From Asterias rubens (Eukaryota), in assembly GCF_902459465.1 (NCBI RefSeq), contig NC_047075.1, positions 10,912,001 through 10,976,000 on the forward strand: 64,000 nucleotides of DNA, given 5' to 3'. A program made the position numbers and the translations under genes. This document shows positions 1 to 64,000 of the stretch, piece by piece. Positions within the stretch are counted from its first letter, which is position 1. Every line of letters begins with the position of its first letter. The notes under the pieces are model-generated. The model was not told the origin of the DNA. It was given only the letters and a program-made list of their open reading frames with translations, and did no database searches.

Positions 1-104
1 GTTCTCAGTGGTGATCGATCTCCGTGCAATTTTGGTCCATGAATAAGTGGATGCATACTACTACTTTATTACGGCTTTTAACCAAACAGACATATATGAA
101 TGGC

Positions 105-270
105 ATGAAAAGAGTAATGACTCGTTATTTAACTGGCGTTTAAAACATTGCAGGGTCGTGGCAGTGCGATAAAGGCCCTCACCTTCGGCTCGTGCCTTTA
201 TCGAACTGCCACGACCCTGCCGGTTTCAAACGGCAGTTTAAAAACTCATCGCTACCCTTTTATTCCCTTA
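105..270. repeat. Palindromic MITE-like hairpin element
   Basis: Arm 150-175 GCAGGGTCGTGGCAGTGCGATAAAGG is the near-perfect reverse complement of 195-220. The loop contains CCTTCGGCTCG, and weaker arms extend out to TTATTCCCTTA (~270). Confidence 0.65.
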
Positions 271-483
271 TTTAAAGTAGCAAAGCCAAACGAAAAACGC
301 TTACTGGACTATACTGTGGCAAGCGGAACACTATGTCACTTGCTTATTATAAGAATTGTATCATGCTAACTTTTTCGTGAGCCACATTTTTAAGCAATAA
401 TATACAAAAGCTTTAATTTACACAAGTTAAATAAAGATTAATAATTGTATAACGGTAAACACACAACATAATCTGCCAACAAC

Positions 484-750
484 ACAATGATTGGTAATTA
501 CTCAAAATAATTATTTGAATAAAACCTTACTTGGTAACGAGCAATGGGGAGAGGTTGGTAGTATAACCCATTGTGAGAAACGGCTCTCTCTGAAGTGGAG
601 TAGTTTTCGAGAAAGAAGTAATTTTACACGAATTTGATTTCGAGACCTCAGATTTAGAATTTGAGGTCTCGAAATCAAGCATCTGAAAGTACACAACTTC
701 GTGTGACAAAGGTGTTTTTTTATTTCATTATTATCTCGCCACTTCAACGG
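484..750 (-). mobile_element. Truncated copy of the ~390-bp TTAA MITE family
   Basis: Reverse complement of the core of 868-1254 (GAGACCTCA..TGAGGTCTCGAAATCAA hairpin, ACAACTTCGTGTGACAA); the ends are missing. Confidence 0.8.
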
Positions 751-867
751 CCATCAAAACTATCTCGATGCAGACCTCTGAACGAGTAAAATTACTAAGC
801 CCTCGGTTAAAACAATGGACGTTTTCCCATTCACATGACAAGGTTTGTTGTCCTTTGTATGCCATAT

Positions 868-1254
868 TTAAAGACACTGGACACTATTGGTATTGTCAAA
901 GACCAGTCTTCTCACTTGGTGTATCGCAACATATGCATAAAACAACAAACCTCTAATAAATTTGGGCTCGATTGTTCGTCGAACTTGCGGGATAATATTG
1001 AAAGAAAAAGAAACACCCTTGTCACACGGAGTTGTGTGCTTTCAGATGCTTGATTTCGAGATCTCAAGTTCTAAATCTGAGGTCTCGAAATCAAATTCGT
1101 GGAAAATTACTTCTTTCTCGAAAACTACTCCACTTTAGAGGGAGCCGTTTCTCACACTGTTTATATTACCAATTTTTCCGTTATATCGTTACCAAGTAAG
1201 TTTTTATGCTAATAATTATTTTGAGCAATTACCAATAGCGTCCACTGCCTTTAA
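868..1254 (+). mobile_element. Kolobok-like MITE (TTAA-AG...CT-TTAA)
   Basis: TTAA AGACACTGGACAC ... GTCCACTGCCT TTAA; the same internal sequence recurs about 10 times in the window. TTAA target with RR..YY termini fits Kolobok, whereas piggyBac starts with CC. Confidence 0.75.
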
Positions 1255-1648
1255 AAACATAATTGGAAAGCCTTGGGAGGGTTTGTTTAAAGTGTGCCAG
1301 TCGTTGGTTTGTGATTGAAACCAGTGTTTTATAGTTATACATATACTTACCATACAGTTAAAGTTATCTGGAAAAATATTTTTTTTTTTCTTTCAAACAT
1401 AAGAGTATATGCTTATGAACAATAAACAATTTTTTTTTAAATTATTGTTTGTCACGATTGATATGTTGACAAAATAGATAAAGTTATTTGGGGGGCTGAC
1501 TCCGCCTACCCCTTTTGTGACGTCAATCGTGGCAGACTTTGCCTGCAATGCGTAGAGTAACCACACGTGCAAAGTACATGTACGGTGTAAGTTGTCAGTT
1601 TGTACGTTTCGATTTTTATTTTTTATTTTTTTTCTGCATTTTCCGGCA

Positions 1649-1920
1649 ATGCCGACCAGGTGTATTGCTGCTGGATGCAGCAAAACAATTAATGATGGGT
1701 TCAGGTTGCATGTGTTTCCTGCAGGTCCCAAGTACAGGCGGTTGTGGGCCGCGAAAGTCAGACTCACAAAGCAATAGACGTCCGGTCCGACGACTTTTTC
1801 AGCGCTGTGCAGCGAACTTATATAGTCGTCGTGCTTTCGGAATACACCACACATTTTGACACGAAGAGAAAAGTTATTCTGAAACATGACACCATCCCAA
1901 CAACTTTTCCAGGGAGGGAA
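1649..1920 (+). pseudogene. Frameshifted THAP zinc-finger (transposase N-terminus) remnant
   Basis: MPTRCIAAGCSKT..RLHVFP..RRLWAAKVRLT, then after frameshifts ..CSE[H]F.. and ILKHDTIPTTF, matching the THAP C2CH/AVPTIF pattern. The upstream leader (1480-1650) matches the reverse complement of 60235-60420. Confidence 0.7.
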
Positions 1921-2883
1921 GTCAAAGAAGGTACCTGAAAGACCTGAAAGACCTAGAGGAGCATATGCCAAACATGTGACCTTTGGTTTCCTACAACATG
2001 TAATCGTCAACAACATTTAAGAGTTATGTTTCAATAGCCCAAAATAGCTTGCGTTTAGCTAGTCATAACGCGTTTTGTCAAAAGAGCGTGGCAGTTCATT
2101 GCAAAAATAAAAATGGTTCAAACTGTGGCATGATCAATTTGAAAAATGTCTGATCTGTCAGTTAATAAACTGTATTGGTCACGTGCGTTATTGAACATAC
2201 CATTAGACCAAGGGAAAGTAAACTCTTACCTGAAGTTGTAAACGTGTTTCTACCAATGCTTACTTTGCACAGTTGAATCTCTGCTGAACTTTACAAAGTG
2301 GATAACTGGCGGCAACAACGACGAATTCTGTACGAGAAACAACATTATTAATGTTCAAAACAGTGCACTTCTTCACCAAACCGTACTTCCCAATAATCAA
2401 ATTTATAAACGAGATTAAAGTTGCGGAAGTTTCATACAACTGGAAAAAAAACCTACCGATTTGATATTGTCCAAAATTTCATCGAGTCACTATACCGTAT
2501 GAAATGGTCATTATACAGTTTACTAAGGTGGCCTGTTGCAACCATGTCATTAGTTATGTAACAGGATTTGGGAAAGTTTGAATTTGTTCAGACCATCCGT
2601 ACGATGCCAACCCTTTCAAATTAACACGAATGTCATTGATAACTGCATCCAGTAGACCGTCGGCAAACGTGTACATTGTATACCTAATTTGTCATATTGA
2701 TTTCATACGTTTGCTAAAGGTAAGAGCATTTCCAGAGGTTGCAGTGATATTTTTTTCCCTTTTTTCAGAACGATGTTTTTTTACACTGTGAAAGCGCAGC
2801 ATTTGTTGTACACAGGCATATATGTATACAGTGATTTAATAGTCGAGTCCACGAGTCATACTGCCTAAATGGTCATTGGTATG

Positions 2884-3579
2884 TTAAAGACAGTGGACAC
2901 TATTGGTATTTGTCAAAGACCAGTCTTCTCACTTGGTGTATCTCAACATATGCATGAAATAACAAACCTTTGAAAATTTGAGCTCAATTGGTCGTCGAAG
3001 TTGCGAGATAATAATGACAGAAACAACAACCTTGTCACACGAAGTTGTGTGCGTTTAGATGGTTGATTTCGAGACCTCAAGTTCTAAACTTGAGGTCTCG
3101 AAATCAAATTCGTGGAAAAAAACTTCTTTCTCGAAAACTACTCCACTTCAGAGGGAGCCGTTTCTCATAATGTTTTTCACTACCAACCTCTCCCCATTAC
3201 TCGTTACCAAGTAAGGTTAATAATAATAATAATAATAATAACAAATTCTTATATAGCGCATTTCACAATAACCGTATCAATGCTCTTTACATTAGTGCCC
3301 TGGTCATGGGGCCAATAACATCCCTGTAATGTTTCTCAGCTCCCTTGGGAGTATACAGCCCTGAGCTGCCTGTAAGGCGCTTGTGGCTTTTTCATACACA
3401 ATATCAACCTCTACCCTCGCAGGTACCCATTTATACCCCTGGGTGAAGAGAAGCAATTAGAGTAAAGTATCTTGCTCAAGGACACAAGTGTCACGACCGG
3501 GATTCGAACCCACACTCCGGTGAAGGTTTCGTGCTAATAATTATTTTGAGTAATTACCAATAGTGTCCACTGCTTTTAA
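2884..3579 (+). mobile_element. Kolobok-like MITE interrupted by a SINE
   Basis: TTAA AGACAGTGGACAC at 2884 and GTGTCCACTGCTT TTAA at 3579; the body is interrupted at 3219-3522. Confidence 0.8.
3219..3522 (-). mobile_element. 5'-truncated tRNA-derived SINE (Nin/Deu-like core)
   Basis: (TAA)n tail at 3219-3240, core CAGGTACCCATTTATACCCCTGGGTG, B-box remnant GGATTCGAACCC, flanked by direct repeat AAGGTT (3213-18 and 3523-28). Confidence 0.8.
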
Positions 3580-5157
3580 ATCGCACTTGTCTGATGAAAA
3601 ACTCAAAGGCTTTCACCTGTTTTTGAAAGAAACAAACTGAACCAGAACTAAAATTGTTCTTCTACCATGTTAGATTGACAATTTGTTGTGGAAAGTTTTA
3701 TTTTTTTTGTTTAAAGGGAGTGTCATTAAACCGATTTTAGTTTCGAGGCGTTTACAAAATAAATATGTTAAACATCTTGAAACAATTAAATGCCCAACTT
3801 CTAAACACAATGCATCGACCAATTAATCGAATAAGTACTTGCCGGCACGTTTACATCCCCATTTTTCGACGTCATTACGGTTTGCATACCCCATGTTCAG
3901 ACACTCCTAGTGTATATCCCAATATTATAATAACACTACATCTGTTGTGTTAATGAAGGAACTTATGTGTGTCGAAACATAGGCCTGTGTTTTTCGTATT
4001 TCAAAGCAGTCGCTATATATAGGCCTATGAACTTGTTGAAATTTGAAGTATTGGTTGAAATTTCAACTTCATTTAACAAGTGGTGCACGCTGTATGACGA
4101 AATATTAATTGTTTCAATGAAATCTGGCCGGTGTGTTTATGGAACTCAGTCTTGTAATAATTGACGCAATCATTAGCAGAACATTTAGTATTCGCTGGCT
4201 TTATGGCATACTACTGGGGTTGTTGTGTTTAAATGACTGTGTTGTTCCAAAAGAAAGAGGAACACATGAACAAACAATGGAAAACAACACAGCTCATAAA
4301 CAAACAAAAACATAATCAACAATGTATGCACGTGGTAGATATGGAACACCCTTCTTCAAATACCATTGTCACTAAAATTGTATGGGCCTACCTGATCATT
4401 ATATGCCTTAATGATCGTATGTTTACCCTCATTTTTTTTTTCTGTATTAGTGTGAACCATATCGCTAGACTAATGACAATTCAAGTACGACCCAGTTTGT
4501 TTGCTTTGTCAGAAGTTGCATAAAGTCCGGCGATTAGGACAATGGCTCGTTACGTCTCAGGTAAACACAAACAATGTTGATAAATTTAAATGGAAATTGT
4601 TCAAAATGCTATGAATCATTAACTCTGAACTATTAATAAGCTAATCGTTCAGCTTTCAAATGCTGACGTGGCCGTATTTTCCCCACTGCAACCGGCGCAA
4701 CATGACAATCGCCATTGTGCAATCTTCAACTTAGCGGACTGTGTCTTGTCAGACGCAAACAAAATCACAAATCAAAATACATTGCTATGAATCATCATAG
4801 TTAAACTGTTGTGGCCCTTTCATTATTTGGATTTTTTTAAGTGATATAGAGGCTACAGCAGTTTGTGTTTAGTGTACATTAACATTTAATTATCGTAAAA
4901 TATATACAAAAGGAGCATCAACTAATAACCGGTGTTCATTATTGAATATATTACAAAAGAACGAATATCAGGTAAAGTTGCACTTATAAATTAAATCGAT
5001 TATGACCGAAACATGTTTTTATAAAACTTGGTAATCGGAAAATGTTCTAGTTCGGGGCAACCGATTTGTTTTCACAATGACAACATTCGTCAATAATCTC
5101 GAAATGATTAGAATAGCATCAACAGTGATTGATTTATCAGTTTGTTTTACAATACAC

Positions 5158-5542
5158 TTAAAGGCAGTGGACACTTTTGGTAATTACTCAAAATAATTAT
5201 TAGCATACAACCTTTCTTGGGGACGAGTAATGGGGAGACGTTGATGGTATAAAACATTGTGAGAAACAGCTCCCTCTGAAGTGCCATAGTTTTCGAGAAA
5301 TGAGTAATTTTCAACGAATTTTATTTCAAGACCTCAAGTTTAAAACTTGAGGTCTAGAAATCAAACATCTAAACGCACAGAACTTCGTGTGACAAGGGTA
5401 TTTTTTCTTTCAGTATTATCTCTCAAGTTCGATGACCGATTGAGCTCAAATTTTCACAGGTTTGTTATTTTATGCATATGTTGAGATACATAAACTGTGA
5501 AGGCTAGTCTTTGACAGTTTCCAATAGTGTCCACTGGCTTAA
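5158..5542 (-). mobile_element. Kolobok-like MITE, complete
   Basis: TTAA AGGCAGTGGACAC ... GTGTCCACTGGC TTAA; reverse orientation of 868-1254. Confidence 0.8.
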
Positions 5543-6042
5543 TGATGATTTAAAAAGAAGACAACATATGCAAATCATTAAAACGTATTGACATTTAGTT
5601 CGAATCAATTCAAAACAACCTAATGCAACGGTGCCGGTAAACTTGTAATTAGCCTAAGCAAAACATTTGTACACGGAAATAATAATAATAATAATGATAA
5701 TAGCAATGATAATAACTTGGGGATGTTAAAATGTGTCCTATCAATCTCGGTGGCTGTGGCACATATTGACAAGAGACTTCTTCAGGGGCAATTAATCAGT
5801 GACACTGGGTTTCCTTTGCACACTTTTACAACTTCCAGAACGCAATTCATTACTTGAGCGTGTACTGATCCTTACAATACACTGGTCTGAATCATGACAT
5901 ATATTTGTTTCCACAACAATATCAACAATAACAATAACCAGTATATATAACATTTTATATAGCGCTTGTCACACCCGGAAGGCGTTTCAAAGCGCTTCCA
6001 ACATTATTACCCCTGGTCACTGGGCGTTAATTAATTCCTTAA

Positions 6043-8909
6043 AGGGACACACCGGCTCACCGTTTACCCACATTTAGGGGTGTATAATTATAAATACTGT
6101 CTGTATAGATGGTTGCTGTGAAAAACAAGTTATCAACATGTCATGTAATTATCGAAAAATTATTAAAAAACCCAAAGCGGTGAAAGGCCAGCGTATACGT
6201 GTTTCCAGTCGTTGCAACTGTCAAATCTTCGTGACATTGTCGCACAATGTTGCAAGTAGACTGGTGTTTTGTTTACAGCAACGTTTTACTATGACACAGC
6301 ATAAGGATCCAGTCTATCCATGTATTATAAACAACCGAAATAAATATACGGAGCAGGCAAATCCTTCGACGATGGAGGTAGACATTCGTGCTTCGACGTA
6401 CATTCAAAGATCGTCACGAAAAACACAAAGAAATTAACCCAGAATACGAAGGGACACTGACAAGTCAATAAAGTTTTTCTGGCCCCAATAAACTAGGCCT
6501 CCTACCGCATAGCCATGATGCAGTTTGAAATGCGATCGAGGCTTTTACGTGCCACGACGTGCCAGGACCCAGTTTCATAATGCCTGCATAGTGGCACAAA
6601 CATTTTGCTTAGCACAAAATAGTATTGCATAGCAGAAACTAATTACCAGCCAAATTTAAACTAAATTTGAAAACTTGTGTTGTGTCCAACTAAATTTTTA
6701 AATAGTAAAGACATTTTGAAAGCAGTATTTTCTGCTCAAAAGATGAAACTGAACAATGGACACTGTTATTCACAGTGAAATTATTTTTTTTTATCTCCAG
6801 GGAAGGGAATCTTGAGGGATTCAAAAGCGTCCTTGTGTGAATGTATTTTGAAACGTAAGCGTATATAGATGCAAATCTTGAAACGTAAGCTTAGCTTGAC
6901 TCAAGATTGAAAGCGTACACTTTGATTATAGCGTAACTGGAAGCTAACCATATATTTTTGAACGTAACCATAATTTTTGGAACGTTAGCATATTTTGGAA
7001 CAAAAGCGTAGCTGGGTATTTTGGAACGTAAACATAGCTGCGTATGTAACGTAAGCTTAACTTGACTCATAATTGAAGGGGTACCTTTAGTTATTATAGC
7101 GTAACTTGAATGAACGTAAGCAACACTTGGAATGTAAGCGTAGCTGACTAGCTTAGAATGTAAACGTACCTGCGTATGGAACGTAAGTGTAACTTGACTC
7201 AGGATTGTAAGCGTACCTTTTGGAATTATACCGTTAATTGAAGGAACGTGAACAAAAATAGGAATGTAAGCGTAGCTTGGAACCTAAGCATATCTTGGAA
7301 GGTAAGCGCAGCTGGGTATATTGGAGCGTAAACGTAGCTGCGTATGGAACGTAAGCGTAGCTTGACTCGGGCTTCAAAACGTACCTTTTGATGTTATAGC
7401 GCAACTTGAAGCAAAACTTGGAATGTAAGCGTAGCTTGGAACGTAAGCATATATTGGAAGGTAAGCGTATCTGGGTATCTTGGAACGGAAAAGTAGCTGT
7501 GCGTATGGAACGTAAGTGTAGCTTGACTCGGGGTTGAAAACGTACGTGTTGATATTATAGCGTAACTTGAAGGAAAGTAAGTGTATCTGAGTAGCTGCGT
7601 AGCTTGGAACGTAACCAAATAATACCTCAACAATCTCAAACACTTCATTCACATAATTAATTTTTTTTTTTTTTTTACAAAATTAAGCTTTGAGGGAATT
7701 TTGTTTTATCATTATTTTGGTTTCAACCTTTTATACAAGATTATTATTCACTTGTCTTTTTACGATAGGGGCTCCGTTTTTTGTTATCTTTTTTTCTTCT
7801 CCATAAACATTTGTTTAAGCTACTCACACAATAACGCTGTCAATGTAACAAAATGCGGATTTCCTACGTTTTGACAACATCAATATTTTGTTAATTACCT
7901 GAAAACTCCTAACAAAAAGTAATTAGGAGCCATGAAACACAACATAGCACTACAATGGAACGTTGCGATCATATGAAATAACGGAATCGACACGAGGTGT
8001 ACCGACTGACAAACCCACGATGACAAACATGTACTTTGATGTCTTGCTCCCAACCCCTCCCAAGCTCACGGCGAGACCCGCAAACTGGGAGTTAATAGCG
8101 CCCGGGACAACACCTCCATCCACCCACGAGACACGGCCTGTGCGGTACGTGATATGCCCCAAGGCTTACGTTCCGATTGCTCCCATGCCGAGGCGCTGTA
8201 AAACACGCTTCCGTTGCACGGACTCTCTTTACCCGCAACCTGTATACATAGTTTCTTTTGTCAAATATTCATGAATAATTGTAAGCAACAATTTGAAAGT
8301 TTGGTTAAGTAATTTGTTTTTAATTTATTTTTGTTACGGCTGGAAGTAAAACTATCTCCGAAGATCACGTGGGTTATCCGAACCAACAAAGTTGTTTTTT
8401 ATGCACGGACTCTCTTTACCCACAACCTGTATACATAGTTTCTTTTGTCAAATATTCATGAATAATTGTAAGCAACAATTTGAAAGTTTGGTTAAGTAAT
8501 TTGTTTTTAATTTATTTTTGTTACGGCTGGAAGTAAAACTATCTCCGAAGATCACGTGGGTTATCCGAACCAACAAAGTTGTTTTTTATGCACGGACTCT
8601 CTTTACCCACAACCTGTATACATAGTTTCTTTTGTCAAATATTCATGAATAATTGTAACCAAAAATTTGAAAGTTTGGTTAAGTAATTTGTTTGTAATTT
8701 ATTTTTGTTACGGCTGGAAGTAAAACTATCTCCGAAGATCACGTGGGTTATCCGAACCAACTTTTTTTTTTTCATTGTTTTGTGCGTTAAAACGGCAAAA
8801 TTTTATGGTTTCTTTAAGCAGCTATTCATCTCCATTTCTGGAAGACCTTTATAATCATGTTTTAGTGTAGTCTGTAGCCTAAATAGCCCAACGAAGCCGG
8901 TGTGTCCCT
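6043..8909. mobile_element. 2.87-kb non-autonomous Kolobok-like DNA transposon
   Basis: Perfect 15-bp TIR AGGGACACACCGGCT / AGCCGGTGTGTCCCT with TTAA on both sides (6039-42, 8910-13). No transposase ORF; internal ACGTAAGCGTAGC arrays and a 187-bp tandem repeat. Confidence 0.75.
8215..8761. repeat. 187-bp tandem repeat x3
   Basis: Units begin TGCACGGACTCTCTTTACCC at 8215, 8402 and 8589 and are nearly identical. Confidence 0.95.
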
Positions 8910-9429
8910 TTAAACCATTTCAGCTCCCTTGTGGTGAGAACGCAGCCTGTGCAACATGCGTTACTCGGCTGAATCAATCACAAGAACCATCTCTGCCCTC
9001 ACAGGTACCCATTTACTCCTGGGTGGAGAGAATTAGTTATAGTTAAGTGTCACGCACGGGCTTCGAACCCACACTCTGCTGAACAGAAGCACCAGAGATT
9101 GAGTTCGGTGCTCTTATCCGCTCGGCCATGACACCCTCGACGCCTGACCTGTCAGATTTTATACTATCTGGTCACATGTATCAATGAACATAACATAGAC
9201 CGGGTGGTGTTTTTGGCTTGCGGTAACACCTTGCTGGGTAGATAATGTTCCTTGATATAGTGTATTGCTGTAAATTCTTCTTCGTTTTGGTGTTACCGCA
9301 AACCAATTTGTTACCTCACCGTGCTTTGCCTCAAATCACAAAATATAATCTTATGGACGCACCGGCTGAATTGGGCTGTTTGGGCTACAATAGACTTCGA
9401 TGTGATTTCAAATGTCTTCAAGGAATTTA

Positions 9430-9898
9430 GCCCTTTTTTTGCATACAAAAAACGTAGAGTCTTGTGATAGTTAGAACCACAAAGTGGTTGTAATAATCAC
9501 ATTGGCCATCCGAGTTAGTTTCCAGCCGTAGGAAAACTAACTTGCTGAACTAAATTTAATTGTTTTGTTAACAATTATTCATGAGTATATAACAAGAAAA
9601 GACTATGTAATCAGATTATGGATACAATACCGTAAATAATGGTCAAAAATCGAACGTAAGATTATAACATTCAGAGACTCCGTGAATAAACGGAAGCTTA
9701 TTGTATACCCCCACGGCGTGGATCAATCGGAACGTAAGCCTTGGAGCGTACCGCGCATGCCGTGTCTCGTGGGGGCTTTAGTGTAAACGCGGGCGCTGTG
9801 AACTCCCAGCTTGCGGGTCTAGCCATGAGCTTGGGAGGGGTTGGGAGCCAGACATCAAAATACATGTTTGTTATTGTGGGTTTGTCAGTCGGTACACC
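9430..9898 (-). repeat. Diverged inverted partial copy of the right arm of the 6043-8909 element
   Basis: 9722-9898 is the reverse complement of ~7996-8180; 9500-9610 matches the reverse complement of the 187-bp unit. Confidence 0.7.
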
Positions 9899-10674
9899 AC
9901 ACTTGTTGAATCCGTTATTATTTTATTATGATTGCAACTTTCCAAGTTTTCAGGTAAAAGATTGATGTTTTCAAAACGTACACTGTAAAAAAATGGGCAA
10001 AAAAATGCCCAACTTTTTACCCAACGTTGGATCAATAGTCAACCTGTACAACATTTGGGCAATTATTACCCAACGGTCATTGGGCAATGCCCTTGCCCAA
10101 TAATTTAGCAAATAGTTTATGCATTAGTTGGATATACTTTTTTTACCAACTTTTGGGTTATGACAATTACCAACAGTTGTTGAAAATAATTGCCCACATA
10201 TTGGACAGACACTATTAACTAATTGTTGGAAAATGCACCTGCTCAACAGTTGGTCACTGATTTACCCAGTAATTGGGAACATTTTTTTTTTTGCCCAACT
10301 TTGTGGTAATGAAACTAACCAATTCTTGTTGAAATATTTGCCCATATATAGGGCAGCGCCTATTAACATCTACTCAACAGTTGGACACTAATTCATCCAG
10401 TAATTGGGAACATTTTTCTCAATGGTTGGGTCCAATACCCCATGGTTTCCCAGCAGTTGGGGAATGAAATAATAAGCAATGACACTTTGTAGTTTTGCAT
10501 TCGCCTTAAAAAAGGCATTTATTCAAACTCCCAAACATTAAAATACTGAACATCGAAGTAAAAGTGTGTGAAACAATGCACCGTTTTCCTTGCAAACAAT
10601 AAAAACAATGCAATGTCTGTATCTAAAACAACTCTAACACATAAACAAACTTTTGCTCCAGTGGGTCGATTAAT

Positions 10675-12900
10675 ATGGTAAAGGCTCTTTTTCAATAAAC
10701 TGATTGCATATGATGAGTACATTGAGAAATGTGTACACTTCTATGCAGCCAGAGTGCTGTTTGAGCTTCAGAATTCAATGCAAGGGGTCTACTGGAACTA
10801 TTTTTTTTTGTGGTTTAAGAAAAATAAAATAAAATAAATAAATAAATACATACATGTGTTTCATAAGAAAATATCAAACGCTACATTACATCTTTTTGTA
10901 AAGTAGGGGAAAACTAAAGCAAACAAAGTAAAACTGCCTTATCTTGGCAAAATAATTGGCATCTTAGAGGACCTTGGCACACATGAGGTAATTAACAGCA
11001 ACTTGGATGCTGTGCATGCCAAATGCTTGGAAGCACAAAAGACAGGTTTATAGCTCAAGAGGAAGAGGGGTGGGACACGGCAGTGCTCCCCCTCCCCTAC
11101 CTGCCTCCCATCCACCCAGATTTTGTTGGCAAACATTTCTGAAATTCGAGCATTATTTTTGAACAATTTCTTAAAGTTTAAGGATTTTTTCTGCTGTCTG
11201 TAAACTGCCTCATGTGGTAGTGACCTTGGCTTATTTTACAGGACTTTTTTGAATGAGAGGAATGCTCTAAGAGCTCTTAGTGTTGAACTGTCCCTACTTT
11301 GAACACCTTGCTGTTCATAGACACACTTTTCTGGAAAGGTCCATGTAGCGTGGCATTTGTTCGAACTTACATTCAAGTACATAGTGTGCCATGTAACGAC
11401 ATCAATGGATTCCAGCAGTTAAGACTGTGGTAAAGCATTCTTCTCTATGATAACAAATGAACTTGCAACTATTAAACCTTTTGCACATTAACGAGTTAGA
11501 ACGACAAATATATCGACTGCTTCAGTACTTTTGCTTCAGTAGGTCGATTATGGTAAAGGCTCTTTTTCAATAAACCGATTGCATATGATGAGTACACTGA
11601 GACATGTGTACATTCCTATGCAGCTAGAGTGCTGTTTGAGCTTCAGAATTCAATGCAAAGGGTCTACCTAAACTATTTATTTTTTTGTTAAAAAAAACCC
11701 AATAATAAAATAAATAAATAAATACATACATGTGTTTCATAAGAAAATATGAAACGCTACATTACATCTTCTAGTAAAGTAGGGGAAAACTAAAGCAAAC
11801 AAAGTAAAACTGCCTTATCTTGGCAAAAATTGGCATCTTAGAGGACCTTGGCACACATGAGGTAATTAACAGCAACTTGGATGCAGTGCATGCCAAATGC
11901 TTGGTTAGCACAAAAGACAGTGGTTTATAGCTCAAGAGTAAGAGGGGAGGGACAAGGCAGTGCCCCCCCCCCCCTACCTCCCTCCCATACACCCAGATTT
12001 TGTTGGCAAACATTTCTGAAATTCAAGCATTAATTTTTGAATAATTTCATAAAGTTTAAGGATTTTCTGCTGTCTGTAAACTGCCTCATGTGGTAGTGAC
12101 CTTAGCTTATTTTACAGGACTTTTTTTTAATGAGAGGAATGCTCTAATAGCTCTTAGTGTTGGACTGTCCCTACACAAATGTGTACACTTCTATGCAGCC
12201 AGAGTGCTGTTTGAGCTTCAGAATTCAATGCAAGGGGTCTACTGAAACTAATTTTTTTGTGGGAAATAAATACATACATGTGTTTCATAAGAAAATATCA
12301 AACGCTACATTATATCTTCTAGTAAAGTAGGGGAAAACTAAAGCAAACAAAGTAAAACTGCCTTATCTTGGCAAAAAAATTGGCATCTTAGAGGACCTTG
12401 GCACACATGAGGTAATTAACAGCAACTTGGATGCTGTGCATGCCAAATGCTTGGTTAGCACAAAAGACAGTGGTTTATAGCTCAAGAGGAAGAGGGGAGG
12501 GACAAGGCAGTGCCCCCCCCCCCCTACCTGCCTCCCATACACCCAGATTTTGTTGGCAAACATTTCTGAAAATCAAGCATTAATTTTTGAACAATTTCTT
12601 AAGGTTTAAGGATTTTTTCTGCTGTCTGTAAACTGCCTCATGTGGTAGTGACCTTAGCTTATTTTACAGGACTTTTTTGAATGAGAGGAATGCTCTAAGA
12701 GCTCTTAGTGTTGAACTGTCCCTACTTTGAACACCTTGCTGTTCATAGACACACTTTTCCAGAAAGGTCCATGCAGCATGGCATCTTTGTTCGTACTTAC
12801 AATCAAGTACATAGTGTGCCTTGTAGCAGACGTCAATGGATTCCAGCAGTGAAGCTTGTGGTAAAGCATTCTTCTCTATGATAACAAATGAACTTGCAAC
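10675..12900. repeat. Tandem triplication of the 3' end/3'UTR of the CACTA ORF
   Basis: Three related units at ~10675-11470, ~11550-12175 and ~12177-12900, sharing GTGTACACTTCTATGCAGCCAGAG, GGCATCTTAGAGGACCTTGG and the ORF stop region. Confidence 0.85.
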
Positions 12901-14242
12901 TTCTAAAGCACTGCCAAGTACGAGGACGTATGGCTGTGGGCGTTTCACCTCATCAATTTCCTTCAAGTAACTGGGCATGTGGATGATCTCCTGCATGAAA
13001 ACAATGTTTAAATTGAATTAATACCCTTAAATAAGTTAAATAATAAAATCACCTGGGAAAGAGTTCGGTATTGTATGACACTTTTAAATATTACTAGTGT
13101 GCTGTGGCCAAGCATTTTGTCTCCCTGACTCAATTACTTCTGGTTACTGAATCATGAGAATGTTGGGTTTGAATCTTAGATTCGTTATCCCTGAAACTTG
13201 TGTTCCTCAGCAAGAACAAGTGATCTTCATCACCAAGTACAAGTTTGTTACCTGCCAGGGTAGATGTTGTTATTGTGAATTATTCCAGGGTTGCATACTA
13301 CTTTGGATTTGGGCTGGTTCCATGAGAAGAACTTGGACATTGGTGTAAGGCGTTTTGATAGTTACTTTAACACTGATACCAACCTTTTGTTTGTCAATAA
13401 AAGCTCCAACTCTTTCGTTGTGGGTGCGTCTTCCAGCAGTCGATTTTCTGATGTTGCCTTCCAAAATGAGGGGGACAATGTACATGGCCAAGCATGCCTT
13501 CTCATCTATAAAATGAGGAAATAAATAATAACTCACATATGGTAAGACTATTAGAGGTCGTGTAAATAATGAATTTTACTGAGAGCTCATTTATTGAATA
13601 CCTTAAAGGTGACCTTGACCAGACTCAACAGGTAATTTTGCATTGGTCGCTCTTAAATTCTGAGCACCTACATTGTATTTCCAACAATAAATGAGTTTTT
13701 AACCAAGTGCCCTAAAAATTTGCCATCTTGGTACAAAATGACCAGAAGTTGGATAGTTTATTTACAGAGTAAGCACTCCTTACCCAACCTTTTGAGGCCA
13801 CTTTGTACCAACTGTTTGGAAAGTTGAGTACTTTTATCCAACAATGGTCATTGCTGTGTGATAAACATTTTGTACATACATGACATAGGCCTAATTTAAA
13901 TATAAACTTTATCAGATCGAACGGCCTACTCTTTACTGCACAGCAGTGTGTAAATTTGTTACGTAAAGGTGGACATGGAGCACTCCGTCAAGTTGGTATG
14001 CACCGTATACGCTAATTATATACAATACAAAAGTGTATTGCCGTCGTATGACCATGGAGGTGACCTAATGTTATTGTTTGCAGCATTTGTCACTCGAACT
14101 TCTGCATAATAAGTTACAAATATTGTACTCTTATATCTGCTCCCTTATATCTGTTAGTTGCGTGCAACAAATTCTTACCTGTGAATATGTCCTTAAGGTC
14201 TGGAAGGTCCCAGTCATCCAGCAATGACTCGATGTCCGCCAT
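12664..14242 (-). CDS. Putative spliced ~170-aa CACTA accessory (ORF2-like) mini-protein: exons 14242-14179, 13505-13384, 12990-12664
   Basis: MADIESLLDDWDLPDLKDIFT (SAM-like start) | DEKACLAMYIVPLIL..FIDKQK | EIIHMPSYL..QPYVLVLG..FVIIEK..IDVCYKAHYVLDCKY..WTFLEKCVY. All four junction sites are GT/AG and phases are compatible. The C-terminal motif resembles animal EnSpm second-ORF proteins (from recall). Confidence 0.5.
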
Positions 14243-14674
14243 GTTACTTGCATGTGTGTGCGTCCGAAAGATAAGAGGCTAGAAAAGAAGTACATGTACA
14301 TGTACACGGTCGGTCGGAAGCGCGCCTGCACGTTGTAGTGCTATTTCTCACCTGTTGGCCAATTTTGTGCAAAACTCCACAACATATTGGGTGTTGCTTG
14401 ATTTTTCTACCCAACGAAATGGTACTTGAAAGAATTCCATTAATAGTTGGGCATTGATTACCCAACGACAGGTTACTACAACACTGTTATTTTTCAAATT
14501 TACCCAACAACAAAAAGTGCCCATTAGTTAAATAAAAAGGGACCAACAAATGTACAAATTCATTTGCCCAGTAGTTTTTTTTTTAATTTGCCCATTAGTT
14601 AAACAAAAAAAAACCCAACATATGCACAAATTAATTTGCCCAATATTTTTTTACCCAGCATTTTTTACAGTGTA

Positions 14675-16125
14675 TGTACCAAAAGTGATCTTCTTGTGTG
14701 CTTGGAACAATTTAGTGAGGAACACTCTGAAGCTCCTATGACTAGCAGCGTAGTTCTTGATGGATCAGTTATCATACTGATGATAAGGCCTGCTGCAGCT
14801 ATTAAGGACTTTGAGAAATATACAAACAATACCTTCATTACAAACATTTACCTCACAGTTTCATAAAGCGTCACGTGTCGATCTGGTATCGCATATATTG
14901 ACAATTTCCTGATAGGTACAGCTAGAGCAAAGCATGAGAAGGGCATACGCAGACGTGCAGTTGCAGAAACTGCCATACCAAGAATTTGCAAGAACGTCTT
15001 CGTGTAGACAGCATCAAGACAGAGCTCTTTAGATTCCTGTCTCATGCTTCTCAATCCAGCACTTCCTTTCACCAGATGGGGCTGGACCGAGACAGATGAT
15101 GGTCTGTTTGAACCGTATTGGAAAACACTACCAGATGCCTCCCAAGCCTGCTATGAACTCGTAAGATAAACCTGCAACACAAGGTTGTGTGGAGAAAAGT
15201 GCACATGCATCATATCTGCATTTGAATGCACAGACGTGTGTGTGGAATGTGAAGGGGCCTTGCTGAAAAGTTGATTTGAACTGACCACAATGGGAGATCG
15301 TAGCTTCAATATTTCCATCATGGTTGTGAGCCCCTATGGCCGAATAATAGTACAGCAATCCCGACATCGAAATTTTTAGTTGATAATGACTAGTGAACCA
15401 TTTTTTAGGTTCTTGAGAAACAATCATAATGTTATTGTACTGATCTTAACATAACTTATGAGTTAAAGGGGTGTTAATATTTAAAAAAAATTGCAATTTT
15501 TAATTTAATTGGATAAAAAGGATAGGTTTATCATTCCAGAGCTTTTTGCTGAGTTTTTTATTTTGCTGTGTTTTTATTATGTGAAAAAGACGATTGCAAA
15601 ATGGAAGAATTTGATGACAAGTTGCTAAATACCCCCCTTAAAGATGCAACATACCCCTTTAATATGATTTTAACATTGCTTAAATTATTAAACAATCATT
15701 TCAGAAGATGTTAAGTACCTTTTAATGACATTAGTAAATGCTGGTGTTGATTTGTATGCAAACATGCCCCTAAAACTAGTATTTGGCGGTCTTTTTTGGT
15801 GAAAAGTGGCCAAATGCCCCTTTAAGATGCAAAATGCCCCTTTAATGTGCTTTTAACATTGCTTAAATTATTACACAATCATTTCAGAAGATGATAAGTG
15901 CCTATTAATGACATTTGTAAATTCTGGTGTTGATTTCTTAGCCAATATGCCCATAAAACAGTAGTATTTGGCGGCCATTTTTCAAAATGGCCGCCACGGC
16001 CACGAGGGACGGAATTTGCGATGGCCCAATATCCAGTTTTGTTCAGAATACTATTCTCTACATCTGTGCCAAATTTGATGCTTTTATCACAAAATGCACG
16101 ATAGGTTAGCTATGCCGCCCCACTA
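14675..16125 (+). mobile_element. 3' part of a CXC-terminated DNA transposon (degenerate transposase + right end)
   Basis: TKSDLLVCLE..VVLDGSVII.MIRP..GTARAKHEKGIRRR..RVDSIKTELFRFL, fused by deletion to WGWTETDDGLFEPYWKTLPDASQACYEL..C..C..CTC....CTDVC; stops and frameshifts present. Subterminal ~170-bp repeats and terminus GCTATGCCGCCCCACTA. Superfamily not assigned. Confidence 0.7.
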
Positions 16126-17304
16126 ACTCATTGATTAAAGGAGGCAACATGGTAGGTTTTCCCGAAATTTTACACGTCAAATGGAGCTGTTGTGTTACTT
16201 ATTTGTATACTACAAAGGCTTAAAGATTTGTAGTAAGCACACTTTGCGGTAGCACAATTTCGTTTTTGAGCATGTGATGTCTGCTTGATTATAAGCTAAC
16301 ACTTGGCTTGTTCAAAACATAATATGCAAAGCTCAACCTAAACTAAATGTCATTTTCATGTGGGGATTTTAATTTTGTCATACACGAGTTTCTAAATTTA
16401 ATAGGCAGGTAATCTGCCCGAGCAGTCAGCAGCATGACTGGTTTATTCTTGGTCCAATTGCCAGCTTAAGGTGCAATGTTTGGATCCGGGAGTATAAGGA
16501 TATAACAGGTGAAATAGGCTGATATAATGTATTGTTTAGGCCATTCTTGAAAATGCATGAGCAGACTTGACCCTGATACCGAGTTCAAAGCGGCCTGACC
16601 CATGATCTATTGGACAGTGTGACCTTGGAACTGTGGTTATTTTATCAAAATGAACTAATGTGTCAATTAGACGCAGATTAAGGTTCGTTAGGAAATGGGA
16701 CAGGCCAAACGTGACAAAGAATCCAAATAAATTCTACCCCGATAGTTTTTAGACGGTAATTTTTTGTTCATGTTTTTTCTTCTTTCTTGCTTGTGCTACA
16801 GAGACCTTAGTATGAACTTCTTGCGAGAGAAACCAGAAGATTGGTTGTTGCAGTTTGATTATCTCGTTTACCTGTACGTATGATAATGTGTGATTGATTA
16901 ATAATAATGATCTACATAGCTCAACGACCATCACATATTAACCCTAGCAAATGCTCTTTTCGATTTCAAGGCCAGCTTTTCGTGCGCGCTCATCTTCACA
17001 CGAGAGGACGGAGCCTGAAGCAGAATCCAAAGCCGAAGCCATTGTTTCGAAAAGGGCCATAGTCTCTCATTAGAGAATGCAAAAAATAATTAGCTTAGTT
17101 TGTGTTGAACTGTGAATTTTCGATTTGTATTTAAGTTCCTGCATTGTGTGGATCTCTGTTCTGAATGTTTACACACAGTGCTGAATAACGTTGTATAAAG
17201 TGTACGTCACGAAGGAACGCCGCCGGTTTTTAGTAGCCTTTAGTCAAGGCGCACGCGGCACACCGGAAGGCACGCACAACCCCAAAAATGTAACGCACGA
17301 ATAG

Positions 17305-17605
17305 ATACTACCAGCGCGAGCGGCGTAAGCCGCGAAGCGCCTTTAGCAACTCGTTTTAGAGCTTTATGTTTTTCTTTACCTTTGCCACGATTTTGGTGGG
17401 AGGACATGTATCGAATTTGCATCGAACGTTCTTGTGACGTCATGCAACTAATTGTGGCTTCAAATTGGCCAGCAACTCACCACGCTAATGCCTTATGCAT
17501 TACATTTTCTCCCTCAAAAATCGTTGGCAAATGTAAAGAAAAACAAAAGGCCCCAAAACGAGTTGCTAAAAGCGCTTCGCGGCTTACGCCGCTCGCACTG
17601 ATATA
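17305..17605. repeat. Inverted-repeat (MITE-like) element in the shared intron
   Basis: GCGAGCGGCGTAAGCCGCGAAGCGC..GCAACTCGTTTT arm mirrored at 17545-17600; central TGACGTCA; also present at 62935-63225. Confidence 0.7.
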
Positions 17606-17928
17606 TATATTTTGTTCAATCGTGCTAAAGTCTAGGTTTCTAGTAAAACTAGGACATTTCATGTGTCGCGCTCTAAACCAATGCAAATGTAGATTTTTTG
17701 TGAAGGGTGCAATTAGAAAACTAAATCTTTTCCATGTAAACAGTTATTTAGCTGGCGTTCTTTGGGTATAATGTTTGCCCCAAACTGTTCGGGCTTTCCC
17801 AATATGTGTAGTAAATGTAAACTGAGGAGAGTGTTTATTTTTTAGGGACATCGAGATAAGGGAAGAGGGGGACATGATTTGCATAAAGACGATCTAATAT
17901 TGTTTTGACTTTGTTCTTTTAATTTCAG

Positions 17929-17988
17929 GAGTGTATCCGGAAATCTTATTTCGAATTCATTTAAAGTACCACCGTCTCTCAGGTCTCT
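17929..17988 (+). CDS. Gene A LRR exon (SVSGNLISNSFKVPPSLRSL)
   Basis: tttcag|G..CT|gtaagt, 60 nt, phase 2/2; paralog at 63678-63737. Confidence 0.85.
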
Positions 17989-20900
17989 GTAAGTTGAATA
18001 CGTTTTTGTCTCATTTTGGGATTAAAGCTCATTATTTCACTAGACCAGTTGCTCGTTGACTCGATGCCTGTTTTGTTGTAGTATTTCATCGAACGCGTGG
18101 AGTATATAATCCACTATCCTATACCGTGCGGTTAAAAAAAACTGTCATCTTTTGGTGATATATCTTTAGAAGTACTGTACGGTTGGAAAATGTACACAGT
18201 GTTAAAATTAGTGAACCAAATCCATTGTTATGATATTTCCAATAGAAATGTTATTTCAATAAGAATGTTATTGGGAGAGCAGTACGACAATTCTAAATAA
18301 ATGGCTAATTAGCCAGCCGAAAGAGGTTAGTTGCACAATCGCTTAAAGCCATTGGACACTTTCTGAACAGAACAACAATTCAAATTTCACAGATTTACAA
18401 ATAACTTACAGGGTTTACAGAAGGTAATGGTGAAAGACTTCCCTCGAAATATTATTCCATGAAATGCTTGACTTTTTGAGAAAACCTTAAAACAATTATC
18501 AATTCTCGATTATGAGAATAATGGAATTATTTTAAACCATGTCATGACACTGCGTAACGTGCGGAAACAAGGGTTGGTTTTCCCGTTATTTTCTCCCGAC
18601 TCCGATTACCGATTGAGCCTAACCTTTCACAGGTTTGTTATTTTATATATAAGTTGTGATACACGAAGTGTGGGCCTTTGGACAATACTGTTTACCGATG
18701 TTGTGCGATTGCTTTAATGGTTTTTTTTGGGGGATCGAAACTATAATGTTAGAGGCTGCAACGAAAACACTTATGTTTTGGACCTTTAGGTCACACTGCC
18801 ATGGATTTGTATCAAGCGAGGCATTCTAGAAACAATGGTCCTGTCAGATGTCCACTTCTTTCAAGAGAGTTGGCCAATCCATAAATTATCTAAAGACCCA
18901 CTTACAAACATTGTTCATTTTCATTCCAGTGACGATTTCTTAAAAACAATTATAATACATTTATAACCAAAATGGTAAATTTCGAGTGATAAAACACTCT
19001 ATAAGATTTGACATACAGACAAGCGATTTAATTTTCGGGTTGCAACATCGTTTTGATTTTGTTTTTTTCTTCAAAGGTCGGCTTATGATAACCAGTTGCA
19101 AGATATAAGAATGATGATGGAAACCGGAAAACTATGGAAAGTGTAAGTACCTATCTACTTTTTGTTTGCCAAACTAATCATGATGTTGAAATGATTGACC
19201 AGTTCACCTGGTGCAATATAATGGTGAACGGTTGTGTTCATCATTAAGCCACGCCCATTTCATGTGCCCCCTAACATTACCCATACATTGCGTACGTAAA
19301 GAGCTCATGCACCACGCTTACATGTCCAGGTCACATGCACGTTGTCAACAACCAATGGAAGCTATCTTCTGATGATCTGCTTCACTCGTCCCCAGCGCCT
19401 TGCTTAAACCAAAGGCGCTGGGATGGGCAAACGTATCATGCACTGTCATTGGTTTAATAATGCGCAGTCCCATCATGCATCACACTCACACTGCGCCACA
19501 TTTCTATGCACTGTAATGTACGCATGACGTACTTCCTGAACAAGAATCTGTGCAAGCGATTAGCCCATCCCAGCGGTCCTGGATAGACTGGCCGCTGGGG
19601 CCGAGCGAAATTATCTGCCTGTTTGCCTGAACGATTCAATGAGGGCGCCGTTTTAGTTTGAGATTGTCAAAAATACATTTTCGCGAATATCCATTGCGCA
19701 AGCGTTAACTGTTAAATTGGCTGCATGCTGGTCTAGCTGGCGATCAAACTTGATTGCTAGGTAGACCAGCATGCACCTCATTCACGCCTAATGCACGCGT
19801 TCCAAGTATCTGTGTAAGGTCTATGGACATCCTTAAACTCGTTCTATTCGTTCTAACTCACAAAAAACAACTTTCGTTCATCGATCTCCAGCTTTTGCCT
19901 CAAGAAGGGCGTTGATAGAGAGTGTGACGTCATATAAAGGGGTATTTGGCACATCTGAATAATAGCCGAGTGTTTAAGCATCGATTTAAAGTTTAGCTGG
20001 TTAAGTCATCGGAGTGTGTTTGTTAGAATCCCTGTCGTGACACTTGTGTCCTTGAGCAATGCATTTTACCATGATTGCTTCCCTTCACCCAGGGGTATAA
20101 ATGGAGACCCGCGAGGGTAAAGGTTGATATTGTACTTGAGAAGGCCCCTGGAGCGTTACTGTTGCCCAAGTTGAATACTCCCCAGGGAGCTGTAAAGCGC
20201 AATGAGAAGGTTATTGTGTAATGCGCTATAATAGATGTTAAATTTGCATCGGGGAAAAAGAATATGCATGTTACTCGGGTGGGATTCGAGCCCACGACCC
20301 TTGCAATTCTAGAGCAGTGTCTTACCAACTAGACTACCGAGATTGCCCGGCAGCTAGAGGCAGTTCGAATCCTATGTTTTGGCAGCGGGTACCGCAACGA
20401 TATAATAGATTTTAAATTGGCATCGGGGATAAAGAATATTAATTTTGGTTTTTACCCATACACCGATGTGTTAGCACTGTATACTCAGTACCTTCCCGAG
20501 TCCTCTGAAAACAGGTACCCGCTGCCAAAACATAGGATTCGAACTGCCTCTAGCTGCCGGGCAATCTCGGTAGTCTAGTTGGTAAGACACTGCTCTAGAA
20601 TTGCAAGGGTCGTGGGTTCGAATCCCACCCGAGTAACATGCCTGTGATATTTTTTTTTACAGGACTCAGGAAAATACTGAGTATACAGTGCTAACACACA
20701 ACGGTGTATGGGTAAAAACCAAAATTAGTATACAAATTTGTTATTGTTTTGTTATTTTAAGCGAACATCTAATATATCCATCGTTTGCCTCGGGGGGGGG
20801 GGGGTGGGGGGTTGGCTGATAGAGAGTGTGACGTCATATGTAGGGATAATTGACAGTTTTTAAACCTGATAAGCGAACAAATGGGCCTCCATCAGCAGAC

Positions 20901-22381
20901 ACGTTGACATGTCATATGTCCGACGCAGTAACCATTTTGTTCCACTTTTCCCCCAGATCTTTCGCAAGAAACAAGTTGGAAGTAATTCGAACGGATACAT
21001 TTAGAAACTGCAACGAACTAGCTAAAGTGTAAGAACTATTAGTTTTAATGTTTTGAATGTAAAATTCATTTATCTCTTGTATTAAACTGTCTGTTTGTGA
21101 AGTTTATATTTAAGTTCATATTAACGCTGCTTCGACCAGCCAGTGCAGTTTCCGTGCAGTGTCACTTTTATAGTAACGTAATGTTTGCGGTACAAGTTAT
21201 AAAGATTCAGTGTCTTAGTTGTTAAAGACACTGGACACTATTGGTAAGTGTCAAAGACCAGTCTTCTCACTTGGTGTATCTCAAAAAAAAATTTTGAAAT
21301 AACAAACCTGTGAAAACTTGAGCTCAATTGGTCGTCGAAATTGCGAGATAATAATGAAAGAAAAACACCCTGGTCACATGAAGTTGTGTGCTTTTAGATG
21401 CTTGATTTCGTGACCTCAAATGCTGAATCTGAGGTCTCGAAATCAATTTCGTGGAAAATTACTTCTTTTTCGAAAACTACGTCACTTCAGAGGGAGCCGT
21501 TTCTCACAATGTGATATACTATTAACCTCTCCCAATTTATCGTTACCAAGTGAGGTTTTATGCTATCATTATTTGGAGTAAATAATACATGATCTTTGCT
21601 CTGTACAATGTTTAGTCATGGTGCCATTTATGAGTAACTGAAAACACCAGTGAATCGTTTCACCTTATACTAATGACAGAAGTGCGTAAAGAAAAAAAAA
21701 AATAAAGAAAATTAAATGAAATAAAAACAATGGTTACTGCGTCATAGACATTTGACACCCCTTAACAGTTTTAACTATGTTGTTTGTATTCTAAGGGGGC
21801 TTTCTGCAAACAAGATTTCTCAAATCGAGCCCGGTGGTCTTAGTGTGTCTAATTCTACCGAAATGTAAGTCCAAAATGTAAATATTAAAGATGCATACTT
21901 AAAATATTTGTGGGTGTGGCAGCCCCGCCAAAAATTACTGTCGAAGGTTAGAATATTTTCTGTCTAGTGACCACACTATCCGATATTTATTAAGTTAAAA
22001 ACAATTGTGCATAATGTGTAAGTCTTACTGACTTATATAAACCATGAATGTCAACACACAATGCCCACTAACTCACTGTCAGTAAGCCGACTATCACCAA
22101 CTATCACAAGGCCGATGTTTATAAATTACCTTTATATCTTCCGCTAGACGAAACCAGCCACATCTCGTTTTAAATAAAATAATATGGAATGAATTGGCTC
22201 TTCGATAATACCACATTGGATGATTGGCTTTAAATAGTCGTTATTTGGACGTATATGATCATTGACCAAGTTAAAGATACACATAAATTGAAAATATTAA
22301 AGTCTTTGAACAAAATCATTAACACTGATTTGTATCAGTGGTTGATAATGTTCCCTGTGGCCATTGGGGGAACCCCCACCC

Positions 22382-22416
<35 letters not shown>

Positions 22417-25400
22417 GTAAAAAAACATCAAAAAATACAAACAAAAATACAAACAAACACGAATTTCAATTGTTTCATAATAAAATGCTAATACAGTAAA
22501 ATAATTGTGTTTATTAAACAAGTAACAGTACACCAACTCAGAGTAAACATGACTGTAAGACAAGGCAGAGTAGTGGACAACTAACATCTTTTGTTTGTAA
22601 TTTTAGTCAAATTTTAAACATTGTTTAACTTAAGAGGGTTAACATTATTATTATTATTTGTTCTTTTATGCAAGTCGACAGACACACAAGGCCAGAAGGC
22701 CTCTTCAAGGTGTGAGCTATATACCCTAAGTTTCTCAAATTGTGTGTACCTTTAACTTAGTCAATGGTCCTATAAGTCCAAATAACGAATGTTTTGTATG
22801 ATTCAAGTTTGACACGTTTTATTTGTTCTTCCTTTGGCAGATGGCTGAACGACAACCCAGGTGTAGAGCTTAGTCCCGCCGCGTTTGGTGGTAGACGTTT
22901 TAAATCGATGTAATGCAATACAACACCTTGATTTAATTAGGGAATAACAGTGTTCGTACCCTATCATCACGGCGTGGTAATGACCGGGTTGGTGGCTGGC
23001 GCTGTTAACGGACCTCGCCTCCGGCTCGGTCCGTTAACAGCTCCAGCCACCAACCCGGTCATTACCACGCCGTGAAGACCGGGTACGAACACTGTTATTC
23101 CTAATAATAAATAATAAATACCTTTTTTAGCGAATTAAACGGCTACAATTGTCAAAATCTTGTGATTTTTCTCTCGGCGGTACTTCCAGACATGTTCAGG
23201 GGCCATAGTTGAGCTTTTGATGGTTCCAATCTCTTTCGTGCGTTAATCACATTACTGATCTTTGAGACCAGTGACTCTTTGAAACAATGATCTGTTAAGC
23301 GGCTTCACCGGGGTCAAATGAGGCAAATGATTGGACGATAGCTGTTCCTTGTGCATTAAAATGCCCATGAGCTCGGCGTCAGTTTATACGCGCGCAAAAC
23401 CATTACACGCGCGCACTCCAAATTTATACATTTCCAGCGCGCGTAAGCGTAAGTGCGCGAAGTTGCAGAGAAACTTGCAGGGATATAAATAAGCGTGCGA
23501 TATACAGTGCAACGCGCAAGGTTTACACAATGTATGCTGATTCAGTGGCCATTTATTCGCTATTTTCCAAAGCCGGTCTTTATACCACCGTTAACACTCC
23601 CACACGTGACCGGGTTTTGACCAAACAGAGACTTGAAACCGTCCAAGGTATTTATTAATAATAAATAAAAGTACAACGACAAGTTTGTCCCGTCAAGTAT
23701 GAAGCCTGTTTAGAATAAAATAAATGTCTTTAAAAGCTTCCGAGGTAAGAAATTCAGATTTTACTCATAATTTCGTTTAGAGACAAAACATGTTATGTTT
23801 TTAAACTCGTTCGCGTAAGATTTTGCATTATATAACACCGGCAAGACATTTATTTTAATTAAAAAAAAAAAAAAAAAGCTTTCATTGTTCTAATTTGGTT
23901 TATGCTCCACATTTATAGTTAAATAAAAATTGCATAAATTCAAAAAGATGTTTAACATTCAATAACAATATTGGTCATCTGTGAGGCAAACAATCTGCCG
24001 TGATGTACCACCAATGGGCCGAAGATAACAAATGGGCAAATGGATTGTTGAATGGCGTTAGTATTACACTGGCAGTGCAATGAAATTCAAGTTGCTAAAA
24101 CACACGCACTCACTTAAGGAACAAATCCCCATGCCAAGCTCCGGACTTGGATTTTAATCAGGGTCAACAGAGGAGAAATGCATGACATAAACAGCTGAGT
24201 AAACTTGAAGCCCATTGATTGAAAAGTCACTGTGTTGGTCTCATTTGTATTAGCAATGTATTGATGTAAATCTTAACATTTCTTCCAGATCACTCCAGGG
24301 CAATCATCTTACAAGTATAGAGAGCTACACACTGGGAGGCATGCTGCTGACTGTGTGAGTGGTTTGGGACAATGTTGAAGTTAAGAGAGTAAATGAATGG
24401 TTAGATAGTCCCCAGTTTTATTGTTTATTCTTGTTTATCGGGTGGTTGTTTCTGGCATATCCAAAATGGGACAAGAGTTTCAACCCAGAATTGACCTAAT
24501 TTGCATATTTAAATTAGGCGGTAATTATCAAACTTTATGGTAAATTATCTTTAAAACTATTCATTATCAGGACAAACTTTGTGTTAGAGGTGAATATAAA
24601 CCTGACCTCGGGAGTCTAAAAAAGATATTTGTCTACTCGAATGACTCTTTCCGAACAACTAGGTCAAAGATCAGGGGGTAAAACATACGTTTAATTGGTT
24701 TTCTCCACTTAAATGTATCATTACATGGTATACCATTACAGATAAATTAACAATGAATTAATTATTTGTCCCAATTGACCTCTATTGATGACATTCAATA
24801 AAATAAACTAAATTAATAATCAAATTTATCCGAAGGAATCTTGGTGCCAATGCCTTCTAGTGATTTTCCAAGCGAGTAGGTGTAAATTTTAACTAACAAA
24901 ATTGTCATTGCACAAACACCATGCTATCATTATGCCTAGTTTTCATTAGTCCTCTGGTGCGGGATTGATGTGCATTTTCTGCAATTATACCCCGTATGAG
25001 TGATACGTTGAACCATCAACTGTCCATGTGTACAAGGCAAAATTGAAGAACAGACGTTTGACACACTATATGGATGCAATGCCTGATGATGATATGTCTT
25101 AAAAATAGTGATTCTTTTCAACCGAATTGTCGTTTTCTAGGTACTCAAGAATGATTGCTGTCTTGGCCATACAATAATTTAGCTTATTACGTTTTTGTAG
25201 CTACTCGGCTTTTCTGTGCATAATAAGGCATCGTCAGCAGCAACCTTGTCCGCTGTGCATCGTCCAACCCGTCTATGTGATTTACCACGATGCTCTCGAC
25301 ATTAAGATCAGTTGCCTCCCCTGTTGGTGCCTCACCCGTTGGTGTCACTCTCAAGTTGTTGCCCAACAGTTGTATCCACCCCCGGTTGCATCAACGCTGT

Positions 25401-28400
25401 TGACTACACGTCAAAGCGTCCATCGTTGTTGCCTCCCCAGTTATTGCCTCCCATGCTGTTGCCTCCCCAGTTGTTGCCTCCCGTGTTGTTGCCTCCCCTA
25501 TCGTTTCCTCCCCAGCTTCTGCGTCCCCAGTTGTTTCCTCCCAGTTGTTGCCTCCCAGTTGTTGCCTCCCAGTTGTTGCTTCCCAGTTGTTGCCTTCCAG
25601 TTGTTTCCTCCCATAATGTTGCCTCCCCAGTTGTTTCAGCCCAAAGTTTGTCTCCCTAGTTGTTGCCTCCCCAGTTGATGCCTCCCATGTGTTGCCTCCC
25701 CTGTTGTTGTCTCCCCAGTTGTTGCTTCACCATTTGCTATCTTCCCCAGATGTTGTCTTCCTTGTTGTAAGCTCCCATGTTGTTGCCTACCCAGTTGCTG
25801 CCTCCCCAGTTGTTGCCTCACCATTTGCTATCTTCCCCAGATGTTGTCTTCCTTGTTGTAAGCTCCCATGTTGTTGCCTACCCAGTTGCTGCCTCCTCAG
25901 TTGTTGCCTCCCCTCATTATTGCCTCCCCATGTGTTGCCTCCCCTTATGTAGTCTCCCCAGTTGCTGCCTCACCAGTTGCTATCTTCCCCAGATGTTGTC
26001 TTCCTTGTTTTAAGCTCCCATGTTGTTGCCTACCCAGTTGTTGCCTCCCCAGTTGTTGCCTGGGCAGTTGTTGCCTCCCCAGTTTTTGCCTCCCCTGTTT
26101 CTGCCTCCTCAGTTGTTGCCTCCCCGTTGTTGCCTCCCCGCTGGTGCCACTGTCCTGCCTCTAATCCGGTTGTTTCCTCATTGAACTTCTTTCAAGCATT
26201 GTTAATTACCTGTTTGTATACCTCATGTATGGACCGCCATTGTCTTACACTGAGAGAAAAGGTGAAAGGAAATATTCCAAAGGAGATCAAGAGAAACTAT
26301 CGCTCCCAGGAGCTACCAGCGAAGCTATTGCTCCCAGCAGAAGCTACGATAGAAGCTGTCGCTCACAGAAGCTACCAGGGAAGCTATCGATCACAAAAGC
26401 TACCAGAGAAACCATCGCTCCCAGATAAGCTATTGCTCGAACAAGCTACCAGAGAAACTATCGCTCACAGAAGCTACCAGAGAAGCTATCGCTCCCAGTG
26501 GCTACCAGAGAAGCTTTCGTCAATAGAAGCTACCAGAGAAGCTCTCGCTCCCAGAAGCTACCGGAGAAGCTCTCTCTTCCAGAAGCTACCAGAGAAGCTA
26601 TCGCTCTTAGAAGATGCCAGAGAAGTTATCATTCCCAGAAAGCTACCAGATAAGCGATCACTCCCAGAAACTACCCGAAAAGATATCACTACAAGAAGCT
26701 ACCAGATAAGCTATCACTCCCAGAAACTACCAGAGAAGCTATCGCTCCCAGAAGCTGCCAAAGAAGCTATCGGTCACAGAAGCTACCAGAACAGCTATCG
26801 CTCCAAGAAGCTACCACAGAAGCTTTCGCTCCCAGAAGCTACTAGAGAAGCTATCGCTCTCAGAAAATGCCTAAGAAGTTATCACTCCCAGAAAGCTACC
26901 AGATAAGCTATCACTCCCGGAAGCTACCATAGAAGCTATCACTACAAGAAGCTACCAGATAAGCTATCACTCCCATAAACTACCAGAGAAGCTATCGCTC
27001 CCAGAAGCTGCCAGAGAAGCTATCGGTCACATAAGCTACCAGAACACCTATCGCTCACAGAAGCTACCAGAACACCTATCGCTCACAGAAGCTATCAGAA
27101 CAGGTATCGCTCCCAGAAACTACCACAGAAGCTATCGCTCCCAGAAGCTACAAGAGAAGCCATCGCTATGGCGTTTTGCTACAGACCCTTTGAATAGCGG
27201 AGCTTCATTATAGATTAGACAAAGCCATTTCCCATACAACATGTTGGTGAGCTCCATGAAACCAAACATAAAATGCAAGAACATTGGCAAACTTCTGGTA
27301 CACTCCTTTCAGTTTTCGCTTTCCTGATTACTAATGCGGATACTAATAAACTGCGATGAGACAAATCTAGCTGTGCTGTTAAAGCCAAGCACACCATTTG
27401 TTTTGTCTTTTAACGCACTGTTCAAACATTGACCCCTGACCTACCAGTAGAGAGGTCATTTAAATGTATTTTATTTCATTGGATATAATATTTTTAAGAT
27501 TGTTTGGGAAAGGGTGGATTATTTTAAACCAAAAAATACATTCATTATTATTTTCACTGTGATGTTATGAAACGTAATAATGCATTTGAGTGGAGAAAAC
27601 CAATTTAACGTATGTTTGACTCCCTTGACATTTGACCTAGTTGTTTGGAAAGGGTCAATCGAGTATACAATTACGTTTTTAAGATTATCGGGGTCAGGTT
27701 TCTATTTAACTCTAACACAATATTTGTCCTAAAAATGAATAGTTTTAGAGATATTTGACCATAAAGTTTGATAATTACCACCTGATTTAAATATGCAAAT
27801 TAGGTCCCTTCCGGGTTGAAACTCTTTTCCCATTTTGGATATGTCATCAATAACCACCCAATAAACAAGACTCAACAATAAAAAAGCGTTTGCAATTTGT
27901 TTGACACAACATGAACATAATTCTCAATCTAGTCCTCTATAGTGTGCTTTAATTTTAAGCCACAAAAAAGCCTTGTATTAACACTTTCTACATTTTTTTT
28001 AAGTTAGTAGTTTCATTGTAACTAACAATGCAACGAAAAAAAAAAACGAAGTTATCCTAAGGACAGACTGAAACTCTATGAAATTAAATGTCGAGAACTA
28101 ATTCAAACAATGTTCGGAATAACTGATGTTCGGTTAACTGTACATCATCATAATAAGCAGCCATGCTAACCTTTTTAAAATTGCCCTGTAATTTGGGGCG
28201 GTTTTAGTAATCACCTATCGCCGTAAGACTCATTTTTCGCCGTGCAATTGCTAGTTTACAAAGAGACTGTTCATGACAGTGCATACGCTCTGTTTTGGCT
28301 ATAGACGATGTGACCTCTGACATCACTCGAAAAACATAACATGATTCACTCGCATACCGCCGGGCAGAACCTTTGTGTTTTGGCAGCCAGCTAGAAAGTG

Positions 28401-29121
28401 TACGCAATCTTACCGTGACCACGCGTCTTGTTGCATGGCGAAACGTGACATATACAGTGTTTTGTCAACAGAGGGCGATTGAATGTAAACACAGGTCACA
28501 TCGTCTATACTTACCTCAACATTTTGCGCTGACGATCACCATCTCCGTTTTACTGTGCAAGCGCTGGTTTTCTTCGCTAGATGTGAAAGGCGTGAGATAT
28601 TTTCTTCCATGGTAAAACAAAACTACCCCGGTGTCTTACAACCAGGGCCCAATTCTATAAAGCTTAACGGTAAGCAGATTCGCTTGCTTAACATAGCGAA
28701 ACAAATTGCTTAAGCGTGAACCTGTTTCACGAGCGGTTGCTAGCTTATGCACGTAAGCAAACTGCGCGCGGAACACTTAAGATCGTTTGCTTCAGCAAAA
28801 AAAAAAAAAGGTGCCGACATAATGGCGGGCGAAATAAATGCTGAGGCGATAACAAAATCATCACATTCTCTGTGTGATATGTATTGTTTGTAATGGTTAA
28901 AAGTGCCCCTTGAAAGGTTTACACACTAACTTAAGAGTAAACAAGAAGGAGATACATTGTAAACAAATTCTGAAACATTTTAGACACTCGTTTACTTCGA
29001 TTCACCTACCGCACACACTTGCAAAATACACACAGCTGCGCCGCCACACTATTGCAACAACGTATTGCAATTATATTGCACAATGCGCTGTGCTAAAACA
29101 GGGTGTTTAGCTAAAAAAAAG

Positions 29122-29155
<34 letters not shown>

Positions 29156-32100
29156 AAGGGAGCTTTAATGACCCTTTTTGCTTGCTTACCGCTTTAAGCA
29201 AACAACATTGCTTAAGCAAGTCTGAGAAATGAAAACAATTGCTAGGTGCGCCCGTTTAGCACACAATCGACCGTTGCGCAGCTCTATGAAATTGGGCACA
29301 TGGTGAGCAACCAGGTGTACTGGCCCGGCTTCAAGACGTTCCCTTTAGGTCCATTGTTGTTCTGTCCACATCCAGGGCTCCCTTCCTGGAACCAAAAAAA
29401 TAGACACACCTTAAGCTGGGATTCCCAAGAGTAATTAATCCTTTTAAATTGTCCATTATACCCACCGGGAAGTATGGCCAGGGAGATGGCTCAGGCCATT
29501 TCGCTTCCATAACTTTATACCAGCAGCTCGAGACCGGACAGGAAACGGGTCTGGAAGAAACTGCCAGGTGGAATAGACATTACGAGCTTATCAATTTGTG
29601 CGTGTGCATAGGCTGTAATTTCCCGATAACCCGCGACGTACGTTAGATGTTAGCGCGAAAACCATAACAATAAAATATGGCAATAATCTATTTTATTTTG
29701 TACGTATTTATCGTTCAATTGTAGAAGGCTCCCCAACAACAACTTACAGGAACTTCCAGACGGATTGTTTTCAGATCAGACAGACTCAGAACGACATGTA
29801 CAAAGGATGTGAGTATTGCAATTTGCTCCTCTGAAAGAAGTTTAAAAACAGTGTTATGTTGTTGTTAAAACCGTATTTTGTTTTATTTTATTTTATTTTT
29901 TTGCTTTGTGTACTGGTAGTTCTTCTAGTTATAGTTACTAAAACTTTATATACGTTTCGTTCTTTCTTTTTCAAAAAGGCATATTTTCGATGAGCCTAAA
30001 ATGGAACATGCTTTTAGAATAAGTACTAAAAGGGTACATCGAAAAGCCACATTAAATTTATTTACCACTCTAACAAGCAAGTTCTGTCTTAACTGATCTT
30101 AAGACGACACCTCTACGATAGTTTAAAGTAATCAGTCTTCGAAATCGTACTATTCCGTATGGAGTTTATCTTAACATCTTTATCGAGGCTAAGGTTGGTT
30201 CCCTAAAAGGTGACTGAATAACCATGACTTAAGGCGCCTTGTCAAAACCTCCAAGCCCTTCCATTCCGCGTGCATTCTGTGGGAGTCCGCGGATTTTTGT
30301 AACAAAAGAACCCGTAGCAACCGGGCATGTCCACGGCCACGACGGCTCATTTACATGTCAATGAACATGAATATTCCGGGGGCTCCGCGGAGCGACCGGT
30401 CGGCCATTGTAAGGTCCAGCTTATGAGCTGACCGGCGGAACCGCGGAGGAACGTAGGTGGTTGACAATGGTTTTACCTTTGCGATTAAAAAGCAAAGTAA
30501 GGGTGGATGTGTAACTAAAATCCATTTCCTCCAATGTGTGATTTTTAAGACTTGGTTGGGCCTACATAACCAAAACATGAATTTTAAAAAATTGTTGTCT
30601 TTATCCCCGTCTTCGACTGACAAAAGTTCCAGGCTACGTGCAAACTCCGTTCCAAGTGCGTCAGAGTATCCAGGGGACAATTTTAACTGTTCGTTCTTAC
30701 TTTCCAAGCGGAAAACATTGGTTTCTTATTTATAAAATCCCAAGTCACCGTCACCAATAAACAAATTTACACACCTGTGCGAGTGTGTCTCCATGTCAAA
30801 ACAACCAGATAGTCTGGTTTGTCCAATGTCTGATGAGAGGGAGGAATGGGGGGGGGGGGGGTTGGGTAATGACTGATCATAACGCAAGAGCCCTGTACTG
30901 AGGGAAGAAAAGTGTAGCGACGAGTTCTTAAACGGCCGTTTAAAACCGGCAAATGTTTTAAACGGACGTTCACGAACGAGTCACTACACTTTTATTCCCA
31001 TTCATAAATGCCATTTTGTTAAAAAAAGTTAAACAAATACAATTATAGACACTTTAGCAATTGGAAATTCGAAGGTTGAATAATCTGTTTGATGCGCGTT
31101 GGATGTGTTTATAAAACGCGCGTTTAAAACATCCCCACGTGACGCGCTCTCCACCAATAGGAGTAGATAAACTGTCTGGGGTATTTATGAATACAGTTTA
31201 ATGAGAGTGACTGATGATTTTTTAAGAAGTTTACAGGATGACCCTAATATCCTCTGATAATGAGCCTTTGCAGCAGGTACGATGGTGATGAACCCCCCAT
31301 TACTGAACTTGTTTATTTTGGGCTTTGTAATTAAACAAAACAATAGCAATAAACTGGAAGGTATAACGTTTTTACTTGTTGCGTATACAACGAAAAACAA
31401 ATACAACAGACCGTGGCTTGTTTATTATGCGGAAATCGATAGTTTGTTACATTGGTTTTCATGTTGCTTGTGTGCGGCGTGATTTAAACACAATTTTACA
31501 ATTTCAGTAACAGTTTTAGCTGCGTCGTAAAGTTTTACCGTGAGGTTATGGGCTTTATCACAAGTGGATACTACTGAGTTCTAATCAAACACATAATTAG
31601 TAGAGTAAGTTCTTAAAATAAAATATATATTTTTTACACTTTATAGCTTCGATTATGTTCTTTTACCTTCTGTTTCCCCTTTTTGCCATTTTGTTCTAGC
31701 AATACAAATCATAACAAGTTGCCATGTTTTTATGTGTTTACAGTGATCTTGCTAACAATCAAATTCGAAAGGTATCTCCATCAACTTTCAAAGGTTTAAA
31801 GGAAGGCATGTATTTGTAAGTAAACAAATAACATGTTTTGTTATTGTACATGAATCTATCTGTGGGGGCATGGTTTGCTTGTGCGTAAAGCGCTCGCCTC
31901 TCACCAAGGTGACCCCGGTTCGATACTCGGCTAGTGCCATTATGTGAGTTGAGTTGTGCGTTGGTTCTCTGCTGTGCCACGAGGGTTTTCCAGACCATTC
32001 GGTGACAATTCGGCAGTTAATTCATTTCCCTAATGCTAACTTTTAAGATACATTTTGGGGAGCAGTGTCGAAAATTGGTAAAAGTTCAGAGTGGCATGGT

Positions 32101-35100
32101 GGGTGCAAACTTTTGCTTGAGGTCCTATTTCCTGAACGAGCCGTCTGATAATCTAGCATGATGAGTGTAACAACAAACACATCGTCTGCATAAAATGACA
32201 ATTCTAGGACATCAAAACGTAATTTCATAATTCTGACTAATGCGTCTAATTCTCATAATAACAAAAACTCGAACTTCTCTAGGGTCTTTCATCACATCAC
32301 ACCACTCTGATAGACCGATACTAGGCTGTGTTAAATAACAACAGTCTCCTGACGATGACTACAGCAAGCTATAGTCGAAACGATGAGACCAATTCAAGAA
32401 CTGTCTCTGTGGTAGTACCGTTAATTACGATCATATAATCTGGTAGTCCCAGCCAATTTCCTATACCTTCCGCCCGGGTTGTAGTTAAAAAGCAGGACAG
32501 TTCTTTTTATAAATGAGAAGTCTCCCGAACATCCGATAAATCTACTCCGCGGTAGTAGAATAAAGAAATACGGTTCTGTAAGAACAAACTCTATACCTGG
32601 CAAGTAGATACACGCATGGTGTTACCGCAAACTAAATTTAAATTTAAATACTTATTGTCTGTTTGTGTACTGTATACATCACATATATGGTCATGCATTC
32701 CAGGCGCATCAACTCGACCCTGGTGCATCCACTGATCCCTACTTTGGTTGCTTAGATAACTACCAAGGCTTTGAAATCACATTATATTAAAACATTGACC
32801 TACATTATTGATCGCATCTTGCTGGTTATTTGTTCTAGACTATGTTCAGGGTCCACACTTTGTAACATCTTAACTGTGGTAATGTTCCTTTTAAAGGTAG
32901 ATTTAAAAAAATGGCAAGATTTCAGACTACATGAATAATAATAGGGGCAGCTACCCAAGTGGCAACTTACCTTTAGCTAAATGCGACTGGGAAGATAAAT
33001 TCCGAAAATAGGCAAATATTATTTCATTTCAAAGTCCTGATAAAGTTACCAATGAACGTCGCTGAACGACTGATATTATTTACAAACTTGCCTCATGTTT
33101 CACTTTTTGCTTTTCAGATTATTAGCTGCAAACAAGCTGAATGATGAGTCACTACCAAATGATTTATTGGTCAACTTTACGCTTAATACTTTGATGTAAG
33201 TAGTCAGTAATTATTCATGTTAAGCGTGGCGGTACCCTTGTTGTTTAAGATGCTTATATTTTAATTTATTTATTGTTTATTACATGTTTTGGTCAATGTA
33301 GAATTTTAAACCGAGTTCAAATCCAGCTGCCGGGCACTGAACAATTGATTTAAACCGGTCACAAAGTTACTGATAGACTTTTGGCAAAGCAACAGTATTC
33401 CGAAAGATAGGACAGCAAAAGTTTGAAGTCACTTTGGACGGCATAGTTTGTAAATGACTGGCATCAAAACTAGACATATGATCATGCCATCGGGAAGACG
33501 GTGGATGCCGCGCTTGAGTTAAAACACAGGTCAAAAAAGTCCAAAATCAACTAGACATAGTGTTTTTTGTTAATTACAAAAACACGGTGTTCGGTTGGAC
33601 GTTACGTGATGACGTAGTTCAAAAACATTGAACCATAAAGATGTTTTTTATACAATGTGTCGTTATTTTATAGTTAAACTTGTATCACACTTTTGAACGC
33701 CTTGTTTCTTCACAAATGCAATATGTTTGTGTGAGATTGGCATCAGTTTTTTGCTTGCAACTTATGAAAGCCCTTTAAAAATCTAGCTCACCCCTGCACT
33801 TGATGCTGTACACAGATTTGATAATCAACAGCGCCCTCTTTGGTGGGCAAAAAGATAGCGCTGTTGGGAATTCCCCCAAAAACTTTCGCGCCATATGATT
33901 TTTACACATTTTATTGTTACTCAATACCTGATGACGTCATTATGACGTAATTAGGCCTGTGTTGTCTTACAAATGCTAAGGTTCAACTATCTATTGAGTT
34001 TCAAGGTTCAAATCGATCTCAATCTTGAGTTATGCCGTAGATAAGCTCAAAAGTTGTTTTTTTTATGAAAAAAAAACACGAAGGCGAACTTTGACCCGAA
34101 CTTCGACCCGGAAGTTAAGGTCGTACGATTTTAGCGTTAACTCTTCAAATGTTATCCAAGTCTTTATCTATCCGATGCCCAAGTATGAACATCATAGCTT
34201 ATATATTCGTTGAGATAAAGCAACAAGCAAATGGTAATTTTTTTAACATTAAAAACCCTGTCATGACGTCATCAATGACTTCATCAATCCAAAAAAGTGG
34301 CAGTTTCATCTGCGCAATAGTGCCTATGTACAAAGTAAGTTTTAAGTTTGTACAAGCTTTACTTTTGTTTTAAAGCTCAAAAGTTGTTTTTTGATGAAAA
34401 AATGCGAAGGCGAACTTTGACCCAGGGTAACGACCGGAAGTTAAGGTCAAACGATTTTGGCGTTAACTTATCAAATGTTGTCCATGTCTTTATCTATCTG
34501 ATGTCCAAATATGAACATCATAGCATTCATATTCGTTGAGATACAGCGAAAAGCAAATGTCGTTTTTCAACTTTAAAAACCTTGCCATGACGTCATCAAT
34601 GACGTCATCATTCCCAAAAAAGTGGCGGTTTCATCTACTCACTATTGCCTATGTACATAGTAAGTTTTAAGTTTGTACAAGCTTTACTTTCGTTTAAAAT
34701 TGCTGGAGAAGGTTCGCAGGAAAAGAAGAACGCGAGGGAAAAAAAAAAACCAGAACAATAACAATAGTTGTTCGGCTGTTGGCCGAACACCTAAAACAAA
34801 AAAACAGAACAATAACAATAGTTGTTCGGCTGTTGGCCGAACACCTAAAAAAAACAGAACAATAACAATAGTTGTTCGGCTGTTGGCCGAACACCTAACA
34901 CAAAAAAAACAAAAACGGAACAATAACAATAGTTGTTCGGCTGTTGGCCGAACACCTAAAAAACAGAACAATAACAATAGTTGTTCGGCTGTTTGCCGAA
35001 CACCTAATAATTTAAAAATTGATATAAACTGAAAAATAAACTATATTGTTAACCCATGTTGATATGCCAAACCTTCGTAATTAACAGTTAATTACCTTGT

Positions 35101-38100
35101 TCTTAAATTTGAAAAAGAAACTCGTAAAAGCACGATTTTCTTTCATACTTGACTATGCCTTAATTGTTGCACTCCCTATATCAATTGTGCATTATTGTTT
35201 CAACAACTTTGTTTTCATAGGTAAATATACCCAGGAATTTTTTTATTAAAAGAGTAATTCATATAACACCTTAATGTTTGGTAATTTTGAGGTCAAAGGG
35301 CCAAATAAACTGAAAGTTTTGACATTTTAGATTTTTTTTACCAAATGTTACCCCAAGTGTTAGATATATCCATAAATTATCACAATGACATGCTAAGCCT
35401 ATAAATTACATTAAGAGTTAGTATTTAGTTTTGTTTTGATGCGCTACCGGATAAGCATCGCTGGTCTCACAGAAGATCGTATCCCTGGAAATGGTGAATG
35501 CCGTGTCAATAAGTACACTATGTACCACTCGGGGGAACAAGCCGGACGGAGGGAGTCGCCTTGCTTCTAAACGACAAGGTAAACCAATCTCTCGTACAAT
35601 GGACACCAGTCTCCAAGCGGATCCTTCATGCTCGATTACGTCTCAGACACGGTTATATCACAATTATTGTGGTCTACGCACCGACCGAGTTATCCTCTAC
35701 AGTAGACAAGGATAACTTTTACAACCAACTGGAACCTATCATCCACTCTACTCCACCTCACGACCAAGTCCTAGTCATTGGTGATCTGAATGCCGTCATC
35801 GGAAGAGAGCGTGCAGGTTATGAACGCGTTGTTGGGAACTTCGGTTCTGGAAGACCAAATGACAACTCGGCACGCCTCCTCAACATGTGTTCCCTAACCA
35901 ACTTGTCAATTGTTGGCTCCTTCTTTAGACGGAAAGAAATTCACCGATTATCTTGGTTATCCAATGATGGCCACACCAGGAAGGAGTTGGACCATATGTT
36001 GACTAGGAACTGCTCGATCTTCTGCACCTGTCGTGTATTCAAGGGAGCAGAGGCCCCAGCAAACACGGACCATCGAATAGCTGTTGGCACAGTCAAGCTC
36101 AAGCCCTACCTCAAACCTCCAAAACCAACAACTAAGCGTCTTAACGTGAGATCCATCATTGAAAACTCAAACATCGCCACTAATTACATAAATTCGATGC
36201 CCTCAGTGCCCTCGAAGAAGATCTGGAGTCCTCCTGGTCTACCATACACTCTGTGATTCTGTCTGCTGCTTCTGAAACGATAGGCCTCATCAGGCACCAG
36301 ATGCGTCCGTGGCTATCCAGTGGCACACTGGATATTCTTGACGAGAAGCGCAAAGCGCTTCTGTGTGGGGACACACATGAAACACGCAGATTGAAGGGCG
36401 TCTTTAAAGTTATATGGGAAACTTGCAGACACTGCTGAAGAATGGCTGCGAAGAAACGATCTACGGCCAACCTTCAAGGCCATCAAGTCTCTGCGTTGTC
36501 CCCCTCAAAAGGGAAGCAGCTCCCCACCGGTTACAAAGTCCGATGGCACTCCTTGCAAGACAGCTGAAGAAACAGTGACTCGCTGGCGAGAGCATTACAA
36601 CTCCATGCTCAACCATCTTCCAGCTACACCCTGCCCAGACCTGCACAGGCATCAGCTGCAGTCTCTGCTCCGGACGTCTCCGCTGACGCTCCCACAATGG
36701 CTGATGGACGTGCCGCAGGTCCTGATGGCATTCCTCCCGAACTGATCAAGTGTGCAGAGACCCCGAAAAGTAAAGCCCATCACGAACTGTTCCTCAAAGT
36801 ATGGTCCTCCGGAAGGGTTCCTTCCGATTGGAGGAATGGTGTCATCATCTCTTTATACAAAGGACAAGGTCAGAAAAAACAATGCAACAGCTACAGACCT
36901 ATAACTCTACTATCAGTCCCTGGAAAGGTTTTCTGCCACGTACTCCTGTCTCGCCTAGAACCTCTACTCGTACGTCACCGCCGACTCTAGCAGTCTGGCT
37001 TCACAAGGGGCCGTTCAACAATGGATGCAGTGCTCGCACTTCGACTCCTGTTTGAACTGCACCGCGAGTTTGAAAGACCTCTCCACGTTGCTTACGTCGA
37101 CATCAAGGCAGCATTTGACTCTGTAGATCGGGAAGCCCTTTGGAAAGCCCTGAAAGCCATTTCTTCTTCGCCTGATTCAGGACTTACATGACGGCAGCAC
37201 CTCTACCGTGCGTGTTGGCAACGACATCTCATGCCCCTTCCTCAGCACCTTTGGTGTTCGCCAAGACTGCGTCCTGGCCCCAGCCCTATTTTGCTGTGCC
37301 ATTGACTGGGTACTGTTCACGAGAGAGCCCAACGAGTGGCCTACCAAGCTCCAGAAGTTCGAGGAAGAAGCTGGGACAACGGGTCTACACACATCCTGGG
37401 CCAAAACCAAGATCCAAAACTGCACCGGCCTCGGACCACCTTCTGTTCCAGCGTCTGTTGAGGGCCATGCAGTCGGGACCACAGATAAGTTCAGATACCT
37501 CGGCTGCGACATCTGCTCTGAAGGTCACTCTTCTCCCGACATCCATCGACGACTCGGGCTCGCCTCTTCAACCTTTTGCCAGTTAGATCGCGTGTGGCGG
37601 AACAAGCGTTTCAACCTCAAAACCAAGCTGACGGTGTACACTACATGCGTTCTCCCCATCCTACTCTATGGGTCAGAAACCTGGACACTTTTGGTAGAGG
37701 GTGGCCGTAGGCTTCAAGCATTTAACACCAGATGCCAACGGCGGATACTCGGTGTCCGTTGGTCAGACTTCGTCTCCAACGAATACATTTTGGAAACCAC
37801 CGGTCTCGAGGACATCCGTGTGTCCATCTCACGGCGACGCCACTCCCTCTTCTGCCACGTCCGTCGGGTTGAAGAAGACACTCCAGCACATGCCGCCCTC
37901 AATCTGAGCGTCGACGCTGGAGGGGGACTACGTCCTGGCCTCGCCTGAAAGAGACCAAGAGGGCGACCACGCAACACCTGGTTGCGCCAGCTAGAAGTCG
38001 ACCACCACTCACCGGCACAGCAGCTGTGGCAGTCTGCAAACAATCGTCTGGTTTGGGCGGCTCTACGTCCCCCTTGATGGTCCACAGAGAATGATGATGA

Positions 38101-41100
38101 TGATTTTTTTGTGAACACATGTAAAGTAGAATTAAATCTAACTGTGTGATTTTCTCAAAAGGTGCATATCTTGAGCACGTCAAGGTTGTTTGCACTCACT
38201 ATCCCAACACTGTAATTTGTTGGTTGGCCACACCACTGTGGACAATGAAATTAAAAGCCACTTATTGATTGATCGAATGACTAATTGATTAAATGATTGA
38301 TTATTGATTGATCAATTAATATGTCAAACCTGTGGCAGACATAGCGCATTATAAGTTTCCTATATTCTTATTATTGTTATTTCTGAAGTGTTTCCCCACA
38401 ATGTGCTGTGCTGCTCTGTTTCATACAGTGATCTATCAATGAATGAGCTGACAAAATTTCCAGGAGAACTTCTACGAACACAAAACCAGCTCGTGCACCT
38501 TTACCTCCAACGCAACCACATCACTGCTCTAGACGAAACCATGTTCAAAGGACTTCACTCTCTTGCTTCACTGTAAGTTTTGTTTTCCATTTATTTGCTG
38601 TGTGTCCAAATAAGGGTGGTTAATGTTACGGTTATCTTATTTAAAGGGAGGGTCGTCGTTCCGTAATTTTCACTTTATTTATAACCTTTATTACAAATAC
38701 TGGACCTGGTTTGACCTTCTAAAAAGCTTTAATGTAACTGACAATTAATGTGTTTGATGTGGTGTTATATTGTGCAAACATTTACAATGTGACAATGAAT
38801 AGTAACCAACACATTAGTTTATACAGCTATTACATTTTGCAATGTTTTAAACATTAATAATAATAATAATAATATAATAATAATAATATAATAATAATAA
38901 TATAATAATGCGACAGACACAACAAAATTAATCCTTGAAAACCTGTGACAAAAGATAAGTTTTGAGAAGAGACTTGAACTTTGCGGTACAAAGACAAGAT
39001 CGAAGGTTAAGTAGAAGAGAGTTACAGATGCTTGGCGCGGCTGAAGAAAAAGACATGTCACCCCATGAGTGTCGAGACTTGGGTTCAATGAGGAGAATCA
39101 TGTAACTTGATCGAAGATTCCTTGATGGAGTGTAAACTTGATGCAATTCGGAAACATAGTGGGGAGCCTTGCCATTAAGAGCTGTGTGGACAATGAGCAT
39201 CAGCTTGAAGATGATTCGTTGAGAGATATGGAGCCAGTGTAGTTGTTTCAGAATGGGGTGATAGAACAGGATTTTCTAGACAGTGTCACAATGCGGGCAG
39301 CAGTATTTTGGAGCCGTTGAAGTTGAGAAATCTGGTTGTAAGGAAGACTGTAAAGAAGAGCATTGCCGTTGTCAAGACGAGAAGTAACAAATGCGTGAAT
39401 GACCTTTCCAGTGGCACTTTTGTCCAAGTACTTGCGAATCTTACCTATATTCCTGATGTGATATGATGAGAAACGAACAATGTTGTTGACTTGTGGTTGA
39501 AGTGTCATCGATGAATCAAAATTAACCCCTAACTTCCGAGCTTTCAGCGAGGGGGCTATCTGATCATCACCGATGGAGATGTATGGCACTGGAACCTTAG
39601 TTAACTGTTGACGTGACCCAAATAGAAAGAACTCTGTCTTATCATCATTTAACTTCAGGAAGTTTTGTTGTGTCCAACGTCGAATCTCTTGGATGCATTT
39701 CTCAATTCTTGCAATAGATGCATTAGCCTTTTTTTGAGAAGATTTAAACGTGATGTATAGCTGAATGTCGTCTGCGTACACATGGTAATTCAGATTAAAC
39801 TTCAGGATTATGTCATGAATCGGTAAAGTGTACAGCGTAAACCACTGCGGGCCGAGTACGGACCCCTGTGGCACAGAGTATTTCAAAACAACAGGGTCTG
39901 ATATCGCGGTGCCAATGCATACATGCTGAGTTCTATTGTGGATATACGATTTGCACCATGCTAGGGCTGTGTCCTCTATGCCAAGGTGATTCTGGAGCCG
40001 AGAGAGAAGGATGTTGTGATCAACAGTGTCAAAAGCAGCACTCAAGTCTAGCAGGACTAGAAATGTAAGGTTACCATTGTCCATTGCAGAGAGAATATCG
40101 TTGTTCATACGGACTAGTGCAGCCTCGGTCCCATGGAAAGGCTTGTATGCTGAATGGAACACGTCGGACAGGTTGAAAGTATAAATGTGATCAGAAATAC
40201 GTGATGCAACTACTCGTTCTATGACTTTTCCAAGATAATTTAAGTTTGCAACCGGTGTGTAGTTTGTGAACATCTCCTTGTCCAGGTTTGGTTTCTTGAT
40301 GAGCGGCCTGATGTAGGAAACTTAGAGGCTATCGGGGAAACAACCGGAACTGAGAGATTCATTTACAAGCTTAGTGATGTAGGGTACAAATGTATCAATG
40401 TTTTGCTTTAGCATGGATGTTGACACAGGATCCAGCTCACAGGATTTTGAAGGAGATTTTATAATAACCCTTTGAATCTCAGCAACAGTGGCAGGCTCAA
40501 ACACAGAGTCTACACTCTGGTTGAAGATGTGGCAATGTCTGCGGCACGTTGTAAGGCACTGATGAACATGATGAGCGGATGTCTGAAATCTTGGTGACGA
40601 AGAATTTCTGGAACTCATTTGCTAAGTCATGGTCATTGTAAGTGGATTGAAGGACAGGGGTTTTAGGTTTGAGCAACAACTTACTTATTTTGAAGAGCTT
40701 CTTTTGATCTCCTTAGGATTCTTGTACTTGAGATGAATAATGGATGATATTTGCCTAGTTGATCAAATTCCTAACTACTTTACATTGGTTGCGATATTCT
40801 CGTCGTTGTATTGCCAATTCGCCATTTTCCGCCACTTCCGCTCCAGTTGACGACAGATCTTTTTAGCTGTTCGACTATCATCATTGAACCAGGAGACTTC
40901 AGTTTGGGCCTTGACTGATCTCGTTTTCCAAGGGGCGTATTTATCCAAGATGTCGCTGACTGTACTTTCATATTGGCTGAAATAGGAATCCAAGAAGTCA
41001 CGATCAACTTCTAGATTTGCTTAATGAGTGCCTATGTCGTTAAACTGGTTTGCATTGGTGTTGTGGATGTCATCAACATGAATATTAAAATCGCCGGTGA

Positions 41101-44100
41101 TGATGATGATTTCCGACGGATGAAGCAGATATTCCAAAATCAAATTCTCAAACTCCCTTAAAAAACTTGAAAAAGTCACATGTTGGCCGTTTGAATCTCT
41201 TTCAGGTCTGTATACAATGACAAGGCGAACAAATTTAGAGTTTCTGGAAACTTCTGCATGAAGAGATTCAAAAGTTGTGTACTGGACGTCATTACTTTTC
41301 ACAGAGACAGATAAAGTAGATCTGTACAGTATCGCAACTCCTCCACCAGTCTTGTGAGGTCTTGGGATGAGATGAAAGTAGTAGCCAGCAGGGGTACACT
41401 GACGACATGTTAAGTTGTCGTCTGGTCTTAGCCACGTTTCTCTGAAACAGCAACAAGGTCCAAATCTTTTTGCAGAACAGAATCAGCAAAATCGTCATAC
41501 TGGTTACAGATGGACTGTGTGTTCAGAACACAAAGGCTTAGTTGAGATTTGGCTGGAGTCACTGGTACTGGAACAGATGAGAGTGTAGCTTCGGGTATAG
41601 GAGCTTATGAACAGTTCTACGGCGATCAGCTTTTTTACCATGATGTGTAGGTTGGTAAACAGTGCTGGGATTTGCAAAGACCCAAAGCTCTGCAATGATA
41701 ATATACAGGAAGGCAGCAGAGTTGTAGCACGTGTGGATGGGTCATAACGGAGACTGAGAAGCTTGTTTCGTGAGTAGGAATTTGCTGAGTTTAGACTAGC
41801 TTCTGCTGAGTTTGAGTTATTTACACCGTCAGGGCCGGGACTTTAAGCAATGTCACCAAAAAATACAATTTCCAAATGAAAAGTGACTGGGGAGCTGTCA
41901 TAGTAAGAAATATGGCATTTCAGATATTAACGACGCTGGATGAGTCCTAGATGTGTCTTTTGCAGAATGCAAGCATCAGACACAATTGATGCTGGTGGAA
42001 CAAAGCTGACCACAGATGAGTCAGTACAGTACAATGGTCTAGCAAGCAGAGAGAGAATGAAAAATATACTTACCTCCATTGTCCCCAGATGGGCGAGCAA
42101 TGTCCATGGACTAGGTGGATGACTGCACATGATGCAACCACCTAAGTGTGTGTAAGCTTTATACACCAGAAATCTTAACTGAGACAGTGAGGAATTCCAC
42201 AGAAAAACACTATTTTCACAATTCAGATGACTCCAGGATACACAGAAAAAAAAAAAAGGGGGGGGGGGTGTCTCACTTTCTGCAATATTTTTGTTCTAGT
42301 CATCATGACGAAAAACTTTTATTATTATGCTTAGTTGTTACGGTTTGCCATATATATTTTAATAACCAGATTAGTCAATTACAACTCTGGGTTTTCTTGC
42401 AGATACATCTATCAAAATCCGATAATACAGATGGCAGACTTTCAGTTTTTTGAGACAACCCTAGAATTTCTGTAAGTAAATAAACTCAAAGTTCAATAAT
42501 TAGAATTTTGCAATAATTTTTAGTAATGTTTTGCAGTATTTTAGTAATGTTGGATTTACACCATTAACCATGACATTCTTGCAAAAAGATAACATGGCTG
42601 CTACAGAATTTGGAGCGAAGTCTACGACTGTCCGAACTATTTTATGCGTGGAAGAACACAAAGGGTGTCAATTTGGTAATTTTTGTCCAGGCGGCAGACT
42701 CTCCAATTTAGAGTGCCACTAGGTTTTATTATGGGACCTGTTTTTTCTTTACATGGATCCACTCGAAGAAACGGTGGCCGGGTAGTCTCAGGATTAAGAT
42801 GTAAGCTGAAAACAATAAATATTAAAATGCATGGACCCGTCCAGGCAGAGAGACAACCGTGATATACAACCATTTTGTTCACGATCACAGAGAAAACAAA
42901 ATTCATGGACAATGAGGACCCCCAAAAAAATAGATGTCAGATCGGTAGGACGATAATTAGAAGGGCGATAATTAGAAGGTAATGACATAATTATGTGAAT
43001 ATTCTGCACACAGCAATTTATTTGTTGCTTTTCTCTCCCCTTTGTAGTCTTATGTTTCAGTGTGATTTATCAGAAGTTGGAATGAGACCGTTTGCTACGA
43101 AAGGAGACACCATAAAGCAAATGTGAGTTAAATGTTTGTAATAAAAGAGAAAAAAAAAATGTTTTTGTTACAAATCCGTTCAACATTATTTGTGTTGACT
43201 CATACATATTTCAGTTGAGTGATCACTTTTCACTATGATTGTTGCTTGTTTCTATGTTCATTGTGTCTTGATCTATTTTCCTATGCCTTCCAATTTCGAA
43301 AGATATTGATCTTCGTAACGGCTTATCATTTGTATTTGTGTTAATTGACTGATTAGATTACTCCACGGAAATCCAATTGAACATATTTCCGACACCGTAT
43401 GGCGTGATTTGAGACATGACTGTTACGTGTAAGTACATTAACACACGGTAAGAAAAAGACAACCTAACTGTCCGGATTTGAACAAATAAAAGGAAAATCG
43501 CTGAAACAAACATATTTAATAGTATTATGATGAGAGCAGGGTAAAATCAAATCAAATCTCTTAATTTACGTTTAATTGTTATATCTCGCGTCTTCTTACA
43601 TGTTAATAGATTATTTTAGAAATGGATTTAACAAAAAAGTTGAATGACAGTAAAATGTATAATGTATTATTAAAAGAAAGTCGACTCACCAACGTTTAGC
43701 GAGGTGTCAACCGTATAATTGGCCACAACACTCTTAAGTTTACCCCGTTCTTAGTACATTTCTACAGTTAATTTGGTTTTAATTATATATAAATTATTTT
43801 TTTTTATTTATTTTTTTTTCAAGTCTAAAGGCCCTGTCACACCATGGCGTATCGCCCAAAACGTACAACTTCCCAACAAACTGCATCAAAAAAGTCGAGA
43901 TCGGTGTTGGAAAGGACGGTTCCATAACGTATCCATAGCGAATTGAACGTATACATAGCGTATGACTAACGCATTGATAGCGTTTCACTAACTAAATAAC
44001 AATGTTATGACAGCGTATCGCGGCGTATGCAATCGTATGAGTATTGTGTTGATAGTGTGATGCGTTCAGCGCGACCGACCATGAATAAATGAGAATGAGT

Positions 44101-47100
44101 GAAGGCCCTGTCACACAATGGCGTATCGCATGAACGTAAGCCAACGTATGCGAAATATCGAAAATACGTTGGTGTACGCTAATATAAGTTTTGGGTAAGT
44201 TCGGGAAACGTCGTTTACGATAAGAGCACGTTTGGATACGCTGTTAAAATTGTGAACACATCGAGCCCGCGAATGTTTTTTACGCAAGTTCAAAATTTCT
44301 CTGCGTACTGAACGTGTGCTTCATTTGTTCTGCATAAGTTCCACGTAAAGTCATGGTACGTTAGACATACGTTGACATACGCTGGCATACATTATAGGAA
44401 CGTAACTTGTAGGTCGGTATGCGTTGATATACGTCTGCAAACGGAGAAACGTACAGCCAACTTAGTGATAACGTATCCATATCGTTTTGAACGTATAGAT
44501 AGCATTAAGTGCTCAACTTCGAGATAATGAAGCTGACACGCAAAGTTTCTTTGCAAAATCGTGATCAGAAAAGTGCTCTCGAACCCTTTGAGAATTCACG
44601 AGAAAATGCGAGTGTTCATTAGTGCGTCAGTAAACCGCTCCGTTTGGTGGGAAATGTTTCAACGAAAAAAACTTACAATGAAGGAGGATTATCTTGAGAT
44701 ATTTTATCTTAATGAAGAGTTATCAAATGTGTTCAACTGTATGCACATTTTAAATAAAACCTTCGCAAATTGTGACACGATTAAAAAGGTACGCTTTCAA
44801 TCCTGAGTCAAGTTACGCTTATGTTCCATACACAGCTACGTTTACGTTCCAAGATACCCAGCTACGCTTACGTTCCAAGATATGCGTACGTTCTAAAAGA
44901 TAAGTTCACTTTCTAAGCTACACAGTTACCCAGCTACGTTTGCATTCCAAGTTTTGCTAACATTCCTTCAAGTTACGCTATAATAACAAAAGGTACGCTT
45001 TGAAAGATATGGTTCCGTTTCAGGCTACGCAGCTACGCTCATACAATCCAATATACGTATAGGTTCCAGTTACGCTATAATCAATAGGTACGCTTTCAAT
45101 CAGAGTCAAGCTAGGGTTGCGTTTCAAGAGTTGCAGCTACGCTTACGATTCAAAGAAGATATGGTTCCGTTTCAGGCTACGCAGCTACGCTCATACAATC
45201 CAATATACGTGTAGGTTCCAGTTACGCTATAATCAATAGGTACGCTTTCAATCAGAGTCAAACTAGGGTTGCGTTTCAAGAGTTGCAGCTACGCTTACGT
45301 TTCAAAGTACATTCTCACAAGGACGCTTTTGAATCTCTCAATATTCCCCCCCCCCCGAGATAAAAAAAATATTTTACCGTGAATAACAGGGCCCATTGAT
45401 CAATTTCCTCTGTTTAGCAGAAAATACTGCTTACAAAATGTCTTTACTTTTTAAATGTTTAGTCGGGCACCAGCCCCGGTTTTCAAATTTAATTACAATT
45501 TGACTGGTAATCAGTTTCTGCTATGTAATACCTTTTTTTGTGCTAAGCAAATTGTTGTGCCACTATGAAGGCATTATGAAATTGTGCCCTGGCACGTCGG
45601 GAGTACGTTACGCCACGAGCGCATTCCGATCTGCATCATGGCTATGCGGTAGTAGGCCTAGTTTATTGGTGACAGGAATGCTTTATTTACTTGTCATTGT
45701 CCCATCATATTCTGGGTTAGTTTCTTTCTGTTCTTCGTGACGATCTTTGGCTGTACGTCGAAGCACGAAGGCCTACCTCCATCGTCGAAGGATCTGCCTG
45801 ATCCGTATATTTATGCTGGTTGTTTATAATACATGGATAGACTGGAACCTTATGCTGCGTCGTAGTAAACACGTTGCTATAAACAAAGCACCATTCTACT
45901 TACAACATTATGCGACAATGTCACGAAGATTTGACAGTTGCAACGGCTGGAAACACGTATACGGTGACCTTTAACCGCTTTGTTTTTTTTTAATAATATT
46001 TCGCTAATTACGTGATATTTTACGGGGCGTACAGTTTCAGTTCGTCATAATACCCTTTCAAATTAGTTTACACTATAAACAGCAGATTTGTATTTTATTA
46101 ATGTTTTCCCATTATCAATATATGACCATGCTTTAAAACACATAATAGTATCAAGTAATACTGGTAGCCCACCTTCATGCCCTAAGCGATAACTGCACTG
46201 CGTGTGTTTGTTCAAATTGATTTTAATCATAATTACCAAAGATTACTTGCAATTATTTTTAAAAAAGACTGAACTGTACACCAAAACTATATAAACATTA
46301 TTTGTATTATTTTAACATTGCATATGTGAATAACTTAGTATGCATAGGTTAACCAAATTGATGTAATTAAATTACCTTGTACACTCGAAATTTGATTTCA
46401 GTCCGTAACCTAAGAATATCATTTCGTTCCTCTGGTTTATTTTCAGTTAAACTAATTTTCTTTTTAGATCTGTTGATAACAGTCTTCAAGAAGCACCACA
46501 AACGAATCGGACAGACATTACAATGTAAGTACCCGAATGGAAAATATGAGAAAACTAAAAACAGAAAAAAAAATAATATTTAAAGGCAAATGTCATCATT
46601 GATTTCTTCTATCGAAGTAACTGTTCGTCCCCTCTTTAAAATCTGTAATGTCGTTCAATAACATGTACATTCACATGTTACTTTCGCAGTGAATTAGTCG
46701 GAGACGACTTTATACGTCCATTCGACATGCTGTATGTAGGAAACCGTGGCTTTTCGTCATCGGGTTTTGTGTGCCAAGAAACTTCACAAACCGAGCGTAA
46801 ATGCAGGCCCTGTCATCAGGGAACTTTCGGATCGCAGTCAGGCTGTAGCCCATGTCCGCCAGGTGAGTTTGCAGGAAATGTACTACTTTTAAGGTGCTCC
46901 CATACAGAAAGGGATATACTATTTATTTAAAATGTTAACAGACACTTTTTCCCCTCGAAATACTATTGCATTCCGTCGAAAAATTAATTCGTTTCTTGTT
47001 TTCGTTTCCTTGAAACGATGCTACGTTTCCTCAAAATCATTTCGTTTTCTAAAGATATTTGTTTCTTCCCTAAAAATGTTTGTTTGTTCCCTCAAACATA

Positions 47101-47260
47101 TTAGGCAGCCCAGGAGGCCTTGATATGTCATTTAATTTACCATATCATTACCATATCGCCGCACAATTGGAACATCCTTTAGTTTGTGTGTTGTTTATAA
47201 GTATATATATTTTTTTTTAAATGTTGCCGTTGTTTTCTTATATAACAACAAATACAAATA

Positions 47261-47299
<39 letters not shown>

Positions 47300-50200
47300 G
47301 GGGAATTCAGGTCTTTTAACTATAAATGAAATTCAAGTTTCATCATGATCAATAAGAGTGAACAGAGACGGATTCATAATGGAATTCTTATTGAGCCTTA
47401 AATCCATTTGAAACTTTAGGTAAACATTATTGTACAAAGGCCCACACTTCGTGTGTAACAACTTACAGTTTATATAAAATAACAAACCTGTGAAAATGTA
47501 GGCTCAATCAGTCATCGGAGTCGGGAGAAAATAACGGTAAAACTAACCCTTGTTTCCGCAAAACCGTAAATCTCGATATCGAGAATTGATATTGTTTGAA
47601 TGTTTTATCAAAAAGAAGAGCATTTCATGGAAAAGTAATTCAAGGTTTGAAGGTAACGATAGAAGAAAGCCTCCCTTAAAATATTTCTTGCTGAGGTGCT
47701 TTGTTTTTTTAGAAATGATTTCAGCAATGGCACAAAATTGAGTTTCGTTTTAGAAGGTTTGTGCCATAACGTCAACTCGCGGGACGTACGAAATCCTAAA
47801 ATGAACGTATGGTAACGTTCGGGCAATGTAACCTGAATGTTGATTGATCACCCGATTTTCTTACACCATACCTTACTGATTACATAAATGTAAAGCCATA
47901 CACATATTGTTTTTTGGGGATGATTTAATCTCCGGTACAACCGAGGTGCGCGGGCTGAAGGACTACAATCCCGGCCATATGTAAACCAACATTTTCCTCA
48001 AAGTGGATTCGTTAAGACAGGTTGTCGTAACTACCACATCTATATATTCCACAGGTGGGTTTTACCAGAGCAAAACTGGTCAGTATTCGAATGACGGTTT
48101 GATCTGTGAAGTATGAAAATATTCACTTAATACAGGGAAGGTACACGATTGCTAGTTACTCAAAACAAATAATAACTTAAAAACTTACTTGGTAACGAGC
48201 ACTGGAGAGCTGTTGATAGTATAAAACAGTGTGGGAAATGACTCCCTCTGAAGTAATTTAGTTTTTGAGAAAGAGGTAATTTCTCACTAAAATAATAACA
48301 AACTTCCAGCTAGAAGTATTTTATTATTATCTGAAAGCACACAAATTCGTCCAACAAGGGTGCTTTTTTCCTTCATCTTTTCTTTGCAACTTCGATGACC
48401 AATTTAAGTCTAAATTTTCACAGGATTGTTTTTTTATGGTTATGATGGGATACACCAAGTGAGACGACTGGTCTTTGACAATTACCAAAGTGTACCTTCC
48501 CTTTAACAATCGCAAATTTTGGTAAATTCACCACGAGTTTCAAGTGTACATATTCGCAAGAATATTCGCCAAAGTGGGAGAGCAGCATCAGTAATGTTCT
48601 AATGGCACATCTGTTTACTCCACAGGTGGGTTTTACCAAAGCAAAACTGGTCAGTATTCGAATGGCGATTTGAACTGTGAAACATGCAATAAAGGAACTT
48701 ACGTCTCGCCTGAAGCTTCACCTGGCACGAGAGCTGCTGATTGCAAGGTGTGTCCAACAGGGACAGATAAAAGTACCGCTGCAGGGTTCCGGGCTTGTCC
48801 GTGTGTGGACAACTATTACCGCACTGATCGGTTTGGCGAATGTCATCAGTGTCCCCACGAAGGGATCGACTGCTCCGGGGAATATCAACATCTTCGTCCG
48901 GGCTACTGGTGGACGTGGAACTGGAGCTCACAAGAAGACCAAATCTCGCAGGAAAACCACGATTCCTATATGAATTTTGTCAGCAATATAGGCATTATGA
49001 ACGACTCGTATGACAGAAGCACGCAGAGATTTAGCGGGAAGTTACCAAAGGTACACAAATGTCCACGCGACGACGTGTGTCCAAATGGTGGATTTGGTAT
49101 CGACTCAACTTGCAGTGAAGGTTACAAGGGCTGGCTGTGTTCTGAATGTGCAAACAAGTATTACTCTTGGCTTGGTCATTGTTTGGAATGTCCAGAGTGG
49201 CCGTTATTTGCTGTAGAAGTTTTCTGCATCTTGCTTGTTGTCTGCCTCATAGTCTGTTTCTTTGTGTGGGATGCATATAGAAGGCATCGTCGGAATGAAC
49301 GAAATATCGTGAGCGTCTTCTTAGCACGCGGGAAAATCGTAGTTGGTTTTTGCCAGGTCATGGGGGAAATATTCTCTGCTCTAGATGACATTCCTTGGCC
49401 AAAGAATTTGCAGACATTGGGCTCAGTCTTTAAGACAGTGGAGGTCAGCTTAGTTGGCTGGTTGATTAGTCCTCGATGCTTTATTCCGGATTTCACCTAC
49501 CACAATATTTACATTGAATTCTTGGTCGGTTTCAGCTTCATCATATTTGTTGTTCTGGTTGCTTTTTGTTACTATGTATTCAGAAAATATTACATAAGAG
49601 ACGCGCAAGGGTTGCCTGCGCACTGCAAAAATGATCTCAGTAAAAGTAAACGAAGATGTTTCCTTATTGTCGTCATTTTGCTCTTTCTGTCGTACCCAAG
49701 CGTATGCAGCGTTGTTATTACTCTGTTGCCGACTGGGTGTAAGCTGTTTTACATGGATGAGGATAAAGAACTCAACATCACCTTGCTGAGGTATGATTAC
49801 GCAATAGACTGTGAGAGCCCAGAACACAATGTTTACAACTATGCCGCCCAAACAGCTGTGGTGTACGTTGTGGGTTTCCCGCTCGGATTGTTCATTCTTC
49901 TGTGGTATAGTAAAAGAAAGACCACCAATGGAGAAGATCAAGCATCCGTTTCGAGTCAGGGTTCAGATCAAGTGTTGCCCGGTACCTCCAATGATGGGAT
50001 AGAGGATACAGAAACACCCGTGTCGAGTCAAAATTCGGGTCAAGTACTGCTTGTTGTCACCCATGATAAGACAGATGACTTTAATAACCTTGTCACAGAG
50101 TCAGGTGCGCACGTATTTCATGACACCTCAGAGCCAGATGCGAAAATTAGCTGGCAGAGTTTTCTGTGTGAAAACTACAAAGCCGAGTTCTGGTACTGGG

Positions 50201-50998
50201 AGATCATTGAACTTACCCGTAAGATCCTGCAGACGCTCTTCATACTGCTGTTCGGACCCGAGGACCACTTCACACTCTTCATGTCTGTCTTCTTGTCTGT
50301 CTTCTTTCTGCTCATCCACGCCTACCTGAAACCAATGAAGGATGCAGCTGAACAGCGGCTTCAGATGTGCTCGCTTGGTATCATCTTCATAAACATGCTG
50401 GCGGCGTCCTTGCTCCTCATGCCAAATGACGATGGGCCAATTGTAGATGATAGAAAGGGAACTCTTTCAACTGCGTTAGTTCTTCTTAATCTCAGCATTA
50501 TTGTTTTCGTTGCAAGTAAGTAAACAATTGGGTTTATCACAACTGCAGCTTTAATTTATTTCTGAAGCATATGTGTTGTTTTCTTGCATGAATGCCAAAT
50601 ACAAAACACACAAACAAACCGGTGACATAACAGAAATCTTGCCATTAAATAGATGTTGCAAGATGTGAGTTTGGTTCGCACACGAACCTCATATCGGTAA
50701 CAACCAGATATATCGGTTTTATTTAATACTAGCATGTTGCTCCATCCCACACTACACTCGCATGTTACAATGCCAATCCAAAAAAATCCATAAATAACTC
50801 ACACACATTTTGAAACGGCGTCATCAACATTTTACGATGTAAGGAGTGTGTGTGTACCCATAAGTTAGTTTGACGATAACATGAAAAGAAAGTGATCAAA
50901 AGGCGCTATGATATAGATTACAAGATCACTTATAATTGGCTACACGAGTCGCCAATTGATGAACATGATCTCTTGTCACTCCGATTTCACACTCGGTC

Positions 50999-51031
<33 letters not shown>

Positions 51032-51473
51032 AATACGTCCGTTTATGAGCCCCATTTTGACCAATAGAACTTCCTAAAGTCGCACACGCACACCCCGAAA
51101 CTTTGATTCTACAGAGAGTATATTGGCAAAAGAGGGAATGGCTTGTTGGGGGGGGGGGGGTGGCGCTGTGTACATAAACAAACTCAAAAAATATATGTAA
51201 AGGTTGTTTTTAAATTGTTCTACTATTGCACCATTCGTATGTTCTTGTATTTTAGTAAGCTCCGTCTGGACTGGCATCAAGACTCTTTCGAGACATGGAT
51301 GCTTTGCTTGTATAAGAAATTCATCGGTGCAGATGTATAGATGGTGCCGAAGACGCTACAAGAGAGAGCAAGATGGCTATCTGGACGACCAACACTTTTC
51401 ACTTTTTGACGAACAGGACGAGCAGACCAATGAAGGCCAAGACGCTTCATCAGTGGTTCCAGTAACTAATTAA
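17929..51473 (+). CDS. Gene A: LRR + TNFR/Eph-like Cys-rich + multipass membrane receptor; join(17929-17988,19077-19142,20957-21028,22841-22909,24289-24354,29725-29808,31744-31815,33118-33195,38429-38572,42403-42471,43048-43122,43357-43428,46468-46524,46690-46862,48626-50515,51256-51473), 5' exon not found
   Basis: All 16 exons have AG/GT boundaries and join into one open frame (3265 nt, ~1087 aa). LxxN-x-L LRR motifs; CxxCPxG repeats; CSEGYKGWLCSEC juxtamembrane motif; ~8-9 hydrophobic segments. Confidence 0.85.
18343..18717 (-). mobile_element. TTAA MITE, second subfamily
   Basis: TTAA AGCCATTGGAC ... GTGCGATTGCT TTAA; shares the TTTCACAGGTTTGTTATTTT core with the main family; partial inverted copy at ~47398-47670. 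Confidence 0.7.
19077..19142 (+). CDS. Gene A LRR exon (SAYDNQLQDIRMMMETGKLWKV)
   Basis: ttcaaag|..GT|gtaagt, 66 nt, phase 2/2. Confidence 0.75.
19963..20240 (+). mobile_element. tRNA-derived SINE (Nin/Deu-like)
   Basis: GCCGAGTG..AAG A-box, GTGACACTTGTGTCCTTGAGCAA, CACCCAGGGGTATAAATGG core, GCGCTATAA tail; homologous to 3219-3522. Confidence 0.75.
20266..20641. repeat. 128-bp inverted repeat pair each carrying a tRNA-like (AGA anticodon position) sequence
   Basis: 20266-20393 is a near-perfect reverse complement of 20514-20641. Cloverleaf-like 20564-20635 with intact D and T arms but weak acceptor and anticodon stems. Confidence 0.8.
20957..21028 (+). CDS. Gene A LRR exon (SFARNKLEVIRTDTFRNCNELAKV)
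   Basis: ccccag|..GT|gtaaga, 72 nt, canonical 24-aa LRR. Confidence 0.9.
21222..21580 (+). mobile_element. Kolobok-like MITE, right end lost
   Basis: TTAA AGACACTGGACAC start; body matches 868-1254. Confidence 0.8.
22841..22909 (+). CDS. Gene A LRR exon (WLNDNPGVELSPAAFGGRRFKSI)
   Basis: ttggcag|..AT|gtaatg, 69 nt. Confidence 0.8.
22937..23104. repeat. Near-perfect 168-bp palindromic MITE
   Basis: TTAGGGAATAACAGTGTTCGTACCC..GTTAACGGACC loop GGTCCGTTAAC..GGGTACGAACACTGTTATTCCTAA. Confidence 0.9.
24289..24354 (+). CDS. Gene A LRR exon (SLQGNHLTSIESYTLGGMLLTV)
   Basis: ttccag|..GT|gtgagt, 66 nt. Confidence 0.85.
25380..26140. repeat. 15-bp minisatellite (GTTGTTGCCTCCCCA)n with a higher-order ~90-bp repeat
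   Basis: Dozens of degenerate units; CTATCTTCCCCAGATGTTGTCTTCCTTG recurs at ~25737, ~25828 and ~25980. Confidence 0.9.
26295..27170. repeat. ~27-28-bp minisatellite (AGAAGCTATCGCTCCCAGAAGCTACCAG)n
   Basis: About 30 degenerate units directly visible. Confidence 0.9.
28646..29298. mobile_element. MITE with GGCCCAATTTCATA(G/A)AGC-type TIR (Harbinger-like)
   Basis: GGCCCAATTCTATAAAGC / GCTCTATGAAATTGGGC; internal GCTTAAGCA repeats. Confidence 0.55.
29725..29808 (+). CDS. Gene A LRR exon (RLPNNNLQELPDGLFSDQTDSERHVQRI)
   Basis: ttgtag|..AT|gtgagt, 84 nt. Confidence 0.85.
31744..31815 (+). CDS. Gene A LRR exon (DLANNQIRKVSPSTFKGLKEGMYL)
   Basis: ttacag|..TT|gtaagt, 72 nt, canonical LRR. Confidence 0.9.
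31862..32000 (+). mobile_element. Truncated tRNA-derived SINE of a second family
   Basis: GCGCTCGCCTCTCACCAAGGTGACCCCGGTTCGATACTCGGC head followed by ATGTGAGTTGAGTTGTG..GGTTCTC..GAGGGTTTTCC body. Confidence 0.5.
32290..32635 (+). mobile_element. Penelope-like terminal fragment
   Basis: CCTGACGATGACTACAGCAAGCTATAGTCGAAACG resembles the PLE pseudo-LTR signature; related GTTACCGCAAAC segment at 9200-9330. No ORF. Confidence 0.3.
33118..33195 (+). CDS. Gene A LRR exon (LLAANKLNDESLPNDLLVNFTLNTLI)
   Basis: tttcag|..AT|gtaagt, 78 nt. Confidence 0.85.
33790..35006. mobile_element. Helentron/HINE-like non-autonomous element: two ~330-bp internal tandem units plus 5 terminal hairpin units
   Basis: Units at 34043 and 34373 (AAGCTCAAAAGTTG..GAAGGCGAACTTTGACCC); TGTTCGGC-TGTTG-GCCGAACA hairpin repeated 5 times at 34750-35006. 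Confidence 0.5.
35435..38103 (+). mobile_element. Decayed RTE-clade LINE (APE endonuclease + reverse transcriptase)
   Basis: YAPT..GDLNA..LDHMLT (EN); GPDGIP, YRPITLLSVPGK, DIKAAFDSVDR, GVRQ.CVLAPALF, YGSETW (RT); frameshifts and stops; (TGA)n tail at 38090-38103. Confidence 0.9.
38429..38572 (+). CDS. Gene A double-LRR exon (DLSMNELTKFP..LYLQRNHITALDETMFKGLHSLASL)
   Basis: atacag|..CT|gtaagt, 144 nt = two 24-aa LRRs. Confidence 0.9.
38815..42170 (-). mobile_element. Decayed L2/CR1-group LINE
   Basis: RT ORF 40273-39248 (LDLSAAFDTVDH, VPQGSVLGP, YADDIQLY, SRLDNGNALL); EN remnant VIVYRP..TGDFNIHVD; upstream YY..TF.L...GDI.*SPGP motif; AT microsatellite near the 3' end. Confidence 0.9.
42403..42471 (+). 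CDS. Gene A LRR exon (YIYQNPIIQMADFQFFETTLEFL)
   Basis: ttgcag|..CT|gtaagt, 69 nt. Confidence 0.85.
43048..43122 (+). CDS. Gene A LRR exon (LMFQCDLSEVGMRPFATKGDTIKQI)
   Basis: ttgtag|..AT|gtgagt, 75 nt; Cys at the LRR Asn position. Confidence 0.8.
43357..43428 (+). CDS. Gene A LRR exon (LLHGNPIEHISDTVWRDLRHDCYV)
   Basis: gattag|..GT|gtaagt, 72 nt. Confidence 0.85.
43822..46020. mobile_element. Composite repeat: two GGCCCTGTCACAC termini (Harbinger-like) plus an inverted copy of 6130-7620
   Basis: GGCCCTGTCACAC at ~43830 and ~44104; GCTACGCTTACGTT arrays; 45290-46020 is the reverse complement of 6135-6900. Confidence 0.55.
46468..46524 (+). CDS. Gene A short LRR-like exon (SVDNSLQEAPQTNRTDITI)
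   Basis: ttttag|..AT|gtaagt, 57 nt. Confidence 0.75.
46690..46862 (+). CDS. Gene A linker + first Cys-rich repeat exon (..CRPCHQGTFGSQSGCSPCPPG)
   Basis: tcgcag|..G|gtgagt, 173 nt, phase 2/1. Confidence 0.9.
48055..48116 (+). pseudogene. Duplicated acceptor + first 20 codons of the large exon, ending in TGA
   Basis: ccacag|GT GGG TTT TAC CAG AGC AAA ACT GGT CAG TAT TCG AAT..GAA GTA TGA vs 48626 copy ..GAA ACA TGC; 7 differences in 62 nt. Confidence 0.85.
48131..48506 (-). mobile_element. Kolobok-like MITE between the two acceptor copies
   Basis: TIR AGGGAAGGTACAC / GTGTACCTTCCCT TTAA; body homologous to the main MITE family. Confidence 0.8.
48626..50515 (+). CDS. Gene A large exon: Cys-rich repeats + multipass TM domain
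   Basis: ccacag|GTGGG..GCAA|gtaagt, 1890 nt uninterrupted ORF (track 48670-50523); ENYKAEFWYWEIIELTRK motif. Confidence 0.95.
51256..51473 (+). CDS. Gene A terminal exon (ISSVWTG..CRRRYKREQDGYLDD..VPVTN*)
   Basis: ttttag|TA completes the phase-1 codon; basic then acidic cytoplasmic tail; in frame with track ORF 51204-51473. Confidence 0.8.
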
Positions 51474-51949
51474 CTATTCTTGGCCTGACAGTGAAGTTAG
51501 AAGCTAAAATTAATATAAATTTAGATGCTAGGCTGCCGGACCAGTTTATTGGGTAGTGAATAACACTGTAATATATTGCTATATTTGGTTAGTTGTTTCA
51601 TAAGAAGGCTAATGCAAGATCTTAAACAAAAATCAAAGCTAAATGGATGTTTTGTTCGAGGCTGATGATTTAATAGGGCAAGTCGTATTTTGTATTAAAA
51701 ACCAAGTTTGGATTAGATTTTTGTTCAGACACTTTGTATGGTATTTAGGGGCGTTTATTTTTTTGCCATACTTTGTAGTTGCCCTTTTTTGGCAATCTAA
51801 AAGTACAACGGACATGCTTTCTTTCAAACTCAGAGAAGGCAAAACCTTCTATCATCGCTATAACGGAATGATAACTATTTCAAACTCCCTCAACTCTTGA
51901 CACGTAATTCATGTTATTCAAAATATTTAAAATGTATACCCAATTCAAT

Positions 51950-52290
51950 TTAAAAACACTGGACACTTATGGTAACTGTAGAGACCAGTCTTCTCACAAA
52001 ATAACAAACTAGTGAAAACTTGAACTCAATTAGTCGTCGAATTTGCGAGATTTTATAATGGATGAATAACATTATTGTCACACGAAGTTGTGTGTTTTCG
52101 AATGCTTGATTTCGGGACCTCAAAATCGAATTATGAGGTCTCAAAATCAAAATCAACTTATTAAGTGGAAAATTACACACTCTTTTCCCTGAAAACTACA
52201 TTAATTCAGCGGGAGCCATTTCTCACAATCAACAGCTTTCCATTGCTTGTTACCAAGTAAGTTTTTATGCTAACAGTTATTTTGAGTAAT
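51950..52290 (+). mobile_element. Diverged TTAA MITE
   Basis: AAACACTGGACACTTATGG..GACCAGTCTTCTCAC..GTCACACGAAGTTGTGTG. Confidence 0.7.
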
Positions 52291-52393
52291 CACAAGAACT
52301 CACCCAGCCCTGTGCAAATGTTTTAGAAAATTGCGTGAAAGCATTGTTTACAAATAGGAACTTAACTCGAAGTCGTTAGAGTAACTGCAATTA

Positions 52394-52774
52394 TTAAAGG
52401 AACATTACACAATTGGTTTTGCTAACAAAACAGTTGCTGGCAGTGTAAGCAATCTATGTAATCACCATATTATACATAAACTGACAAACCTGTAGAAGTT
52501 TGATATCGATCAGCCTGTTGGGTCACGAGAAAATAGTGAAAAAACGATTACACATTAAACCTGTATGACATCGATGGAAGAAACAAAATGAATAAAACAC
52601 TCACTAAGCGATAAACTCCAAACGCGAAATTAGATTCTCACTAAATATGACATTTCAGTCATATATATTTCAAAGGATGCTTTCTACTATCATCATAATT
52701 AGACCGTGTGAGTTTGACGTAAATCTGTGAACTTCTCGATGTTGTTTCTTACAAATTCTGTAACGTTCCTTTAA
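52394..52774. mobile_element. TTAA MITE, third TIR type
   Basis: TTAA AGGAACATTAC ... GTAACGTTCCT TTAA. Confidence 0.75.
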
Positions 52775-52944
52775 GCCAACATCTTTCTTGTAAATTTAGA
52801 TAACATGGGAATCATGTTGCATCCTGCTGCATCCGCATACCCTAAATCCATCTGGCTTTCATATTGATGTGTCGCTCCCCAGTTAGCTAAAATCACAGTG
52901 AAGTATAATTCACTTTTTTTTTCCCATTGTGCTTTTTAACACAA

Positions 52945-53325
52945 GGTGTGAAACGAATGCTTTCAGATTCGCTTTAACTGAAAAAAGAAAAGTTCAGGGG
53001 GGAGATGTACGGAGCTGTCTATTTTTGGAACGCACTCGAGTTATAATAATGATTTACTTGATATTACTGTTGAGGGTGTATTGCATTATGTGCTTTAAAA
53101 GAGCTGTGTATTACTGTTATGAATATTTTGTCTAACATAGGTGTGAAACGGTTGCTATAGGATTCGCTCTAACTGTTGAAACGGGGAAAACAACCGTTTG
53201 GGTAACCTGAACCGAACTATGCATGTTTGGAACGCGCACGAATAAAATAATGATTTACTTGATATAAACTGTTAAGGGTGTATTGTATAAGCGCTTTAAA
53301 AGAGCTGTGTATTACTGTTAATAAT
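52945..53325. repeat. ~195-bp tandem duplication x2
   Basis: GGTGTGAAACG at 52945 and 53139; ATAATGATTTACTTGATA..GCTTTAAAAGAGCTGTGTATTACTGTTA in both copies. Confidence 0.75.
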
Positions 53326-53444
53326 TGTATTAGTATGATTTTATAGGTACTAAGTTTTGTAAAATCGTTAACAACGTTTTTTGGGCAGTATGTCTTTGTT
53401 TGTAAAAAATGTACTCTCTTTAGATGGTATAATCTTGTTAAATT

Positions 53445-53790
53445 ACTTTGAACACTTTTGGTATTGTTAAAGACCAGTCTTCTCAACATGGACAAAATAA
53501 GAAACCTGTGAAAGTTTGAACTCAATTGGTTGTCGAAGTTGCGAGATAATAATGGAAAGAAAAACGAACTTGTCGCACGAAGTTATGTGATTCCAGATGT
53601 TTGATTCCGGGACCTCAAAATCTAATTCTGGGGTCTCGAAATCAAATTCTTTGAAAATTACTTCCTTGTCGAAAACTTTGTTACTTCAGAGGGGGCCGTT
53701 TCTCAATTCTGTTTTACTATTAAAGGCAGTAGACGCTATTGGTTATTACTCAACATAGTTTTAGCATAAAACCATTACTGGTAACGATAA
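53445..53790 (+). mobile_element. Diverged TTAA MITE copy plus an adjacent second fragment
   Basis: Core matches 868-1254; new TTAA AGGCAGTAGAC start at ~53720. Confidence 0.65.
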
Positions 53791-54147
53791 TGGGGAGAGG
53801 CTGATAGATACACTTTGTTTTCTTTACATGTTATATTGTGTTGACTGTTTAATTCTTTACGATAATTGACATGCATTGTCAAAAGTTTACCTATATTGTG
53901 TATAGGGTTGTTATTAATTGGTATGGAAACGAAGAGCTGTTCTTGTATGGACACGAAGAGCTATTCTTGTTTGAAAATGTTGTAAAAAGGTATTAATTTA
54001 GTGGAATTATTCATTGAGACTTTGACCGCCGAAAATGGTTTCGGTAGCAATATTTGTGGTAAAATGCTTTTCTGAAAAAAAAGGGGAAAACAACAAACAG
54101 CAGCTTGATTTAAAGCGACTCTAGACAAGTTCAGAATACTCGCACCT

Positions 54148-54562
54148 CAACCATAGACCTTTCCAAACTACAGAGCCAGTTCCCGGTAAATACACTTCCA
54201 GGAAAATCCCTGGAGTGTTTTCCCTAACCACCACCCCAGCAACCATTCTCATTATCCAAACTTGGTAACTGAGGGGAGAACTATTTCATGGACTTTTGAC
54301 ACTTATAACCAAACCCAAGGAAATGTGGTAAACATGTTAGCCCATGCGAAGAATAGGGTAAGTTATACCCGCTTTTGTTCTCACCAGCTGTTTTCCCCGA
54401 AATAAAAAGTTACACCGGGGTTAACCCCCTTAACCCCACCCCTGTGCAAGGTTAATTATTTTCCGGGGAAAAATTAACATCTGAGATTTATTTGTAGTGT
54501 GAAAATATCGACCAAAAGTTCCCGGTTATTTCCAAGGGAATAACTATAGTGTGAAAAGGGCT
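54148..54562. mobile_element. Old MITE with AGCCCTTTTCACACTATAG-like TIR
   Basis: AGACCTTTCCAAACTACAG vs the reverse complement of CTATAGTGTGAAAAGGGCT; internal CCCGG/GGTTAACCCC motifs. Confidence 0.4.
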
Positions 54563-56009
54563 GATGAAAACAAAACACATACCGGATACAACTTGAAAAA
54601 CGCACCATCCACTCCTAGTCCTAAGGTATCGGACGCAGCGTTGTAATAATTGTGGTGGTTTTAATTTGAAGTGTTGTTTTGTATTAGTTATTTTGTTTAA
54701 CTAAGTTTTGTAAAGGTTATTATGTAATGCATAATAACTGAGATAAAAACATTTTTTTTTTCTTTCTGCGGGGTCTTCTTTTTGGTTTTATTAAAAACAA
54801 ATTTACTCGTTTAAATGTAATACAATAACTACCTGTGTCGGTTAAATGTTATCGCTGCTTTTGCGTTTTAATTAAAGCTACAAAAGCAAGCACAACTTTG
54901 TTTAAAAAAAAATGTTTCGTTCTTAATTCCGTAGGTTTTGACTTATACAAAGTATGACGACCCACTGTGACACAACCGAACTCTTTATTTTATACGCAAT
55001 ATAACCAATTAATCGTTTATGTAATGGTCATCGGTAGAAACATCAACACTTTTTATTAAACTACGTTCTTTCTATATGTTCATCACACTTGCTGTCTAAA
55101 ACGGGCAGATAGTGATTTGTCAACTAATCCAACATTATATGGGCAGGATAACAAGTTTCTGTATGCAATTTCTTAATCATGAGACATTCATTTATTCAAG
55201 CTCTGCTTCCTGTTTTCAAGTTTAAGTTAGACAACCCCCGTTATATATTTGGCACTTATCTGGGACACTAGGTGGTAGCAGACTACCAGCTAGCCTGAAC
55301 ATCTAACGTCACACTTCGAGGCTCGTGAATAACGCCAGAGACCGGCATCCAAAACAGGCGTGTAGATTCACCTTTGACATCAGTCATTTCATACGCAGTC
55401 AAATTCTATTGCGGACTTGACAGCAGTGACTGTTTGGGCATTTCTTGTTGTATATCACTGCACATTTATGATATCATTGTTTCCAATGGAATCACTGGAT
55501 CTAGCGGCAGGGACCTGTTTTATCCTTGCGGATAAAAGACAGTGGCCCAGTCTAACTACCAGCAGGCAATGGGGACTTTTGGGACGCTTGGTGGCAGCAG
55601 ACTTACCAGGCAAAATCCATTGTTCTCGGTTGTTTGCGCGTGCTTAGAACTACGTCAACAATGGAAAGTCTGCTGATACCTAGCGTCTCAAACACAGGGA
55701 CTATTTACCAATCATTCAGGGCAATGCAATAACCTTTTCCGAGTGTTTACTGTGAACGATGTAAATTTTCCCCTTTTCTGTCCGTTTAACATGCATAGGC
55801 CTACAACAAAAACCAATGATTTGTATTGATTTTTATTGATTGAACATCACGTACAATGCTATTTGTTTTTCGTTGCTACAATGTGCGTGTGTTACATTTT
55901 TATTATCACACGCGCGGCCGAGTTAGATGTGGGGCGCAGACGCACTATTTTTTTTCGTGTTCCCCTCGCACTTGTGTGATAACTTATAATTTCGTCGAAC
56001 GGGATTCGG

Positions 56010-56200
56010 GATTCACGGCCCACAACCGCCCATACTTTCCTGCAGGGAACACATGCAACCTGACCCGATTTGTAGATGTTTCGCTGCATCCAGCATGCAG
56101 CAATACACCTAGTCGGCATTGCCGGAAAAATGAAAAAAAAAAAAAAAATAAAAAAAAAAAAAAAAAAATACAAAATCGAAACGTAAAAAATTCGAAACGT
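56010..56200 (-). pseudogene. Second THAP remnant (N-terminal half)
   Basis: ATG at 56119: MPTRCIAA, then after a 4-nt insertion GCSETSTNRVRLHVFPAGKYGRLWAV; homologous to 1590-1750. Confidence 0.65.
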
Positions 56201-56362
56201 ACAAACTCACGATTTCCTGTTTTGGGGGTCCAATGTTATTAAACTTTGAGACTGGAATTGGACTGTATTAACATAATGATAAACCGGGTAATATTTTACG
56301 AGTTTTTTTTCACCGCATTATTGAGTTTAGAATTCACTGCTGAACTAAATGTATAAACGAAA

Positions 56363-57244
56363 GGGTCTTCCGTTATGGTCCGAAGATTCAATACTCCGGA
56401 AGGTTCGATAGTCATAACGCAAAATTTTTCCATAACAGGGGGTTCATTGGTACGAAAATGAAACAAGGTTCGTTAATCCGAACATTTAATACGACAGTCC
56501 GAAGGTTCATTAGTCCGAAGGTTCATTGATCCAAAGGTTCACTGATCCGAAAGGTCCAATAGTCCGAATCGACAATTGAACCTTATTGTCAATTCGTACT
56601 ATCGGACCTTCGGACTATCGAACCTTTTGGACTATTGAAGACTCGGACGAAGGAACCTACGGACAAACGAACCTTCTGACAAACGAACCTTCGGACTAAC
56701 GAACCTTCGGACTAACAAACCTTCGGACCATCGAACCTTCGGACTATGGAGCTGTAACCGGGGTCTGCCCGATAGTCCGAAGGTCCGTTAGTCCGAAGGT
56801 GCAATAGTCCGAAAGTTTGATAGTCCGAACGCGCAAATTGTCTTTAAGAGGGGGTTCATTAGTCCGAAAATGTAATAGGGTTCGTTAATCCGAACATATG
56901 ATACGATAGTTCGAAGGTTCATTAGTCCGAAGGTTCATCGATCGGAAGGTTTACTGGTCCGAAGGTTCGGTAGTCCGAAACAAAAACGAGGTTCAACAGT
57001 CCGAAGGTTCATTATTCCGAATCGACGAGAAGGTTCGGTAGTCCGAATCGACGATAAGGTTCAATAGTCCAAATTGACAATAAGGTTCGATAGTCCCAAT
57101 GACAATCAGGTTCGATAGTCTGAATTGACAATAAGGTTCGATAGTCCAAACTGACAATAAGGTTCGAAAGTCCGAATCGATAATAAGGTTTGAAAGACGC
57201 ACACCGTAGGGAAATTTAAATAAGAAGTTCGTTTTGTTCATAGA

Positions 57245-57287
<43 letters not shown>

Positions 57288-57962
57288 GAAATAACTAGAT
57301 CGGCCGCGCGTACATACACGGGTTCTGGCACGGGTCCGCCATTGGCCCATCTCCCATGTTCACTTTCTGTGCGTTGCCGTGGTCACGTGACTTGTTGCCG
57401 TCGGCAGATGACATTTAGCGCGTCCAAAGCCTCCCGTGTGCATTTTCTGCGCGTCGGCTTTCGAACGTGAAATCGTTACCGCGTCCGAGGCGAACCCAAA
57501 CAAAATTCTGCACAGGCAAAAAATGGCGCGTGTTTGTTGTCGATTCGGACTATCGAACCTTATCGTTAATTCGGACTGTCGAACTTTATTGTCAATTCGA
57601 ACTGTCGAACCTTATTGTCGATTCGGACTATCGAATCTTATTGTCAATTCGGACTATCGAACCTTATTGTCAATTCGGACTACCGAACCTTCGGAATATT
57701 TAACCTTATCCTACTTTCGGACTAACAGGCCATTCGGACTATCGAACCTTCGGACTGTCGGACCTTCGAACTATTGAACCTTCGGACCATCAAACCTTCG
57801 GACTAACGGACCTTCGAACTATTGAACACTCGGACTATCGAACCTTCGGATTAACGGACCTTCGAACTATTGAACCTTCGGACTATCGAACCTTCGGACT
57901 AACGGACCTTCGAACTATTGAACCTTCGGACCATCGAACCTTTGGACTATCGAGCGGTAACC
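56363..57962. mobile_element. Two related TIR elements with (GGACTATCGAACCTTC)n subterminal arrays; the second (56761-57962) is flanked by a 9-bp TSD (MULE-like)
   Basis: CTGTAACCG at 56752-60 and 57963-71; repeat arrays flip orientation across the centre of each element. Confidence 0.65.
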
Positions 57963-59059
57963 CTGTAACCGATAGTTACAGGGCCCTTCCACGTAAATAA
58001 AAACAACTGTTTAGCATGGTAATGTTATACCAAATAAAAGTAAAGGGACTTCCTAAGCGGTATGAAGCCACTGGGTCATATTAAAGAACTGCTTGCACGA
58101 AAATGTCAAGTCGTGAACTTTGCTGAATTTCACTTAAAATGTTTTCAATCAATAAGGAAATCCAGTCATATGACTAAACATTTAAATACATCTTAATTGT
58201 GTAAACATAAATCATTTCGAATAATTATTACCCTCCTCCCGTGCTTTTCATGAAAGATTCGCGAACAGCTCTTATACGTTTTAACACACAGACATGTTAC
58301 GTCATAGTTGGGAGCTCCAATTTGTATAGCCTCCAATTTGTATGTTGCAGCAAGTAGGTAAAACAAAGCAAATACCAAGACATTCCATCAAAGCATTGTC
58401 ATTTTGACGCAGGTGGTCAACGGCAAAAGTGTTTTTAATTTTTAAAAACCTTTAGGCTGGGGCATGATGTTTAAATCGATAATTACGAAAAATTCAGAAA
58501 TGTACACATATCAAAATGACATTTAGATGGTGAACAAACGCATCATAAACAAGTTAAAATATCATTTCCGTTAAAAAAAATCCGCTCAAGTAGCTGTTTA
58601 ACCTTGCACTTTTTTTCAACCCAAAGCAACAATCGTCAAGGTTCATTTGTCACAGTATTTCGTAATTTGGTAACATTTATTGGGAAACCCCACTCCCAGC
58701 CAAAAATGAAATCTTTTGTTAGGTACCATTACAAAAAACCATTAATAGAACTGGGATTTTTACGTACAATGTTTACGTAGCTTTAAAATGTACATCTGAG
58801 TTGTGTTAACAATAACACGTCTCATGATGATGATGTAATGTTATTTCCTTAAATAAACTTGAATTTAGATAGTTTCGATCAGATCTATCAAGACAGCTGT
58901 CACGGAAGATTGGAAAAAAAATTCAGAACAACATCTCCTGATATGGTTTACATAAATTATCTTATGTTAAAGTTCATCTTACAGGTTAACGCCAGAAACT
59001 TCCACAAATAGGCTACAGGTGACTTGTTATATTTGCAAAGAAGGTTGCTTTGGGAAAAT

Positions 59060-61082
59060 ATGGCCGACCGTGGATTAAAAGGCGTTTTGCGACCTCTTTG
59101 TTTAGGTGTGATTGCTTGTGTACTAATCATTGGACTAGTTGGAGCCAAGGCTACGGGGGACGCGTGTGAGGTTTGCCATTGCGAAAGACAGCCATCGACT
59201 GTTGACTGCAGCAATAGGGGTCTGACAGAGCTGCCAATCGGCATACCAAATAACACTAGAAAACTGTAAGTGATTTTTAAATTAATGTTATTAAGTCTTT
59301 CAAGATGTGTTTAGTTAGAGTTGATATTATTAAGTACTTGGGCTGGTTTAGTTTCCGTTCTGTTTTTTATTGAGGTGAACGTTTCAGAAGAAAAAAAAAA
59401 CAAACAGAATATTTCGACTGACAACCAAACAGACAACGGACTTGTTTACGGAACAGCGGTATAGTAGAGTTAAAGAGTGAGAACTGTACTCGGAATGAAC
59501 CCCTCACCCAGTTTGGCCACTCGGCTGCCGTACTCCTTTAGTACAGACGTATCGATACACAAAATAAAGCTTTTGTCACTCAGATTATGTGTTTTGATGA
59601 GTGGAATGTGAATAAACAGTTAACTAAGGTTCATCAAATTTAGTTCTTATTTTATTTACAAATTTAAGAGTTTGCTCCGATCCGAGAGGGCGGTGTTCGT
59701 CAATCGAGGCGCGCTATTTGAAGAGAAAACGTATGGTCTGGCCCCGTACACTACGTCTGGTACCTGATCGATATGATGCCTACGTAGAGAACAAGGGTCC
59801 ACGGAGCAGACTGCACGCACTACGGCTGCTATGCGGATGGTCCACTCGGATTACCCTGCCCGGTGAATCGCATGCAGTACCAACGACAACAAAAGTTGTG
59901 ACGCTAGACGTACGCTAAAAACATGCCCTCAAAGTTCAAACTTACCTGAATTTGTTTTCACGTTCTCCTTTATGTTCGTAACGTCTTTCAGGTACCTTTG
60001 TCGACTTCCCACTAGCTGAAAAAATTGTTGGGATGGCGTAGTTTTTCAGAATAACTGTTCTGTTCATGTCAAATGTTTGTTGTGTTCCGCATTCCAAGCA
60101 CGGCGGCTCGAAGTGTTTGCTGCACGCAGCGCTGAACAAGACGTCGGACTGGACCGCTATTGCTCTTGTGAGTCTGACTATGCAAACAGACCCCATCTTT
60201 TGTTTTGAATCAGCAATACACCTGGTCGACATTGCCCGGAAGATTAAAGAAAAAAACGTGTAAACTCACGACTCCACTTACGTGTACTTGCACGTGTGTT
60301 TACTCTACGCGTTGCAGGCAAATTCGAGGGGGGTCTTTGTTCGATCGAGGCAAAGTCGGCCTCGATTGACGTCACAAAAGGGGTAGGCGGAGTCACCCCA
60401 AACAACTTTATCTATTTTTTAACCCTGCATTCCACGCTAAGCAGACAGAATACTATCTGTTAAGCAGGCCAGGACAAACCTGGCACACTAATACTCTGTG
60501 TACACACTATACACCCAACACGGGGGACTCACTGTTGCATAAATGGACTCTAACTATCCCCACCACCGTTGAGGTGGGGGGTGGGTGGAATGAGGATGGC
60601 AGGTAAAAAGATCTTGTTACTCAAAGCCCATTACTTTCTGAACACATTTATGCCCGACTCAAAAGATAGATAAACACAATTGACCTTTCTCTTCAGACAC
60701 TCCATTCAAAAAGTGAAACAAATTCCCTCCAGCCCCCCCCCCCCTTCCCCCCATCCCAAGCAACCCCTGACCACCATAGTAAAAAACTCTTAGGAAGCTT
60801 TGGTGAAGTTTGCCAGCTGGCACAGTCAAGTCTGTACTACATGTTGACAGACAAGCTTGTTGCCTGCCATTTTCATTTTTTTTTCCAGCAGTACATGTCT
60901 AAGGGGAAGTACCCAGAACCTTGGACCAGTGTCACTTGAAATAGACATAGAAGACAAACCCGATAACCTAGGCCACTCGAAATCTCTATTATGTTTCTCA
61001 AACGTACAATGAATGAAGTCGTGAAATAAAGGCTTTCTATCCCATTCACGAGAAGAGTAATCAACAAAAACGCTAATTGAGC

Positions 61083-61124
<42 letters not shown>

Positions 61125-63737
61125 GGCTAACTCACTTAAGACAGGGTTAAACATATAAATCGTGACAAACAAAGAATACTACACAAATATGTCCAGGTGA
61201 CTTTAACATAAAACAAATCATCGGTTAATCTTATGATACAACACGGACAGAACACGTATTGCATTGTATGCATAAATACAAAAATAAACACCCCACACAA
61301 CCAGTTCGAAAATGGGACGGCTACTTTTTAAGAAAAAATTCCTGGATATAACTCTTCAAACTTATTATCTAACAAATAAATTAACACATTTTGAACATAG
61401 TCAAGAGTAATTTTGTTAAAATGATTTCTATAGGTTTTGATGGTAAACAGTCGTAAATTAATTTTGAAGGAAGTTTCTACATGTTGGTATTTGACATCGT
61501 GACGCTGAAGTAACATGCTGATATGACTGATCTGCGATAAGTTTAAACTGAACTGCATACAGTTTGAAAGGTACCCTTTCAAGCAGAGCATTGTATATTT
61601 GTGGAAACCCCCAGGCGAAGTCAAGCATCATTACTCCCTTTGTGTCAGCTTATATTCTACCATTATTTACCAAAGAAATCTGATTCTTTATAAATAGAAC
61701 GAGCCTTCCTCGTGTTCTTTTGTTATGTAAAAAAAAAAACTCATTAATTAAAGGAGGCAACATGGTTGGTTTTCCCGAAATTTTGCATGTCAAATGGAGA
61801 TGTTGTGTTACTTATTTGAATACTGCAAAGGCTTAAAGATTTGTAGTAAGCACACTTTGCGGTAGCACAATTTCGTTTTTGAGCATGTGTTGGACTCACG
61901 GGGACTGCTTGATTATAAGCTGACACTTGGCTTGTTCAAAACGAAAGCAAAGCTCAACCTAAACTAAATGTCATTTTCATGTGGGGATTTAAATGTTGTC
62001 ATTACATGAGTTTCTAACTTCAATAGGCAGTTAATCTACCCAAGCAGTCAGCAGCATGACTGGTTTATTCTTGGTCCAATTACCAGCTTAAGGTGCAATG
62101 TTTGGATCCGGGAGTATAAGGATATAACAGGTGTAGTAGGCTGATATAGTGTATTGTTTAGGCCATTCTTGAAACTGCATGAGCAGACTTGACCCTGATT
62201 CCGAGTTCAAAGCGGCCTGACTAATGATCTATTGGACAGTGTGACCTTGGAACTGTGGTTATTTTAGCATGATAAACTAATGTGTCAATTAGACGCAGAT
62301 TAAGGTTCGTTAGGAAATGGGACAGGCCAAACGTGACAAAGAATCTAAAAAAATTCTACCCCGATAGTTTTTAGATGGTAAATTTTGTCTTGTTTTTTCT
62401 TCTTTCTTGCTTGTGCTACAGAGACCTTAGTATGAACTTCTTGCGAAAGATACCAGAAGATTGGTTGTTGCAGTTTGATCATCTCTCTTACCTGTACGTA
62501 TGATAATGTGTGATTGATTAATAATAATGATCTACATAGCTCAACGACCATCATCCAATTAACCTTAGCAAAGGCTCTTTTCGATTTCAAGGCCAGCTTT
62601 GTGTGCGCGCTCATCTTCACACGAGAGGACGGAGCCTGAAGCAGAATCCAAAGCCGAAGCCATTGTTTCGAAAAGGGCCATAGTCTCTCATTACAGAATG
62701 CAAAAAATATTTAGCTTACTTTGTGTTGAACTGTGAATTTTCGATTGGTATTTAAGTCTCTGCATTGTGTGTATCTCTGTTGTTCTGAAAGTTTACACAC
62801 AGTGCTGAATAACGTTGTATAAAGTGTACGACACAAAGGAACACCGCCGGTTTTTAGTAGCCTTTTGTCAAGGCGCACGCGGCACACCGGATGGCACGCA
62901 CAACCCCAAAAATGTAACGCACGAATAGATAATACCAGTGCGAGCGGCGTAAGCCGCGAAGCGCCTTTAGCAACTCGTTTTAGAGCCCTAGGTTTTTCTT
63001 TACAAATTTGCCACGATTTAGGTGGGAGAAAATGTATCGAATTTGCATCGAACGTTCTTGTGACGTCATGCAAGTAATTGTGGCTTCTTATTGGCCAGCA
63101 ACTCACCACGCTAATGTATTATGCATTACATTTTCTCCCTCCAAAATCGTTGGCAATTGTAAAGAAAAACAAAAGGCCCCAAAACGAGTTGCTAAAGGCG
63201 CTTCGCGGCTTACGCCGCTCGAGCTGATATATATTTTTTTCATTCGTGCTAAAGGCTAGGTTTCTAGTAAAACTAGGACATTTCATGTGTCGCGCTCTAA
63301 ACCAATGCAAATGTATAATTGTTGTAAGGGGGGTTATATAGTGTATAATTTGTTTATGTTCTCAGTTTCCATATATACCGAACAGGAGCAAACATAGACA
63401 ATCAAGCTACACAAGAATGATGTCAATAAATCAGTTCAGTAAAATGGTACCCATGCAATTAGAAAACTAAATCTTTTCCACGTAAAAAAAGTTATTTAGC
63501 TGGCGTTCTTTGGGTATAATGTTTGCCCCAAACTGTTCGGGCTTTCCCAATATGTGTAGTGAATGTAAATTGAGGAGAGTGTCATTTTTTTTAGGGACAT
63601 CGAGAAAAGGGAAGCGGGGGACATGATTTGCATTAAGACGATCTAAGATTGTTTTGACTTTGTTCTTTTAATTTCAGGAGTGTATCCGGAAATCATATTT
63701 CGAATTCATTTAAAGTACCACCATCCCTCAGGACTCT
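59060..63737 (+). CDS. Gene B (paralog of gene A), partial: join(59060-59265,63678-63737,...) continuing beyond the window
   Basis: MADRGLKGVLRPLCLGVIACVLIIGLVGAKA signal peptide, CEVCHC..VDCSNRGLTELPIGIPNNTRKL LRRNT cap, CT|gtaagt donor joins in frame to G AGT GTA TCC GGA AAT (LSVSGNHI). A 5'UTR acceptor ttacag| lies at 58984. Confidence 0.85.
59942..60232 (-). pseudogene. Third THAP remnant (internally deleted, open frame, ends at a splice donor) in gene B intron 1
   Basis: MSTRCIA..VRLTRAI..ACSKHF..ILKNYAIPTIF; TTCAG|GTAAG at ~59945; leader 60235-60420 matches 1480-1650. Confidence 0.7.
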
Positions 63738-64000
63738 GTAAGTTTAATACGTTTTTGTCTCATTTTGGGATTAAAGCTCATTATTTCACTAGACCAGTTG
63801 CTCGTTGACTCGATGCCTGTTTTGTTGTAGTATTTCATCGAACGCGTGGAGTATATCATCCGCTATCCTATACCGTGCGGTTCAATAAACTGTCATCTTT
63901 TGGTGATATATTTTTAGAAGTACTGTACGGTTGGAAAAGGTACACAGTGTTCAAGCTTGTGAACCAAATCCATTGTTATGATATTTTCAATATAAATGTT
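61739..64000 (+). repeat. Segmental duplication block shared with 16127-18252
   Basis: Collinear match from ACTCATT..TTAAAGGAGGCAACATGG to the window end. Confidence 0.95.

What the first reader, a model, noticed from the sequence alone, without database searches (positions are those of the whole stretch)
17929..51473. Tandemly duplicated LRR + Cys-rich + non-canonical multipass membrane receptor family
Seen: a ~1.15-kaa protein built from LRRNT, ~14 LRRs, several CxxC-P-x-G repeats, a C..GY.G.LC..C..YY motif and ~8-9 hydrophobic helices, with KIVVGFCQV and ENYKAEFWYWEIIELTRK motifs and no DRY or NPxxY. Knowledge: LGR/RXFP and TLR receptors do not have this membrane domain; from recall, the Y-K-x-x-W-x-W-E-x-x-x-L-x-R-K helix is typical of the poorly characterised GPCR-like/TRP_C-like proteins of protists, oomycetes and fungi. 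Inference: an expanded, uncharacterised invertebrate receptor system, plausibly for pattern recognition or sensing, whose signalling route is unknown.
Basis: partly seen in the sequence, partly recalled or inferred. Interest (0 to 1): 0.75.

Follow-up and report, generated by a model that had tools for sequence, protein, structure and literature searches.

The report
Starfish LRR receptor with nine-pass membrane core
This starfish locus holds one copy (missing its first exon) and the start of a second copy of an uncharacterised animal receptor family. The family joins a fast-evolving leucine-rich-repeat binding domain to a nine-helix membrane domain otherwise studied only in amoebae (SadA), malaria/Toxoplasma parasites (CRMPs) and yeasts (Flc/Pkd2).

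Summary
The window is Asterias rubens LR699105.1:10,912,001-10,976,000. An 18-exon chain (16802-51473, all AG/GT, 1134 open codons) encodes about 15 LRRs (mostly one per exon), four CxxCxxG cysteine modules, a DUF7630 motif and nine membrane helices. The quoted motifs are present; DRY and NPxxY are absent.

- This copy lacks exon 1 (ATG, signal peptide, LRRNT). Homology to paralogous units stops abruptly at 16125.
- RefSeq splits the copy into a 167-aa and a 927-aa model, neither with a signal peptide.
- The interval holds only one membrane exon. The tandem copy starts at 59060, with an intact exon 1, and runs off the window.

The membrane domain is neither a GPCR nor a canonical TRP channel, and no solved structure matches it. 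Predicted-structure searches tie it to Dictyostelium DDB_G0281931 and SadA, Plasmodium CRMP2 and fungal Pkd2/Flc (Pfam PF06011, borderline by sequence).

The family has at least 7 loci on this chromosome. It also occurs in other echinoderms, in anthozoans and probably in sponges.

Variation among paralogs concentrates on the predicted LRR binding face (dN/dS above 1 there, about 0.4 in the membrane part). This supports a diversifying ligand sensor.

Signalling is inferred, not shown, and transcription of this copy is unproven.

The parts
15135..15160 (+). RefSeq first coding exon of the 167-aa model P0245 (MPPKPAMNS, donor GTAAGA). It is not homologous to exon 1 of the paralogs and encodes no signal peptide.
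16125..18252 (+). Block duplicated at 61738-64000 (93-94% nucleotide identity, introns included). Position 16125 is the abrupt 5' limit of homology between gene A and the paralogous units.
16802..16873 (+). Gene A exon 2 (LRR), phase 1.
17929..17988 (+). Gene A exon 3 (LRR)
19077..19142 (+). Gene A exon 4 (LRR)
20957..21028 (+). Gene A exon 5 (LRR)
21796..21864 (+). Gene A exon 6 (LRR)
22841..22909 (+). Gene A exon 7 (LRR)
24289..24354 (+). Gene A exon 8 (LRR). The RefSeq model P0245 reads through its donor to the TGA at 24356-24358.
29725..29808 (+). Gene A exon 9 (LRR). It is in neither RefSeq CDS of this locus but is used in the paralog.
31744..31815 (+). Gene A exon 10 (LRR). The RefSeq 927-aa CDS starts at the internal ATG at 31808.
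33118..33195 (+). Gene A exon 11 (LRR)
38429..38572 (+). Gene A exon 12 (two LRRs)
42403..42471 (+). Gene A exon 13 (LRR)
43048..43122 (+). Gene A exon 14 (LRR)
43357..43428 (+). Gene A exon 15 (last LRR)
46468..46524 (+). Gene A exon 16 (cap/linker after the LRRs)
46690..46862 (+). Gene A exon 17 (linker plus the first cysteine-rich modules, CRPCHQG and CSPCPPG)
48626..50515 (+). Gene A exon 18, 1890 nt. It encodes further ephrin-receptor/TNFR-like cysteine modules, DUF7630 (49054-49191), membrane helices 1-8 and most of helix 9 (from 49204), a disordered cytosolic loop, KIVVGFCQV (49333-49359) and ENYKAEFWYWEIIELTRK (50170-50223).
51256..51473 (+). Gene A last exon: end of helix 9, the cytosolic tail and the stop codon
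48040..48113 (+). Pseudo-exon: an 89% identical copy of the acceptor and first ~58 nt of exon 18, separated from it by a repeat-element copy (48121-48514)
59060..59265 (+). Gene B exon 1: ATG, signal peptide, LRRNT (CEVCHC...C), donor GTAAGT
62422..62493 (+). Gene B exon 2 (LRR), 96% identical to gene A exon 2 with flanks
63678..63737 (+). Gene B exon 3 (LRR). The gene runs off the window.

Best explanation
Window 16.8-51.5 kb carries a young, 5'-truncated duplicate (gene A) of a clustered Asterias gene family, and the next copy (gene B) begins at 59,060.

Anatomy of intact members (for example LOC117299361, 1203 aa):
- They are N-out, C-in surface proteins.
- The order of parts is signal peptide, LRRNT, about 15 LRRs (mostly one per phase-1 exon), a rigid stalk of ephrin-receptor/TNFR-like cysteine modules ending in DUF7630, then a nine-helix membrane core with a long disordered cytosolic loop and a short tail.
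- The membrane core is homologous to that of Dictyostelium SadA and DDB_G0281931, apicomplexan CRMPs and fungal Flc/Pkd2 (PF06011). It is not a 7TM GPCR and not a 6TM TRP channel.

Shown here: the gene structure, the architecture, the fold relationships, the family expansion, the concentration of variation on the LRR concave face, and purifying selection on the stalk and membrane parts.

Inferred:
- The LRR concave face binds diversifying extracellular ligands (microbial, environmental or self).
- Engagement is passed through the stalk to the nine-helix core.
- The core signals without G proteins. It may do so by calcium permeation, as reported for reconstituted S. pombe Pkd2. Alternatively it may act through partners of the cytosolic loop and tail, or through paralog dimers, as for SadA and CRMPs.
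- Gene A itself has no leader exon, so it probably does not make a surface receptor. It may be a recent pseudogene or a source of truncated products.

The confidence of 0.7 covers the whole statement. Identity and architecture alone rate about 0.9, a sensor role about 0.6, and the output mechanism is open.
For: Gene model:
- Searches give the exon chain.
- validates it against the paralog's RefSeq protein, and against XP_033639066.1 (100% identity).

Truncation:
- No exon 1 exists in window 1-16800.
- Collinearity with L001 and gene B ends at 16125.
- RefSeq splits the locus into P0245 (167 aa) and P0165 (927 aa).

Architecture:
- Pfam finds LRR_8, LRRNT, DUF7630 and TRP.
- The PDB profile matches the Ephrin_rec_like region of mastigoneme Mst1 at E 7e-14.
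- Nine helices come from hydropathy plus AlphaFold models with pLDDT 83 and 82 and pTM 0.77 and 0.78.

Fold kinship:
- AFDB Swiss-Prot: Q54T82 at E 7e-14, SadA at 1.6e-5; pkd2, YOR365C, FLC1-3, C663.14c and C1322.03 all at probability 1.0.
- AFDB clusters: Stylophora LRR protein at 7e-39, Plasmodium CRM2 at about 5e-15.
- ESM Atlas: TM-score 0.72-0.74 to cnidarian DUF7630/LRR clusters.

Not a GPCR or canonical TRP.

Family size: 2310 representatives at E<1e-3.

Selection:
- Variability at concave x positions is 0.49 against 0.25 for the rest of the repeat (p 2.5e-9).
- dN/dS at those positions is 1.3-8.1 in six pairs, against 0.4-0.5 in the cysteine-rich and membrane parts.
- For P0189 vs P0162 the counts are 30 nonsynonymous to 1 synonymous change (p 0.004 against neutrality).
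- Stalk, membrane part and tail together lie below neutrality (P 6e-4).

Functional precedents: SadA (PMC2173991), CRMPs (PMC9670195 and PMC9815656), Pkd2 calcium permeability (PMC9727806).
Against: - No functional data exist for any animal member.
- The Pfam PF06011 score of gene A is below the curated threshold (17.9-20.9 bits against 28.5). TM-scores to the fungal models are only 0.29-0.36.
- No pore, selectivity filter or partner-binding motif was identified.
- The selection signal rests on four coding sequences and Nei-Gojobori counts, not on a site-model test. Only one pair is clearly above neutrality.
- Four RNA runs gave essentially no depth on exons 2-5. Exons of 60-72 nt may escape that mapper.
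- The word shares for the big exon in RNA runs (0.3-0.66) are what a 97.9% identical paralog would give (0.51). Expression of gene A itself is therefore unproven.
- An upstream leader exon beyond the window cannot be excluded.
Confidence: 0.7

Rival explanations
1. Gene A is a dead or dying pseudogene. Loss of exon 1 and the promoter at the 16125 breakpoint silenced it. The two RefSeq models are fragments picked out by ORF finding, and the open 1134 codons only reflect the youth of the duplicate.
For: - The missing exon 1 and the abrupt end of homology.
- Essentially no RNA depth on exons 2-5 in four runs.
- RefSeq cannot build one model across the locus.
- Another local copy is also split, into 516-aa and 326-aa models.
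- dS to the nearest paralog is only about 0.06, so few disabling hits are expected yet.
Against: - All 18 exons keep their frame and all keep AG/GT.
- The stalk, membrane part and tail show fewer nonsynonymous changes than neutrality (P 6e-4), although the intact partner lineage contributes to that result.
- The LRR part of gene A is no more diverged than that of intact paralogs.
Confidence: 0.45
2. Gene A is a working full-length receptor that uses an unrecognised leader exon. The leader lies either more than 16.8 kb upstream, outside the window, or in a new sequence within window 1-16800.
For: - The chain is open and correctly spliced, and the membrane part is under constraint.
- RefSeq does place a spliced first exon at 15135-15160 with a good donor.
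Against: - That exon encodes only 9 residues and no signal peptide.
- No LRRNT-like or exon-1-like sequence exists in the 16.8 kb upstream.
- Intron 1 is about 3 kb in gene B and in L001.
Confidence: 0.15
3. The family consists of adhesion molecules in the manner of SadA. The ectodomain sticks cells to substrate or particles, and the tail links to the actin cortex. There is no ion flux and no specific ligand sensing.
For: - The structural match to SadA (E 1.6e-5).
- The SadA knockout phenotype of lost substrate adhesion and reduced phagocytosis (PMC2173991).
Against: Rapid change concentrated on the LRR concave face, with dN/dS above 1, is more typical of specific and shifting ligands than of general adhesion. 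This does not exclude adhesion to variable partners.
Confidence: 0.2
4. It is an LGR-type leucine-rich-repeat GPCR, as some automatic names for the holothurian homologs suggest (LGR4/LGR5).
For: - The LRR ectodomain mostly has one repeat per exon, followed by a cysteine-rich hinge.
- Holothuria homologs carry automatic LGR4/LGR5 names.
Against: - There are nine helices, not seven.
- There is no DRY or NPxxY.
- GPCR chains match the membrane model only at E>1, probability 0.13 or less and TM-score 0.2 or less.
- No 7tm Pfam family is hit.
Confidence: 0.02
5. It is a canonical TRP/polycystin cation channel (6TM protomer, tetrameric pore) fused to LRRs.
For: The Pfam name of PF06011, and the literature description of S. 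pombe Pkd2 as a polycystin homolog.
Against: - The PDB holds many TRP and polycystin structures. None is among the 50 best rows of either search with the membrane-only model: Foldseek found nothing at E 0.001 or better, and VIA-align gave Z 9.5 or less on short helical pieces.
- The topology has nine helices.
Confidence: 0.03

Closest known systems
Dictyostelium discoideum DDB_G0281931 (Q54T82), putative leucine-rich repeat-containing protein
   Same: It has the same overall plan: LRRs outside, followed by the same multi-helix membrane core. It is the best Swiss-Prot structural match (Foldseek E 7e-14, probability 1.0, 657 aligned residues).
   Different: It is itself uncharacterised, shares only 16% identity over the match, and is amoebozoan. 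Whether the LRR fusion is inherited or convergent was not tested.
Dictyostelium SadA (Q8I7T3), substrate adhesion receptor
   Same: It has a signal peptide, a cysteine-rich (EGF-like) ectodomain next to the membrane, nine membrane helices and an N-out topology. The structural match has E 1.6e-5 and probability 1.0.
   Different: It has no LRRs. Its role in adhesion, phagocytosis and cytokinesis is shown genetically (PMC2173991). TM-scores are low (0.28-0.34).
Apicomplexan cysteine repeat modular proteins (PfCRMP2 Q8IBR8, PbCRM2 Q7RCD9, TgCRMPA/B)
   Same: They have ephrin-receptor-like/EGF-like modules directly before a nine-helix core, with the N terminus outside and the C terminus inside. 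Foldseek gives E about 5e-15 and TM-score about 0.5. They have been proposed to be contact sensors.
   Different: Their outer domains differ (Kringle, lectin, MAR). They act as a CRMPA/CRMPB heterodimer with MIC15 and TSP1 to trigger rhoptry exocytosis. They are far larger proteins.
Fungal PF06011 'TRP-like' proteins (S. pombe Pkd2; S. cerevisiae Flc1-3, YOR365C)
   Same: The membrane core is shared. hmmscan gives E 1.5e-3 to 1.3e-9 across family members, and every fungal Swiss-Prot hit has Foldseek probability 1.0.
   Different: The fungal proteins carry a different N-terminal domain instead of LRRs and cysteine modules. Gene A scores below the curated Pfam threshold. Reconstituted Pkd2 is reported to pass calcium under membrane stretch (PMC9727806); nothing comparable is known for the starfish family.
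Cnidarian LRR-DUF7630 proteins (for example Stylophora pistillata A0A2B4RD19, auto-named LRRC15; Nematostella LOC5521529)
   Same: They share the full architecture. The Stylophora protein is the best structural match overall (E 7e-39, TM-score 0.71 by query), and sequence hits reach about E 1e-187.
   Different: Identity is only 23-34%. They are equally uncharacterised.
LGR / glycoprotein-hormone receptor GPCRs
   Same: They have an LRR ectodomain with roughly one repeat per phase-1 exon, a cysteine-rich hinge and then a multipass domain (exon structure of LGRs from general knowledge).
   Different: They have a 7TM rhodopsin fold with DRY and NPxxY. The starfish membrane domain has nine helices, lacks both motifs and shows no fold match.

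Membership tests
Pfam PF06011 (TRP; fungal Flc/Pkd2 type) | HMM score at or above the gathering threshold (28.5 bits) | tested here: not met
   - Gene A scores 17.9-20.9 bits.
- The A. amurensis ortholog scores 26.5 bits and Acanthaster 28.0 bits.
- 13 of 60 family members match at E<1e-3, best 1.3e-9.
- This indicates remote homology rather than curated membership.
Pfam PF06011 (TRP; fungal Flc/Pkd2 type) | Membrane core with the same fold as Flc/Pkd2 | tested here: inconclusive
   Foldseek probability is 1.0 for pkd2, YOR365C, FLC1-3, C663.14c and C1322.03. However, E is only 2e-4 to 5e-2 and TM-scores are 0.26-0.36, and both sides are predictions.
Pfam PF06011 (TRP; fungal Flc/Pkd2 type) | Calcium permeability or mechanosensitivity | not testable with these tools
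   Only the literature precedent for S. pombe Pkd2 is available (PMC9727806).
SadA/CRMP-type cysteine-rich nine-helix receptors | Cysteine-rich EGF/ephrin-receptor-like modules immediately before the first membrane helix, facing outside | tested here: met
   - There are 21 Cys in residues 373-622, with CxxCxxG modules and DUF7630 ending at helix 1.
- The PDB profile hits an Ephrin_rec_like protein (mastigoneme Mst1) at 7e-14.
- 25 of 60 members hit PF07699.
SadA/CRMP-type cysteine-rich nine-helix receptors | Nine membrane helices, N terminus out and C terminus in | tested here: met
   - Hydropathy gives 8 strong segments, and AlphaFold adds one amphipathic helix.
- The orientation is inferred from the signal peptide of the paralogs and from the NIT sequon and Cys pairs in the predicted outer loops. 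It was not measured.
SadA/CRMP-type cysteine-rich nine-helix receptors | Structural similarity of the core to SadA and CRMP models | tested here: met
   SadA matches at E 1.6e-5. Plasmodium CRM2 (Q7RCD9, Q8IBR8) matches at E 4-5e-15 with TM-score 0.50-0.51 by query.
Pfam PF24633 (DUF7630) | HMM match to the 45-residue cysteine motif before helix 1 | tested here: inconclusive
   Gene A scores 23.5 bits against a threshold of 27, over the full model length (E 6e-5). 41 of 60 relatives match at E<1e-3, and Acanthaster is above threshold at 28.9 bits.
LGR / class A GPCR | Seven-helix rhodopsin fold with DRY and NPxxY | tested here: not met
   There are nine helices, both motifs are absent, GPCR fold matches have probability 0.13 or less, and there is no 7tm Pfam hit.
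Canonical TRP/polycystin channels | Six-helix protomer with an S5-pore-S6 module | tested here: not met
   No TRP or polycystin chain is among the 50 best rows for the membrane-only model in Foldseek PDB or in the VIA-align wide search.
Toll-like receptors | Single membrane helix followed by a TIR domain | tested here: not met
   There is no TIR hit and there are nine helices.

The most novel reading that the evidence does not exclude
These proteins may be ionotropic or otherwise G-protein-independent pattern or chemical sensors of non-vertebrate animals. An LRR domain under an arms-race-like regime would directly gate a nine-helix, calcium-permeable core. That core would be the animal counterpart of the amoebal SadA and apicomplexan CRMP contact sensors. 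It would be a receptor class apparently absent from the standard model animals and therefore overlooked.
Probability: 0.15. Interest if true: 0.85.

Novelty: new variant of a known kind. Interest (0 to 1): 0.6.

Why it matters
- If intact members are surface sensors, echinoderms and cnidarians have a large LRR receptor class that is neither TLR, NLR nor GPCR. It evolves fast exactly where ligands should bind.
- It would also give the poorly understood SadA/CRMP/Flc-Pkd2 membrane core an animal branch that can be tested in tractable embryos (Patiria, Nematostella).
- That could clarify how apicomplexan CRMPs sense host contact.
- No solved structure resembles the core, so its mode of signalling is an open structural question.
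- For genome annotation, automatic names such as LGR4/5, SLITRK2, LRRC15 or IGFALS for these genes are misleading.

Tried and rejected
- Second membrane exon in the window: none found.
- Exon 1, LRRNT or signal peptide upstream of 16802: not found by tblastn with three full-length relatives, by a Cys-pattern scan, or by sensitive blastn of paralog exon 1 plus intron 1.
- RNA support for exons 2-5: depth lay almost only on intronic repeats.
- RNA-run word shares for the big exon were rejected as proof of expression. A 97.9% identical paralog predicts the same share.
- Sequence search of the PDB with the family profile: only the cysteine modules match.
- Four fold searches of the PDB, two on the whole model and two on the membrane-only model: no credible match to the membrane core.
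- Paper searches for DUF7630, for 'TRP C-terminal domain' with 'leucine-rich repeat', and for SadA with CRMP: nothing relevant.
- Earlier scan notes searched by words: nothing on this family.
- The long ORFs at 25277-26906 and 49450-49941(-) are repeat or antisense artefacts. The one tested, 25962-26906, has no Pfam hit.

Full report
**Where the window is**

The window is from the common starfish Asterias rubens. RefSeq protein XP_033639066.1 (P0165, LOC117299626, 927 aa) is 100% identical to my translation. Its locus places the window at LR699105.1:10,912,001-10,976,000 on the plus strand.

**Gene model**

The only long ORF in the interval is 48670-50523 (617 aa). I used the closest full-length relatives from an exhaustive HMMER search as guides. 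With them, tblastn and a splice-site search gave 18 plus-strand exons from 16802 to 51473.
- Every junction is AG/GT.
- The chain is open for 1134 codons and ends at the TAA at 51471-51473.
- Thirteen of the first fourteen exons are 60-84 nt and encode one leucine-rich repeat each, in phase 1; the other (144 nt) encodes two.
- An 1890-nt exon encodes most of the cysteine-rich stalk and nearly all of the membrane domain.
- Mapping the same boundaries onto the paralogous locus L001 reproduces the RefSeq protein of LOC117299361 (P0189, residues 70-1203) exactly. This is independent validation of the model.

**What is missing, and the duplication**

The chain starts in phase 1 and has no start codon, signal peptide or LRRNT. 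None exists anywhere in window 1-16800.

The paralogous unit L001 is collinear with gene A at 90-95% nucleotide identity through introns. That homology, like the homology to the next copy in the window, stops abruptly at 16125. Exon 1 and most of intron 1 are absent upstream.

RefSeq accordingly splits the locus into two models:
- 'SLIT and NTRK-like protein 2' (P0245, 167 aa). It uses a non-homologous 26-nt first coding exon at 15135-15160, then my exons up to 24354, then reads through to a TGA.
- LOC117299626 (927 aa), starting at an internal ATG at 31808.
- Neither model has a signal peptide.

- Block 16125-18252 matches 61738-64000 at 93-94% (this agrees with the earlier scan note found).
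- Gene B has an intact exon 1 at 59060-59265 (ATG, signal peptide, LRRNT, donor GTAAGT), plus exons 2 and 3 before the window ends.
- The interval itself holds only one membrane exon.

**Transcription**

Three RNA-type runs (X1, X7, X3) hold 29-66% of the sampled words of the big exon. However, the paralog's big exon is 97.9% identical, which alone predicts a share of about 0.51. This therefore does not prove expression of gene A.

I laid those three runs plus one raw-read RNA run (X13) on 16500-21150. There was essentially no depth on exons 2-5 and very high depth on intronic repeats. Exons of 60-72 nt may escape the mapper, and contigs show presence rather than absence, so this is weak negative evidence. 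The status of gene A is unresolved. I lean towards a recent pseudogene or a producer of truncated products.

**Protein anatomy**

- four CxxCxxG modules;
- the C..GY.G.LC..C..YY motif (Pfam DUF7630, 49054-49191);
- KIVVGFCQV and ENYKAEFWYWEIIELTRK;
- no DRY or NPxxY.

There are 14 complete LRRs plus part of the first, and 21 cysteines in the stalk.

Hydropathy gives eight strong segments. AlphaFold models built on a 96-sequence alignment add one amphipathic helix, giving nine membrane helices. The models are 738 residues (pLDDT 83, pTM 0.77) and a membrane-only 491 residues (pLDDT 82, pTM 0.78). They also show two short beta hairpins in an outer loop and a disordered loop of roughly 50-60 residues.

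Given the signal peptide of intact paralogs, the topology is N-out, C-in. This is inferred, not measured.

**What the membrane domain is**

By sequence it touches Pfam PF06011 ('TRP', the fungal Flc/Pkd2 family) only weakly.
- Gene A scores 17.9-20.9 bits against a threshold of 28.5.
- Relatives reach 28.0 bits.
- 13 of 60 members match at E<1e-3, best 1.3e-9.

No solved structure resembles it.
- The family profile and the whole model hit only cysteine-rich proteins: mastigoneme Mst1, TNF receptors, the EphA2 cysteine-rich domain and thyroglobulin.
- The membrane-only model has no Foldseek hit at E 0.001 or better (its best is about 0.5).
- GPCR chains appear at probability 0.13 or less.
- VIA-align gives at most Z 9.5, on short helical pieces, within the stated noise for helical proteins.
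- No TRP or polycystin chain appears among the 50 best rows of either search.

Against predicted structures the picture is clear.
- Swiss-Prot models: Dictyostelium DDB_G0281931, an LRR protein (E 7e-14); SadA (1.6e-5); and S. pombe pkd2, YOR365C, FLC1-3, C663.14c and C1322.03, each at probability 1.0.
- AlphaFold DB clusters: a Stylophora LRR protein (7e-39), a sea-cucumber DUF7630 protein, many protist 'ephrin receptor-like / TRP C-terminal' proteins with varied ectodomains, and Plasmodium CRM2 (about 5e-15).
- The ESM Atlas agrees.

Singer et al. had already noted that the nine-helix CRMP core resembles Dictyostelium models and that no homolog has been solved (PMC9815656).

**Family and distribution**

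The exhaustive search found 2310 cluster representatives at E<1e-3 and 175 at E<1e-30.

Named animal members come from:
- sea stars (Asterias rubens and amurensis, Patiria miniata with about 14 loci, Acanthaster planci with about 9);
- brittle stars, sea cucumbers and a crinoid;
- anthozoans (Nematostella, Actinia, Oculina, Stylophora).

The Atlas adds sponge-dominated clusters. Names given by the sources are either 'uncharacterized protein' or misleading automatic ones (LGR4/5, LRRC15, IGFALS, SLITRK2).

In A. rubens I placed seven loci over about 2.2 Mb of one chromosome. They include two tandem pairs and a second copy that is also split into two models. In A. amurensis two members sit in tandem about 76 kb apart.

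**Evolutionary pattern**

Among intact paralogs the LRR part is always the most diverged structured region, for example 63% identity against 85-89% for the membrane part.

Within the repeats, variation concentrates on the x positions of LxxLxLxxNxL, the predicted concave binding face.
- Mean pairwise difference there is 0.49, against 0.25 for the rest of the repeat and 0.20 for core positions (p 2.5e-9).
- The same holds when gene A is left out.

I used four coding sequences: gene A, LOC117299361 and two A. amurensis genes, the latter three validated against their proteins through the big exon.
- Nei-Gojobori dN/dS at the concave positions is 1.3-8.1 in all six pairs.
- It is 0.4-0.5 in the stalk and membrane parts.
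- The clearest pair has 30 nonsynonymous to 1 synonymous change (p 0.004 against neutrality).
- Stalk, membrane part and tail together lie below neutrality (P 6e-4).

This is suggestive of diversifying selection on ligand binding. It is not a formal site-model test.

**How it most likely works**

Shown: the architecture, the fold kinship, the expansion and the pattern of change.

Inferred:
- The LRR solenoid binds diverse extracellular ligands.
- The disulfide-rich stalk, which the model packs onto the outer loops, couples binding to the nine-helix core.
- The core signals without G proteins.

Three studied relatives give the options:
- Reconstituted S. pombe Pkd2 is reported to pass calcium under membrane stretch (PMC9727806).
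- SadA is needed for substrate adhesion and phagocytosis, and its authors suggest it may link to the cytoskeleton through its intracellular domains (PMC2173991).
- CRMPs act as dimers that sense host contact and trigger exocytosis (PMC9670195 and PMC9815656).

I rate a ligand or contact sensor role as likely (about 0.6). Calcium permeation as the output is possible (about 0.3). A pure adhesion role is a live rival.

**Novelty**

The genes are annotated and the domains are catalogued, so the sequence itself is not new. No paper in the searched library describes the animal LRR-bearing branch or DUF7630. The link of that branch to SadA, CRMPs and Flc/Pkd2, together with the concave-face signal, appears unreported.

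I class it as a new variant of a known kind, of moderate to good interest. The interest is tempered because the copy inside the stated interval lacks its leader exon.

Noticed in passing
window 20270-20343 (-) and 20564-20637 (+): An inverted pair of tRNA-like elements sits in a gene A intron (ARAGORN calls them tRNA-Ser, anticodon AGA; Rfam tRNA 44-48 bits). The surrounding bins 20244-20711 carry enormous RNA depth in all four runs. This suggests a tRNA-derived SINE family or active tRNA genes.
   Followed up: no
window 48040-48113 and 48121-48514: A pseudo-exon repeats the acceptor and first ~58 nt of the big exon (89% identity). A copy of a short repeat element separates it from the real exon. 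The same element occurs at least eight more times in the window. The arrangement is shared with the paralog L001.
   Followed up: partly
window 35561-38118 (+) and 39248-40273 (-): Retrotransposon-like ORFs lie in the 5.2-kb intron before the double-LRR exon and in the following intron. The RVT_1 reverse transcriptase ORF on the minus strand scores E 6e-27. A GC-rich (53%) plus-strand element there has ORFs without Pfam hits. All are shared with the paralog, so they predate the duplication.
   Followed up: partly
window 25420-26139 and 26297-27167: Two intronic minisatellites (15/91-nt and 28/253-nt units) create long artefactual ORFs, including one of 314 aa with no Pfam match.
   Followed up: yes
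window 18216-18839 and 19308-20867: Intronic repeats have very high depth in RNA runs, many mismatches and loose ends. They look like members of abundant, transcribed repeat families rather than part of the gene.
   Followed up: no
L009 (LR699105.1:10,347,069-10,382,310): Another family copy is annotated as two adjacent genes: 516 aa with LRRs, and 326 aa with a PF06011 hit. This suggests a second broken member in the cluster.
   Followed up: no
L002, locus position about 37253 (window 59060): Gene B has an intact start, signal peptide and LRRNT, yet the gene table of the public assembly lists no gene there. It may be unannotated or marked as a pseudogene.
   Followed up: no
ESM Atlas clusters: Some haptophyte proteins with the same nine-helix core carry TIR_2 domains (13-18% of cluster members), and others carry START or RCC1 domains. 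The core seems to be a widely reused platform joined to varied domains, both outside and inside the cell.
   Followed up: no
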